Assembly: GCA_017499595.2 (NCBI GenBank)
Contig: CM039002.1
Span: forward strand, 806,001 to 870,000
From: Psilocybe cubensis
Taxonomy: Eukaryota
Length of the DNA stretch: 64,000 nucleotides
Direction: 5' to 3'
Shown here: positions 1 through 64,000 of the stretch, piece by piece
Layout of the letters: the number at the start of each line of letters is the position of its first letter
How positions within the stretch are numbered: position 1 is the first letter of the stretch
Position numbers and translations under genes: made by a program
Notes under the pieces: generated by a model
Databases searched by the model: none
The model's input: the letters and a program-made list of their open reading frames with translations, nothing else
Told to the model about the DNA's origin: nothing

Positions 1-1200
1 ATTAACCAAGTGTAAGATTGCCAGGGGGCGGAGTAGCTGTATAGTGTAAGCTTCGGAAAGATGGTAATCCATTGGTCGAATTTCCAGATTGGAATAGCAT
101 CGTCGCCGTGACGTTGACCAACACAACTAAATTCGGCCTGTTTATTACACTGGAATTCAAATACGTTGTCGAGGAGCTACTGCGCGTCCCATTTCCAGCG
201 CTGGATATCAGGAAACCTACTCCGAGGAGACTGTGGTCCCCACCGCCAGTGTCTAGGTTAAATGGGAATTCAGCGAGTTGCTGAGTCGTGGCCAGAACAC
301 GAGTGTCTATCGATTGATTGCTTCCCGGAAGGCTAATGGGTACCTGCCCTGTTTTTGAATGGTCAGAACCATCAAATTGGCCAATGGTGTTATGAAAGTC
401 GGCTGATGCAACCAGGTTTTCGTGCTATTTACCTTCGTCAGTAAATTTGGACACACAGTCGCGAAATGAATGATGTTCTTGCTTGCCCTTGTGACATATT
501 TAGCCATTCTGGTCCATTCCCAGTTTATATCACCCGAGATGGAAGAAAGTCTGTCCCAATCATCAGACGAACAATACTGATGGAATAAATAATCTAGAAA
601 ATACAACGGGTAATTGGTGAAAGGCAGACATGAAACAACCAGTAAAACGCACTGATGCTACTCGAACCTCCAAGCACATGGCCTCTGATATAGGGAATCT
701 CCCTGTTGTTTAGGCCTGGTTGAGCTGTTGTTGTAGTGTTCCAGTCGACCTGGGTCTCTGAAATGTAACAGATTTCAATCTTTCCTTCAAATCTCAAAAG
801 ACAAATCACTGACTTGGAGATAAGGTAGGTGCGATAAACGGTATCTGGAGATTTGGGAAATGTTGATCGCTACGTAAATAGCACCAGTTAGAAGTTTAAC
901 GAGCATTCCAGTTGAGTCGCGTACCTGATGCCTGCCTCGAGAACTATCACAGTTGTTGAGGCGTTCTCTGTCAGACGACTTGCAAGGGTAAGCCCCGCAG
1001 TTCCACCTAAATTAGCCAAAAATGAATAAAACTTTACATTCCAGTTTTATTTTATACCCACCGCCTACGATTACATAGTCGTAAAACGTCGTGTTGAGTT
1101 GCAGTGGCAGCGTAATAAGAACAGCCCTCGCAGGAAGCACTACATAAAACACGAGGCCCACCAGACCGATAGAAAGCCAGGTTCGTAGAAAGTCCGCCAT
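1..1200 (-). CDS. GMC oxidoreductase (aryl-alcohol oxidase-like, AA3), 5' part; multi-exon, runs off the window start
   Basis: ATG at 1200 and a signal-peptide-like N-terminus. Spliced FAD-binding motif YDYVIVGG/GTAGLTLASRLTE..VIVLEAG, then RGHVLGGSSS and DDWDR, all typical of GMC oxidoreductases. Short GT-AG introns. Confidence 0.9.
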
Positions 1201-1978
1201 TCTGTCGATGGATCCCATGCTTTGCATATAGAGGACATGCCCGTCCATGCACCATTTATACCTGCGGAACGCGCAGATAAAAAAGCGATCACGAGGCCAC
1301 TTTTCACTTCGAGCAAAACTTTCAATGCTGCTATTCAAGTTCAAGATGAGAAAGCAGAAGCAGAGCGAAGCCAATTCCACGCGTGGTCGGTCAGGGGCTG
1401 CTGTATGTCGTGTGAAGCGCTTGTGTTTCCAAGATAAGTAGTTGTTGAATGTGTTGTACCTGGTTAACTAGCTGAGTCTTTACAATGCGTCCGCGGCTGA
1501 TTGCTTAGTATGAAAATTCAAACTCCACACCACCATTGGTAAAAAAGCTTGAAAACAATTTTGTTCGAAGAGATAGTGCCTACCTGTCTCGTTTGAGGCG
1601 CATGTATGTTTAGAATGAATCAAGGTCTCGGGCTAAAAGAGGGACAAGAACATGCATAAAATTAGTGGCCCTGCGGAAGTTGTTGGATTAATATACCACA
1701 GCCGCTGCGCCGAGTTCGTAGGTCAAAATAGTGCCGTTCCAATGGTGCCTCGCGATTCTCTGGAGTGTACTCGACGAATCATCCATTATTCATTAAATAC
1801 AACACTGGGGAGTAAATACTGAACACAGGGTATAATATTCTAATCATTCTTATCTACTCATCCATTAGTGGGGGTTGGGTTGGTGTGGTTGATGTGTGGA
1901 AGGCCGAAAGCAGACAATCCTAATTATGCCGTTACTATGGACGTGTGTACATCGCAAGCGTATGTGGGGGTTGATTAG

Positions 1979-3554
1979 TTAGTAGAAGCGAGTACTGATA
2001 TAAGGTTTCTTGTCCATCAAGCGCCTGTGTACGATATTACTGGTGAACGAAGACCACTGTGGACGACAAAATGATCAGCAAACATTTCAGGGAAGTGGGG
2101 AAACAATCACGTACTCCATTACCGATGAAGACAGCGGCCTTGCGCGCAATATCCATATCCACAGCCATTCCAACATCCTTTTGCTCTGCGTCCAATTGCA
2201 AGTCCCAGGTTGAAACAATAGTGTTCCATCCGTCCTTGCTGAACTTTTCTTTGAGGCCGTCGACCCAGCCGGTTTTGTCGTTTGTCAAGAGGAACAGCAC
2301 GTCGAGGTGCCTGACCTCGCCAGGCTTAGCATCGCGATAGTACTCAGCTCGTGCAGTCTGAATTTTGTTCATGATGAATTCGTCTGTGGGATAGCAGTGC
2401 TTGAGGTAGTATTCGACGTTCTCGGGAGTGTTCTTGCCGTATGTGTAACCTTCGGGGTTGATGAACTTGTCGGGCAACTCAGGGGTCAAATTCCAGCTGT
2501 AGAAAGTTGAGTTCCATTGAGCCAGTCCCAAGCACGCTTGCTTGTAGTCACCTCGTCGAAGATGGATAGCGAGCATGCGATCGTAAGGGTTTCTCGACGC
2601 GGGCAAAGATGGCCGAGGACCTTTGGGCAAGAACAAGTACTCGTTCCTGTCGACGGCGGAGCGAACGACGGGAGAAGTGTCAAAGAGGCGGCTCACAGGT
2701 GACGTGCTGAACATGTCCCAGAGGTTCAAAATACGGTCGGATCCCCACAGGAACAAATCGAACACCTGGGGGAAGTTGTCGACGGAGCGGAGAGCGGGGC
2801 GAATTTCGATACAACGTTCGGGTGCGTCGCGCAGGAGCTTCTCCCAGTGAGTGAAGATAGTCATTCCGTCCTCCCACATGATATCGGGCTTCACGTCGCC
2901 AGTGTTGATGATGCGGCGTTCGTGTTGAGGGCAGACAATGTGCCACCAATCCTCAGAGACCGAGCGGGGGGCATCATCTTCAGGGTCCCAGGGTCCACCG
3001 ACGGCGGGTCCGCTCATGAGCGCGTTGGCAGGGGTGCGTGGAGGCCAATGAGGGGTCTTGCTCTCTGGCCATGGGTAGTAGTCGCCCTTCCAGACGTAGG
3101 GCTGGAACACGTAGGCACGCTTGGACTTGTAGGCAAGCAGGGCGTTCATGAGCCTAACGAGACAGGTCAGTAGGAAGACGGCACAAAAGGACGCGACGTA
3201 CACTTCATTCAGCTGGTTGTTCCATCCAAGCATTTGAATTTGGTTGGCGAAGTGGAGGTACCTGCCTGTCCTACCCTCAGGGAAGGGAAGGTCGAGGTTG
3301 TGTTGAGGCAGGTCCTTCTCCCACTGCCATAGCTTCTCCCAAGTAGGAGGCAAGTCGGTATCATCCTTGGAGGGGCCGTTGACGATTCTCTTGATGGAGT
3401 GAAGACGTTGCTTTCCGTGCCGTGAAAAGGAGTAGAAGACGAGGGCTACGACGAAAGCGACACCAAAAACGATCCAGCGACGACGAGTAACACGGTTAGT
3501 GCTCCTCCATCGCTGGGTGGCTTGCTTTTTCATTGACCTGTACGGGCTGGACAT
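1979..3554 (-). CDS. Type II membrane protein, O-fucosyltransferase-like glycosyltransferase (basidiomycete conserved family)
   Basis: ORF 2037..3653 with likely ATG at 3554. N-terminal TM segment (WIVFGVAFVVALVFYSF), GWNNQLNE, MLAIHLRRGDY and VDMDIARKAAVFIGNG. Splices to WSSFTSNIV...RFY stop at 1979. Confidence 0.65.
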
Positions 3555-4082
3555 GGGTGTCAGGATGAAAGCCAATTTTTTTGATTTGGTCCCACTATAT
3601 GTTTCAGCCGCACTAAAATAGGCAGAAAATCCACGTGTACTTCGGACAACCAAACTTGTTCTTCTACAACTACTGTTGGCACTCAGTACTCAACAACGAC
3701 TGCGCAAACGGTTACTATCCACCGTTCAATGCCTTGGTTGCTTATACAGACGAGGCTATGTGCTCTTAAGATACCATACACCTTCTCTTGCTCATTTCGA
3801 CGATTTTCGCTCCCGTGCTGCGTGTGAACAACTCATTGGAGGATCAGGTAGTGATGGTCTTGGCAACCTAAAACGCCCCTCCCCTGACACTGTGGGAATA
3901 AAAAACAATATTTATTAATGGACCATTTTCCTTAGCATATGGTGTTGCCGCGCAGCAGAAATACCAAAATATTTGCGGCAAATTATGCCGGTAGTTATTT
4001 GTCAAAGTCGCCCTAAATCATGATGTAATGAACGGAGCAGAAATTGGGTTGACGACATTCGGATAAGAGCGAGCCTAGAAGC

Positions 4083-4390
4083 GCCCCATATTTAGTGGTT
4101 CCGGCACGCACCATATTCTGGGTAGGGCGGCAAGCCCTATTTTTCGGCGCTTCGGCACGCACCATATTGGCAGGCACCATATTTCGGCGCTTTGGAGCGC
4201 ACCATATTCGGGGTATGGCGTTATGCCTGATATTTCATGCTTCGGCATGCGCCGGGTTCCCGAGCACCATATTTTGGCGCTTTGGCACACACGGTATCGC
4301 TGCCACCAAGTTTTGGTGTTTGGCACACGCCATATTCAGGATATGGCAAGCATCATATTTTAGTGCTTTGGCAAGCACCATATTTCAGTG
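4083..4390 (+). repeat. Left subterminal repeat array of the transposon
   Basis: Exact GCACCATATT at 4108, 4159, 4174, 4199, 4264 and 4375, plus near matches, often followed by TCGGCGCTT/TTGGCGCTT. Confidence 0.85.
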
Positions 4391-4689
4391 CTTAGGCTAA
4401 CAGCTCTTATTAATGTTTTATAAACAATCCTAATATGATGAATTTTAGTACAGCAGATTTTGAAGCGTATTAGACGATAGAGCAAGCAAAGAATTTATTG
4501 CAAATAAGCAGTAGAAAAGTATAAACGCGGGCCAGATACATTAAAAAGGTTTAAAGTAAAGCAAAAGAGGACATGTTAGGGGAATAACCCAATAGCCTCA
4601 CGGAATATCCTGTTCAATAAAAACAACTAATAAGAAAGACTGCCACCGACATCAGTGCATACAGTAGCGGCGGCGTATTCAGCCCTTTC

Positions 4690-6960
4690 GTCCTTCTTCA
4701 AGCGGTATGCTTCCGACGTATAGACCTACGCAGAGGCTGATCTAAATGTTAGCAAATATTACCGACCATTAAAACATGATTATACCAAGTTCTCCTTTTC
4801 GCCCTCGTTAGGATCCGCAGCCCGTCTCTTACGTTTTTTTCCAGCCTTCTCGTCAACCGGTTTTGACAAATTGTCAGCCAAAACACCTCCATTGCGGGCA
4901 TTTGGACTGGCGCTGGGTTCCATAGAAGGGTTTGCAGGATCAGTTTGAGTTTCATTATTGACCGTTGTTGATGAGTTTTTGTTCGGGGTGTTATTGCTTT
5001 TTGAGGGGAGATTCTCGTCATCCGTTGAGATTTCAGTAATAGTAGAAAGCTCGCCATACAAATATGCAGACTGTACAATCATCACAAGTATAAGCAGAAG
5101 GAAAAAGCGGTTATAGTCAAAATTAAGAGCATACATTGAATGCTGGCTTGCAGGGAGTTTTTCGCTGGAGGCGTGGGGGTTTTGATGTAAGCTGATTTTC
5201 CGCCTGCGCCTGCATGGCTTGTAATGAATTACTGCCCCCCGCTGCTCGGAGCGGAGTTTGAGGAATAGGGCATGATGGCTGAGGAGTATGGCACCTTGGT
5301 TGTACTTGCTCTATTGGGGCCTAAAAGAAGAAAGAATGTTTAAGCAAAGGGCAATAAATGCAAAGATTAAAAACGATAGAATACTTCAAGATATTGAGGA
5401 TTTCGCGTTAGAAGTGCTGAAAAAACTTGATGTAGAAAGTTATCCACGGAATTCATCTCATCATTATCGTCAAGATGACCATGATGCAACTTCCCAAATG
5501 ATGCACTTTCCCTCCGAATTTTGTCGGCGTCGTCGTAGGCACAGTTCATATCTTCCATAATAAGCAGGTTGACGACGTGGGGGACCATAACCATGTCGAA
5601 AAATGATTCAGCGTTGAACGCCCGACTTTTACGCACAGATTCTGATAAATTTGTGAATTCATCCCAAAATCTATATGCATCCTCTGACGAATATGCTGCC
5701 AAAGCGTCCTCTTGTCCAGAGATCTGTTCCACCGGAGATTTGAGTCTGTACAAACCTATGTCAAACGTACTGTGGACGAGCAACTCCGTAACATAGTTTA
5801 AATCGCCGTCTACAACAAGCTGAGTCCAATAGCTTGCAATCAGACTACGCACAATAGGACCATAGCTAGCCAATATTTTAGTTACGTAGATAATATATTG
5901 GAAGATGCAATGAACGTACTATCCTGCAGATGCCACATTATAACAATACGGCGCTCTCTTGTCTAGTTGATTTAGGAATGATAATTTTGGGGTTTTGCAT
6001 TTAAGAAGCATTAAGCCCACAAATCTTCGCCATGGCAGAGATGTTTCGAATCTTGCACAATCCGTGCCGGAGCCTTCGAATATCATAGGGAAATTGTGCT
6101 TTACGTGAAGCTCAGCGATACGGTCGGCTACCTGGTCATAATCAATCTCGGCCACCGGCCAACCATTGCTGCGTGCAGCATCCAGCGAACTTGTCAGTCT
6201 CTCTTTGGATCTGAAATAAAGGTGGCTGCAGAGGAGCTGGCTTTTGAAGGACATATTCTGGGCTGCTTTGAGACGGTTGCGATTGTTGGCAAGGCGAAAC
6301 TGGGCACGCGCAACGGCATACTCTTTCATTATCATTTTCAAAGAAATATCTATCTCATCTTCAGGCGGGATTGTGTGATGGGGGTCGTCGGATTTAGAAC
6401 AACCTTGATGAGGGCATGATTTGATAGAAAGGTAATCCGAGCCATCCAATACGATCTAGACCGTTAAGAGGGTCAGCATATACCCAATAGAGACGGTCGA
6501 CACTGAAATAATCCTGTACCTCATTCTTCTGGAACGTAGCCTTCGGCTGGGACGTAGCCTTCTCCTGGGACGTAGCCTTTGGCTGGGACGTAGCCTTCGA
6601 CGTAGCGTTCTCCTGGGATGTAGCCTTGGCCTGGGATGTCGTGTTCTCCTCAGAAGTAGCGTCTTCGCTGGGCGGAATAGTCTAAAGGTACGGTGATCTT
6701 TCAGTCAAAAAACAGATAGAGTGTGTAGACTTACCGTTGATTGTGATACCTCGTTATTACCGTCATTTTTCTGAGCGCATATCACGAGCACAGGGGTTAG
6801 AAATGTAGAAAGATACCGGCACATTTTCGAATGCAAACCTTTGCTTTCTTTTTGGCTAGTTCCTCAGCCTCAAGACTAGCTGCTTCAGCCGAGCGTTTCT
6901 GCAAAATGTGAGATTAGATAAAGTAAACAATATGCCATCCAATTAAACAATACATACCAT
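4690..6960 (-). CDS. RTC4-like domain protein (transposon cargo); possibly the 3' half of one gene starting at 9176; outer coordinates approximate
   Basis: Removing the GT-AG intron 5866-5919 joins ORFs 5919..6449 and 5367..5873 into ASAGYYGPIV...FFDMVMVPHVVNLLIMEDMNCAYDDADKIRRESASFG. This matches the RTC4 domain pattern GYYG...LVP...LIMED...ES..YG. Confidence 0.65.
6529..6672. repeat. Degenerate 18-bp tandem repeat (CTGGGACGTAGCCTTCNN), encoding KATSQ[PE] on the minus strand
   Basis: About 7-8 imperfect units read directly from the sequence. Confidence 0.8.
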
Positions 6961-7197
6961 ACGCTTAATCTCATGTATAGATTGCAAAGATTTGACTACT
7001 TTGCTCTAGAGTAGGTTGAATAAGGCTCTTTTTGAGAAAAAAAAAACAAAAATGATAGCACACCTCTTGGAATGTAGTAAATTGTTAGTAGCAAAAAATT
7101 AGCATAATAAATAAAAATCATTCATTACCAACTACGGTACCGTTAAATTTACGCGGCAAAGTAGCTGTGGAAGAGCCAACCTCCTATACAGTAGTCA

Positions 7198-9176
7198 TTA
7201 GCGGTGTTTGTATACTGAAGGCATGTATTTCCAACCTTTGATTTCTGAGAATAAAGATGTACAATAAAATGAAGCGCAGCGGTTGGTAAGATATGAGCCA
7301 TACCTCTTTAGACGTACGCTCTTTTGAAGCGTTGGGGTCAGACTGTGTGGAGGCCTTGAGAGGCTCTGGGACCGGAGCTCGATTCTCTTTTTCAACTTCC
7401 TGAAACTCGGGGTTTAGGCATAAAAATTAAAACATCGGACTTGAAAAAAACACGCACATTGTGAGCTTCAGGCTTGGAAGAACCGGGTTTTCGTCCTGCT
7501 TTGGACTTTGCAGTTGACCAGTGGAACTTGAGAGTGGAAGCTTCTTCTTGCACAGGACTGGGCAAGGCGGTCAAACCAATTGCAGGAAAGGCAGTATTCA
7601 TATTCTAGATAGCGTTCTGTTAAATTTATAACCCACGGCATAATCATGATGCTTGGTACCTGTATTTCAGAGTTAGAACGAAGCGGCTCTTTGCCTTTAT
7701 TCTGGATTTTCCCATATAAACATTGAGCAAAAAATGCTAGGCAAAATTATAGAAAATAAAGAGCACCTTGACACCCTTGTTGGCCTTTGCAGTCACTTTT
7801 GAATTTAAGACTCTGTCCTCTTCATCGGATTGATCGCTCTCGACAAACTTAAGCTTGCGTTCCTTACGCGTTACAGATCCAGGGGTCTTCATAATCGATC
7901 GTGGAGGAGGCTTGGATTTGGGAGTTGATGAAGGGGAGACGTGACGCTCTTTTCGCCGACCGGTCTTTGTGCGAGAATCTTGAGGTTTAAGCGCGGGTTT
8001 TGATGCCTTTTCCTAAGCACGCTCCAAGGTCAATTACACTGGCATGCATTAAATTAACGCCCTCTTACACGAGTAGTATCTTCTTGATGGTGTTTCTTGG
8101 ACTTGCCTGCCAAATCCTCGTCGTCGGCGCATTCCTTGTCATTGGAGCATCCCTCGTCATCTTCCACGTTGTTGAAGACGTGATTGAAGTTTTCCTCGTC
8201 GTCCGAGCTGCAACTAATATTGTCCATCTCTACTTCAACGGGCCCAGAGTCATTAGCAGCCGTTCCATCGCCAGCATCATCTCTAAGGACCTCAAGACGA
8301 GCGCCCTGAATGGTTGCAAGCGCCTTAATATATTTCTTGATGGCTTCTCGGTCAGGTTTCTCCTGTGAGTTCTTTTCATCCTCTATATCTTTGGTGGCCG
8401 TTGCAGAAAAATGGCTAAGAAACTGTTTCAAAAATTCGTCGATGGGCCAGGCGTGACTATATTCACGAAAGACCTTGGCATTTTTGATAGCCTGTACTCA
8501 TTTGGGAGTCAGTAGGTTATACGTGCTTAAATAGTTTTTGAGAGAATCACATACCCGTTCTTTTGCACATCTTATTTTGTCTCTTGATTGACGTCTAAAC
8601 GGTTGGCGAACATCCAGGTACTGGAAGGCAGCTAGCTTGACTATCCGCTGAACACAACGGCATTTTGGTCATCATGGGCGCACGTAACATCTGCATAAGA
8701 AGCTCACATTGAGACGCAAGTAATGTTCTTTTGTCAATCCCATGGCAAGCTCGAGGTTAAAGCCGCCAAAGGCCTCACCGCGTCCTGCCTGGCCAACGGG
8801 ACGAGGTATTAGCCTATCATCCTCTTGGTCCTTAGCTACCTTGCATTAGAACATTTAATCCGTCATTTTAAAATCAACACGCACATAATTGATATTTCAG
8901 GTCTTTTACGACCTTGTCTTTCTCTGCTAACTCTTTTTCTTTCTGAGCCAATTGCTTAATCAGCTCTTCTCTTGAAAGTAGGCGGGGTTCCGAGGAATTT
9001 TCAGCCCCGGAGGAGTTTGCTTTCGAAGAGTTTTCAGGCCCGGTGGAAGGGTTGGGGTTTGCTTTCGAGGAGTTGTCAGGCCCCGCGGCGGAAGGGTCGG
9101 GGTTTGCTTTTAGGGGTTTTGCAGGCCTGGCGGCCCTGGACGGGTTTTGATTTGCTTTTGATGATTTCGGCGGCAT
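7198..9176 (-). CDS. Multi-exon hypothetical protein (coiled coil, small helical domain, acidic/basic low complexity); transposon cargo
   Basis: MPPKSSKAN start with SSKANP repeats. Spliced exons include LIPRPVGQAGRGEAFGGFNLELAMGL and VFREYSHAWPIDEFLKQFL. GT-AG introns; 3' end unclear. Confidence 0.55.
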
Positions 9177-9441
9177 GGAAGCTAGGAGGCGAAGGTAGTC
9201 GCTGTGTACTGTTCAGTTGAAGTTTCAGAGGTATATAATGCTGCGTTGGCGGAAAAACTCGGATTATGGGCACCTGCCCAGCTAAAAGATAATATACGCT
9301 AGTCCTTATTTGGTAGCATTATATGCGGGGGCGCGATGTTTGGGGTATACTCTCACGTGAGGTTGTTCTAAGCGTATACCTGGCGGTTTGCGTCGATTTC
9401 AACTTCCAAGTCCCAAAAGCCCAAGTCCTGACAAATACAGC

Positions 9442-10027
9442 ATGTCCTTTAACGTAGGTTATTTCTCCGGAGGCCATTATGTTACCTAAACAACCGATGG
9501 CATTGGGCTAAAATTCTATACAGAAACACAACTGCGTCAATTCTGCAGACGGTAAACGTCCCGATGCCCCAGTCGACGTACCACCGGCGAGCCCAGCGTG
9601 CATTTGTTGCGTTTTACTTCCGATGGAGGGCCTTTTGAACACAAATTCGGTCGATAGCAGCTGCTTGCAGCCAACCAATTCCTCAGATACTACGCCCGCG
9701 GAACCTGCTTACGGCCAGCTGCCCACCATCGAATGCGTCTGCGGCTGTATATCGCTCCAGCAAACAGCCCAGGCTGCGTCCAGCAAACAGCCGCATCAAG
9801 TTAAGAAAAAACCCGTCCAATCAATCCCGCTTTGGCGTGCCTTTGTGCAACAGGTACAACCTGCCGTCCCTCCGAAACAGCAAGCCGTAGCCTCCTGCCA
9901 GAATCCTTTGAAGGGCGGGGTAAAACGGCAGGATACCCTTATTGTTGAAGACTTGCCTAGAAAGGATATAGGAGGAGAGAAACCCCGTTCTTTAAAGCGT
10001 AGCAATACGGAAATCTTCATTTTATAG
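9442..10027 (+). CDS. Small hypothetical protein, probably spliced; transposon cargo
   Basis: ATG near 9442 with a GTAGGT...CAG intron, then ORF 9623..10027. No recognisable domain. Confidence 0.35.
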
Positions 10028-10099
10028 TACGATAAGGCTTTGGAGCAGAAATAATATATCTACATGCCTTTATGCTACCAATATTATTACCCGGCCGCT

Positions 10100-13000
10100 T
10101 CAAATTTGAATATCTGCTAAATTGTCAGAAGCACTCAGGTTGGAAAGCAATGTGGTCCTACCAGAAAGAGGTAAAGTCAGCTGGGAAGTAGCCCAGTTGT
10201 TGATGGTCACCAGCCGTTGTCGATCTTGTGAATGACTAGTCTTGCAAAGATGATGTTTAGACAGATAGGTCTTAGACCACGCTTTGATATGCTCCTGCTT
10301 GATAACAACATTCTTGCCGCGACAAAGAACATGTTGATTGATGTGAAGGCCGGCTTCCCATGCGCAATCCAAAATGAGAACTTCTTCTCCCAGGTAATCT
10401 ATCAACTCGCGAATAAACCAAGCAGTCCATTGGCAGTCAACAGGCGGAAAGTTAAACCAGTGCTCAAGGATGGTCGAACAAAATTGCAGAACGCAGGTCT
10501 TCGAAACGGTGTTATACTTAAAAGATCGAGGAGCGTAGATGTAAACGGATTCTCTTGGTTGAAACCCGCTGATAAAGGAAGCGGCGTCGAACTCCGCATT
10601 TGTTTGTACAGCCAAAACTTCTTCAACCCGTCGAACCAGTACACCCAAGCCATTTGAGATGTCGTCCTTGCTACGATAGGCTTGCTCGAGGACGCTGTCC
10701 AACCACTCCCATAATAGAACGTTGGAAAGGAGAAGCTGCTTTTGTTGGAATTGGAGATCAAGTTTCGAAATTGTCTTCTTCTGGCTGTATGAAGCGTATA
10801 ATTGGCAGGCTCTACGGATGTCACATGAAATCACAGGCTGACTGAGAATTTCGGATATCAAAGACACGTCAAGCCACTTTGACTGCCCTTGAGAGGGAGT
10901 GTTATCGATTGGGAGGTCTTTTAATGCAGCCAAAATTTTTGATATGCATTCTGGCCTCAAAGCGTTCAAAAATTTGCTTTGTCCTATACAAAAGGAGCGG
11001 TCAGAAACCTTGAATTCAGGCTGAAACAGCGGAAAAAATTGAACCGACCTAGGGATGTTACCGAACTGCTATTCCTGGTAATTCGTTCTTTAGGAGCAGC
11101 ATTTTTCTTGGAAGCTAATAGTTTTGTTTGCACAGCGGACATTTAGTAAGGTTTGAACTGACGAACCTTTCGATTTTGTGACCGTAGAATCTCTGTCTCC
11201 ATGTAGATTGTCTTCGAAGTTCAGATTGATATCTGGCCCGGAGTCGCTTTCGGGATCCTTGCGATGGCTCATTCGGCGAGCCTTGCTTGAGGTCAAGGTC
11301 TCTAAATTTTTGCTTGTAGATATTTGAACTCGACGGAGACAAATAATACCTTTACATACGTTGTGATGTATTTCTACGCTTTTTGATAGGTAAATCCATT
11401 TCAGAAACATCCCTAGTCCGTGCCCGTTTAACCGCTCCTGTGTATGTGTCAGTTATCAGGACGATGAAAGCATAATAAAAGTAAGCAACTAACCCTTGCG
11501 CGAACCTGTTTTGCTCTGTAATCCAATCACGGCTTCTTCGTCGTGGTCTCCAGCGGTTACACACAAAGGAATAGACTTTGCTGAGCTTTCCATGTGTTTT
11601 TCCCATTCTTGTACAGCCTCTTGGAGTTCAACGTTACCGTACGGTGCTTCGGACATAGAATCCGAGTTACAAAGCCTTGCAAGATTCTCTGACGAAAGAT
11701 CCTCGATGGATGAAACGCCTAATCCACTGAGGATGCCTGAGTAGTCGGTACCGATTTTGACATCATTGCCTCTCCATCCGGGACCCAGATCCCACTCATC
11801 CGCCGTAACTCTCTTATTATCGATAACCACAGAAACCATTTTCATGGCTAACGATTTATCAACGCGTGGAATCAATTCAGGAGGCAACTGACGGGCAAAA
11901 TGCGTGATTGCTTGGAGAAGAAGTCGACTGAAGTGATTGATATGAGCCTTAGGAGAAAGTAAAGAACCTCCGTCCGCGGTCCATGTAGCTTGCTTGCACA
12001 TTGGCGTCTTCGATAATTTGTGCGACCTAAATTTCATTTAAGATGCTGGGCATGATGTAACGTTTATGCTGACAGACGTACACTGGATTTCGCATTTCAA
12101 TACCGATGGCAAAAGTTGTATCATTAACTCCAGCCGCAAAAGCAACGCTATCAACCCCGTCAATTAGTTGACCAGGAGGGTAACCAATGAGAGTTAGGCG
12201 ATAGTAGATTTCGTTGGGTTGTTGGACGTAAATGGGTTGATGACCTCCATGGAAATGGAGACCAGAGAAAAATATGACGGAAAACTCCTCCATGAGATAC
12301 GCCAATCCGCAGCATAAAATGTAAAAGTTTTCAGGCGCCACGTCGGCCCTGTAGCGACTGAGAACGTGCATACAAGTTGGAGCACCTGAACTGTCGGCAG
12401 CGTCGACATGTGCCATCCCAAATTTTCCGAGCGAGGATTCCAAGGCAACATCTAAGCCAAAAATGAAGTTCAGATTGTATAATAGTTATGCGGGACACAC
12501 CATGCTGTGGAACTCCAGGAGCTACATTCAGTTGCCAAGACGGCCAGACGCAATTATCATCATATCCTACTGGCGCAAGCGAGGCCACCTCGGCTTGACG
12601 CTTCAGGCGCTGGAACAAATGCTTGGATGCTTTCTTAACTCCTTCAATGCCAGCTTTTGCCCCAGCCTGAGAATGCCATCAATTGACGTGTAAAACGTTC
12701 AGCGAACGACGTACTTGAAGTATATTGAACCGCATTTGCAAATCATAATCCCTGGCCTGAGTATACACTTTGCTCTGAACTCCTGGAGCGCTGAGGGACT
12801 TCTGTGCCTGTAGGGTTGATCCAAGGGTGTAGCATCGAGGACCGGACTTGATATTAACTGCGCGATCGCTTCGTTCAAACTGAATACCCCCCGAGTACTC
12901 TCCGTTTGTGTCCTTAACGGGTTTCTGCGAAGACATAAGTTCTTGAGGCCCCAAGATTTCTTCCTGAAGTCTGCGGCATTCTTGAAGGTCTATTGGATCT

Positions 13001-13750
13001 CGCTCATGTCTGACGGTTGTTTAATCACAAAATCAAACGCAAAAAAAAGATCCTTACTTGCTCAGTGTCCAGGATTTAAGTACATCGTCTCCAGGAAGCC
13101 CCGAACCGTATCTATCGCGTTCTAGATAAAAAATGTTGTCGCTTGGTTTTATGTATAGCATTCCTGAAAAATAGAAAAACTGTCATTGCCGGCGGGTGAA
13201 TTACAGAAAGGGATCAATCACCTTGCATCTGTCCTTCTGCTGCAGTGCTCGGTACCTTCAAATTAGCGGAGTAATGGAATCTACGCCTCATCGCGTCCAT
13301 TGACCAATCGGCAATGCCCAGGATGATCCGGGCCTTGGGGTCGTCGACTTTAGGGTGAGATTCAAGTTCGTATAGCACCGGAAGCCGAGGGTCGCGTCCA
13401 ACAAGTTCCGTCATAAGGCGAGATCCAGCAGGAGCGCCAACTTCGATGCGGCTGACGTGAGAAGACGGAGTCGCATCCAATTGTTCAATAGTCGGACTGG
13501 TCTGAGGCGTTAGACGACGTGTCGTAAGGCTGGATCGAGAAGGAGAAGTATAGCTGCCCGCAGCTCGAGATGCAACATTCGATGGCTCAAAAGTTGTAGT
13601 CGTACGAGGCGTTCGGGGTTTAGAAACAGGAGCCGGTGTGGGCACTGACGCTAATACTCTGCGACGCAATACTGGACGGAGTGACTTTGGTGGAGGAGTG
13701 GCCGGCGCCGATGCAGTTGGGCGACTTTTACTTCTGGTCTCAGCAGGCAT
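10100..13750 (-). CDS. TET/JBP-family 2-oxoglutarate/Fe(II) dioxygenase-like protein (transposon cargo)
   Basis: ATG at 13750 and spliced exons. Core reads WQLNVA...GMAHVDAADS (HxD)...SVIFFSGLHFHGG (distal His)...YYRLTLIGYP (2OG-binding Arg), the order and spacing of the TET/JBP double-stranded beta-helix. Joining of the C-terminal exons is inferred from GT-AG sites. Confidence 0.7.
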
Positions 13751-14796
13751 CTTGGGCTGTGGGGAACAGGAAGGAAGGAATGAAAACAACCCTTGGTAGA
13801 GGAGCATTACCAATACAAAAGCACGTACCAGGACTCTTTTTGGGAAATTGAAATACAGAAGTGTCCGTTCCGCTGGGCTCCTAAAGCAGCCGTCTCCGTA
13901 TCCTCCTGCATATCTCGGGCACGCACCGATACTCGGCTTCCTTCATACCGCGGTTTCAAATTTTGCAGACCGCAAAGTATAGCCTACGCCATGAGAAAGC
14001 ACCGCTTGGGGGATCGAGAATAAAGACAAGTCACAGCGCGTAGCGCCCAGCGGAAGTCATTCCGCGTCCCAGAGGATTGCTTTCGTTCAAGTCTCTACAC
14101 TTAACCGGCCAGTACGTACATATTAATACCGTATGTAGATTCATGCACCCTCCCTACTCACCGATACGAATACGTATGCGATATGCGGCTATCGATTGGC
14201 ACATAATGTGTGATATTCTTCAACTGGATTTAATTTATATTATTTTGGATTCGAGACTGCGCTGGCCTACGGAAAAACCGCCCTTGGAATGATGTACGAC
14301 CTGCTTATCTGGGCTGGTTAAGATCTCCGTCCCGGTACAGATATGCTGATGATGACATACCGGGGCCAATCCATTGCGCGGGCTCTTCGATGTCGTCATA
14401 CGGTATTTATTTGGGCGCAAATGCAGTCTTTATTCTGGCCTAATCGAGTCAGTAATGCAGAAACCTGAAGATGAAGGCGCGACTTCTGCTTGCGTGCGCA
14501 CCTTATCTCTACCATTAGGTCGCCAGGCAGACTGCCCATCCGACGCGTACACACGCACGCAGTCGTACATGTACATGTTGAATTCTATAGCTATACTAGC
14601 TGCGTACGTATATATTTACCCGGTATAATCAAGCCTTGTTAATACACGCTAGCTACAGAGATGTACGAGATATTATATTTCTGCCTACTCTAGTAACTCT
14701 ACTAACTAAACCTTCCCCTATCGCACCGCTCATGCTGGAGGAAGAGAGAAGAGGGAAACCGTGCGAAAATGTTGAATCGGCCTACTTGACGCACGG

Positions 14797-14839
14797 GATT
14801 TCGAAATCCATGCCGAACACCGGCATGGATTTCGAAATC
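14797..14839. repeat. Perfect hairpin 1 (19-bp stem, 5-nt loop)
   Basis: GATTTCGAAATCCATGCCG-AACAC-CGGCATGGATTTCGAAATC. Confidence 0.95.
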
Positions 14840-15058
14840 GCCGGGTACTTATTCCCGATTCTGGCGATGATTGACTCTTTTTCCTTCCCCACTACCACTC
14901 AAACGCGTACGTTGTAGCAGCGCGCGTCAGACACAACAATGTCGATCGTAGATTAGGTAGCTTAGAACGTACGCGTTTATATACATAAATTTATAGTAAT
15001 ATGAACGCTATTCGTTCCTAGATCTGAAAACATATACGCGCATTAAATCACCTCGATC

Positions 15059-17705
15059 ATGAAGAGGGTTTGTATGTTAGGATATCGGAACAGATCAAAC
15101 ACTCATAGATTTGTTTAAAGCAGCGTTTAAATGCCCCGAGAAATGTAGCTCGATTTCTGGATGTAGAAGCGGGAGTTGATGATGGCGAGGAGGTGGACTC
15201 CAACGAGGAAGAATCTGACCAGGAATTAGAAAGTACGCAAGCCCTATAATCTTGACTATTATCCTAGGCTGCGCATACCGCGAAAGCCACCCTTACAAAA
15301 CAATCCCAGATGACTTTCTCGATGAACAGGAAGTGGATGGGCTAGACGTCCGCCCTCGGTCGCTGGATGAATATGCTCAAACAAACGATGAAGCCCTAGA
15401 GGCGTTGCTGCTGCGATCCAAGGAAAGAAGCCGTGCAGAATCAAACCGACGAAAATCAAACACTGTGGATGCAGAAGCAGAAGATGATATATTTTCCGCC
15501 AGTTTTTTGCCTGCATTAACTGCAACGGATTATCCCTTGTGGAAGGTGACTTGCCGCGTAAGTTCTATCCTAAGCTTCCCGTCTACTTTTTCTGTTGACG
15601 TTTCCGCAATATAGGTTGGCAGGGAAGAATTGGCAGTTGCGTCTCTACTATTCAGTACTCAGGATAAGCACAAAATTCGATCTGTTTTTGCTATTGAGAA
15701 GATGAAGGGATGTATATTTTTGGAAGCATTGTGGAATCTTGATACCGTCGATCTGTTGAAGAAGACTCCGGGAGTTTTGATAACCAAACGAGGCGTACAA
15801 GAATCATTGGTTTCACCTGATGATTACCGAGAAATACTTCGGGGACAAGGCAAAATCTCTTCTGCAAAACCAGGATCCTGGGTCGCCATCGCGAAAGGTG
15901 CATATCGAGGAGACGTTGCGCTGGTGAAGGAGACAGAAGGGAGGCTTGTACGCCTGTTAATGCTTCCTCGGCTTCCCTTACCAGGTACAAACAAGGCCAA
16001 CAAAAGAAGGAAGACGGAACGTGCTGGAGATTCTGTTCTTTGGACGAAGACTCAGTGGTCGGAGTGGTTAGACTCTCAAGGGCGCTTTGATCAGGTTGTA
16101 GAACATACGGCACACTGCTGGCAAATAGGAAATATTCTTTTTGAGAATGGACTGATGCTTCAAGACTTTGGACAGGACTCCATCAATGTTGTCGTCGAGG
16201 AAATGCCCTTTCGCTACTTCCAGCTTTTCCAGCAATCCACACACAGCTCACTGGACTCCTCATACATGCTACGCCCCAGCGAGTGGAAATTTGAACCCGG
16301 AGAGCGCATTCTGGTTGCAGGTGATGAAGGATCGCAATCTAGAGAGGCCTCTGTAGCTGTTATCCATCCGTATTATCTAGAGGTTGCATACCAGACCCAC
16401 GATTCGCCTAAGATCACAGATACCGCGCTAGTGCCCTGGATTCGCGTGACAAAATTGTTTCAACTTGGCGATTACGTTTCTGTACAGAGCGGGGAAAATC
16501 AGGGAACCGAAGGTTGGCTAATTGCGAAAACGGACGCGTCGGTCGTGATAGGACTTATCGACTCGAGCATTCTGACAATTTCAAGCTTGCAGGTTTTGGA
16601 GACTATACAGGTAGGACTTCTTTCCTTTTCGCCTTGACTAGAATTCCTAATAAAATATTCGATATAAAGACGGTAGAAGCGCCTATAAACTGGGTACATC
16701 TATCAAAAGCTCCTTTTCAACACCTGATGAAAGAGGACAAGAAAAAAAAAGTCACAATCCCTTCCGAGGCTCGTCATATTTGGTGTGATAGAGAAGTTTT
16801 GATAACAAAACAGCATCATCCTATGAAAACTCGCCGAGGAAAAGTGGTGGATGTTTTGCCTTCCGCCGATTCTGCACACAATATGAGATTATTAGTAGAG
16901 CTGTTGGATTACCACGCAGCTTGTCCTTTTCAAAAAATCCTTTTAAATCATGGAGACGTTATTGACATAAGGTCGTGATTTCAATTCTTACATTATGTGA
17001 AGCAGATGTTAATAAAAGTTTAACAGGACTCGCTTGCCTCTGGGAAATCGACACGCCCTCGAGGGGATATCTACCCTAGTTCTTCATAACCATGACAGCT
17101 CTGTCGACACTCAGTCCGCTGAACGATCTAGTACGCCTGTTCCCACCAGCCCAATCGCCGATGGGCAATGGGATCCATCAGCACCGTTGCCCCACGATCC
17201 TCAATCCTCAATGTCACCGTCGGAATTATCGCAATCCTCCCATGTTCTATTCAGCGAAATGCTAGTGGGACAGAAGGTCGCCGTCTATATCACGGGGGGT
17301 TCATTCAAAGCTTCGAAGCGACACTACTTTGTAACTATCGCTCGAGACGAAAGAAACCATTTTACATTCCTTTTGCTGCGCCAAAAAAGGCCATCAATGA
17401 CTCTACAGCCGGACTGGGTTACGCCGAAGCATCCCAGTGGGACTCACACTAACAACCTGATGTTTGTCGTTGATGGAGAGAACCGACACCAATTTGTACG
17501 CCGGATCGCTCAGCGAGACTTAATAAACCAATCCCCCATCCTCTTAGTTAATCCAGTAATGAGGAGGCAAGGGCAATCCGATATATTGTGCGGGGTTCCT
17601 TTTGAGGTAGAATCTACTGCATTAGTCATTGTGGAGGAGACAGAATTGGAGAGAAGTGCAAGAGATACGCTGATGGCAGAATTGAGAAAACCATGGCGCT
17701 GCTGA
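15059..17705 (+). CDS. Divergent Spt5/NusG-family transcription elongation factor paralogue (acidic N-terminus, NGN, KOW motifs); transposon cargo
   Basis: Spliced MKR/QRLNAPRNVARFLDVEAGVDDGEE. NGN: FLP..DYPLWKVTCR/VGREELAVASLL...IRSVFAIEKMKGCIFLEA...LVSPDDY. KOW: PGSWVAIAKGAYRGDVALV..LLMLPRL and FQLGDYVSVQSGENQGTEGWL. No clear C-terminal repeat array. Confidence 0.8.
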
Positions 17706-18059
17706 TATATCGATATGTATCTCACTCTAATGTAAATCGGCCGGACCCAAGTCGCGGAAACCAATATATTTGTTTATCAAGGCGTTTGCATTATATTACT
17801 GGCTTCTGAAACTAAAATGCATATCGCGACGTAAGTATCTTCCGGTTACGTTTGCTTCCTTGGATCAAGTGGCGTGGGCAATCTTTATGTTCACGCCAGC
17901 GAGCGCGTTGAGTTTTTTTCAAGCCTAGTTTCTTTCGCATCAGCTCTTTCCCCCTTGCCCACCTTTTGTTCGTACAATCCTCAGTCCTCGATTTAGGCCT
18001 TTGTCAATCATTGCAAGGTAGCTTATGTGCTTATCAAAGAGCTAGCATAACAATCTGAA

Positions 18060-18831
18060 ATGCGGGTTCGTTCTAGCTGCACTGCTCGTAGCAAACGGAT
18101 GTGTCGAACTCTCAATGTCTGCCACCGAGGGGACAAAAACACCGTGATTGCCCTGCTGGATCTCTGTTGTGACACAAAAAACTACCCCGGTATGCCCTTC
18201 ATCTTTCTCAGAAAGTTTACGCTGCTCATTGCCTATCCTCGCACGTACGCAGAGGGAGTTGAGGCGCTACAATGCTACCTACAAAGTTGCTTTGAAAACA
18301 ACATCGCGCTTTCACATGATGATGCGCAACTCTTCGCAGACTTCTTGCAAGACTACGTCCGATGTGCGCGCCGCTCTCTGGTATCAATTTCCAGACCTAG
18401 GACCATCCCACCGCCTGGGCCATCAGCTTTAGCACGCCTGCTCCTCATCGATTTCAAAAAGGATGACCTGATAGTTTCTTGCATCAAGGCCCTTGAGGTT
18501 TCTTTTGACCTCTCAAGGCTTGCACGACGTCGCACCCGGGCATATATTTTGGTCATGGTTCTGTAAGTCAAGGGCTGTCTATCAGCGCATTCTTGCTGAC
18601 TCTGAGCACCATTTAGAATTTCAACATTCCTTCTGGCTGTATCAGAGGCGGTTGAGAGGTCTGAAGGTCAGCACTACATCCTGCAATCTTTCAATTTTCT
18701 CCAACGAGCAACCCGTGAAGCTCGGCAAGCCGGTATCTCGCGTACAGACGCAATCTATGCAGTCATTCATTCTCAAGTTGGATCGCTTTTCGGCTCCCTG
18801 TAGCCGTTTTGTTGGCCGCCTTGAAGAATAG
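18060..18831 (+). CDS. Hypothetical protein(s), transposon cargo
   Basis: Overlapping ORFs 18060..18566 and 18493..18831 with no recognisable motif; gene model uncertain. Confidence 0.3.
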
Positions 18832-19420
18832 GTTTTGTCTTTAGTGTCAGTTGGTTATTGGTTTTCTCGGTCTTCATTTCTACCTACTATGTTTGCCTCA
18901 ACTGTCTTTCCTTAGGACAAGTTGTAGTAATTGAACTCTATTGTACGTGCTCCTGCATTCTATGCACAAAATATATTTGGGGCTCTTCGTTTGCTTGATC
19001 CATTGGCAAAGCGTTACTTACCAACGCCTCTCCCTCTCTAAAGCCTGTAGATCTGATCTGCTGCAAGTTAACTATGTTGAACCAAGCTGCTCAATGATGC
19101 CTTAACGTTAACTATGCATGATACGTACTTGTAGTGGGACAGCCGGTACCCCAGTATGTTGATGACCCTGTTCCGCTGACCAGTCATTACTAAAATATAT
19201 ATCACAATCGCCGTTAACTGCTCTTTTGTAATACCGGTTGCAAAGCCCTGAAACAGCTTTATAACCAAGCGCCTGTTGCTGCTTGCTGGTCCCATCTTTA
19301 TTACTTCGGCGCTGCTAATTCTCTGGCCTCCATCCAACTTAATCTCCTCAACAATTGGATCGATTTCTCTGATTCTAGTTGACTTGCTAATTAGCTAACA
19401 CAGCCCGATCCATAGTTGCT

Positions 19421-19747
19421 ATGGATGTGGCGCCTCAACATCGCGACCAACCTCGCGTCGATGTCCCAACTCCTGAGACAAACCCCTTTCCCGTCCTCTC
19501 AAATCTTAATGATACCCACTTCCAACATCAATTACTCTATCTGGCAATGACCTGCGATACGGTTTTCGGTCTCACCAGGGCGGCAAATGCGCTCCACAAC
19601 CTCTTGTTGGAGAACTGCGGGATTCTCGAAGAACAGATTATGACTTGCGGTCGATCCATGGTTGAAGAAGCGACTGAATTCGCGGACAACGACATTGTGA
19701 GGGCCTTTTCTCGCTGTGTGTTGGGCGTCATGAAGCACATCTTCTGA
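19421..19747 (+). CDS. Small hypothetical protein, transposon cargo
   Basis: 108-aa ATG-initiated ORF with globular-looking composition. Confidence 0.35.
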   Translation: MDVAPQHRDQPRVDVPTPETNPFPVLSNLNDTHFQHQLLYLAMTCDTVFGLTRAANALHNLLLENCGILEEQIMTCGRSMVEEATEFADNDIVRAFSRCVLGVMKHIF

Positions 19748-20007
19748 CCACTCCTTAGTTTGAACTTGCCACTATTGTTGCTGCTATCCCCTCAGTCAAC
19801 TTTCAACTGAACATGGATCTAATTCAAGATGCAGCACGCGCCGTCTATGTCGCAGCAGGTCTACGCCGAGACCTGGATGTACGTTTGAATTCCCATTCCT
19901 TTGATTCAAATTAACCGTAAGCTAACATTATGGGTCTAGGAAGCTTTGAAAATATGTAACTTGGCCTTGAAGAAGCAAGAGTGAATTATTTTTCCAAAGA
20001 TTATTTA

Positions 20008-23000
20008 TTATAATAAAGCGTCGTCGTCATCAGGTTCCTCAGGGTCACCTCCGTGAACAAATATAGTCCGCGAATACTCGTCACTTCTATCTACAATTGC
20101 CCACCCCTTCTGTTCTCGATATATTCTTCCAATGGCATTTGTGATTGACTGCAAATCAAGCGCTATTGTTGCCCGCTTGTCTGATTCCCTGAAGACCGTG
20201 AGGGTTGTTGCTGCATTTTTCCCGTTTGTTCTGTAGGGAGTCACAACAGCCAGCAGCCGAAGGGACCGCTTCCACAAGCCCCAGAAATCATCTCCAGGGA
20301 CGTTGAATTCAAGAATTAATTCCAAACGTCCGTAACAGATCTCTGCATTCTCATCGATAACATTATTATTCCGGTCCTTTGTCACGCCAAGTAGTTCATA
20401 CTGGCAGTAAATGTCATGCCCGCAGTTAATATATAATAATCAGTCACACTTAGGTATTTTCAGGGGGTAAATTGTCAAAAACGCACCTTCACCCAGGATC
20501 TGCTTCTTTTATTTTCAATTGCATGCTCTGAATGTACTTCTATCGTGTCCCCACCCATAATCCTGACTTTTCCCCAACTTACTAACGTCTGAGGAAGCCT
20601 TACTTGGATTGAGCGAGAGCTCTTCTTGATGATTGGGCTAATGTATTCCGCAATTCTTTGTCTAATGTCATGGCTTGGCTTATATGCTTTGTTTTGTGGC
20701 GCCATAAGGATAGAAAGTGGATCTAGTATTATATCAATTTGTTTAGGAAGTTGGTAAAAATTCTTATGGTCAACTCACACTGTGCATATAGGCGTTCACG
20801 TTCTTTCACTGAATCTCGCGTACTTCGAGAAGGAACCCCGCGCGCCTTTAAGTCATACAAGTTGTCAATCATAGAGAGATAAGCCCTGTTTATGACAGCG
20901 TTATCCATATTTGCCCATGGACTGACGTGGGATCGAAGTTTGTTTCTCATAAAACCGCAAAACCGCTCCATCCAAAACGTCCACGTAGCCCAGACAGGTC
21001 CACAATAGCGTATATTATCGCATAAGTGTAGCATGCCGTGAAGAGTCAATACACACATCGGCAGCCGGTCGTACTTATACTGGTAGTAAAGCCTGCAGAC
21101 GACATTGAAGACTGATTTCATGGAAAAACTGACTCATGCTTACTTTTCGTAATCCTGGACCCAGCTTGCAATGCCTATTTCGAGCGCGCTAAGATCCTCA
21201 CGCTTCATGGTCAAAGCTGTTAACTTTTTCATAATGTTAACCAGTCGAATGAAGTGCTGATAATAGATTTCTTTCTTGAATCTGTCCTTCAGAAGAAACG
21301 GAGCAAGGTATAAAAACCAAAATGACCATCCCTCTGCATTGAGATACTTCTTGTTGTTGTAGGGGTTTCCGAGTGCCCGGACAAAATACGAGGGTATCCA
21401 CTGGACGGCATATTCGGACTCTTTGGCAATTTCTTCCCATATATGCCCTGGGATTATGAAATCATACTCCTCCTCGTCATCAAAGCCCTTGAATGTTCCC
21501 AACCACAGATCTACAAGATTTTTGACTACATTTAGGAACAAGAGATGCATGTAGTCCCAGGGCATCCCTCGAGCGTAGTCCAGTGATTGCACACGCTGAA
21601 GTGCAGGCATTCCCTTAATTCCCGTTTGCATAGCTATCTCTCCTCGCCGCTGCGCAGTTGGCATTTGAAGCATTTTCTCTGTGGTAATTTGCCAGTCGAC
21701 ATGCTTTCGCAAAGGTAAATTCAAAGGATCATAAATTTTCTCACGACGGGTTGCCAACAGTGGCACATAATAGATCCCATTTCTTTTCCCGGCAGGCTTG
21801 TAGAGTGCTCCGTGGATTCGACATGATCTACATGGGCACAAGCCGTTGTGCCCTTTGATCTTGAGAAATTTTTCCATTGCGACAATATCTCCGGTTGTAA
21901 AAATGCAATAGGCATGGAGAAGAAAGATGCTGCGAGTAAGGCAATTGAAGGTTTTGATGCCTCTGGCTAGCGTTGCCAATTCCTCGTCAAAAGGATAAAG
22001 GAACGATGTCAGATTTTTGGGGGCATTTGGCCCTGGAACAACCCCTAGACAAACGACACGTGCTGAATGAGTCCTAACGTCTGATGGTAAGCTTAAGATT
22101 TGCACAAGTATGGGCATCGCGGATGGTCCACTTGGCCTATATTTGTAGAGGAGAAAGCTGTCCATACATAACGACAGTGCAATATCGGTAGGAGCGGAGA
22201 AGTATTTATGTGGAAGCTGTTGTCCGTCAACGACAACGTAAGTTCTACGCAATTTCTTGTAATGTCCGCAATCAAACACATCCTCAATATCGTCCGAATC
22301 TTCCTTGTTATCGTACACGTTCTGTCTATAAGACAAAAGGTTCGCCGTTTCTGGATTTGCAAAAAGTGCCTGGAGTTGCGGTGATAGTGGGATATAACGG
22401 AAAATTCGACGAGATCTGCCTCGCGAATCGAAGCGGGGTTCCTGGCAATAAAAACATAGATTGTCGTCCTTGAATTCTCCCGTGTAAGCCTTGCACGAAT
22501 TAATGCAACAATCGATTATTTGCGGCACAAGGTCTGACAACTTAGCCACACGATTAACCGTGGCTTTCCAAGAACTTAATGGCATGCGATGGACAAAATA
22601 ATAGCGCATATCATCATAGACGGCGCGGGAAAAATTTGACATGATTCGAAACCTGAAAGCCTGTATATGGTCTACGTCCTTTAATGTGAGACTGTGGCGA
22701 CCTGTAAAGCTTGCAGCTAAGTCAAACACATACTGAAAATCAAAGAATGTCAATAACTTACTATGCTCCATGACATCTATAAGGTCGGAGTTGCTGTCAC
22801 GATCACTCCAATCTGAAGTGTCCTCTACGTTCAGTTCCTCCTCAAGCGCGAACCTTGCGGCTATTTCGTCTTCCTCCACATATTCAAAGCTAAAGTCGTC
22901 TGGGTGGTCGGAACGTTGGCCGGGGCCCGGGATTGAACCATCACTGCCCGTGGTAGAATTTGAAATTGTGTCGAGGAAATCATCTCTATGGAGCAAATTG

Positions 23001-23715
23001 TCTGCACTGGCAGGGCTCTCAAGGCCGTTGTCACTTCTAGCAGGTGTTTCCGCGTTCAACCGTCGGATGGGAATGTGAGGGCTTGTATCTTTGGCCTCAT
23101 CCTCATCCGTCTGATGAAGTAAACCATCACTATAATGCAAATTTTCAAGACTGATAGGGGTATCAAGGCCGTCATCCCTTCTTGGAGGAATATCCACGTC
23201 CAACCGCAGGATTGAAGGCTGAGGGCTGGTATCATTTTGGGGTTCATCCTCATCCATTCGATGAAGGTTGCAGTTAACACGGAATTTCCCTTCCTGAAGA
23301 CGGCTTTTCTCATCCTCATCCATCTCACTAAGCTCTTCATTAGCATCGTATTCAGCTATGGATATATCTGAACGCCCCCCCGGCAAATCTTGTTCTATTA
23401 ATAGGTCTGAGTCGTTTATATCTGGATATCTGTGAAGTACTACAGATAAGCGTTCCATGCTTCATGCGATTTCGATGATACAACATACCCTGGACCGTAA
23501 CTTGAGCGATCCAAAGCGTCGGCAGAATAATCGGTTTCTTCCTCCGTGTCGGGGGGTGGTGTCCTTCCAACCCTCCTGTAATGTTTAGCCCGAGTTTGAC
23601 GCGAAATGGGCTTACCCATACTACGGCAGTCGAGTGCGCAACCACAAAGCACCTTTCCAGTTCTCTTTCGTCGGCGAGTCTGACGACGCTTGCGATGCCG
23701 GGTAGTGCGACGCAT
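20008..23715 (-). CDS. CACTA/EnSpm Tnp2-family (Transposase_21-like) DDE transposase
   Basis: N-terminal CGCALDC...SRQTRAKH; IDCCINSCKAY...CFYCQEPRF...FRYIPLSPQLQALF. Putative catalytic motifs LCMDSF, TGDIVA, WDYMHLLF and WTFWMERFCG. Also CPCRSC and LHGMLHL..IRYCGPVW. ORFs are joinable by GT-AG introns with no obvious disabling stop. Confidence 0.9.
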
Positions 23716-23974
23716 CGATAACTAACTTTACATACGTATATATACCAATTAAGTTGAAAGACAAGGCAGTACTTATGCATGAATGAAACCTACCGGCCGG
23801 TGCACGAATGATATGCAAGTGTTAGGAATATTGTTCTTATTGTATTTCTCAATCCTATCTATATACTAGTATCGTGTACTATTGAAGCTCACTAATTGTC
23901 GTTCGTTCGATTACAGTGTAAGAGGGGAAAGGAAGAAACCCTTCAAACACGTGCAAAGCAGGCGTAAGTACTCT

Positions 23975-24021
23975 GCGATTCCGAAATCCATGCCGACTTT
24001 CGGCATGGATTTCGGAATCGC
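23975..24021. repeat. Perfect hairpin 2 (22-bp stem, 3-nt loop), paralogue of hairpin 1
   Basis: GCGATTCCGAAATCCATGCCGA-CTT-TCGGCATGGATTTCGGAATCGC. Confidence 0.95.
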
Positions 24022-26182
24022 GTATGGTAAGTTTACGGCTGCGAAACCGAGGCACGTTTTCGCAACTTGTTCCTTCCCTTGATGGTACAAACACAACAGT
24101 CAAGCAGAAAATCGCCGTATGTACGCAGTTTTGTACATAGTTTCGGGAGAACAGTAAGCTGATACGACCTCTTGACTGACAAATTAAGGTATTCATCGTG
24201 CTTCCCGGCCCAGCGTGAACAACACCCCTCGTCTCGCTTCCCATACCCACCCTCACCTTCGTCGCAGCATCCCCATGATTCATAATATAGCACATTAAAG
24301 TCTGTACACTCAGAGACTTGAGGCACAATGACACAATCGGCAGTGAGAGGGGCGGAGGATGCGGGGCTTGGTCGTCTTCCTGAGCGACATCCCGCTGATA
24401 GAGACAACTCACCATCATCGATCAGCACCTCCCTTGGGCGTGGCAAAACAGAGAAAAAGATGTCTCCAGCATTATCGTAGTTATTAATTAAGCATACTCA
24501 TAGCTACATACACATAAAATTTTGCAAGCTGCTTGTCTTGAGGTCTCGTCTTTTTGAATGGTCTGCACCTCCAAGTTGCTGCTTGTCTTTGTCAATAGAA
24601 CAGTAATTATGGTCTGGGGTCAACATCATGAACGACCGCTACGGCTTTCTCACTGAAGAGCTCAGTCTGACGCAGAGGTCAGTCGTCCTCACTCTGCTTT
24701 CTAACTCCTCATTAACCTTCATATATATAAATGTAGACTTTAACGACGAAAACAAAATCCTCTTCTGACAGTTTATTATCTATGAGCAGCGTGGGGCGAG
24801 TTCCGGGAGTCATTAGAATGCTGTGATCGCATACAGGAAATCACATTGCAGCAGCCTCCGAGTTGCGCAGGTTTCAGGAGCGGCCGATGGACCGGCGGAC
24901 GTTCCTACATTGGGACCACCATCCGCCTACCTACCTGAAAAGCTGGCTTGCCAACGTTGACGTTAGGTCCCAGATCGGGCATGTTTGCGAGCTGAAGGAA
25001 AAAGGTAAGCTTTTCCTTCTAATTTTCTTCTTTTTGTATACCTCAATCTAATTCATTGTGGCGCATGTGGTTTCTATTGGAGGAGCGTATACTACCAGCC
25101 TAAATTTAACAAGAATTACAAAGGCTACCCGCAGACTGTCTACCGAGATAGACCGAAATCCCGCTTTTTGGAGTTCGATCAACCTTCTCGACTTCTCAAC
25201 CAGTTCCAGACAACTTCGGTCATACTACTCATCTTAGACGGCATCTGTGCCCTGCAGTACATCGAGGAGCAGCCGAAACCTTCATCACCCGCCGTTCATC
25301 AGACACTAGATTGCTCGTACAGCATTCCGGTCGCCTTGAATCCTAACGACGAGCAGCAAAACGCTGATTGTCCTGGGATATTATGAGCAGCAAGTGTTTA
25401 CGGGAGAGTATCGCCATTCTTAAAAACGCATCGATTCTGTGAGTGTGTTCTATCACTGTCAGTGTCATCTTTGATTTTAACATCCAAAGGCTCAGGCACT
25501 ACCGATAAGATTGTTGAGACTCGGTAATGACGCGCTCAAACGACAAAGTTTACTTTCAATGCGCGTGCACCTAATTCCCAGCCTATTGCACGGTTTCTTG
25601 GTCCTAAAAGTGCATTACTATCCACTGTAAGCGTTCAAATTCCTGGATTTAGAAGCCAATATATATATCTAGGATAGTAAAGTGGAACAATGAATTAATT
25701 AAAGCGTTCTGCTGCTCGTCCCAGCCGTTCAACACGACGACAAGCGGCTCATTGATCCGCTCGTCATCCTCCTCAACCCCCTCTACACCTGCCGCGCCGC
25801 CTTCCACCCAAATGACGAGCAGTCGGGGTGGCATGAAAACAAAGGAACGCGCATTCTGACGCGCCTAGCGTGATCGTGCAGGACGAGAATCAGGACGAGA
25901 ATTAACACGTGAAGTGGTGACAAAGCAACAATATCGGCATTACGTTCGAAGCGGGACGACACTCATGCAGGTGAAACCGCGTCTCATAGCAGGTGCAGCT
26001 GCATACCCAAGGCTGGCCGAAAAGAAATCGAACCGAGCCGCGAGACAATGTTGAGCCGGATGGGAACTTGAACAAGGAAAAAGCAAGGGGTACCTCCGGT
26101 ATAGTCCTTCAATGTGACTCTCTCCAACCATCCTCTCACTCCTTTCCGAAGTTCTGCATAGACGCCGAAGCACCGTAGCAAT

Positions 26183-29100
26183 ATGCCCCCCCCCTCTGGT
26201 AGGTAGTTCGCCTTTCGCCTTTCGAAAATACGCTAATACTGATCACCTGTGTTTGGCGTGCACACCAACGGTAGATGAAGACCACCAAACCGTGACCAAG
26301 TAGAAGAGTGGCGCCACCACCAAGTTTGACCATGGGGATGGTAATGATTCGGATGGCTCCAGTCGCGACCATTCAACACATTCTGAAGACAACGCCCAGC
26401 ATTCAACCAAACCCGACGCCTCATTGCCCTCTTTCAAAGCCATCCCAACCTCGGGCACGTTAACCTCCTTCACGAGCCCCATCGACACTGGAACCACCGC
26501 ACTCTCTACATTGGCTGCCATCGCCGACGCTGCCGACCCCACATCCCCTCCCGCTAACGAGGTAGCATCCATCAACGCCGCCGCCGTTTCGGTTTCTATC
26601 ATGGCCTGAGCGTCATCATTTGTCGAAAAACCCCCTGTCTCGTCTACTGCGTCATCGGACGTCGCTGCTGATCCGTCGCGTTCGAGATTGCATACCCCGA
26701 GGCGGACGGTAACAGCGGCGACGAATCGAAGCCACGCAAGGGCAAGGCCAGAGTTCGAGCGAATGTTAGAGTTGGCAAGGCGAAACCTCGGGGGAAGCCC
26801 TCTGCGCCAGCTGCTGCTGCGAACGAGAAGAAAGAGAACGGCGTCAAAGTTAATGGCGCCGCCTCTTCCAATCCTTCGGTCGATTCTGGAGACAACATTC
26901 CTTCGCCAACGACGAAGAAAGGCCCTCCTGTACTTCAGATTGATACTACTGTCGAGGAGCCTGCGGACGATGCGGCTGCTGCGATTGCCGATGACGACGA
27001 TATGGACGTTTCCATGGAGCATGAAGACGCCGAACCAGAGGAGGAGGAGGAAGAAGAGGAGGAGGAAGAAGAGGAGGAGGAAGAGGAAGAAGAGGAGGAG
27101 GAAGAGGAAGAAGAGGAGGAGGAAGAGGAAGAAGAGGAGGAGGAGGAAGAGGACGGTGAAGAAGAGCGTGAAGAGTCCACCCATGAAGAGGAGGAGGCAG
27201 AACCTGTTGATGGAGAAGCAGCCGACGGTGAGCAGGAGAACGAAGAGGAGGCGGTCGAAGGAGAAGGTGACGGCGAGGAGAATGAGGGTGAAGGAGACGA
27301 AGACCACGAGAACGAGCAGGACCAAGAAGATGCTGAAGCCGAACAAGACAATGAAGAGGGCGAAGAGGGCGACAATGACGAGGATCCTTCGCCTGGCGAT
27401 GTAGACGCCGATGTCGAAGATCACGATGGCAATTTGCAACCTGCTCATCGCGCGGAAGCCCTAGACGTTTTGGCCACCATTGAACTCAAATTCGCTCTAC
27501 TCAGAGAGCGAGTATATGTGGAGAAAATGGAGGGCTTAGCTTGGGAAGAACTCATGGTTCAATCTGGTAAGTTCTGTCGTCTATTGTTCACATCCGCTAG
27601 GTTTATATCATTTTATCTTGTTATAGCTATACATCCGGAAATGCTACATTTACAAAAAGAGCTTTCCCAACGAAGAGACAAGCGCCTCGAGCTCGCTTCG
27701 AGGAAGCGCTCCTACGAAGTCGCCAACGCGGAAGCTCGTCGAAAGGCGGATGAATCAGGAGTTTGGAGCTGGTGGAAGGTAAATATGGCTATCATCTAAA
27801 TTCTAATCTTACAACGTCTAATACTTGATTTTCTAACACCAACAGGTTGCCAGAGATGATCTTCAGACCGAAATGATCGCTGAAATGAGCAGAAAGCGAC
27901 GCCGAATGGAAAGGGATAGACGAACAGCTGAGAAACATCAACCGCGTACGCATCGATTTACGTTTATTTTCAATTTTCATACTAATTGGAGTCTGTTTAG
28001 CACGGCGCATTCCAGTGCAGCAATACATCGCTGTTCCACCTCCATTGCCTAATATGCGCAAAATCGTCAAATCTTATCCGTTCGGAAGTCGAAAACATAA
28101 TAAAGCTGATGCGCATCACCATCACCACGCCCACCACCCTAAAAATCTGGTGTATCCTGAAATATCCACCCTTTCTGCAACAGACATTGCCAACGACCTG
28201 GAATTCTTGTTCCAGAATAGCAAAGCGTCCGCCGCGTACGACGTTCAGCAATCTCTTCATTCGCATCATCATCATCCCCAACAAACCTATTCATCATCTT
28301 TCGGACCTCTCCCACCACGAAACGGAATCAGTGGCATGGGTGTGGGCATGGGCAGATCATCCAGTATGGGTATCACGTCCAATGGTCCACCTCTATCTTC
28401 TCATATGCCTCCGCCATCATCAATGGGGCCTCCTCATTCCAATTCAATGATGCAGCCGCATCAGCACGGTATGGGGTATGATCAGTACGGTGATATCCCA
28501 CCATCCTTCGGTCCCGGAGGGCCACCACCACCACAGGGTAGAATGCGCGATCAAATGAACAGTAATTCATATCCCCCACAGGGACCTGGAGGCATGATGC
28601 CGGTTGGACCTTCGTCGAACAACTCGAGGGACCTCAACTCGTACTCGAATTTCCCAGGCGCAGGCGGACGCTCGCAGTCGCATTCTCATGGGCCGCCAAT
28701 GCCTATGTCGGGTGGAGGACATGGCAACGGTAACGGATACCCTGGAGATCATGAAATGAGTAGTATTGGTCCTGGTGGACAAGGCAATTCTACAGGAGTT
28801 GGGCACCAGATACATCCGTACCATCCGTACTTCGGTCAAAACAGCATGGGCCCTGGGCCAGGTAACCAACACTCCCAGCAGCAACAGCAACAATCTCATC
28901 AACCACCTCCACCGCATATGTCAAGCCATCACAGTGAAAATGTGAAGAGTGGGATGAACGGCCGTAGGTCAGTGTCTCCTGGTCCGATGATGTCGAATGG
29001 TGCTCGGAGTGGCCATGGACCCGGTGCCAAGTCGAACGGCAATTGGATGGGAGCAGGCATGGGTATGCCCTCATATAACCTATGTGGGGGTGGGGGTGGC

Positions 29101-30783
29101 AAGGGAGATTGGGACCCAAGGCTATTGCAAGAAGAGGAAGAAAGAGAGCGGATGGCTCGAGATAGGGACCTTCGGGAGAGAAAGAGAGACGCGAACGCGA
29201 ACGCGACAATATGGAGTGCGAGAGGATTCGAAGAGACCGAGAATTCCAGAAGATGGACCGGGAGCAAGAGAAGACGCGAGCATCACATGCAGCAGCAACA
29301 TCGTTCTGCCCTGCCAGGTTCGTCGCACCCAAGCCTTTCACATTTGCATGCTGGTTTCACAGGTGGACCGCCCCCGCCCCGTCCGCCCCAAAGATCTGGC
29401 ATCATACCCTTCATCACCACCATCGAATCCACCATCACCACGTCGTTCATCACCATCACGGGCAAGCGTCGCAGCACGCGTCGTCCTCACTGCCGCCTTC
29501 TAGGGGTCCACCTGCCTTCATACACAGTCCGAGGTCGACTCGAGATTACGAGAGCTCGCGGCCTCCATTGCTGCATGCCAGCTCAGGACCCAGCCATTCT
29601 CATTCAACGGAAATATGGAAAGGGAGTCTGGTCATTGGTCATCCAAAAATACAGAAGACCGTCATCGCTCTCATCTTGACTTCAGAGACAGAGATCGGGA
29701 CCCAAGGGACAGAAACAGAGACAGAGAGCGGGAAAGGGATCGAGAAAGAGAGAGGGAAAGGGACAGGGATTCCAGGAAAATTCTTCCTTCAAGACACTCC
29801 TCTGGCCCTCCTATACACCCTCTCGACGACCGAGGCGATCGACCCATGGCTATGCCCTTCGTCATGGCGTCCTGTCAGGCTATGCAACAAACCTCTGCAG
29901 GCTCGTCCTCCGGCTCTCACATGAACGGCTTATATAGGATTAGGTAGTTCTACAGCTTCTCCTCGAGGCCCGCCGTCCTGGAATACACCTGCCGGACCAG
30001 AAGAACCATCGTATCGCATCCCTTCTTCTTCCTCTGCTCCTCCGCCTTCAGGCCCATATCTAGGATCTTCACCAATCCAAACGCACCGTTATGTATCTAA
30101 CAGCGGCCCACATGGTCCACCTCTATCTCGCATGCCGAGCAACAACCCCTCTTCAAGTCTGAGCAGAATGGCATCTCCTTCAATCCCTCCAATTACCAGT
30201 AGTCGCACCCGGCCACCCCCGAGTCCCTCTTACTCTACATCGATGTCAAATTCACATCGCTCCCCAGTGACCAGGTACGCTGCTGACTGTTAAATTAACT
30301 TTTTTTTAAAGGCACTAATTTCAAACAATCGCGCAGTCCCAAATCCCGGCCATTGTCGCCCCCGCCGCCCAGCGGAAGCAAACAACTTCTTTCTGGACCT
30401 TCAGGATCAGGTTACTCACCTTCACCACGCCTGAGTGGACCTGGTCGCACCTCCACGCCGATTGGACACCATCCGCCACCGTCGCCGACGTCGTCGGGGT
30501 CGCTGGCAAACATCCAATCGGAGGGGGTGATGAAAAACGGCAGTCACCATCCTCGTATCCCGTCAGCAGCCGCACGGCATCGCCTCTCATGTCGTCATTA
30601 CATGCGCCCCTGTCGGGTTCGGGCAGACCGACGTCAAATGGAATGGGCGGAAGCAATGCATTAAGTGGCGGGTCTGATCGTGATCGAATTGAGCGGGATC
30701 GGGAGCGACATGCGGTCGCTGCTTCATCGCCAAGGCTGGGATCTACAGTGGTACACCCACCACCGTCGAAGTTGAGTGCATAG
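26183..30783 (+). pseudogene. Sds3/Dep1-like (Rpd3L/Sin3 HDAC complex subunit) gene copy, disrupted, inside the transposon
   Basis: Sds3-like segment HRAEALDVLATIELKFALLRERVYVEKM...HPEMLHLQKELSQRRDKRLELA after a poly-Glu tract; introns retained. In-frame TAG at 26301 and TGA at 26607. Frame switches near 26690 and several between 29180 and 29650. Confidence 0.7.
27038..27151 (+). repeat. GAG/GAA trinucleotide tract (poly-Glu)
   Basis: About 38 consecutive Glu codons in ORF 27002..27799. Confidence 0.95.
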
Positions 30784-31650
30784 TGCAATGGTATTATTGA
30801 ATAATTGTGGACATACAGTATATCGTTTTCGTATTTTTTTTCCTATTATTTTCTCTTCGTTTTCTGTTTCTATATTTTATTGTATCATGGTATCTTACCC
30901 TTATTTTGTTTCCCTCCCCTTCTTCTTCTTCTCTCTCTCTCTGTCCTGTTTCATTTTTATCGTCTCATACCTCATCTTCTGGTAGCGCTGATCACCCTGC
31001 TGATCAGCCGTGGCCTGTGGATTCAATCGACACATGGAATTCTCAATCCGCGGAAATGTGCGTACCTTTATCATGCTTTGAACTCAGTTTTCTAATTATT
31101 GCACATACTTTGATAGTTTCGATATTGGGGCCGGCATTACGACTAGCGGAAACAACCTTGGGCAACATATCTACGCCCAAATTCAGTCAAGAGCGGTTTC
31201 TGCATCGGATCCAGCCGATATCGAAGAAGATGGTGAACTCGACTGGCTAGCCAAGTCATTCCAATCAGGTAAGGTATCAACAAATCCTTTACCATCTTTG
31301 CTTACCTTTTCTCGAACTTGCAGTGGTGCCCAATGATCACAACATGCAGGACTTGGATACCGGAGACAAGGGTCAGTAAAGATTTTCAACGAGGTCGCGG
31401 CAGCAGCAGCGAGCGAACCGTCTCCGAATCCTCGTTTTCAGCCTCTTCATATGAAGTTGGCCTTGTGCATTCTGAGCCAACAACTCCCACATCAGTAAGA
31501 ATTTCACTCATAGTCCATATTTCTGCCTTTTAACCAGAAATTTAAATAGCCTGATGCGCCGAAGGGACTGTTTCCTGCTTCTCCACACAGTACACCGCCG
31601 CAGTAGCTCTTACACTCTACGAATTCGATTATAGAACCGCCCAGACTGCC

Positions 31651-32641
31651 ATGCGCCCTGTTATCAGCCTGGACCTCGATGAACACGCCATCAGCATCCC
31701 CTCTTCCTCGACTCCAGGGTTCATTCATGCCGCCGAAGTTCGATCTAGTGGGCCGATTTCACAGTGCTCTCCCGTTATCAGCTTTACCTCCAACCGCTTT
31801 TCGACCGAAGCGCAGTACCGCTGTGTCTCGGACGTGTACATCGATGGAAACCAGGTCTACAGCATGCCTGCGCACTTGCAGCTGTGTAGTGCCAGCTCGG
31901 ACGGAATGATTGTTTACAAGATGGAACTTGGTAACGACGTCTGGGCGATTCTTACGAGGGACTCTGATGGTGCGTCTTCTTTATGCGTATCCGCGCTTGA
32001 TTACGACCTTCGGTACTTACTCTTGATTAACAGTCCATTCATCTTATACCATGACGCAGAACATCTTTACGGTGTCTACTGGAACGATTCACGACGAGAT
32101 TCCTGTGTTCTCTATCAGCTATAAGTGCGTTGAGCACGAAATGCTCCTCCGCCTTCAAGATGCCGATGAAGCGCGCCAGTACTTGCATGGCAACGTGTAC
32201 TTCAACAGGAACCCCAAAAAAGTGTACATAGGCTGCGAGTTGATTCCTGGAAAACCTGGTACCTCCTGCTTTGGGCTTCGTTTTGGGATGAACTCTTGTA
32301 GCCAGGTTATGAGGAGATGCGAGGGTAAAGTCAACGATGGGCTATTGCAGGCGGTGATAACTCTCTCCCTACAAACTAACTCGAATCGGCCACTACGAAT
32401 ATACGCGGATTCGTCGCAGTTCACTTCGCTCATGACTGTGAGTGCGGGCGGACAGAGTTCAGGGATTGGTCAGGGAAAAACGGAAAACTTCTGCGCACGG
32501 CATGCACTATTCTCCGGTGTCACTCTACAGCATATCATGCTAGGGCGTTTATATCACAATAATATGCTATTTCAAGAAACATTATATCACAATACTATGG
32601 TATTTCAAGAAACATTATCGTACAAATTGCTGATAAGATAA
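31651..32641 (+). CDS. Hypothetical protein, probably two exons; transposon cargo
   Basis: ORFs 31651..32124 and 32051..32641 can be joined by a GTGCGT...CAG intron near 31970-32033. There is a 33-bp tandem duplication at the 3' end. No recognised domain. Confidence 0.4.
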
Positions 32642-33025
32642 ACTAAGCAGTGATTTATTTACAAGTCCAAAAGTAAAAGCCAATACGAAAGCATGATGAA
32701 AGCGTAGGAGAGTAACGTGTCAAAACATGGAATAGTCGTCCAAAAAAGCGGCTTCAAAAAACAAAGGGAATGTGAAGTAAGGTATTACGTCGAAAAGGAA
32801 AGTCATTCACGATTAACGACGCGTGCACAAGGGATGGTATGACGTATTGATGTTGCATTGCAGGGACGGGCTAAGTGGCGAAGGCCCTATGCGTCGTATG
32901 GGTCCACGGGATGAGTGGTGGGCAGTAGTGAACGCGACTGGGAGCGGTGGTTTCGTCGCAAACGTGGGACCGACGTAGTAGATGGTTGTCTGTCGCTGTG
33001 GTCCTCAACGTTCGCTGGCGACTCT

Positions 33026-33337
33026 TTATATAGAGTAGTTAGCAACTGGACTAGTTGGAATATATCGGAGCAACGCACCTTCTACATGTGAACCCGCCTC
33101 TACATTCTTTCTCAATCTCCTCTCCCTCAACCTCTCGTACAAATTTTCTTTGATGTTCTCCGGCAGAACTTCCTGGCATCGGTTGTAGAGCCAGAGGCGG
33201 GCTTTCTCGATAATGGCCATAATGTCGCCGAGGAACGTCAGGACGATGCACAACATCCCACCAATGAAGATTGGGACTACCATCACGAGATTAAAGTAGT
33301 GCGTCGCTTTGTCCACAGGGATGTTCAAGTCGGGCAT
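33026..33337 (-). CDS. Small single-TM hypothetical protein, transposon cargo
   Basis: 103-aa ORF with hydrophobic segment LVMVVPIFIGGMLCIVLTFL. Confidence 0.4.
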   Translation of the reverse strand: MPDLNIPVDKATHYFNLVMVVPIFIGGMLCIVLTFLGDIMAIIEKARLWLYNRCQEVLPENIKENLYERLRERRLRKNVEAGSHVEGALLRYIPTSPVANYSI

Positions 33338-35648
33338 GATGAGTAGAATGAGAAAATTTAGGATGGTAAGAGAGGTTGAAGGAGTAGTTTTGAGGGAGGA
33401 TGTGAGGGAGGTGGAGGTTATTGGAGAAGAGGTGTGTATGTGGAAGCTGTGCAGGTGAGCAGGCTCTTAACAAACGTTGACAAACGAATCAATATACTCA
33501 GATAGAAAAGTTTTGTACACTAATCATATGGCTAGGGTAAGTTAAGTACTGTACGCGATCAGGATTTTTACTTTCGTTATACATTTCATTGACCTTTGAG
33601 GTTTTCCTTGTGCTTCGAGGGAAGGAGGGAAAGAGGCAACAAAATCGAATAGTTAATTAAGATTCGATGCAAACGTCGCTCATGGCCTCGATATCGTATA
33701 CCAGGTTTTCGCACTTACCCAACGACTTCGAGCTCTCGAGGGCCGTGTACTGCAACACATCTCTTCCATTTGCTTTACCTGTTTGAAGCGTCGTCTTACG
33801 GTTTCTCTTAGCGCCCAATTTTGTTACTTGGTTGCGTTCTTACACATGTAAAATTATCTGTATCACGCGCCCCTAAATTTGCTGATTTGAAGTGCACGTA
33901 AATATGTAGTATCAAAATCGCACTAAATATAGTTGTCTGGCTAACAGTGTGTCCAATACTCCACAAAATACTGTTTAGTTTCCCAGAAAATGTGATGTAT
34001 TGCTAAAGCACTAATAATAATAATTTCATTCACACCAAAATGTCTTCTTTCCGTCATATCAGCTATTTTTATTGGTTCTAAAACGCCAAGCGATCATGTT
34101 TCAGCTTTCAGCATGGGGAAAGGTGATTAGATCAATAATTATGAGTGTGAAATTTGTCATTGTAATTTTCAACAGCATTTTTTATTGGACAAATGGAGCA
34201 ATCGCTATTCGCTCAGTATATTTTAGTGTTCTTGGGTCCCACAGTGCTGACAGCCTGGAGTCCACGAATTATATGATGATCAGAGTTGATGGTGGCCTCT
34301 GTTTCAGTGCACAATCTGCTGTGTAGAAGGGAATTGCGGATAACATCAACTGTAGCCTGTAGGCCTCTTGTGTTTTGGTCGACACCAAGTCCGACAAGAC
34401 CGACGACCCGGATCCCTTGCCTTCCATTCAAAATTTTGAGTTGCCGTTTGACAGGGGTTATTTTGAGCATTAGGATTATGAAGAGGTACCGTGACAATTC
34501 TCAAGCTTATGTACATGGAGTGTTCGCTCACATTATTTTGTCAATCAGAATTCCCCTTTCATATCTTTGTGACTATTGAAATACTAGTAGGAGAACTCTA
34601 TGATATTGATCTTCGGACGAAAGCTATTAATTCGATGATGAATAGTTGACCCAAAGTTGACCATTGACTATAAGATGCAATTCGGAATCCGGTAGTCGTT
34701 GGCTGTCGTTGGCAATCTCGTCATATCTTAGGATGTCGCGAGAACAAAACCAGAGGAGCGTTTTTGGATTGGTCATTCAAGATCTTAAAGGGATGTACCA
34801 AACCAGACGTACCGTATTATTCCTGCCCGATTGCGAGGACCAACTGGAAACCAAGCTTTCAGCAAACAGTCAAAACTCTTTGATTCAGAGGGTCCGATGC
34901 CGAGTTATAGAGCATCAACATCGTGTATGCTGAATGGGTCATGGGTGAATTAGATGCTCGCCGCATTTGTTAAGTTGAGTTCATAAGAACAAATAACTCG
35001 TTAGAATAATGACCTTATTGGAATGGGAATGGGGAAGCTGCTACCTCGGTAGTGGCTGTCAAAAATTATTGCTATGATCAGTGCGGCAAGCAAAGTGGAT
35101 GGTTTAAATTTTAGTAGGCATCGGGATCCGCGAATCGGGGCTACGTGTTTCGACGTGGACGTGATCAACGATAGGTTAAGTAGGCAGGCATTTCTGAAGA
35201 CTCAGCGCTATTCAGAAGTTTTCCATTAACTGCAGTGTGAGTGCTGGTAGAAATTTGTTGTAATATAGAAGTCAGAGACCAGCGCTTCTCGGTCGATTCA
35301 AGGTCGGTGGTTCGTGAGAAAGTTTTAATTAACCTATTTTTCTTTTCTACTGTGATCCCCCAATCTCACCAAAGCATTACTTAGAGCTTCTAGGCCCCAG
35401 TTGATAACGGATCACTCATGATTTTCTTTACAGGGTCTTTGTCGAAAATTGACAGTCAATCAACTTAAAACGAAGGCAATACGCAAAGGCAACGTATAGG
35501 CAACGCAAAGCCTTGCTTAAGCTTTCCCTCGTGCATATCCAGAATGAATCGAAATCACCACCTCGCGAATCAATTTCCGGCGTAGCATGATATATATTCA
35601 TGAGGTAGCTTGAGCTGCCCCCTGCATCTTTCTCTCCTGTGCCCTACA

Positions 35649-36250
35649 ATGACATGTTCTCAGTGTAATGCGGACCTTCAATGCGATAAACACGCTCTCG
35701 TTTCGTTGACGGAATGGTCTCACAGCCATATCAGAGACGTATTTGAATCGACCAGCGAGAAAGAATGTATTCAAGCTATTCAAGGCACGTTTGCTAGCGA
35801 TATAACTGCATCAATCAACGGGAAGCAAGCAAATTTCGATGAGATTGTAGAGTCCGTATTAAGGATTCGAGGAGGGTCGGAACATGGATTAAAAGTGGAG
35901 TGGAGGGAGAGTGTAGAGGCTCCTCGAGATGGCAGTAACAGAGTAAGAACCTCTTTCAGCCGATTAGTTGACGAATTTCATGGAGGACTTTATAGGCGGG
36001 CACCTTCGGGGGGTCGTATGTTATTCATGGTATCCACAAAACGAGCACCAAGGACGGTAAAACACTAGATTTCCAGAGGCAGAAAATTATAGTTGTGCAG
36101 TAGGCTATTTTTTTTTTCAGTAAAACAAAGTTATTGAATTTATTTTGAAGGATTAATTCTCTTTCAGACAATGTTAGATTCGACAGTCGCAGAATAACCA
36201 ATCTCGTCTTCGTGGCTGTCGATACGCTGGTAAACAAGTATGTATTAGCT
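35649..36250 (+). CDS. Small conserved-looking hypothetical protein (3 exons)
   Basis: ORF 35610..36068 (SLTEWSHSHIRDVFES...) followed by GT-AG introns and short exons. Confidence 0.5.
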
Positions 36251-36584
36251 GCATTATTCAATTACAAGGCTGACCATGGTCTTCCGCCAATCAGCTGAAG
36301 CCTTAAAAGTATCTGGAACTAAATGGCGACAGTGTAATAATACATACCCAACACATCATAGCAGCACATTCCAATGTGATCACGTCAAACCTTGTGTCTT
36401 ATGATGAACTGGGAATTGAGCGACATGGGCGGGCCGCAATCGCCATATACTTGCTCTTACTCACCCAATGTATTGTGCTGCGCACAGCCTAAGCACCAAA
36501 CATGATCCATGATTGCTTGCTGGTATATTTAGGAGAGTCCTTGATGCTTCTTTCTTCACTCCTTGATACTCAATCGTGCTACCA

Positions 36585-37926
36585 ATGGATTCGAGCACAC
36601 CTCCTAATACTCTGTCATATTTCCCCTCAATTGGCGCGTTTATCGATAACGGAGCTCTTCAGATTGTGGAAGTTCTTACGACTTGGGTCGGATATTCTGG
36701 TGTCGTCTATCGGGCAGTCGATACCCGCACCCGGCATCCTTCGGGTCAAAAGAAATATTTTTCTGTGAGATGTCTTTGTATCTCTGTCTTCCCGAACACG
36801 GCAAAACGTCAAAAGGAGATATACTTACGAGGAGTTATGTTGCACCGTCTTGCATCAGCGCATCCAGGAATCATCGATATTCATCATGTGTTCGAGCAGG
36901 ATAACCGTTTATACATTATCACAAACCATGCGCCAAACGGCAATCTGGCCACTCAGATCTTTGAAAAAGGTCGCTACATTGGAAGAAATGCCGATATAAA
37001 GAGTGTTTATCTCCAGTTACTGGAAGCAGTCGATTATTGTCACTCCATCAGAATTGCACATATGCATTTAACGCCACGAAACATAGTTTGCTTTCAGGAT
37101 GGTCTTCGCGTTTCGATTACCAACTTTGGCCTTGCAACCACTGAGCGGTTTAGTGAAAATTTTCGCCAGGGAAGCGTTCGTTATATGAGCCCCGGTACGC
37201 CCTCTATCCCAAATTTTCCAAAGTTTGATTCAATTTTTACCTTTGCTTTTTAGAGTGTCATGGCGCGCAGTTTACCCATACCGGAAAATATTCTCCAAAG
37301 TTCAACGACATTTGGTCGCTTGGGATTATTATGTTGAACATGATAACTGGACGCAATTGCTGGATGGTAGCCACACCGGATGACCCCTTCTTCCGAGATT
37401 ATTCGAACAGTCCTTTTGATATCTTGCCAGTAATATATCCCATTTCTTCTGAAACGAACAACATCCTCTCTCGCATGCTCCATCCCAGCTGGTACCAGCG
37501 AAGCACACTACATGAGGTCCGCATGGCCGTTGAAAACGTTACCAACTTCTACTCGGAGGATGCCTTTTTTTCAGGAGGCATGGCATGCTTCCGTCGTCAG
37601 GAAATTAAAGAGAGTCCCCTCACGAGAGCAATGCGTGAACAACACATACTCTCAGAGGCTCCCAGGTAGTATTACTTATATTACCTACTTGGGTATTATT
37701 ACTGATCCAAATTCGCTTTAGCAGAGACAGATCTGAGGATGAAATTGATTTAAATGTTGAAGATATGGATTATTTTCGAGAAAATTACTTGAATGATTCC
37801 ACACTTTCACTCAGTACGGCATATTCCAACCCTCATTCTAGCATTGAAACATGCGACTACGGGCAATATTATACGAGACATGCAATCTCTGATGATTCGC
37901 TAGTACTTGAAGCTGGTAAATGCTAG
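36585..37926 (+). CDS. Ran1/Pat1-like Ser/Thr protein kinase fold, probable pseudokinase
   Basis: YSGVVYRAVD, FSVRCL, LASAHPGIIDIH, VYLQLLEAVDYCHS, HMHLTPRNI, ITNFGLATTE, GSVRYMSPE, NDIWSLGIIMLNMITGRNCW. Confidence 0.8.
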
Positions 37927-38185
37927 TAGACGAAATAAAATTAGATTTAATGATGTAACTGTATTTTTTGTACTCGCTTCCTTGAATGGATAATGAGTGA
38001 AGTCGGAGACAGTCATCTGAGGATAATTGATAATTGATAATTAAATTGACGCACCGGTATAGCTGAAGGCTTATGGTGTTCTAACATCCCATGAATATTG
38101 GAGTCTTCCCCACCAGACACTAGGTGGAATCGCCAGCAGGACCCTTCTGCCAAATATTCCATTTTAAGATATCCACTTACTTGCA

Positions 38186-38399
38186 CACTGCTGGCGCTGA
38201 TACATATTTGATAGAAAAATATGTATTGGTAATTATGTTTCCTGTTGGTTTTTGACGTATTTTTCTCGTATATAGAGTCCGGGGTTACCGAATTAGGGAA
38301 GCCCGAAGCCTATATTCCAATAAAATACGTCAAAAAAATGTAGGAAACATAATTACTAGGTCTTATTTTCTTTGAAAATATGTATGAGCGCCAGCGGTG
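38186..38399. mobile_element. 214-bp MITE-like foldback element with CACTG/CACCG termini
   Basis: CACTGCTGGCGCTGATACATATTT...GTAATTATGTTTCCT...TTTTTGACGTATTTT (from 38186) is an imperfect ~80-bp inverted repeat of the segment ending ...ATATGTATGAGCGCCAGCGGTG (38399). No TSD seen. Confidence 0.7.
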
Positions 38400-39445
38400 A
38401 ATTGATATAGTAGCCAGTCGGAGACTGAAGTTCGGTTCCCACCTACCGTGCATTATGTAAGTGGCTATGTACATAACAACCGTCACAAATGCTAGTGACT
38501 GCCCTGCCATGTCCCTACCAGTTTCACCTTTTTGCCTTGATTTTGTCTTTATCCTGTTTTTATATATAACGCTCCTTCCCAATGATCATCCTCTACCTTT
38601 TTTTCAATGCATATTGACCGACTATGATAAACGGCCACTGGATGTCCTGAAACCACTGGCAGAAGCTTGAGTTTCGAAGACCTTTCACTGCTCAAAACGC
38701 TTTAGAAACGTAGAATTGGGCGCCTTAGAAGTTGGATTTGGACCCGAACTCGTGCGGAAGGTCTCTCATCCTAAAGGACCAGTTACGAATTGCAGTGCCA
38801 ATGTGCCATCAACTGGTACGTAGCTTACTTCCGATATGCGCATATTCGGTAACAATGCCTCCCAGCAAACTTTGCATTTGTTCTAGCGAAACATGCTTGG
38901 ACTCGTCTTGGAGCTTCTATGCCATTTTCTCCACTTGAACTTCCTGTATTCTTTTTGTGCGGGACCGGTACCAAAATCGTATCTGGGGTGCGCCCCCGCA
39001 TGCCGGTTGCAATGCATTTATATACTTGAAATAATTTGTAGCCGACTTTTGACCGAGGTTCAAGCCGCTCCTTCTGCAATCAAAGTTTTTGGAAGCTTTC
39101 ACTTCTGGTTTATTCTACTACACCAATACAGTGTGGTAAACATTTACTTTTCAAAGAACATAGGCTCTAGATAACCTATGCATGCCTTAGCATCAACGTC
39201 GACATACCAGCAAGCGCGCCGCCAACTACAGCAACGGAGTCTTTAGTATGCTGCCGCTGGAAGCGTCTCGAGATCATTTTTCATGTGGAAGTTATATAGG
39301 AGGTACCATACTGGTGGCCGACCGACCCACTGCGAAGTCGCGTGTTCATTTTTTTGATACAAAAAAGCACATTTAAAACAAGCTTCTTCGCGAGTTAGTG
39401 ACATTCACGTTATCTCTCACTTTGGACCCTCAATAATTCTGACCT

Positions 39446-41300
<1,855 letters not shown>

Positions 41301-41465
41301 ACGTAATTGATTTAAATCTGCACGTTTCAAGGCGATCCCAATAAGTGTCCTCTTTAATGTAATCATCGTAGCAATTTAACTATGAACGACGTGTGAACGA
41401 CATGTCGATTTGTCGTTTGATACGTTGAATCCAAGGGGATGCTTGTAACTAGTCCCAAGCTAACA

Positions 41466-43867
41466 TTAATTTCCAAGTGTCCACCACAGCATAGAGGCAG
41501 AAAGAACGACAGCGCTGAGGATGGGGACGAAGCCCAACCCCGAATTCGAAAACTTCGCCGCATTTGGACCTACAGCTACATAGTGGCTCCAGTCAATCTT
41601 ACGGCATGCCCACCAAAATTGAAGAGCAGAGCCTAGCCGATCCATGCGCGCTGTCATCAGAACATATTTGGATAAAGAAAATGCGCCCACCGACCTGGGA
41701 AGATTGAGACGTTCCTGCCGTTATGACCAGCTCTGTACCACGATGAGCAGAATGAAAACACCATGTCATTGAGTTTGGATTGGAGGCCTTTGTTGTAATC
41801 GTCATTAGCTTTGGGTGTTACTTCAAAAGAGGTAACCTCATTGTCGAGAATGGGTTTGACCAATTGCATGATGTGTAATAACTAATTGGAAGAGAGATAA
41901 ATGACCAGAAGACTAGATTCACATAAGTTACTTGCCTGGGACTCAGTAAAGAATAGCACAGATGTATATCCGGTAGCAGTGTTGGGTCCTAAAACGCAGT
42001 TAGATTCCACACCTTTGGAGAAGATAGATATGATAACATCATACCGTTGATCATGAAGAAGTTGGGGAATCCTGGGACCGTTGTTCCGAGATATGCCAGT
42101 GGGCCGTCATGTTTATCGTAGAACTCTTGAATGGTGGATTCTCGACCTCGAAGGTGATACGGAAATTTGTCCTGAGAGTTAAGCATTAGTCCAATTGTGC
42201 AAAGCAAACTCTCGCTAGACTCACTGTCACAAAGCCGGTTCCACAAGCGATGACATCGAAGGGAAGCTTCTCTCCTGTTGTCGTGTCAGGTATGAAACCA
42301 AAACAAATCAAAAATTATTCAGCTAAAGTACCTGTTTTCATAATTATTCCCGTCGAATCCACGGAGACAATGTCTCCTCCTTCTTTCAAGTCCACGTTTG
42401 GACGATGCAGAGATGCGAGATATCCAGAGTCAAAAACGATTCGCCGGCAACCGAGCGCTATCAGTCGTTGACTTTTAGTTATCGAGGTAGTGGTCGCGGG
42501 GGCATTACAAAACTTACGGAAAGATGGTTCAAGGAGACCGCGATATTTTTTGGGTGCGGTATCATTCATAAACTTTTTGCCAGCCTAAATGCACAAAGTA
42601 TGAGTCGAGACAATATATATATATATATTAACTAAACCGACCTTCATGAGAAAAGCCCTTGTAGTGGCCATCTTGAATATCAAGTAGAAGCTAGCCTCAA
42701 ACTACCAAAGTCCAGGTTAACGAGAAATTTGCAATCGTTAAAATTTGCAACCATACCACCCAGAACATGGTCCATCGGAAAAGCCGAGTCAGGAAAGGAA
42801 TGTGCCTAAAGGCCCATTTCCAGTAACGGTGAATCGGGGCGACCATCTACATAATAGTTGAATATTTCTTCTTCCCTAAATCAGTTATGAAAGACATACT
42901 GCTGGCAAGATCCAATTACGCGTTCGAACAAAGTGTGTCAGCTGGACACCTTCGGTCTTAGCGACGTATGGAACAAGCTGGCACCTGGTCCTCCGCATTA
43001 AACACTTTTAATTTGGGCTCTGGGTGATATAAGTAACATAGTACTCACGCTGAACCACCGTTACCAATAACTGCGATCTTCTTTCCCCGAAGATCCAAAT
43101 TTGTGTCCCACTTCGCAGTATGCATGATGGGGCCAGAGAAGTCGTTCAGCCCCGGGATATTAGGATATCTGGGGACATGAAGAATGCCGTGGGCGGATAT
43201 AACGATGTTCGCCTCCAGCACAGAGAGCTTTTGGGAACGCACGTCCTCGGTTGTGATAGTGTACGATTGCGAGGTCGCGTCCCACGTGGCTGAGATAACC
43301 TTTACTCCGAAGAGAATATGTGAAGTAAGATTATTCTTCGCCACAATGTCCTTAGTGTACGCATGGATATTGTACGCAAATTCGCAGGTGTGATCCCAGT
43401 CGTCCTTGAGATCCGTGGACAGAGAATAGTAATGAATGCTAACGTCCGACGTGCATCCCTATCCAATCGAGTGAATAAATCATAAATACAGTTTGTGCGG
43501 CGAACGTGATTAGAAACCTACTGGGTATTTATTTTCCTAGTTGATGATGTGCGTCAGTAATTTAGACGTCAAAGGACGGCAGTGGCGTAAGCCTTGAGGT
43601 CATACGTACCCTCCAGGTGCCACCAACATCGAAGGCCTTTTCTAAAATCTAATTGGTATTAAGCACGCTGAGCAACAGACAGAGAGGTGGCATTCGCTGC
43701 GGTGGAATCTACCATGAAATTTTCATAGCCGTGCTTTTTTAATGCTATCGCAGCTGCGATACCGCCAAATCTGGACAGGGTACTTCAATGATGAGGTGGG
43801 TAGTGTGCAAAACCTGATGAACTCACCCCGCTCCAACGATAACGACGGATCGATTTTTGGAATGCAT
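41466..43867 (-). CDS. Flavin-dependent monooxygenase, Baeyer-Villiger (type I BVMO) family
   Basis: MHSKNRSVVIVGAG; VGGTW..NKYPGC; BVMO fingerprint FSGPIMHTAKWD; IAVIGNGGSA; LGCRRIVFDSGYL; AYLGTTVPGFPNFFM. Confidence 0.9.
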
Positions 43868-45303
43868 ACTGGGAAAAAGAGGCGGTTTTCTTGTATCATG
43901 GGGCTTTTATCTGAAAGTGAACAGTGGAGTCGACAATACACAAGCTTTCTCCCCTGGCCCCAGGCATTACAGCATTACAAACACCAAACGGGCCTATAAT
44001 TGCATCTGTCACCGCTTAATTTGAAAAAAATTACATAGATGGGAACGAATCGACCAGTAGCATGTTCCTTTCGCCGAGCATGAGAAAATCCGAAGCAGCA
44101 CTAAGTGCCTAAACGCAGCTAATCACAATACAATTGAATGGTGCCCTCCAAGACAGCTTAATCCGCGATAGAACATATCAATAAGAATAGGAATGATTTC
44201 ACAAGCTTAAGATACACATTCGCTGCCTTCCCATGGAGATTTAATAAACGGTTGTTGTCTAGAGGAGTATACAGAGGGCATGTGCTTTGATGCTTGAACC
44301 TTCGATGTATAGGAGGTTCGCAGTATATAAGGCGCTTTGCTAGAGAGGCACGGACATTCTTTTCCCGTCCCGGTCGGTGATGAAGTATCGGCGCATCTTG
44401 GAGTCAAGCATTCGATTGTACATGTTTCGGGAAGATTACAGTCAAATTGGACAGTCGGTACAAGGCAAGTATGGAGGGAACATCATAGGGCATGAGAAGA
44501 TCGCCTCAATTCTGATGGATCCCAATTGCAGGGCACGAAATGGGTCTATGAGACAAAGTTGGAAAGCTGGTCAGGCGCAACGCCTGTCAACTTGCGCCGC
44601 AATTACAGTAAAATTGGTCCGTCGTTTCCAAAAAGTGAGTTTGTCCGGCGCGGCAAACAGCATAGCCTGGAAATCGTTGAAGATATGCGTTGTGAATCGT
44701 AAACATGGTCAATAGCAGAGTCAGAAAGGAAACGGGGTCAATTGGGGGTTTGAATGCCAGTAACTTTAAGTAGAAGTATGCAATGTTCTGTTAACGTATC
44801 CTCGGAGTTTGAATCGCCTGTCCGGCCAAACATTTCCCGTCCCGGTCAGGTGATTGTACTGTTATCTAATTTGCTTAAGTCATTGGAATCGGCCATCCCC
44901 TCGGGCATTTCTTTAACTTCAACCGCCAATTAATCTCTCTCTCAACTTCAGTTTACTGGTCGCCGAACAGGGATCTTCTGTTTTTATGATTCTGTCTTAC
45001 TCATGATGACTATCGGTGTCTTATTTTCCGGATGTCTAAGTGAGCTTGCACTGGGAGTAAGATTGCTTCGCCATAGCATACACTGTATTGCATGATCGTA
45101 ACTTGGGTACTCTTGCTTTGAAAGAATCGGCCAACAACGGGAAAGTATGACATGTATCTGAATCATGGACCATGCAGGGGCGCTATGTAAATCTTGTTAC
45201 CCCGCTGAAATATAAAAGGAGTGCGATTCTTTGTCCTTCCACAACATATCACACTCCGACGAGTTTACTGCCTTATATTCTCTTGCTCTCTAGAATCTGT
45301 ACT

Positions 45304-46309
45304 ATGCCTTCCTCTGTTCTTCTTCTTGGTGCAACTGGCGGAATCGGTGCCCTAATCGCAGGTCAACTTTCCAGTCATCGGCACCAATTTGATCGCGTTG
45401 CATTTTTAACAGCAATAGCCGACGCTGGCCCAGAAAAGGAGGCCAAGTACAAGGCTGTCCCTTTGCCTCGCATTGTCGGGGCTCTCGATGATCCCGCATC
45501 ATACAATGGCTTCGATATTGTCGTTTCCTCCGTCAACGACTTGGAAGGTGCACAAATTAGATACATCGACGCCGCATTTGCAGGTGGCATCAAGCATTTT
45601 TACCCCGCTGAATGTAAGGGCTGGTTCTGCTCGTTTTAAACACCTCTTAATATGAATTTTTTTTAGTTGGAATGGATCTTACGCGCCCTGAAATCCAAGA
45701 AGAATCATTCTTTGCACGGAAGCTGAATATTCGCAAACATCTTGAACATGTTGTCAGTCAAGATCCATCCAGGGGCTTTACATATATCCTGGTGGGCATG
45801 TGGAGCAACTGGATGTTGGACTTCAACATTTTCGGTCTCTCTGACGACAAAAAGAGCGCCACTTTCGTAGGAGCTCCGGACACGCTGCTGACCACCACCC
45901 ACGCTGAAGAGTTAGTTTGTCTTGCAAATTTCTATTTTGAATGGGAATCTGACTTCTTTTCAGCGTCGCCTCTGTTACTGTTCTTTCGCTCTTACCTTCG
46001 CATTTGAAGTCGTTGTCGGAGCGTCGCCATATTCGCCTCGCTGGATCGACCTTGACAATTTCACAGTATTATTCTGTCTTGTCAAAGGTCCTTGGGCACG
46101 ATATTAACGTTCAATACGTCTCCAAAGAAGCCTCATACTCTGAGGCCGAGGACCCCAAAGAAAAATCCAACCACTTAGCAATTATACTCGCATCTCTGAA
46201 GCGCACCCTTGGGTTTGGAGGATCTGTCTTGGAAGGAGTTGACAACGACTCGTATCCGGAGATCACAGTAAAATCATGGGAGGAGGTGGTAAAGGCAAGG
46301 TTTTCTTGA
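45304..46309 (+). CDS. NmrA/isoflavone-reductase-like NAD(P)-binding protein
   Basis: MPSSVLLLGATGGIG Rossmann motif; QIRYIDAAFAGGIKHFYPAE; FTYILVG; three exons. Confidence 0.85.
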
Positions 46310-46874
46310 AACAATACGCAATTTTTATATAAATGCCGGAAGATGATGATTGCATGTGTACCAAATATCTTCCTGAACCATTAACCAAGATGCGACAGGT
46401 TTATTTTGACATTCAAAGAGTTTCTAAGCGTTGGATATTGGTTGTATGACTTCAGGCTGGCACCGAATATAAAACTATAATGATACGTCGAAGCAATCAA
46501 AATTAAACCTTTGTTTGCGAGCCTTGGGGAAAGACGGCGAAGACTGGGTAAATCTGCTGATACAACTGGGCCCATCGGGAAGCTTATCGGTGATGATTGG
46601 TATCCCTAAAAAAGCAAGAATTGAGAGAATCATTCAACGTCAAATCAGCTTTTCTTAGATGTACTATCTCTTCTCAGGAATTCATTGGCTTAAGCTTCCA
46701 ACCAGAACGCGAAATAAGACGGCAAAAATCATAATGGGTCGTAAAATCGTCACAGAGATACAGTGAGATACAGGGTTACAATCGAAAATGTAGAAATCAT
46801 AGACATAATGAATCATGAACGTCACACAAGAAAAATGGGGTTGACCATCTATCGGTCGCAGAAATAATGCCAGC

Positions 46875-49800
46875 TTATTTCTTTTTCTTCTTCTTCTTTC
46901 CACCACCAGTGGTTACAGCGGCAGCAGCTTGTTCAGGTTCGGCTTCAGCCACAACAGGAGATTCGACAACTGGCGTCTCTGGCTCGGCCGTAGGCGTATC
47001 TGCTGCACCTCCTGCTGCACCCTTCTTTTTCTTCTTCTTCTTGCTTCCAGTGGCGGCCCCAGTATCTGCTTCCTCAGCCTTCTCTTCGCCCTCTGCATCT
47101 CCTTTGTTTTCTTCAATGGGACTAACTATATCTTGAGGATCGGAGGGATCAGCTGGAGTAGCCTCTGGTTCTGCAGCAGGTGCTTCAGCAGCAGGAGCAG
47201 GAGCAGGAGAGGGTGCTCGTGATGGCACTCTCGAAGGAGGTTTGGAGGCCGTTTTCCCTATACCACCAAATCCAAAGTCAAGGTTGGGTCCAGAAGAACC
47301 AAAGTTGAACGTCTCAGTTGCCGGTAACTCCACGGGGGACGGTTTAGGAGATGGTTTTGGTGAAGCTGGTTTATCGGCGCTCAACGACGCGCCGAAGGAT
47401 CCCCAGCCGCCTAAGCCCGAGCCGAAAGCTGAAGGTGGACTGGTGACCACAGGTGTAGAAGCTTTGGATCCTTTCTTCTTCTTGCTGGTGGTAACTGGAG
47501 TGCCCCAGCCACCCCAGCTGTCGTCTCCGCCGCCAGTATCTGTTGATAACCATGGTTTGTCTGGAGGATTAAGAGAAGACGAAGAGAAAAGCCCACCAGA
47601 GGAAAGGGTGGCGACATTGCCGAATGATGAAATAGGTGCATTGAATCCAGCATCTGCCTTTTCCTTTTCAGCCTTCTCTTGTTCAGCCTTTTCTGCTTTC
47701 TCTTTCTCCTCCTTTTCCTTGGCAGCCTTCTCCTTTTCTTCCTGCTCAGCTTTAGCCTTACGCTCTTTCTCGGCCTCTTCGGCCAATCTGGCAGCTTCAG
47801 CCTCCTGTTTCTCTAGTTCTGCAAGTTCCTCAAGCAACTTCTTCTCCGCCTCCGCCGCTTCTTTTTCAAGTCTTTCTTGCTCTGCCTTTGCTTTCTCAGC
47901 CTCCGCCGCTTTCTGTGCCTCTTCCTCTGCCTTCTTTGCTTCTTCTTCTGCTTTCTTAGCCTCCGCCTCTTTCTCAGGTGCCTCCTGTGCTTGCTGAGAC
48001 TTGGTCGCCGCAATAGGACTCGCCGCAGCACTAGCGGCATTGCCTTTCTTCTTCTTCTTCTTGCCAGTGACAGTAGTTTCCTTGACTTCCTCAACAGGGG
48101 TCGCGACCTCTACTGGAGGCTCGGGCTGAGGAGTAGGCACCCGTGGCGCTGGATCAGGTTGAGGTGTCGGCGCGCGCGAAATAGCCTTTGGCTGAGGCGA
48201 CGGGGCGCGCGAAGGTGCCTTTGGTTGCGATTGATCTCCTAATCCAATATCATTCCACCCATCTCCACCTCCAGAGCCCTTGTTGTTGTCGTTGAATCCC
48301 CAGCTATCTCCTCCAGCTGGTTCTTTATGCTCTCCAAGTCCCCAACTATCGACGGCAGAGGTGCCTTTATTCTCTGTGAAACCCCAGTCGAAGTCATTGG
48401 CGGGTGTCGTGGCTGCAGCCGGGGTATGAATCTGAGACGCAGGATTGAGTGGACTAAGTGGCTTGTCCTTCTTCTCGAAAGGCGAGGGTGCCTTTGATCC
48501 CCAAAGGCCGCCGCCGCCACTGGCGAATGGTGAACTTGTCACTGCAGAGGCGACAGGTACCTCCTCGTGAAGAGCATCAATGGTGTTACCAAACGGCGAC
48601 TTCTTCGGCGAGGGTGCTTTCGATCCTGATCCCCAGCCCAAACCAGCAGGAGATGATGATTCTACAGGGGCAGCAGCACTTGAAGGCTCTTCATTAAGGT
48701 TATCCGCTGCTTGGCCAAATGGCGACTTGTTTGCACCGAACAACGGGGATGCACGAGAAGCCAGACCACTCGCAGGAGCAGAGGCAACAGGTGTAGCTGC
48801 AGGAGATGCAGCTGCGGTGTTGGCCGCCGATCCTTTCTTCTTTTTCCCAGATTTGGTGGTAGCGGTTGTTGCAGCCGAAGGCGATTTCGAGACCGCAAAG
48901 CCCCATCCATCGTCGGCAGTGGGAGTTGTGGTATCAAATACAGCAGCAGGAGAAGGATTACCGAACAGAGAGTCGGCGCCGACGCCAACCTGAGCAGCAG
49001 GACCAGAATCACCAAACATAGCTGGAGGCGGTGGGTCATCCGCAAAGACATTGTGTTGAGGATCACCAAATGCAGATCGAGGCTTTTCGTAGAACGAGCC
49101 TTCGACACCGCTCTTGGGACGGTCGATAAAAGGCGACGAAGTGCGTGCAGGGGGGGCAGCAATGTCATGACCGAACGCTGATTTAGGACGGTCAAGCGGT
49201 TGCTCAGGGATAAAGGGTGACCTTGGCTGGCTATGTGGCTGTTCCTGAGCGAAAGGCGATTTGGGTCGGTCCACATAAGGAGAGCTTGATCGCTCTGGAA
49301 CGACATCCGAGACGCCTGGTTGAGGGGCGTCCCACACATGGCTTTGCCTACGTTCTTCAACAGCAGACGGCGGGGCAGCTGATAAGTCTTGTGGTTGTGA
49401 ATATTCACCACCAGCCGGAGATCCATACATTGAAGGTGACCGCGAGTGAGGAGGGTTGATGGTGGGCGATCGAGATTGAGCAGGGTACACACTAGGAGGC
49501 CGCGATGGTTGCTGTCCAGGATGAACGCTCGGAGGGCGAGATGGCTGAGCAGGATGAACACTTGGCGGGCGGGAGGGCGGAGCAGAAGTGGAAGGTGGTG
49601 GCTGCCAATTCGACGACAATAAATCACCACCGCCATTGGTGCTCTGAACTTTGGCAATAGACGGTGCTCCATACGCACTGCTGCGTGTGCGCTCGACAGG
49701 GGTCGCAGAGCCAGGTCCGTTGCTGAAACCTCTATCTCTATCGTCTCGGCTATACTGGCTTTCCCTCTCCCTTCCTTTTCTTCTATCAGAATCGCTTCCT

Positions 49801-52800
49801 GAGCGCTCAATGTCACTACTTCGTCGAGCGTCATGAGAAGGAGGATAAGCAGCACTTCGCTGAGAAGGTGTGACTGATGGAGGGTATCCTTTCGAGCTGC
49901 TTCGTTCCATACGAGAGACATCAGGCACATTGGAGCTGCGCCGGCTGCTGCTGCTACCACCTCCTGGAGGGTAATATGAATCCACCGGGGTGCGAGAGCG
50001 AGAGCTTGTGTCTGAGCGTAAGCGTTCGGTACGGGTACCATTTGTAACCATGTCATCTTCAGGGTACACATCAATATCGTCGTCTTCTAGGCGATGCCCG
50101 CGTTCGTTGTAGACAATAACTGCAGGACCACTGCAACGCGTGTTAGTTATGAGAAGTGTATACGATCGACGTAGGAAAAACTTACTATTTGACTTGCCCC
50201 TGTAAGGAAAATGTTAAACTTTATACGACCAAAACAGAAGAATAAATAACTTACATTGTCCATCCATTTGATCCTCGCTTTGAACTCCGTAAGTCCAAAG
50301 TGGATTTCAACAGAAAACACAATGGTCCAGTATTTCTTTCCATTCTTCCCCATCTTAGGCTCCGCGCTCCCGCTGAGCAGCGACAAGTCTGCCTGGACAA
50401 CACACAACGTCGAAAAATCGTCTATAAGTGAGAAAATCAGTCAAACTTTCAAATTTCTGGAGTATCAGAAGATAACCTACCATCACCTCTATTAATCCAT
50501 TTGGGAACAACATTTCCCCCTCTATAGCACCAAATTTCTACTTCAAAGACAGAGAGCATAGACAAATTCGTAAGTTCAGTACAATACTTTCGCGTAAACA
50601 CAGTCGACTCTTTGACTTTCACGCTCTGCACGCCAAAACCATCAGCACACGCCATAGAGCAAAAGGAGAACTACAAAAGCTCACCCGGGCGAGAATACAA
50701 TCAAAGGCATCGGGTAACAATTTGGGGCCGGATGGAAGTTCGCATAGTTTTTCTTTCCGCTGGACGTGGTCTGGGTCGTTCGGGTCGAGCTCGCGCAGGA
50801 ATTCGACACCGTACATGAATTTGGACATGCGCGCAGAGACATGGTGGTCGCAGTAGAAGCCAACAGCTCCATCAGCGACCGCTTTCGATCTGGTATTGGA
50901 ACATGAATGAGCATCATCAACTTTGTGATAAATCAAACAAAACGTACGTTTGTGTGTCTGGTCGACTAACTGTGACTCTATATGGTGCCAGTCGCTCTTG
51001 AAGTTGTCTACGTTGACCGTTTAAACTTTCTCCATCTCAAACACTGGTAAAAGTCACTCGTACCCAAATAACCACGGAGAAGCTGCGTAACCTCCGACGA
51101 GGAAAACAGACTGCGAGATAATAGTCAGAGGCGCACGTGCATATCAGACAAAGGAATAACCCTAATCATCCCATTCGATGCATCTATTTGCTTCTTAATG
51201 CAGGTTACGGCAGCTAGAAAAAGATTAGATCAAAATGCCGGCACGAGGTGGATGCGATGGGCTCACCATCGACGGAAGGTTCGAAAAGGTTTGCAACTGC
51301 GCATGCGCTAAGAAAATATCCAGATTGCGGTTAATAAGGATCAGAGTCGCACCTTCATTTCTGTAATGAACGTTGGGATTAGAACCATCCGGATATGAAA
51401 GACGCGGCAATACTCACCCAGTCAATCGCAACTGTCCTGATCTAATTCCTACAGCCGAGTCCTACACCCATTGTCAGAAACTTAAATTACACACACGCGA
51501 GCGTTCCAATGACCCACCTTGTCCAAAGGCGACCCAAAAGGAATGAACTGAAGTTCATTGCGATCTCTAAAAAGCCGTTTCGTTGTCTCGTCGAATCGGC
51601 GTGTGATGTGGTCGACAGAGTCAGGGGTACCGTATTTAGAGTGCCTGAGTTTGTCTACAATACAATGATTGATTATCAGTTCAAGGAATTTGAATATCGG
51701 CGATCACAAGGTTGCACCTTCTAGGAATTCTCTAGCCCTCCTGCTAACGAACACAGAGCCTGCGAATATACCTTAATAGATAGTGTGAATGTTCGTCATG
51801 GAATAAGATATCTGTGAGCTCACAATCTGGGGGTGCAATTTCCTCCATTGCCAGAGGTGATGTTCCTTTGATCGCATATGCACTTATATCTAGCGTTCCA
51901 CCTCCCGCATCCGCAATTAAAAATCCATGTTTAGACGGATTCTGAATATAGAAGCAGACATTATCAGCACGAGCCCTCAAGAACATCAAACGCTCAAGAA
52001 CCAGAGCTCGCACTCACCGACAGCACATCCCCCGCGAGCCCACTCAACACACATGCATGCAAGCTCGCCTCGCCCTCCGTCACGAACCGGATCCTTGCGC
52101 GCCCCGCATCCGTATCCGGCACCAAACGTCCATACACCGCCGCATTACGCATGCGCGTCTGCTGTGGGCCCTCCCAGCCGTTCGGGTGGCTCAGCACAAA
52201 CTGAATGTCTGGCTCGACCGCATTCCACAGCGCAGTCCCATTCGCATGTGTATCGCAGATAAATGACCGCGTGCAGCTGTACAGGTATGCCAGATAGTCG
52301 CCGAAGACGTGCACAGGCGTTTTGCGCCGCGGTAGCGGCGTGAGCCGCATCCCGTTCATGTTGAGCTGCATGGTGCGCGGGCGGAGGCGTAGTTTGAATC
52401 TGTAGGTGGGGTTATCGTATCGTATCGGGTAGGGATTAAGGCGGAGGGGAGGGCGTACAATTCTGCCTTGATCCAACCCTCGTCCTCAGCTTGAGCGACG
52501 ACGGCGCTAGAGTCGGCCTCTGCGCCTGCAGCCATAATGGCTCCATTCTTGTCGTAGTATATTACAGACGGTATCTTTGAGTTTCCCGCAACATGCTCCT
52601 GTCCAGGAAACCTGCCATCACGGATATCAGTCCCGCGAACAGCAAGAGCGAGCAGGGACGTCCGTACCTCGTTACACCGTGAATCTTAGGAATCTCTCCC
52701 GGTTCAAGAATCGCATAGGACACCTAGAAGAGCGGGTGTGAGTGCACGATTCGCCTGCGCAGTGGCCGCATACGTACTCCACTAAACGTCGTTCCAACGT

Positions 52801-52876
52801 CGATCGCAATAACGAGTGATCGTGATAGGCCGCTATAGGGCTTTCGGGTATCGGCTGCGTGCTTCATGTGCACCAT
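46875..52876 (-). CDS. HSPA12-like atypical Hsp70 family protein fused to a ~1080-aa low-complexity C-terminal tail
   Basis: RKPYSG..RSLVIAIDVGTTFSGV; FVLSHPNGWEGPQQTRMRNAAV; IRFVTEGEASLHAC; LIADAGGGTLDIS; KAVADGAV; FGLTEFKARI. An acceptor near 50131 leads in frame via GPAVIVYNERGHRLEDDD into ORF 46875..50069. Confidence 0.8.
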
Positions 52877-53301
52877 AACCCAGCACACGGGGCGGCAGCA
52901 CAAGTACTTCTACTATACAGAGATGAGTGGGGGGGAGAAATACAGTGGAGGGGCACTCCGGGATAGTTATTGTACAGAAGAGAAATTTTTGCACGAGGCG
53001 TTACACGAGGTTGACATTCTTGATGTGTTTCCCAAGCGTTCCGCCTCCGGCTACCGAACCCACTCGCCCTGTTTTGGGTTCCCGGAACAATCCCTCTCAG
53101 TCTCCGCTCAAACAGGCATTTAACGTTAGTTCTATTAGAAGACATATGTATGGGCTACTGGACGAGCATGATAACAGACCGCCGGACATTTGACTTGCCG
53201 GAAGGTTATAAAATGGAATGGAAGAGTACCAGTTTTGTCAGTTCACCATAGAGGCATGACAGTTCATTCAAAGAGAGCCTTCAAACTCAATATGCGTGTT
53301 A

Positions 53302-54196
53302 TCACAGAAAGACACCTGAGCTTTTAATGATGCCTTTCCAGCTTCTGAAAACATAGTCAGAGTACAAGCCAATTTCGCCCAAGGAGGATTTCAGATTCGA
53401 AGATGTCTCAAACAAAGAATCAAGGAACGCATATGCGGTATGCGGTGATGTTAGTTGGTGCAACTCTGTCATGTAAATGCATCAGATATACGCTAAAGAT
53501 GAAAATTAGCTAGTGTTCTACCTGACGCAGCATATATCACGGCCAACGACGCGCGTTTCGCATACCAATCCAACTACAACATAGCGTGAATACAACCAAG
53601 TTAAAAGTAGGTTAAAAACATACTTGGAGCGATTGGTCCCCTGCTACATAGCAAGCTTCATCCGCTACACTCGCCGCATGTTTGAGCGCAGGTGTCGGGT
53701 CCAAAGGCGGAATACCGTATTTTGGCGAAGCCAACAAAGCGAATGCCTAAAAAGCCTTCTGTCAAATCATTGTCGTTCAGATAATACTGACAAACCTCTG
53801 GGAGATGCGCAAGCACAGGCTCATTATAGTCCAAACGCGCACGTAGAACATCTCGGAGCGAAGCCCTCTTCATACTATTAGTTGAATCCGAGACATTTGA
53901 AGCTGACACTGAAGACATATGTCGAAGCCCTTCTTTCATCCATGCGTCAATTAGTGTCCGCCGTGCGGTGTCGCCATTCCCGAAGAGAGCTGAGACAGCA
54001 GTATCGGAGAGAGGCACTGTATGTGCTTCACCCTCAGGTAACGCGAGCACAGATCGCGCGAGGGCTGCCCGAGTGAAGCCGTGTGTCTTCACCAGAGGCA
54101 AAGCGAGCTTTAAAAGACGCGCACTAGCAAAAAGTAGTTGGTTAATGTCGATCCTGACATAAAAATAAACAAAAAACACCTCGATGCTTTTGACAT
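53302..54196 (-). CDS. COQ9: Ubiquinone biosynthesis protein COQ9-like
   Basis: LLKLALPLVKTHGFTRAAL...AVSALFG...RARLDYNEPVLAHLPE/AFALL...WYAKRASLAVIY...ELHQL; spliced. Confidence 0.75.
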
Positions 54197-54453
54197 CGTT
54201 CCAAAGGCTTAGAACTTGGGTCGTTAGAAGAAACGAAAGGCGCCACCTTGATGTCGTTCCAAAGTTCAGAACGCTCGGCGCAGCGACCAAAGGGGCGTGA
54301 TCAACGGAGATAGCCGATGCGCAAACCCTGAACCCGATCTCAATCGGCTCGTTCTCTTCAAAACTATACCACCGTATAACTTTTCGAGATCCATTTCTCT
54401 CCCTTGCATCCAAAACTCCCACAGCTACAAGTACACACTGTACAACATCCGAT

Positions 54454-55516
54454 ATGTCAGACTGGGGTAATGTTTCTCACTTCATTCTTGTCCAAGCTCA
54501 TCGAATGGCTCACAAAGGCACCTCGGGCAACAGAAGAATCATCAGATAGCGAGCCTTCAGTGAAAGGAAAACCCACCGCTCCGGCCGCCAAAGTAACCCC
54601 CGCGCCTCCCCCAGCGGCAAAGAAACCAGCAGTAGTTCCCGCTAAAAAGAAGTGGGAAGGCGAAGACGAAGAAGAATCTGACCCTGTGGTAAGTAAAGTA
54701 TCCGATTGGAGCTTATATTTGTGCGCGGCGACTAATTATGACAATCAAGAGTGATTGGGAGGAGTCTTCCGAGGAAGAGTCAGAAGAGGAGGTCAAACCC
54801 GTCGTCGCTCCACCCAAGAAGAAGGGCACCCTTAAAGCCAAACTTGCCGAGAAGGAAGCCGCAAAGGCGAACAAGAAAGATGGCTCGACTGGTTCAGACG
54901 ACTACGACTCAGATGCCGTTCTTGATCCCAGGGAGAAAGCGCGTTTAGACAAAGAGCGAGAGCTCAAGGCTGATCTCAACAATGCTGCCGATTTGCTCGG
55001 TGCTGCTGCTCTCGGAGGTACGCTTACTTTCAGATTCATCTTCATCATCTACTTACATCTTGTTATATATAGGAACTTCTTCATCAGAACTTGACTCACT
55101 AATATCCTTCCAACCACGAACAAAGGAGGACTTCGTTGTTCTATCTGATCGAATTATTGAATTTATCATCAAGAAACATCACAGCAAGCCATTATACCAC
55201 ACCTTTGTTGAGCACCACGCTCGTGCACTTGCCGCGCCACTGAAGGATGTTGAAGTCCGCAAGGTAGCCAGCGGCCTAACAACCCTGGCGAACGAAAAGC
55301 AGAAGGAACAGCGTGACAAGGCCAGTGGGAAGAAAAAACCGAAGGGAGCCAGCAAACCAGGGCTGGGTGGAACCAAGTCATTGGCAAGGTACGCGTCCAT
55401 TCTGTGCATTTCTATCACATCAATATGAAACTTATGAACTTTTCAGAGCAAAAGATACGGAGCTCTACGACGAGGCATTGGATGACTTTGGCACCAATGC
55501 CGATGACTTCATGTAA
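54454..55516 (+). CDS. HCR1: Eukaryotic translation initiation factor 3 subunit J
   Basis: MSDW start; KKKWEGEDEE...SDWEESSEEE; ELKADLNNAADLLG; PRTKEDF; RKVASGLTTLANEKQKE; ends DDFM. Confidence 0.92.
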
Positions 55517-55899
55517 AATTCTTTACCTACCCTACTCAGACAATACTGGTATCGGAATGCCTGCGGCGATGTTGGGATTAGGACCTGAGGGTCCTGGTGC
55601 TCATGTCATCCGTAAAATTTCGGATCAGTAGTAATTTTTTGGTTGCTTCAATGAATCTTTTTCTTTGGTTCAACATACCTGTGGACCCATTTCTGATCCG
55701 TTGGGGTCCATAGGCGCCCATTAGTAGATTAGATGACGGGATCCTGAGCGATATGATGGTGGCTGTGCTTTCACTTTTCGACCCGACGGCTACTTGTCTG
55801 ATGTTTGTTTGATCACATCGCAACCTCGTTGCCGCATTCCTGAGTCCTCACCAAAAGCGACACACATCGTCGCTTATTTTCAAGCTTCAATCATAAGAA

Positions 55900-57197
55900 A
55901 TGGCCATCAACGCACGTTTCCCTCCAGAAATTTTAGACGCCATCTTCGAAGAGTATCTTTCAGGGACCATTTTATCGGTAGACACGAAAAATACCTTCTT
56001 CGCCGTCTCCGAAGTCTGCACACTATGGCACAAGATATCCACCCGGCTCAAGAAAAGGTCCAATGCATGGACACGCCTGCACATCCATGTACCTGATTCG
56101 CAAGGCCGCACACCGGTTTACCCCATGCTCAACTTTTGGCTCACCAACTCTCGAGACGAACCGCTCGATATCGTAATGCACATGGGGAAATACTGTTCCG
56201 GGAGGGGTGCCATAGAGAATGCACTCTTAAAGCATATCGGAAGGTGGAGAACCTTGACCGTTAACAGCAAGAGGTCGAGACAATTTGATGAGTTCACGAG
56301 GGCGGCGAGTGCCTGAGGCAGGTATCTATCCAGGTGTGGGATAGAGCGCGGTCTCAGACGCACGGCAACCCATTGTGGAACCTCGAGCTGCTACGCTCGT
56401 GCTTCTCCCTAGCACCGCGCCTCCAGACTGTGTGGTATTGTGGAAACATGCTCGCGGCGACCGCGAGAGATGGAGATGAGGATGAGGATGTCAATAATAA
56501 AGCGATTTCCGTGCATAAATCACAGAGTCATCTGGCGCTGGAGTACGCCGGCGAGGACTACCATAGCATGCGCTCGGCTGGGGCAATGGTACTCTTGCTA
56601 CAGGAGCTGAGGCCAGTACTGCGCTCCCTGGCGCTGCGTGTCCCCATGAATGCTGAGGACCCGAGTGATGTATACACTACATTGGGAGTCGAACTGGAGG
56701 AGCTGCAGGAGTTAACAATATCGGAATCGGACAATCTACTAGCGTTCTTGCCCCGCATACGCGCGCCGAACCTTAAGGGCCTCAAGATCTGCCGGTCTAC
56801 AGAAGACGATGTGACCGCAAACGAGCAGGCGGGAAAATGCGTGCTTGACTTCTTGACGCTTTCCCATTTGCCTCCGATTTCTGAGTTGGAGCTAAACGGC
56901 GTCCAGAGTATCAAAGAGGAAGATTACGCCCGCATATTTGGCTTGTTGCCTTTGCTCCAAACGCTCGTCATCCGTAACAGCACGATCTCGGACATTGCTT
57001 TAGAGACTCTCAACATGAACGGTTCGGACAAGTTTTGTCAATTGCTAAAGCGGCTCGATCTGATCAATTGTGAAAATGTTCATGGGAAGACCATCTACGA
57101 CGTCGTCAGTAGCCGCCTTGCGAAGTGTGTTCTTGGTCGTGGAGAACAAACTTCCGGGATTCAAATCACGGTGGAAGAATGTGCATTTAGTTGGTGA
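55900..57197 (+). pseudogene. F-box/LRR-like gene with a frameshift near 56290-56315
   Basis: FPPEILDAIFEE...VSEVCTLW (55900..56316) continues in another frame (56334..57197, AFLPRIRAPNLK), collinear with the intact paralogue at 58604. Confidence 0.65.
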
Positions 57198-58603
57198 TGA
57201 GGATTTGAGGGCACTCGAGGCAATCAACACTGGTCATTGTATGTGAGAGGATGGCGGTGATATCAAGCATTTGCGTGGGTGTTGTTACTTTCTTGGGGTT
57301 ATGTTTCGGCTAAGTATAACATTTAGCATGCTGGACCATTTGATAACGATGGTAACGAGGAAATCAACGTGGATTAGACAATTTTTTTCACCAGAGGAGG
57401 TTATATAACTGGAACTATATATTGTTTCTATACCCCGGCTTATTGCAATTTTTTAAGTTTCATTCTTCCAATATCGAGATGCTGTACTCCCCCGTCAGAT
57501 TGACGCGTTCCGATGCGCTATGCGCCTCTAGGCGCCCATAGTAGATAAAATAGCCGATTTTGACACGATGCCGGGGATATGACGAAGAATATATGTGGCT
57601 GTGCTGACATACACCCGAAAAGCCCATTGTTGGCAGAACTCACATCAGCTCACATTCCAACTTTACGCGTCTCGTCATCTCCCTTTCTTTTTCCCTGTAA
57701 CAATCTCACTGAATGGACACCCAAGAACCCAAGGCTTAGTCGGGTCTATGCCAATTCGCGCATTCTATCTTGCACTCAACGATGTGCCACCTGTCTTGAT
57801 GAGACATTTGCAGGCGCCTTTCTAAATTCGCATTGACGTCGTCCGAGCACAGTCAAACGGCACTATAAACTCGATGTGGACAATGGAAAGCGGAGGAAGA
57901 TTTAGAAGACATGGCCAGGTCAGACTTTTCCACCCATTCTTTGAAGAACAGTCTTCAGCTACTGCTACAGAAGTTACAGTGACTACACTTTCTAGAACCA
58001 ATGGTTGGCGGCCGCCTACCTGAAGTTGAAATGCGCTATATTTTCATAGTTCATAGATAGAACGCTAAGGCAAGAAATTAGAAAAGAAGACACGATTCTT
58101 TGGTTCATCGAGGAAGTTCTGCTCCATTTGTTCGCACCTATGGAAACGCCGGTGTCCCTTGGCGTTTATGGAAACTCTCCCCTGCTTCTTAAGACTTTGG
58201 AATGGCACACTACCGGTACTTTGGCGGCCTTTTCTTTCTCCATAACTCAATTGTCAATGCATTTCAGCTTTTCAGGTCGATATTGCTTCGATTTTCTCGT
58301 CTTTACTTTCCCTTTTTGTCTCAGACTCGGAAGCCATTGGAATAGGTTGGGTCCAGCTGGTCTTATTCCAGTGGACGACGGTTTCAATAAAATTAAAAGT
58401 GATGATGAGCGGCCGTGATAGAATGAGCTCCTTTATTACCAGCCTGTAATGAACGTCTTCGGTGTTCGCACTTTGGCTTTCACACACTACACCATTGCTC
58501 AGGAGAAATATTCAACCCGTTAGTAAAAACTATCATTGCCATTGACAAGCTCAGACTGACGCTGATTTAGTTCTCAGGAATTACGACATCTTCCCACATC
58601 GCG

Positions 58604-59905
58604 ATGGCCATTGTCTCATTTTTCCCCCCAGAGCTCTTGACTATCATTTTTAAAGAATGTATAGCGGACACTATTTTATCAACCAATGACGACCCAGCCA
58701 CACGGACCGCAATTGCGTTCTCTCAAGTATGCTCTTGGTGGAGACAGGTCGCGAGCATTCCAAACCTGTGGATACGACTTCGTATCGATATTTGCGAAGG
58801 GTGCAGGAACCCTCTTTCCTCGATTTTGGAAACTTGGCTGGGAAAGTCTCAAGGCTTGCCACTCAATATTAAGCTTCGCATTGGACGAGATTCCGGGGCG
58901 GACTTTGACCCTATTCGACGTCTTATGAAGGAAATATCTCGCTGGAAGACTCTGCGGATATACGCCGAGACCTCTAGATTACTCTCTTATTTCTTGAATA
59001 AGATTGAACCTGCACCTGCACTGGAAACAGTGTATGTAACCGTACGGCAAAGTGGATCTTGGTGGCATTATCAACATCCTCTTGATAGGTTGGAGCAGCT
59101 CAGAAACCGCTTCGCAGGATCCCCACGCCTATGTTGGATTGGCATTGACCGGAATGTCATCGCAACCACTGAAACGATCCCTTTACGTGGATCGATATTC
59201 CATTTATCTCTGGAATACACTGCAGAGAAATACACAATGGTTCAATCGACCGGCGCTTTGGTAGAACTTCTGCAAGAGCTCCCTCAACTTAAATCTCTCA
59301 ACATAAATATCCCGTTTTTCGACAAAGAAAGCATTGGCACACCTCATGTTGACATGATGAACCTGACGAAACTACTTTTGGAGGGTGCAGACAATGTCTT
59401 TGCGTTCCTTCCTCGAATTCGTGCCCCTAACCTCACAAATCTCACTATCTCTCGTTCTGGAGACAGCTTGTCCAGGAACCCGCTTCTAGCCAAATCAATT
59501 CTCGACTTTCTCAAGGCTTCTCATTCACCTCCTCCAATCTATTCCCTGGAGCTTTATAACGTTCCAGAAATCACCGACCAAGACTTCACTCGTATTTTTG
59601 CTCTTCTACCTTCACTCGAAAAGCTTGTCATCCACAATAGCTCGATATCCGATGCGACTGTGCAGGAGTTGATCTTGTGCGAATCGAATGTAGATGGCCT
59701 GCGTCGATGCTTGAAACGACTGGAGTTGTGCGTCTGCGAGAATGTGCACGAGCAAAATATTTCTAGCGCTGTTCGCAGTAGGATCTCGAGGGGCGCTCAT
59801 AGAAGCGAGGCGGAGGCGTGTTTGCAGGTCTTGCTGGTGGATTGTCCGCCAGTCAGAAAGTACGATATAAAGTTTCTTCAACCACTTGTAAATCTTTGCA
59901 TCTGA
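58604..59905 (+). CDS. F-box-like/LRR protein
   Basis: FPPELLTIIFKEC...FSQVCSWWRQVASIPNLW; LRR-like repeats; AFLPRIRAPNLT. Confidence 0.85.
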   Translation: MAIVSFFPPELLTIIFKECIADTILSTNDDPATRTAIAFSQVCSWWRQVASIPNLWIRLRIDICEGCRNPLSSILETWLGKSQGLPLNIKLRIGRDSGADFDPIRRLMKEISRWKTLRIYAETSRLLSYFLNKIEPAPALETVYVTVRQSGSWWHYQHPLDRLEQLRNRFAGSPRLCWIGIDRNVIATTETIPLRGSIFHLSLEYTAEKYTMVQSTGALVELLQELPQLKSLNINIPFFDKESIGTPHVDMMNLTKLLLEGADNVFAFLPRIRAPNLTNLTISRSGDSLSRNPLLAKSILDFLKASHSPPPIYSLELYNVPEITDQDFTRIFALLPSLEKLVIHNSSISDATVQELILCESNVDGLRRCLKRLELCVCENVHEQNISSAVRSRISRGAHRSEAEACLQVLLVDCPPVRKYDIKFLQPLVNLCI

Positions 59906-60195
59906 AGAACTGAAAATACCAGACAGCATATTTTTCAACACCTCTTTGAACTATTTGTTGCTTATTGGAAGGCCTGAAAATTTGACAGTAAGTAAACCGC
60001 GCATTAGGTATCCATGTTAGAACACTGAGTTACATGCAGATAACTAGCCGGAACCGGCATGGTTGCCGGTGATGCACTCCGGGCACCAGCCTTGATTTGG
60101 CATATTCTAGCTTGATTCAACCCGCATTGCTTTGCAACGAACTACATACATTTCAAACGACAATCGACTCTTAATTGGCGCACGGCCAATCGACA

Positions 60196-61776
60196 ATGAT
60201 TTCGGATTTGGATCCCAGTATCGTTCGCCAGTCGATGCTCCAGTACAAACAAGAAGTCGAAACGATAGACAGAGAGATCGACAATCACAATCAAGCAATT
60301 CAACTGTTACTTCTACTCAAAGAGAAACGCCTGGCAGATATTCAGGTATGCAAAGAACGGTTGGCTCTTGCTAGCCGTCTACCTACAGAAGTATTGGTTC
60401 ATATATTCGAAGAATATGTCCTGGACGATATGCTGGATGTACAATCGCTCAAACGAGGCCCTTTGGTTTTGTCTCATGTTTGCTGTAGGTGGAGGCGCGT
60501 AGCCAGCCTACCAGCGCTTTGGTCATACATACACGGCGACCTCCTCATCACATCACACCCAAAAGAGCTGATCCAGATGTGGCTTAATAAGTCTCATCCC
60601 ACACCTCTTACTATCAACATAATGCTCCTTAGTCACCTAAAAGGCTTTGTTCTCCATCCAGCGATGGGGGCTATCCTTGATGAAATGCCACGTTGGAAAC
60701 ATTTGAGGCTCAAGGGGCGCAACCCAGGTATCATCAACGCGTTTCTGGCCGCCTGCGTCAAGCCTGCTCCTCAGTTACGCACAATAGATTTGACTGTCGA
60801 GCACACAATAGACCCAGGAGAGCAGTGGCAGGTTACTAACATACAAAAGGCTTTCATGTGGTCACCTCAGATTAAATCAATACGTATAGGAGGTCACGTT
60901 GTTCCAGTATCCGATTCACTCCCAACCTCACTCACACATTTCATTTTGGTGCTTCCGTACCAGATTTTCTCTCACCCTCAATATTATCAGTCCCTCTTGA
61001 GCTTGGTGACTCTCCTCAAAACACTTCCCAATCTTCAAACGCTCACTGTTGAAGTCCCTCTCTCATATCTTACAGATTTCTTATTAGATGCAGACCATAT
61101 GAAACCGATCGAATTGGTTAATCTGACGTCTTTAACATTATCTGGGCCCGGAGACATTGTTGGTCTTTTACCTCGCATAAGGGCCCCATCACTTCAACGT
61201 CTTACTGTCTCTGGGTCAATTGCTGCGGCTGTCAACGCAAACACAGGCCAATGGCTTCTTCACCTCTTGCAGGATTCATCTCCCCCTTTATCCCATCTAG
61301 CGCTGGTTGACCTGACTATTGATGACACGACGTACATCCAGTTGCTCGCCTTGTTGCCCCGCTTACAATATTTGGGAATTCATGATAGTGACATATCCGA
61401 CATCGTCTTTCAACGATTGTATGGGCCAACGTGCCTCTGCCGGTCACTCCAAAGGCTGGACCTCAGATGGTGCCAGAAACTATCTGGAAACGTTATTGTG
61501 GATGTTGTTCGCAGTCGCTCATCGAGTGTTGGCAATGGAATAGACGGAACCATCCGACCATCACCAATATCAGAATTGACAATTATACATTGCGGGCTAA
61601 TTGTAAAGGACCATACCTCAATTCTGCAGGGGTTAACTACCTGTCGAAATCGACGTCGTAAACATGACGATTTGTGCAGTCAGTATTTCTTACGCCTGTG
61701 TTACCACGGGTGCACGCTGATTTATTATTTATATCATGTTTCTAGATCGTTGGAGATGTTGCGGAATGTGAAGTGA
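60196..61776 (+). CDS. F-box-like/LRR protein with N-terminal coiled coil
   Basis: SRLPTEVLVHIFEE...LSHVCCRWRRVASLPALWS; LLPRIRAPSLQRL; LQRLDLRWC. The 3' end is possibly spliced. Confidence 0.85.
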   Translation: MISDLDPSIVRQSMLQYKQEVETIDREIDNHNQAIQLLLLLKEKRLADIQVCKERLALASRLPTEVLVHIFEEYVLDDMLDVQSLKRGPLVLSHVCCRWRRVASLPALWSYIHGDLLITSHPKELIQMWLNKSHPTPLTINIMLLSHLKGFVLHPAMGAILDEMPRWKHLRLKGRNPGIINAFLAACVKPAPQLRTIDLTVEHTIDPGEQWQVTNIQKAFMWSPQIKSIRIGGHVVPVSDSLPTSLTHFILVLPYQIFSHPQYYQSLLSLVTLLKTLPNLQTLTVEVPLSYLTDFLLDADHMKPIELVNLTSLTLSGPGDIVGLLPRIRAPSLQRLTVSGSIAAAVNANTGQWLLHLLQDSSPPLSHLALVDLTIDDTTYIQLLALLPRLQYLGIHDSDISDIVFQRLYGPTCLCRSLQRLDLRWCQKLSGNVIVDVVRSRSSSVGNGIDGTIRPSPISELTIIHCGLIVKDHTSILQGLTTCRNRRRKHDDLCSQYFLRLCYHGCTLIYYLYHVSRSLEMLRNVK

Positions 61777-62091
61777 TTCTCCGAGTATTGAGCCTCTTCG
61801 CGCATCGCCCACACGGTTGCAAAAATAAAGATATCTCAATAATCTTCTACTCAATTTCAATTAATTTGATTACTAGATTGCCTAATTCTCGATGAGATAC
61901 CGAAAAAGGGGCAGTAATAGATTGCAGGATTATCCATTCTTGATAAATTTGACGGAGATGTGCTGTTGAGCGATTTCATAGGGCAATTTTCCGTCAGGTG
62001 GACTGGAGCACAAAAATCAAAAAAATAAAAAGAAGAAAAAAATGGCGATACAGGCGGTGGATACATTATGGGCAGCTCAGTACCCATATCT

Positions 62092-62700
62092 CTAGAAAAA
62101 TACGAGAAGGAACAAAGCTAAAGCAAACGTTAAGCTAAAAATATCGGTATGGGTCCTTAATGCTCCAGCGCTGATATTTGCTGTGGAAATTGCCCCGGGC
62201 GGTGAGGTAGAAGAAACTGCGATTTCTGTAGAACTGCCACCATTGTTGAGGTCTTCCCAGTCAGGCTCTCCTGTTGTGTTGCAGGAACTCATCAAATCTG
62301 TATCAACAATTTCAGCCTTAATGCCAAGAACGTTGTACAAAAGGCATACCCGCTATATTCCCGTCGACTACAGTTTTATTGGCCATATTCGCGTCTACAA
62401 CACATTTCTCGCAAGTTTTGAGATCGTTCATGACTCCGGGATTAGTGCATATGCACTCATAATCTGCCCCACACATTGGATCCTGCCAGTGATAAAACAT
62501 CTGTATTCAGACATTTTTATAGAGATATAGTTCTATAAATGAACGCACTTGGAGGTACGAAAGGAAGTCTTGACATTTGCAAGAAGCAGGGAGGCTTCCA
62601 ATGTCTATCAAACTAGACTGGCGTGGATATAAATTAGTAAGAGATGCGGCAACCTTTACACGAGAAGCGTCCGCTAAAATGAGATGTCCATAATTAAAGC
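62092..62700 (-). CDS. Small Cys-rich, probably GPI-anchored/cell-surface protein (5' end uncertain)
   Basis: Spliced exons SLPASCKCQDF, CGADYECICTN...CEKCVV, a Ser/Thr-rich stretch and a hydrophobic C-terminus (FALALFLLVFF). Confidence 0.5.
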
Positions 62701-63011
62701 CTAGTTTTTTAGTGGCGAGCAGTCAATTTGGAACCTACCGGCGTCTAATGTGGAGAATAAAGCAGTTGCTAAAGTTGCAACAGCTGACAACTTGCTCCAA
62801 GAAGGCATCTTTTGATAACTCTGTTGACGACTCGTCGGGGAGTATTGGTGTCACTCATAAGCTATCATTTTGTAGGTTTTATACGCACTGTATTGAAACA
62901 CGATGTCATTCAAAAGACCTAGTACGTAACCTTTGAAACGATTGCGATGGATAAAATTTAAAAACCATGTGGAAGGTCTATTTTGTATTCTACGGTGAGG
63001 TACACAGATCA

Positions 63012-64000
63012 CACTGTGGGTTAAAGGCGCACGCTAAAGCGGGGTGCTTCGGCTGGGCCTACTATTGAACATACCGTCCTAGACCATAAAGGAAGACTAT
63101 AAAGAACTGAGCTGAGTTTTGTCGGTAAGGTTGTTTCCAAGTTACCATGCTTGATTGTGTTTGTGACAGGACCCGGGAAGCTCCCGTACAGGCATGTCCG
63201 GATTTTCGCGGATTTGAGGCCAAAAAATGGCAATTTCTTTGTCCAGTTCTCGCGGATTTGAGGGCGCCGCAGGCAAAATTTTGGCCAAACAAAGTCCGGT
63301 TTGGCGGATTTGAGGCCCATATTTTTAAAAAACTTCTGTAGTAATTGTTCAAAGGCGGCATGCCGCAACCATTTTTTCCCAGATGCAGCTAATTGTTGGC
63401 CAAATTTGGGGCCGGGATCCTGCTTAGATTGCAATGATTGGCCAGCGTCTATTATCTAAGAGCGGTAGACGATGGAAATCAACGGAAACGCACAGTAGTA
63501 AATCGAAGCAAGGTTACATTTCCTATATACAGCATATTGGTGAAACTTGAAGACGTCTTTTCTCTGTTACCCTGACATATTTCTTCACTATCCTGATAAC
63601 TAGTAATGGAGGTTCCACCTCCTCAAAATCCTTCCCCTCGAGGCCTGTAACACCTAAATATCTACTCCATATGTTTCTTTTGCAATCAATTAATGACTTG
63701 TCGAGCCGTCGAGTGGTTTTGCAAGCTCGCCCCGCAGGGCTGAAAAAAATTCCTAATCGGGAAAGCCCCTATCGGGCATTGTCCGGTTTCGCGGATTTGA
63801 GCCCCAAAATCTCGCGGATTTGAGGGCAAAAATTGGGATCCCAGGCGGACATGCTTATAGGGGAGCTTCCCGGGTCCTTTTGTGACGTCTCCGGTCGGAA
63901 TGAGACCACAGTTCACCACCGCACACCAAAACACATGAATTTTGGTTTTCTGTTCGTATAAGATCCCAAATGGGAAGTGGCCGAGAAATGGAGGAAATAG
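63012..64000. mobile_element. Second CACTG-terminated element (probably short, non-autonomous), right end outside the window
   Basis: Starts CACTGTGGG, identical to the giant element's first 9 nt. GCGGATTTGAG at 63208, 63252, 63304, 63791 and 63814. A 33-bp inverted repeat at 63168-63200 / 63846-63878 (30/33). Confidence 0.7.

Follow-up and report, generated by a model that had tools for sequence, protein, structure and literature searches.

TET/JBP genes have been published in EnSpm/CACTA, Plavaka, Zisupton, Kyakuja and Helitron transposons of Agaricales, where they are proposed to counter silencing by methylation (Kojima 2025, PMC12730594). The same paper credits Iyer 2014 for the earlier association of TET genes with transposons, namely KDZ elements; where it addresses additional proteins, it deals solely with further base-modifying enzymes, and Spt5 does not occur in its main text. 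Enlarged and gene-capturing CACTA elements are also described, including families of 16–20 kb with 4–5 ORFs in Chondrus crispus (PMC6431247), Pack-CACTA in Arabidopsis (PMC6379663) and a 20.5-kb element in soybean (PMC2613891).

The locus analyzed here belongs to a stretch of 64,000 nt from Psilocybe cubensis (GCA_017499595.2 CM039002.1:806001-870000), hereafter the window, in which positions 3888-34246 (30,359 bp) constitute one DNA transposon of the CACTA/EnSpm-Mirage-Chapaev group (CMC/CMCT). Like the elements of Kojima 2025, it is a TIR-bounded Agaricales DNA transposon with a TET/JBP-like dioxygenase gene beside the transposase gene; the carriers published so far include EnSpm and Plavaka, members of the CACTA-related clade, and the published rationale, escape from methylation silencing, is the same. 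However, its dioxygenase possesses HxD (53 of 54 family members) instead of the HxE of the published PE type from Agaricales EnSpm/Plavaka, has no sequence match to CcTet, a relative of Kojima's AG type, and is carried by an element with a TSD of 4 bp rather than the 3 bp given for fungal EnSpm (PMC12730594). With enlarged CACTA/En-Spm elements it shares the Tnp2 transposase, CACT-type termini, subterminal repeats and extra ORFs far above the norm of 1–2, whereas its size (30.4 kb), its basidiomycete host and its apparently whole genes of chromatin and transcription factors set it apart. A sequence-only reading of this locus had considered the combination undescribed. This does not hold for TET/JBP genes, already published in Agaricales transposons, while no published report of Spt5-like, Sds3-like or RTC4 cargo in such a transposon was found in the literature. 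The TET–transposon link and large multi-gene CACTA elements are already known, and the other passengers are apparently new.

The element had also been likened in scale to Starships, which are large as well and mobilize their cargo genes as a unit. The likeness extends to size only: Starships, mostly far larger, carry a tyrosine-recombinase "captain" at one end, whereas the sole mobility gene found in this element encodes a DDE-type Tnp2 transposase, and none of about 50 open frames (at least ~90 aa, inside and beside the element) matched a tyrosine recombinase in Pfam. Starship identity was therefore rejected.

Direct reading confirmed the inverted termini at 3888 and 34246 flanked by CTGA, and all genes named in the sequence-only reading (TET/JBP-like, Spt5 paralogue, RTC4-domain, Sds3-like and transposase) were found between them (Table 1), supporting a single TIR-bounded element with a Tnp2/DDE-type transposase. 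The TIRs are perfect, 10 bp long and CACTG-type, with a 4-bp TSD on both sides, and correspond to the 5′-CACT(A/G)...(T/C)AGTG-3′ inverted termini of CACTA/EnSpm-Mirage-Chapaev. Since a 4-bp TSD deviates from the canonical EnSpm length of 3 bp (3 bp in fungi as well) and falls within the 2–5 bp of the wider CMC clade (Kojima 2025, PMC12730594), we file the element in the latter and not in EnSpm sensu stricto. The left end is putatively placed at 3888 by TIR, TSD and subterminal repeats. An empty site is predicted to show CCTCCCCTGA joined to CAGCC; none was seen.

Taken alone, the terminal sequence is unremarkable: the 10-mer CACTGTGGGA has 3 matches with ≤1 mismatch in the window versus 3.66 expected, and 13 of the 2610 inverted 10-mer pairs separated by >200 bp possess identical 4-bp flanks. 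Only one of these 13 pairs starts with CACT, namely the 3888/34246 pair. Chance pairing of the termini is excluded only because of evidence beyond the window sequence, provided by reads and related elements.

Table 1. Features of the transposon, with positions counted from the first nucleotide of the window.
Positions	Strand	Feature	Basis and remarks
3884..3887	.	Left TSD copy CTGA	Direct reading; identical to 34247-34250
3888..3897	+	Left TIR CACTGTGGGA	Weak match extension to 3910 (23 nt, 78%)
4083..4384	+	Left subterminal array, GCACCATATT-type units, 5–7 copies	Motif count; repeat families D3, D6
4780..6681	-	RTC4-domain gene	Limits approximate; at least one short in-frame intron inferred
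7198..9176	-	Gene containing a coiled-coil-like stretch and tandem 45-nt units (8999-9178)	ORFs; repeat family D4; limits approximate
10100..13940	-	TET/JBP-like 2OG-Fe(II) dioxygenase with long C-terminal region	~1,100 aa; start uncertain
14797..14841	.	45-nt palindrome between the divergent TET-like and Spt5-like genes	Repeat families I6, D8
15115..17705	+	Spt5 paralogue with NGN and KOW-type repeats behind an acidic N-terminus	Four exons mapped by homology; ~740 aa
18402..19981	+	Conserved gene; one P. cubensis gene model joins it to the Spt5-like gene	tblastn
20008..23789	-	Tnp2/EnSpm-type transposase gene	Pfam Transposase_21; limits approximate
23977..24021	.	Second 45-nt palindrome copy, upstream of the transposase gene	Repeat families I3, D8
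24437..27172	.	Copy-specific or fast-diverging segment	X13 depth 36-51, near single-copy; limits approximate
26304..30750	+	Sds3-like gene, poly-Glu tract, long low-complexity tail	Limits approximate; Sds3 domain ~27461-27787
31555..32641	+	Two overlapping long ORFs	Within the 28722-32296 stretch missing from some copies
33026..33466	-	ORF, 146 aa	ORF listing
33879..34042	-	Right subterminal NATTT-N1-3-G[CT]G copies, inverted relative to the left end	4 copies versus 0.33 expected
34237..34246	-	Right TIR, TCCCACAGTG on +	Exact inverse of CACTGTGGGA
34247..34250	.	Right TSD copy CTGA	Direct reading

The subterminal repeats claimed earlier are strong at the left end, where GCACGCACCATATT with ≤2 mismatches occurs in 7 copies, all on the + strand within 4104-4384 (0.37 expected; 0/100 shuffles reached 7 copies). 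No inverted copy of this motif was found at the right end, and there the claim holds only for a looser motif, NATTT-N1-3-G[CT]G, defined post hoc after inspecting the sequence. It occurs five times on + in 3888-4500 and four times on - in 33634-34246 (0.33 expected), and these two 613-bp segments rank highest for it in the entire 64 kb. The 45-nt palindrome is present in just two copies in the window (14797-14841 and 23977-24021); common to both divergent promoter regions, it may co-regulate the four adjoining genes.

The transposase was recognized by Pfam Transposase_21 (32.2 bits versus a cut-off of 28.6, on 21140-23461), accompanied by DUF4218 on 20729-21133 at 24.2 bits, under its cut-off of 27; the Pfam scan of this region yielded no Plavaka or KDZ family matches at E ≤ 0.01. 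The nearest database protein shares 48% identity. Across 15 transposase relatives, D434 is near-invariant and D525 invariant; the motifs CRSC, HGMLH and WMER were spotted by eye in a rough exon model. In the C-terminal ORF (20008-20439), 6 of the 8 listed between-copy differences are synonymous.

Transposase relatives are encoded by 451 of 503 candidate metagenome stretches. Related Tnp2 loci in metagenome contigs possess termini CACTGTGG(G/T)(A/T)A, with CACTGTGG located 750–935 bp upstream of the transposase match start in six loci (L002, L003, L004, L005, L013 and L044), and the left TIR of our element resembles such termini, e.g., CACTGTGGGAAGTAAA in L010 and L030. The closest complete relative, L003, is 9,538 bp long, its termini match at 12/14 and it is flanked by a 4-bp TSD, TCTT; the element is about three times larger (30.4 vs. 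9.5 kb).

The RTC4-domain gene (Pfam RTC4, 42.1 bits versus a cut-off of 23.7, on 5367-5918) has counterparts in these relatives. L003 carries an RTC4-domain ORF (37.9 bits) that agrees with it both in the end occupied and in strand orientation with respect to the transposase, and L005 carries one in the same placement, 94% identical to that of L003 at the amino acid level. Because of this recurrence, the gene, present as claimed but regarded as cargo, is probably a native accessory gene of the transposon lineage.

Several ORFs remain without a family assignment. The gene at 7198..9176, whose exon model is a rough guide only, matched no Pfam family below E 0.01; no Pfam family was found for the ORFs at 31555..32641, and the sole Pfam match of the ORF at 33026..33466 was insignificant. 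The gene downstream of the Spt5 paralogue (18402..19981) aligns in tblastn with residues 720–958 of P0168 at 71–95% identity.

For the dioxygenase gene, tblastn placed the Psilocybe cyanescens protein P0015 on 13555-11495 and the Pluteus cervinus protein P0016 on 13152-10253. The window ORF 12027-12485 contains HVD and HFHGGH. In the family alignment, the columns of the HxD..H metal triad and the 2OG-binding arginine are occupied by H in 54/54, D in 53/54, H in 54/54 and R in 51/54, and none of the 54 members has E in place of the triad D. Pfam Tet_JBP (PF12851) produced no match to the family at E ≤ 1, and no TET chains, CcTet included, were retrieved in PDB sequence and profile searches at E ≤ 10; for these reasons we name the protein "TET/JBP-like". 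Structural comparison employed an AF2 model (pLDDT 81) of P0015, which is a 60%-identical homologue and not the protein of the window. Foldseek returned NgTet1, CMD1 and CcTet at ranks 1–7 (E 1.5e-6 to 1.9e-4, with NgTet1 on top at E 1.5e-6), followed by FTO and other 2OG oxygenases, with TET2 at rank 44. The predicted double-stranded beta-helix fold is thus closest to solved TET enzymes, as judged from the homologue model. The Atlas feature match to a Tet_JBP cluster had a score of 0.93, with 194 shared features.

Specialized Spt5 and NusG paralogues are extra, diverged NGN-KOW proteins acting on a subset of transcription units, as the candidate encoded here may be: plant SPT5L/KTF1 (RDM3) works in RNA-directed DNA methylation, and bacterial RfaH-type NusG paralogues are encoded with long horizontally acquired operons. 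A developmental Spt5 is known in ciliates (PMC8934623). The paralogue described here differs from them in being encoded inside a eukaryotic DNA transposon. Its Pfam Spt5-NGN match is marginal but consistent (22.9 bits versus a cut-off of 22.4), with P. cubensis homologues scoring 24.9–25.2 bits. A phmmer search against PDB gave one alignment through residues 209–514 of human SPT5 (E 2.7e-9) and also matched a plant RDM3/KTF1 chain (E 7.1e-6), and Psilocybe cubensis proteins are 65–81% identical to the paralogue. Direct Pfam KOW matches on the Spt5-like ORFs of the window were insignificant; the homologue P0167 has a precomputed PF23042 match, and the domains of the nearest Atlas clusters include KOW, KOW1_SPT5 and NGN, pointing to predicted KOW domains after NGN, in the Spt5 order. 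In the last exon, 14 of the 19 listed between-copy differences occupy third codon positions (binomial p 3.8e-4) and 11 of the 19 are synonymous, suggesting that the paralogue is under purifying selection.

The Sds3-like gene was identified by Pfam Sds3 (48.7 bits versus a cut-off of 25.4) over profile positions 2–90 of 217, after which an intron is inferred; a PDB sequence search with the protein was swamped by its poly-Glu tract. From 27173 onward, the gene has about threefold flank depth in reads of run X13. As the right arm bearing it is multi-copy, it is not the host gene.

In our view the locus is best explained, with fair probability, as a single 30,359-bp transposon that was enlarged by gene uptake and whose cargo would act on its own silencing and expression. 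It is unlikely, though far from negligible, that the extra genes are passive passengers, i.e., captured copies of host genes that play no role for the element and either decay or serve the host. CACTA elements are well known to capture genes (Pack-CACTA, PMC6379663; the 20.5-kb soybean element, PMC2613891), and TET-like, Spt5-like and Sds3-like genes are found in none of 80 related metagenome loci (1.2–14.9 kb long). Copies of the element differ in 24.4–27.2 kb, some are devoid of 28722-32296, and the Sds3-like ORF has a single listed between-copy difference, which is non-synonymous (1/1). However, the captured genes look whole, with long open exons rather than fragments, the dioxygenase retains its metal- and 2OG-binding residues, and the differences in the Spt5-like gene display the strong third-position bias mentioned above. 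The collinear Spt5-like gene and its neighbor are also kept in Psilocybe cubensis with 65–95% amino acid identity, and the cargo genes have the same palindrome upstream as the transposase.

Read depth and loose-end analysis covered 16501-36500, using the raw-read run X13, which originates from another strain. Summed X13 depth amounts to 71–125 in 27173-34509 and 29–36 in the flank 34510-36500 (~100x to ~33x at the right end), the roughly threefold drop falling in the bin next after the one holding 34246. Exactly behind 34246, 72 X13 reads turn loose with a consensus agreement of 0.54, which indicates several differing flanks and hence a repeat ending at this position. Other copies thus stop sharing sequence precisely at the right end proposed earlier, and the possibility that 24.5–34.2 kb represents host DNA is countered by 27.2–34.2 kb being multi-copy up to exactly 34246. 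Related strains hold multiple copies of at least 16.5–24.4 kb and 27.2–34.2 kb, and the flanks at the right end differ. An internal-deletion derivative exists as well: 28722-32296 (3,575 bp) is missing from some copies, as evidenced by the joint 28721>32297 in an X5 contig and 13 X13 reads. In run X1, likely the source strain, contigs over 32.1–34.2 kb have a depth of 16.9 versus 15.9 in the flank, and this strain may possess just one copy of the full right arm, with the reservation that contig depth does not equal copy number.

These data also bear on the possibility, which we consider improbable, that two elements or fragments lie side by side, the left extending to ~24.4 kb and the right starting from ~27.2 kb, the two separated by unrelated DNA, and that any joint movement occurs only via outer ends compatible by chance. 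X13 depth is near single-copy in 24.5–27.2 kb, between blocks of 85–160 on the left and 71–125 on the right. Given this depth, the 5′ part of the Sds3-like gene may not be common to other copies. In related loci a terminus lies at most 1 kb from the transposase gene, compared to ~10.5 kb from 23789, the end of the furthest-upstream frame, in our element, and the right end lacks the strong subterminal motif of the left end. On the other hand, X13 loose ends at 24377 and 24437 share one continuation (agreement 0.94–1), in contrast to 34246 with its mixed flanks (0.54), which argues for internal divergence and not a terminus: the copies run into shared sequence instead of insertion sites. No consensus-like CACTG-type terminus is present near 24 kb (the best, at 23918, matches 15/30), and multi-copy depth passes beyond it. 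The perfect 10-bp TIR and 4-bp TSD at the outer ends are the signature of one insertion event, and the looser subterminal motif is common to both ends in inverted orientation.

That the 3888/34246 pairing is a coincidence, with ordinary gene-rich DNA lying beside a smaller transposon, is all but refuted: chance does commonly produce 10-bp inverted matches with identical 4-bp flanks, but the repeat boundary falls exactly at 34246 by both depth and loose ends, the terminal sequence fits the consensus of related Tnp2 elements, L003 likewise has a 4-bp TSD, and the RTC4 gene has the same placement in L003.

For a single transposon enlarged by gene uptake, we envisage, following the layout of L003 and L005, an ancestral unit of ~9–10 kb with the transposase by one terminus and the RTC4-domain gene by the other. 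The TET/JBP-like dioxygenase, the Spt5 paralogue and two genes of unassigned function would have been taken up between RTC4 and the transposase, and a further ~10 kb, with the Sds3-like gene and ORFs, between the transposase and the right terminus. The transposase would cut at the CACTG ends and reinsert the whole unit, generating 4-bp duplications.

VANC of the Arabidopsis VANDAL elements is a transposon-encoded anti-silencing factor that strips DNA methylation from its own copies. The concept of a DNA transposon with its own demethylating protein is the same, while the proteins are unrelated and our element combines up to three different chromatin and transcription factors with predicted functions. 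We hypothesize that the dioxygenase oxidizes methylated bases on the element's own DNA, thereby countering methylation silencing, that the Spt5 paralogue binds RNA polymerase II instead of or beside host Spt5, aiding transcription of the element, and that the Sds3-like protein interferes with the Sin3/Rpd3L deacetylase or redirects it. The cargo could thereby constitute an anti-silencing toolkit of the transposon.

The DNA between 3888 and 34246 is a real feature of 30,359 bp, with ends lying essentially where the sequence-only reading had placed them. It is a TET-carrying CACTA-group transposon grown to 30 kb, whose cargo further includes a paralogue of Spt5 and an Sds3-like gene. One pair of terminal inverted repeats (TIRs) bounds a single unit with its own Tnp2 transposase, and sequencing reads reveal repeated DNA with differing right flanks as well as a deletion derivative. 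The cargo genes are apparently whole, with catalytic residues kept.

Positions of genes within the element, and read depth of X13 (raw reads of another strain, both mate directions summed)
Feature	Position	Strand	Basis or value
Genes of unassigned function	7.2-9.2 kb, 31.6-32.6 kb, 33.0-33.5 kb		
TET/JBP-like dioxygenase gene	10100-13940	-	homologue mapping
Spt5 paralogue	15115-17705	+	Pfam NGN and SPT5 alignment
Conserved gene downstream of Spt5-like gene	18402-19981	+	71-95% aa identity to C-terminal part of P0168, a P. cubensis gene model
Transposase ORF (773 aa)	21140-23461	-	Pfam Transposase_21, 32.2 bits (cut-off 28.6)
Sds3-like gene	about 26304-30750	+	Pfam Sds3, 48.7 bits (cut-off 25.4)
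X13 depth	16501-24504		85-160
X13 depth	24505-27172		36-51
X13 depth	27173-34509		71-125
X13 depth, flank	34510-36500		29-36

The Tnp2-type transposase proposed from the sequence is recovered above its Pfam cut-off; the next ORF reaches 24.2 bits for DUF4218, under the cut-off of 27, and the nearest database protein to the transposase is only 48% identical. With a profile built from 15 relatives, 451 of 503 candidate metagenome stretches were found to encode related transposases, and 80 loci were kept. In L002, L003, L004, L005, L013 and L044, CACTGTGG is located upstream of the transposase match, 750-935 bp from its start, and the termini of L010 and L030, e.g. CACTGTGGGAAGTAAA, resemble the window's CACTGTGGGAATAAAA. 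The only complete CACTGTGG-type pair among the 80 loci belongs to L003, an element at 213-9750 (9,538 bp) with termini matching at 12 of 14 positions and a 4-bp target-site duplication (TSD), TCTT. It contains an RTC4-domain ORF on the same strand, at the end opposite the transposase (37.9 bits; cut-off 23.7). L005 holds a 94-97% identical copy of this 9.5-kb element (5039-14276), also with an RTC4 gene, and L010 yields a weak RTC4 match. The RTC4-domain gene named in the sequence-only reading scores 42.1 bits against the same cut-off and has the same placement relative to left terminus and transposase as in L003, and this speaks for 3888 being the true left end; a PDB sequence search with this ORF gave no match. 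Family comparison thus suggests that transposase and RTC4 gene may represent the ancestral unit, the element here being about three times that size, and that RTC4-domain proteins may be a recurrent accessory gene of this Tnp2 transposon lineage. TET-like, Spt5-like and Sds3-like genes were found in 0 of the 80 loci at E <= 1e-4, these loci being just 1.2-14.9 kb long. Near the end of the window, the sequence at 63012 (+), CACTGTGGGTTAAAGG, is similar to the consensus terminus of related Tnp2 elements, and GCGGATTTGAGG occurs three times downstream of it (about 63208, 63252 and 63303); 63012-63320 probably forms the left terminus of another CACTA-type element, from a different family, which continues past the window.

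The left TIR, CACTGTGGGA, occupies 3888-3897 and its exact inverse ends at 34246, with CTGA outside both (3884-3887 and 34247-34250), as had been read from the sequence. The terminal match fades past 10 bp (23 nt at 78%), and the terminal 10-mer occurs at expectation (3 matches with at most one mismatch; 3.66 expected). Across the window, 2610 pairs of inverted 10-mers are spaced more than 200 bp apart, and 13 of these have identical 4-bp flanks; among these 13, only the 3888/34246 pair starts with CACT. Taken alone, the TIR and TSD match is weak evidence for an element. Subterminal repeats, also part of the earlier claim, are strong at the left end, where a dense array of seven GCACGCACCATATT copies (at most two mismatches), all on the plus strand, lies at 4104-4384 against 0.37 expected; none of 100 shuffles reached seven. 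An inverted GCACGCACCATATT copy was sought at the right end and none was found, so that the claim holds there only for a looser motif, NATTT-N1-3-G[CT]G, defined after both ends had been inspected: five plus-strand copies in 3888-4500 and four minus-strand copies in 33634-34246 (0.33 expected) make the two end windows the richest 613-bp windows of the 64 kb. The left end at 3888 is supported by sequence features and family comparison; its exact terminal 30-mer had 0 matches in metagenome contigs. The predicted junction of a site empty of the element is ...CCTCCCCTGA joined to CAGCCTGGAG.... When the element is excised in silico, no long ORF is restored over the rejoined flanks; the insertion thus appears to lie between genes, some 200 bp upstream of ORF 2037-3689. 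Genes of the right flank are ordinary host genes (protein kinase, GH10 xylanase and two adjacent F-box-like ORFs; 36567-37669, 40688-41113, 58571-61776). Outside the element, GC-richer DNA (0.56) holds a 1,112-aa open frame (46875-50213, minus strand), which matched no Pfam family at E <= 1.

The right end at 34246 is demonstrated by reads. Four public sequencing runs were mapped onto 16501-36500, and the read evidence refers to that range. Flank depth in X13 (1,632 million letters read) fits a single copy, the estimate assuming that the X1 and X5 contig sets, about 40-42 million letters, approximate the genome size of the differently labelled X13 organism. Exactly behind 34246, 72 X13 reads come loose with a consensus agreement of 0.54, and therefore pass into several different flanks; this has the look of a transposon terminus with several insertion sites. 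At 24377 and 24437 the loose ends agree at 0.94-1, marking internal divergence, with other copies continuing into one shared different sequence, and not a terminus; the copies differ in 24.4-27.2 kb. A joint 28721>32297, skipping 3,575 bp in one X5 contig and 13 X13 reads, marks a deletion derivative. The alternative that 24.5-34.2 kb is syntenic host DNA, raised together with the original claim, was not seen: 27.2-34.2 kb is repeated and ends at the CACTG terminus. Contigs of X1 are identical to the window over 23707-26419 and 34149-36500, and X1 is thus probably the source strain. Contig depth of the right 2 kb of the element compared with the flank is 16.9 vs 15.9 in X1, whereas in X5 it is several-fold up (45-86 vs 10-14); contig depth itself is not copy number, and this contrast is only a hint that strains differ in copy number. 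Of the words sampled from positions 1-10000, 64-77% were present in nine runs, a figure not interpretable as presence or absence of the element; the word shares of X10 and X11, guessed to be RNA, were 0.19 and 0.14. Two joints in X12 (27269>34858 and 26586>36472) were set aside for their side of 22 and very low depth in a large mixed run. A 33-nt tandem duplication (32549-32614, 94% identical) lacks one unit in 19 X13 reads (joint 32548>32582) and is therefore polymorphic between copies or strains.

The dioxygenase has named homologues in Psilocybe cyanescens (P0015, 60% identity) and Pluteus cervinus (P0016, 46%), mapping to 13555-11495 and 13152-10253, respectively. Since the two together map across 13555-10253, they trace a single large gene, whose long C-terminal region is of unassigned function; in the 1,287-aa P0016, the final ~340 residues are unmatched in the window. 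An exhaustive search with P0015 retrieved 472 representative clusters at E <= 0.001, 208 at 1e-10 and 51 at 1e-30. In a 54-sequence alignment H356 and H409 are invariant, D358 is kept in 53 and R422 in 51 sequences, and the window ORF possesses HVD and HFHGGH. An AlphaFold2 model of P0015 (mean pLDDT 81, pTM 0.77) has NgTet1 (E 1.5e-6, TM 0.53 by target), CMD1 and CcTet as best PDB structures; FTO and further 2OG oxygenases come next, and TET2 ranks 44th. A protein-atlas feature search led to a Tet_JBP cluster (0.93; 194 shared features). This fold match, the HxD..H..R residues and the feature cluster bear out the proposed identity. The dioxygenase ORF and its family gave no match to Pfam Tet_JBP and nothing relevant in PDB sequence searches, and the link to TET runs through fold and features; we therefore keep the name at "TET/JBP-like".

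The Spt5 paralogue was also correctly recognized: Pfam NGN scores 22.9 bits (cut-off 22.4), and a single alignment spans residues 209-514 of human SPT5 (E 2.7e-9); yeast and plant SPT5 were matched as well, as was plant RDM3/KTF1. Psilocybe cubensis proteins 65-81% identical to it are annotated as SPT5, NGN domain-containing or "RNA-directed DNA methylation 3"; three Spt5-like proteins of this species are identical at the N-terminus and could be gene models for a single locus or a few loci. These proteins define four exons, and one model, P0168, extends into the conserved gene at 18402-19981, fusing it to the Spt5-like gene. In the protein atlas, divergent NGN/KOW proteins of Basidiomycota form two clusters (125 and 82 members), separate from the canonical Spt5 cluster; their possible relevance to the paralogue we take as a lead only.

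Purifying selection acts on both the Spt5-like gene and the transposase. Among the 40 inter-copy differences listed out of 1,294, those in the last Spt5-like exon fall at third codon positions in 14 of 19 cases (p 3.8e-4) and are synonymous in 11 of 19; in the transposase C-terminal ORF, 6 of 8 are synonymous. This test used 27 of the 40 and dropped 13: eleven because the frames for 18402-18731 and 20487-20722 held stops, and two single differences (Sds3-like ORF; ORF 33026-33466), both non-synonymous, as too few to count.

For the Sds3-like copy seen in the right arm, the ~10 kb between transposase and right terminus, Pfam supplies clear confirmation. The gene has a poly-Glu tract and, after it, long low-complexity ORFs; a PDB sequence search with the ORF returned poly-Glu matches only. 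The long GAG/GAA tract lies at 27001-27390 inside the ORF (27030-27162 was repeat-masked in read mapping), and reads vary in length near it, with a joint going back at 27009. Our own exon models are over-extended at both ends, reading through the whole 10-kb right arm, and serve as rough guides. A 45-nt palindrome with perfect arms of 19-22 nt occurs exactly twice in the window, each copy within ~77 nt of 79% similar sequence: at 14797-14841, between the divergent TET-like and Spt5-like genes, and at 23977-24021, upstream of the transposase toward the right arm, likewise intergenic and between divergent genes. In the 80 related loci it was not found, save one half-site with three mismatches in L045. 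We regard it as a regulatory candidate.

Large or gene-capturing CACTA elements exist in plants. For a red alga, passages of PMC6431247 describe En/Spm families enlarged to 16-20 kb, with 4-5 ORFs. Identity with a Starship was rejected, as ~50 open frames scanned against Pfam gave 0 recombinase matches. According to the main text of Kojima 2025 (PMC12730594), complete TET-encoding transposons occur in eleven lineages, Agaricales carriers include EnSpm, Plavaka, Zisupton and Helitron2 (Agaricus bisporus), and the original TET-KDZ link goes back to Iyer et al. 2014, as cited there. The association of TET with transposons and the anti-methylation idea, being described in that text, are thus not new, and of the statement that the combination had not been described, the part on Spt5, Sds3 and RTC4 cargo appears to stand. 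A search for literature on transposon-borne Spt5, Sds3 or RTC4, or on giant Agaricomycetes CACTA elements, found nothing relevant, nor did passages of PMC13289920 contain such extra cargo or giant elements. Spt5 has 0 occurrences in the main text of Kojima 2025; its supplementary family table or sequences might list the family. The same text gives HxE for the PE-type TET of Agaricales EnSpm/Plavaka, whereas this dioxygenase has HxD; it gives TSDs of 3 bp in fungal EnSpm, with 2-5 bp across the wider clade, compared with 4 bp here. Nor does the dioxygenase match CcTet, the AG-type relative, in sequence.

The element may have grown from a ~9.5-kb core of transposase and RTC4 gene, and the whole 30 kb would be moved by cut-and-paste, leaving 4-bp duplications. 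We propose that the dioxygenase could strip methylation marks off the element, that the Spt5 paralogue may promote or protect its transcription, that the Sds3-like protein may hamper the Sin3/Rpd3L deacetylase, and that the shared palindrome could co-regulate these genes. Such a putative anti-silencing toolkit is interesting and plausible. Its fullest form appears unlikely to us: a self-contained, palindrome-co-regulated silencing-escape module in which the Spt5 paralogue would be an element-specific RNA polymerase II processivity or anti-silencing factor, the new HxD-type TET-like dioxygenase would erase methylation and the Sds3-like protein would act as a decoy disarming Sin3/Rpd3L. In bacterial mobile DNA, RfaH-type NusG paralogues get long foreign operons transcribed; if that reading were true, the Spt5 paralogue would be their eukaryotic counterpart.

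In fungi, mobile DNA countering methylation silencing is seen most clearly in transposons that bring a TET-type enzyme of their own. Descriptions of published TET transposons amount essentially to a transposase and a dioxygenase; this element, uniting an Spt5 paralogue, a paralogue of a histone-deacetylase-complex subunit and a dioxygenase between one pair of ends, suggests a wider arsenal. If the cargo serves the element, it would include the first transposon-borne Spt5 findable in print, and would offer a testable system for the specialisation of an elongation factor to a gene subset; the 30-kb element would also show, as a natural experiment, how large a unit cut-and-paste transposition can handle. 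If the genes are mere passengers, the element would still usefully illustrate how a fungal CACTA-type transposon can capture whole genes.

What the first reader, a model, noticed from the sequence alone, without database searches (positions are those of the whole stretch)
15059..17705. Transposon-borne divergent Spt5 paralogue lacking the C-terminal repeat region
Seen: Spt5 N-terminal signature (RFLDVEAGVDD), an NGN domain and KOW motifs in open, splice-joinable frames, strongly diverged. Only a trace of the repeat region remains (RSSTPVP...WDPSAP). It is transcribed divergently from the TET/JBP-like gene. Established: Spt5 is normally a highly conserved single-copy gene, and specialised paralogues act in genome defence (plant SPT5L/KTF1, ciliate Spt5m). 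Inference: strong divergence with preserved frames suggests ancient capture and retained function, for example as an element-specific elongation or anti-termination factor, or a competitor for the Pol II clamp.
Basis: partly seen in the sequence, partly recalled or inferred. Interest (0 to 1): 0.78.

Follow-up and report, generated by a model that had tools for sequence, protein, structure and literature searches.

The report
Transposon-linked truncated Spt5 paralogue in mushrooms
A mushroom genome carries, beside a cut-and-paste transposase, an intact fast-evolving copy of the RNA polymerase II elongation factor Spt5 that has lost its regulatory tail, and it belongs to a large multi-copy family that appears undescribed.

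Summary
Bases 15059-17705 (+) form a six-exon, 781-aa open gene. Sequence, profile and fold comparisons all identify it as an Spt5 homologue. It has the acidic N-terminus, NGN, KOW1-3, a probable KOW5, one degenerate CTR unit and a C-terminal tandem KOW. It lacks KOWx-KOW4 and the CTR repeat array.

It is not a lone oddity. A phmmer search found 383 clusters (50% identity). Named members come from six Agaricales genera. Psilocybe cubensis has three subfamilies, one with five 98.8-99.9% identical intact copies on five contigs. Flammula alnicola and Collybiopsis confluens also have a normal full-length Spt5. On a tree the family is one clade (100% support) on a long stem.

In the window the gene lies with a conserved unknown gene and a Tnp2-family transposase. 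Two copies of a palindromic repeat, found nowhere else in the 64 kb, flank this block. Read depth shows 2-4 copies.

Several points are unresolved. No true transposon ends or target-site duplications were found. Transposase linkage is shown only in this window. No expression data or dN/dS exist. Whether the neighbouring TET-like gene belongs to the element is open. Function is inferred: an element-encoded Pol II-binding factor without the CTR platform.

The parts
15059..17705 (+). Spt5-like gene (Spt5L). Six exons: 15059-15067, 15121-15232, 15310-15557, 15615-16610, 16670-16971, 17027-17705. 781 aa. Acidic N-terminus, NGN, KOW1-linker, KOW2, KOW3, probable KOW5, ~70-aa disordered linker with one degenerate CTR unit, C-terminal tandem KOW.
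   Evidence: Gene model. P. cubensis models align at the same borders. Pfam NGN. PDB phmmer. AF2 and Foldseek. Profile-profile comparison.
15615..16610 (+). Exon 4 (332 aa): most of NGN, KOW1-linker1, KOW2 and KOW3.
   Evidence: collinear with human SPT5 209-513; pLDDT 86.5. KOW2-3 crystal structure 4ytl TM 0.78; KOW1-L1 4ytk TM 0.71.
17027..17705 (+). Exon 6. The first ~70 residues are disordered and hold the CTR-like remnant. A tandem beta-barrel (KOW6-7-like) and a terminal helix follow.
   Evidence: pLDDT 77, residues 1-70 below 57; best match 5ohq KOW6-KOW7, E 1.5e-3, TM 0.67; no hit at or below 1e-3; family C-terminus matches canonical residues 987-1134, E 7e-6, prob 84%. CTR units.
14784..14860 (.). 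Left copy of the 77-nt repeat. It holds a perfect 19+19-nt palindrome (14797-14839), 208 bp upstream of the Spt5L ATG.
23956..24032 (.). Right copy of the repeat. It holds a perfect 22+22-nt palindrome (23975-24021), about 250 bp upstream of the likely transposase start. One base differs from the left copy in each arm, and the two changes are complementary.
   Evidence: The half-site occurs 4 times in the 64 kb, all at these two places (expected 0.03).
18051..19981 (+). ORF-X: a multi-exon gene of unknown function downstream of Spt5L. The same neighbour is fused to Spt5L in two P. cubensis gene models on two different contigs.
   Evidence: P0002 residues 720-958 map to 18402-19981 at 71-95% identity. 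P0172 carries the same part; no family found.
20008..23721 (-). Tnp2 (Transposase_21) family transposase gene, convergent with ORF-X. The main exon is 21140-23461 (773 aa). The further exons are inferred from open frames.
   Evidence: PF02992, 32.2 bits vs cut-off 28.6; 14 relatives, 11 of which carry PF02992; open frames.
10100..13942 (-). Upstream divergent gene, TET/JBP-like. Its membership of the same element is unresolved, because it lies outside the repeat pair.
   Evidence: HVD and HFHGG motifs in ORF 12027-12485. Atlas top clusters score 0.97 and carry Tet_JBP in 14%, 16% and 54% of members. Pfam and PDB sequence searches found nothing; depth about 4x.

Best explanation
What it is (well supported): an intact member of a large, fast-evolving, multi-copy family of Spt5 paralogues in Agaricales. 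The family keeps the acidic N-terminus, NGN, KOW1-3, probably KOW5, one CTR unit and the C-terminal tandem KOW. It has lost KOWx-KOW4 and the CTR array.

Where it sits (moderately supported): it is a passenger or accessory gene of a roughly 9-kb or larger repeated unit. That unit also carries an unknown gene (ORF-X) and a Tnp2/CACTA-superfamily transposase.

How it works (inferred, not shown): the NGN-KOW1 module lets the protein sit on the RNA polymerase II clamp in place of host Spt5. Without the CTR phospho-platform and the KOWx-4 RNA-clamp part, it cannot recruit the usual CTR-dependent partners. The element would thereby give polymerases an altered elongation state. Most likely this favours expression of the element's own genes, or blunts co-transcriptional silencing. 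This would be a eukaryotic counterpart of the specialised NusG paralogues of bacterial mobile DNA.
For: Homology and architecture:
- establish Spt5 homology.
- Family profile against canonical Agaricomycete Spt5: residues 8-429 match 87-532, E 1.2e-50. The N-terminus gives E 1.9e-13. Residues 468-536 match 700-755 (KOW5), E 3e-4, prob 39%. Residues 632-767 match 987-1134, E 7e-6.
- Canonical P0227 has KOWx at 553-600, KOW4 at 608-661 and CTD at 794-839. None of the 9 family members scanned has KOWx, KOW4 or CTD at E<=0.01; all 9 have NGN above cut-off.

Family size and range:
- 383 clusters at E<=1e-3 and 130 at E<=1e-10.
- Named members come from Psilocybe, Panaeolus, Pholiota, Flammula, Collybiopsis and Amanita.

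Distinct from the host gene:
- Canonical Spt5 coexists in Flammula alnicola and Collybiopsis confluens.
- The 27 family rows form one clade (100% support, stem 1.78). Their end branches are 0.35-2.3, against 0.03-0.17 for canonical Agaricales.

Constraint:
- 15 columns are nearly invariant across 124 sequences.
- 25 of 54 canonical-invariant columns are kept, and 10 columns are conserved only in the family.
- Five P. cubensis copies on five contigs are 98.8-99.9% identical and intact.

Mobile context:
- A Tnp2 transposase is present.
- The repeat pair brackets Spt5L, ORF-X and the transposase, and has one compensatory change.
- Read depth is 2-3x over Spt5L and about 4x over the transposase, against 1x in the flank.
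- Spt5L-ORF-X adjacency is kept at two P. cubensis loci.
Against: - No terminal inverted repeats or target-site duplications of CACTA or Plavaka type were found.
- Depth stays at about 2x for some 850 bp beyond the right repeat and 1.5-2x beyond the left one. The repeats are therefore probably internal.
- Depth differs between Spt5L (2-3x) and the transposase (about 4x), so not every copy carries both.
- Transposase linkage is seen only in this window. The P. cubensis models show only Spt5L with ORF-X.
- None of 80 metagenome loci (505,785 bases) of a distant Tnp2 family carries the gene, while the positive control was found.
- 10 of 16 canonical-invariant NGN columns are changed in the family. 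Canonical Spt4 or Pol II binding is therefore not assured.
- No dN/dS could be computed.
Confidence: 0.55

Rival explanations
1. It is a host genome-defence paralogue family, analogous to plant KTF1/SPT5L or ciliate Spt5m. It expanded by duplication and lies in repeat-rich DNA by chance or by recruitment.
For: Specialised Spt5 paralogues acting against transposons are known (PMC5416832 and PMC8934623, abstracts seen). KTF1 appears among the PDB hits, 8hyj_W at E 6.8e-6. True transposon ends were not found.
Against: - Near-identical intact copies lie on five contigs.
- Several deep lineages occur per genome, with no species-tree pattern and 5-10-fold longer branches than the host gene.
- All six Panaeolus cyanescens members looked up lie on contigs of 19 kb or less.
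- There is no AGO-hook: 1 GW and 0 WG in 781 aa.
- The block is bracketed by the repeat pair together with a transposase.
Confidence: 0.15
2. It is a captured host-gene passenger, as in Pack-type or CACTA gene capture. It has no role for the element and is preserved only by recent amplification.
For: - CACTA-superfamily elements are known to capture host genes (recalled knowledge).
- The CTR unit of the family (TPAWDPSSRTP) resembles the Agaricales type (RTPAWNxxSRTPNP).
- The AU test does not reject a clade with Agaricomycete Spt5.
- The window copy's CTR unit is degenerate.
Against: - The family spans six genera at 20-35% identity yet keeps full length, the same domain order and invariant residues, including family-specific ones.
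- Frames are intact across five introns in the window copy, despite 19% protein divergence from its nearest relative.
Confidence: 0.15
3. It is a dominant-negative competitor. The protein occupies the Pol II clamp genome-wide and weakens host Spt5-dependent processes, rather than acting at the element itself.
For: NGN-KOW1 is retained while the CTR and KOWx-4 are lost, which is the architecture expected of a competitor.
Against: A genome-wide poison of an essential factor should be costly. Nothing here distinguishes local from global action.
Confidence: 0.1

Closest known systems
Canonical fungal Spt5 (DSIF large subunit), e.g. Flammula alnicola P0227 and S. pombe P0221
   Same: Acidic N-terminal motif, NGN, KOW1-linker, KOW2, KOW3, probable KOW5 and the C-terminal domain, in the same order. 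One CTR-type unit is kept.
   Different: It has no KOWx-KOW4 and no CTR array, and is about 780 aa rather than about 1100. It is multi-copy and forms a separate long-stemmed clade. 29 of 54 canonical-invariant columns are changed.
Plant KTF1/SPT5L (RDM3) and ciliate Spt5m
   Same: All are lineage-specific Spt5 paralogues beside a canonical copy and are tied to transposon biology. NCBI's pipeline even names two P. cubensis members 'RNA-directed DNA methylation 3'.
   Different: There is no WG/GW AGO-hook repeat. It is not a single host gene but a dispersed family next to a transposase. The direction of action, for or against the element, is unknown.
Specialised bacterial NusG paralogues on mobile or horizontally acquired DNA (RfaH, ActX, TraB and similar; recalled, with one reference seen only in a reference list)
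   Same: The logic is the same: a mobile or foreign unit brings its own paralogue of the universal elongation factor.
   Different: Those proteins are NGN plus a single KOW, are recruited by a DNA signal and oppose Rho. Here the protein is a multi-KOW eukaryotic form, and no recruitment signal or target is shown. This is a functional analogy only.
TET-carrying DNA transposons of Agaricomycetes (Kojima 2025, PMC12730594)
   Same: Both are fungal cut-and-paste elements of the CACTA/EnSpm/Plavaka and KDZ groups that carry a chromatin- or epigenome-directed accessory gene. A TET-like gene lies 1.1 kb upstream here.
   Different: That paper's main text has no occurrence of Spt5, KOW, NusG or 'elongation factor'. 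Its supplements, which hold the family consensus sequences, could not be seen.

Membership tests
Spt5/NusG superfamily | NGN domain | tested here: met
   Pfam PF03439 scores 22.9 bits against a cut-off of 22.4. All 9 family members scanned score 24.7-38.2 bits. Fold and PDB matches agree.
Spt5/NusG superfamily | KOW domains following the NGN | tested here: met
   The sequence is collinear with human SPT5 209-513. TM is 0.78 to the KOW2-3 structure and 0.71 to KOW1-L1.
Canonical eukaryotic Spt5 (orthologue) | Acidic Spt5_N motif | tested here: inconclusive
   The window copy scores 13.9 bits against a cut-off of 24.2. The family profile against canonical Spt5 gives E 1.9e-13.
Canonical eukaryotic Spt5 (orthologue) | KOWx-KOW4 | tested here: not met
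   None of 9 family members hits PF23037 or PF23291. Canonical P0227 has both. The profile alignment skips canonical residues 533-699.
Canonical eukaryotic Spt5 (orthologue) | C-terminal repeat (CTR) array | tested here: not met
   There is one degenerate unit in the window copy and 0-2 units in 9 family members. P0227 has 3 units and S. pombe has 10. No member has a PF12815 hit.
Canonical eukaryotic Spt5 (orthologue) | Groups with the host's single-copy Spt5 on a tree | tested here: not met
   It falls in a separate clade with 100% support. Canonical copies coexist with family members in two species.
Canonical eukaryotic Spt5 (orthologue) | Binds Spt4 and the Pol II clamp | not testable with these tools
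   No Spt4 or Rpb1 sequence of this fungus was available. The conserved Glu of the 'YxEA' strand is kept in 81% of family rows, but 10 of 16 invariant NGN columns are changed.
KTF1/SPT5L | WG/GW (AGO-hook) repeat region | tested here: not met
   There is 1 GW and 0 WG in 781 aa.
CACTA/EnSpm/Plavaka (Tnp2) DNA transposon | Transposase_21 (Tnp2) transposase | tested here: met
   PF02992 scores 32.2 bits against a cut-off of 28.6. 14 relatives were found.
CACTA/EnSpm/Plavaka (Tnp2) DNA transposon | Terminal inverted repeats (CACTA, CATCA or TGT types) with 2-3 bp target-site duplications | tested here: inconclusive
   None was found. Only a pair of palindrome-bearing repeats exists. Other copies, which are needed to define the ends, were not available.
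CACTA/EnSpm/Plavaka (Tnp2) DNA transposon | Multiple dispersed copies | tested here: met
   Depth is 2-4x against a 1x flank in runs X11 and X12. Near-identical P. cubensis copies lie on five contigs.

The most novel reading that the evidence does not exclude
A eukaryotic DNA transposon encodes its own RNA polymerase II elongation-factor paralogue. That protein replaces host Spt5 on polymerases transcribing the element, perhaps recruited through the palindromic sites. Because it lacks the CTR platform, it uncouples element transcription from host co-transcriptional silencing. This would be an RfaH-like counter-silencing strategy in eukaryotes, possibly working together with the adjacent TET-like dioxygenase.
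Probability: 0.2. Interest if true: 0.85.

Novelty: new variant of a known kind. Interest (0 to 1): 0.66.

Why it matters
Spt5/NusG is the only transcription factor universal to all life. In eukaryotes it is normally a single essential gene. The known paralogues (plant KTF1, ciliate Spt5m) are host tools against transposons.

A large, constrained, multi-copy family travelling with a transposase would reverse that picture: the mobile element would own the elongation factor. It would also be a natural experiment in which parts of Spt5 are dispensable (KOWx-4, CTR) and which are kept (NGN, KOW1-3, C-terminal tandem).

There is a practical point as well. Genome annotations already label these copies 'transcription elongation factor SPT5' or 'RDM3'. 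That inflates gene counts and can mislead orthology work.

Tried and rejected
- **Own genome:** not held. The test 'is this the genome's only Spt5' could be answered only in two other species.
- **RNA evidence:** no RNA holder was listed. Two runs guessed to be RNA (X13, X14) laid nothing. This says nothing about expression.
- **dN/dS:** not computable, because no DNA of relatives could be fetched.
- **Metagenome scans:**
  - With exon 4, 135 pattern matches gave no relative.
  - With a distant Tnp2 transposase (P0187), 80 loci were returned and none holds the gene by tblastn or HMM.
- **Pre-Dikarya origin:** I considered that the C-terminal tandem KOW shows an origin before Dikarya lost KOW6-7. 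I rejected this. The family's C-terminus aligns to the C-terminal domain of canonical Agaricomycete Spt5. The HMM hits were individually insignificant (best E 0.12).
- **Timing of capture:** the AU test was not decisive, p 0.39.
- **ORF-X:** Pfam and the Atlas gave nothing usable.
- **TET-like gene:** Pfam and PDB sequence searches gave nothing.
- **Terminal repeats:** searches gave only chance-level pairs.
- **Complex prediction with Spt4:** not run, because no Spt4 sequence was in hand.
- **Literature:**
  - Iyer et al. 2014 (PNAS) is not held.
  - The supplements of Kojima 2025 are closed.
  - Four searches found no report of a transposon-linked fungal Spt5.
Full report
**1. The observation**

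The stretch 15059-17705 (+) holds a gene of six exons. The exons are 15059-15067, 15121-15232, 15310-15557, 15615-16610, 16670-16971 and 17027-17705. The five introns are 53-77 nt long and all are GT..AG. The product is 781 aa with a single terminal stop.

Gene models of Psilocybe cubensis align on the window at the same exon borders. The window holds only this one copy. The motif RFLDVEAGVDD is in exon 2.

Pfam alone is borderline. NGN scores 22.9 bits against a cut-off of 22.4. Spt5_N scores 13.9 and KOW5 scores 12.5, both below their cut-offs. Exons 5 and 6 match nothing.

Other tests settle the matter:
- phmmer of exon 4 against PDB sequences gives 22 matches. Of these, 21 are Spt5/NusG proteins. 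The best is human SPT5 at E 2.9e-9, with query 18-327 aligned to residues 209-513. The exception is a tail fibre at E 0.33.
- An AlphaFold model of exon 4, built on a 124-row alignment, has pLDDT 86.5 and pTM 0.72.
- The model's first 32 Foldseek rows in the PDB are Spt5 chains or domains, best E 2e-15. TM is 0.78 to the KOW2-3 crystal structure and 0.71 to KOW1-linker1.

**2. Architecture**

I compared a profile of full-length family members with a profile of 25 canonical Agaricomycete Spt5 proteins. Coordinates below are family member P0012 against Flammula alnicola P0227.

| Family residues | Canonical residues | E-value | Note |
|---|---|---|---|
| 8-429 | 87-532 | 1.2e-50 | N-terminus to KOW3 |
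| 3-49 | 83-129 | 1.9e-13 | acidic N-terminus |
| 468-536 | 700-755 | 3e-4 | probability only 39% |
| 632-767 | 987-1134 | 7e-6 | probability 84% |

Pfam places the following on P0227: Spt5_N 93-183, NGN 189-274, KOW1 284-412, KOW2 443-493, a KOW at 496-523, KOWx 553-600, KOW4 608-661, KOW5 709-753 and CTD 794-839.

The family therefore keeps everything except KOWx-KOW4 and the CTR array. In agreement, none of 9 family members scanned has KOWx, KOW4 or CTD at E<=0.01, while all 9 have NGN above its cut-off.

For exon 6, the first ~70 residues are disordered. A tandem beta-barrel follows, whose best fold match is human KOW6-KOW7 (5ohq, E 1.5e-3, TM 0.67). No match reaches 1e-3.

Family members have 0-2 units of TPAWDPSSRTP type. 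Canonical Flammula Spt5 has 3 RTPAWN..SRTPNP units and S. pombe Spt5 has 10 TPAWN units. The window copy reads SPIADGQWDPSAP. There is no AGO-hook: 1 GW and 0 WG.

**3. A family, not a lone gene**

phmmer of exon 4 against 1.84 billion cluster representatives found 383 proteins at E<=1e-3, 130 at E<=1e-10 and 14 at E<=1e-30. Full-length members are mostly 690-800 aa.

I looked up 30 representatives.
- The named family members come from Psilocybe cubensis, Panaeolus cyanescens, Panaeolus papilionaceus, Pholiota conissans, Pholiota molesta, Flammula alnicola, Collybiopsis confluens and Amanita muscaria.
- Five looked-up family representatives have no name.
- Five representatives turned out to be canonical-type Spt5: Rhizamoeba, Coelomomyces and three JGI records.

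The nearest relatives of the window copy are P. cubensis proteins at 81%, 71% and 65% identity. The spread reflects differences between gene models.

P. cubensis has three subfamilies. In one of them, five NCBI models on five different contigs are 98.8-99.9% identical and 928-938 aa long.

A normal full-length Spt5 exists beside family members in Flammula alnicola (P0227, 1140 aa) and Collybiopsis confluens (P0269, 1473 aa). For the window's own genome this could not be checked.

**4. Phylogeny**

The tree covers 58 rows (27 family, 31 canonical) and 295 columns of the NGN-KOW3 region.
- The family is one side of a branch with 100% SH-aLRT support and a stem of 1.78 changes per column.
- Canonical Dikarya (23 rows) form a clade with 96% support that excludes the family.
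- Family end branches are 0.35-2.3, against 0.03-0.17 for canonical Agaricales.
- Several deep family lineages coexist in one species.

This was a 'quick' tree with long branches, so the deep placement is not reliable. An AU test does not reject holding the family together with Agaricomycete Spt5 (delta lnL 5.58, p 0.39). The basidiomycete-like CTR unit hints at capture from an Agaricomycete host. The age of the capture remains open.

**5. Constraint**

Across 124 sequences, one column is invariant and 15 are nearly invariant.

Of 54 columns that are at least 90% conserved in canonical Spt5, 25 keep the same residue in at least 70% of family rows:
- NGN: 6 of 16
- KOW1-linker: 13 of 25
- KOW2: 6 of 11
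- KOW3: 0 of 2

Ten further columns are at least 85% conserved only in the family, for example a P-x-E-W motif and three tryptophans.

This pattern, with intact frames over deep divergence, argues for selection on the protein. A codon-level test was not possible.

**6. Genomic setting**

Downstream on the same strand lies ORF-X (about 18051-19981). It has no recognisable family. It is fused to the Spt5-like part in two P. cubensis gene models on two contigs, so this adjacency recurs.

Convergent with ORF-X is a Tnp2-family transposase gene.
- Its main exon is 21140-23461 (773 aa, PF02992 at 32.2 bits).
- Flanking open frames suggest a gene spanning 20008-23721.
- It has 14 relatives, best 48% identity, and 11 of the 14 carry PF02992.

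The only notable repeat around the block is a 77-nt pair at 14784-14860 and 23956-24032, 79% alike.
- Each copy contains a perfect palindrome.
- The 19-nt half-site occurs four times in the 64 kb, all at these two places (expected 0.03).
- The one difference between the copies is matched by the complementary change in the other arm.
- The repeats lie about 210 and 250 bp upstream of the two inward-pointing genes.

DNA reads of two runs (X11, X12; at least 90% identity) give the following summed depths in X11:

| Region | Depth | Relative to flank |
|---|---|---|
| 25443-26000 (flank) | about 36 | 1x |
| Spt5L | 77-112 | 2-3x |
| ORF-X | 89-128 | 2.5-3.5x |
| Transposase | 126-164 | about 4x |
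| 9000-13535 (TET-like gene) | 118-175 | about 4x |
| 13536-14669 | 53-78 | 1.5-2x |
| 23742-24875 | 76-81 | about 2x |

The region is therefore repeated. The repeated unit reaches beyond the palindromes, and copies differ in content.

No CACTA- or Plavaka-type ends with target-site duplications were found. The upstream divergent gene is TET/JBP-like only by Atlas features (score 0.97; clusters with Tet_JBP in 14%, 16% and 54% of members) and by an HxD...H pattern. Pfam and PDB sequence searches found nothing. Whether it belongs to the same element is undecided.

A wider test of linkage was negative. None of 80 metagenome loci (505,785 bases) of a distant Tnp2 family holds the gene, while the window control was detected. 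The association, if real, is specific to one lineage.

**7. Mechanism (inference)**

In solved Pol II-DSIF complexes the NGN and KOW1 lie over the clamp and upstream DNA. KOWx-4 and KOW5 lie at the RNA exit. The CTR is a phosphorylated landing pad for other factors. This paragraph rests on recalled knowledge of the structures listed.

A protein that keeps NGN-KOW1-3 but lacks KOWx-4 and the CTR could occupy the Spt5 site without passing on CTR-dependent signals. The most likely reading is an element-encoded elongation factor or competitor that benefits the element. The closest functional analogy is the specialised NusG paralogues of bacterial mobile DNA.

The changed NGN columns (10 of 16) leave open whether Spt4 and Pol II are still bound in the canonical way.

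**8. Novelty**

Four full-text searches found no report of a transposon-linked Spt5 in fungi.
- The main text of Kojima 2025 (PMC12730594) has no mention of Spt5, KOW or NusG. I read section 3.2, the legends and term searches. Its supplements were not visible.
- The 2026 survey of elongation factors (PMC13289920) has no mention of transposons or of Agaricomycetes, and 'paralog' occurs only in its reference list. This rests on term searches only.
- Iyer et al. 2014 is not held.

Database annotations already name these proteins SPT5 or RDM3, so the sequences are public. The family and its context appear undescribed.

Noticed in passing
window 14797-14839 and 23975-24021: There are two perfect palindromes, with 19- and 22-nt arms. 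They differ at one position per arm, and the two changes are complementary, so the palindrome has been preserved. It could be a dimer-binding site or a hairpin. Each lies upstream of an inward-pointing gene.
   Followed up: partly
window 10100-13942 (-): This is a TET/JBP-like gene. HVD and HFHGG motifs lie in ORF 12027-12485. Pfam does not recognise it, so it may be one of the very divergent types. Read depth is about 4x, so it is itself repeated.
   Followed up: partly
window 18051-19981 (+): ORF-X is a helical protein of unknown family. It is conserved at 71-95% identity with P. cubensis and always lies next to the Spt5-like gene in the three loci seen.
   Followed up: partly
window 27001-27367: A long GAG/GAA (Glu-rich) coding repeat lies inside overlapping open frames at 26243-27799. 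No family was found.
   Followed up: no
window 38186-38399: A 214-nt near-palindrome has 107-nt arms, 75% complementary, with no spacer.
   Followed up: no
window 58571-59905 and 60175-61776 (+); 36567-37253 (+); 5367-5918 (-): Two adjacent F-box-like genes, a protein-kinase exon and an RTC4-like domain ORF. All look like ordinary host genes.
   Followed up: no
L001-L080 (metagenome loci): These loci hold an abundant Tnp2-type transposase family (50-82% identical to P0187) in soil and plant-associated metagenomes. None carries an NGN-KOW gene within the DNA held.
   Followed up: yes
P0139, P0141, P0142, P0144, P0147 (JGI/IMG and unnamed, 317-333 aa): These short proteins have canonical-type NGN-KOW1-KOW2-KOW3 only. 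They may be single-exon fragments of canonical Spt5 from metagenomic eukaryotes, or a short form.
   Followed up: no
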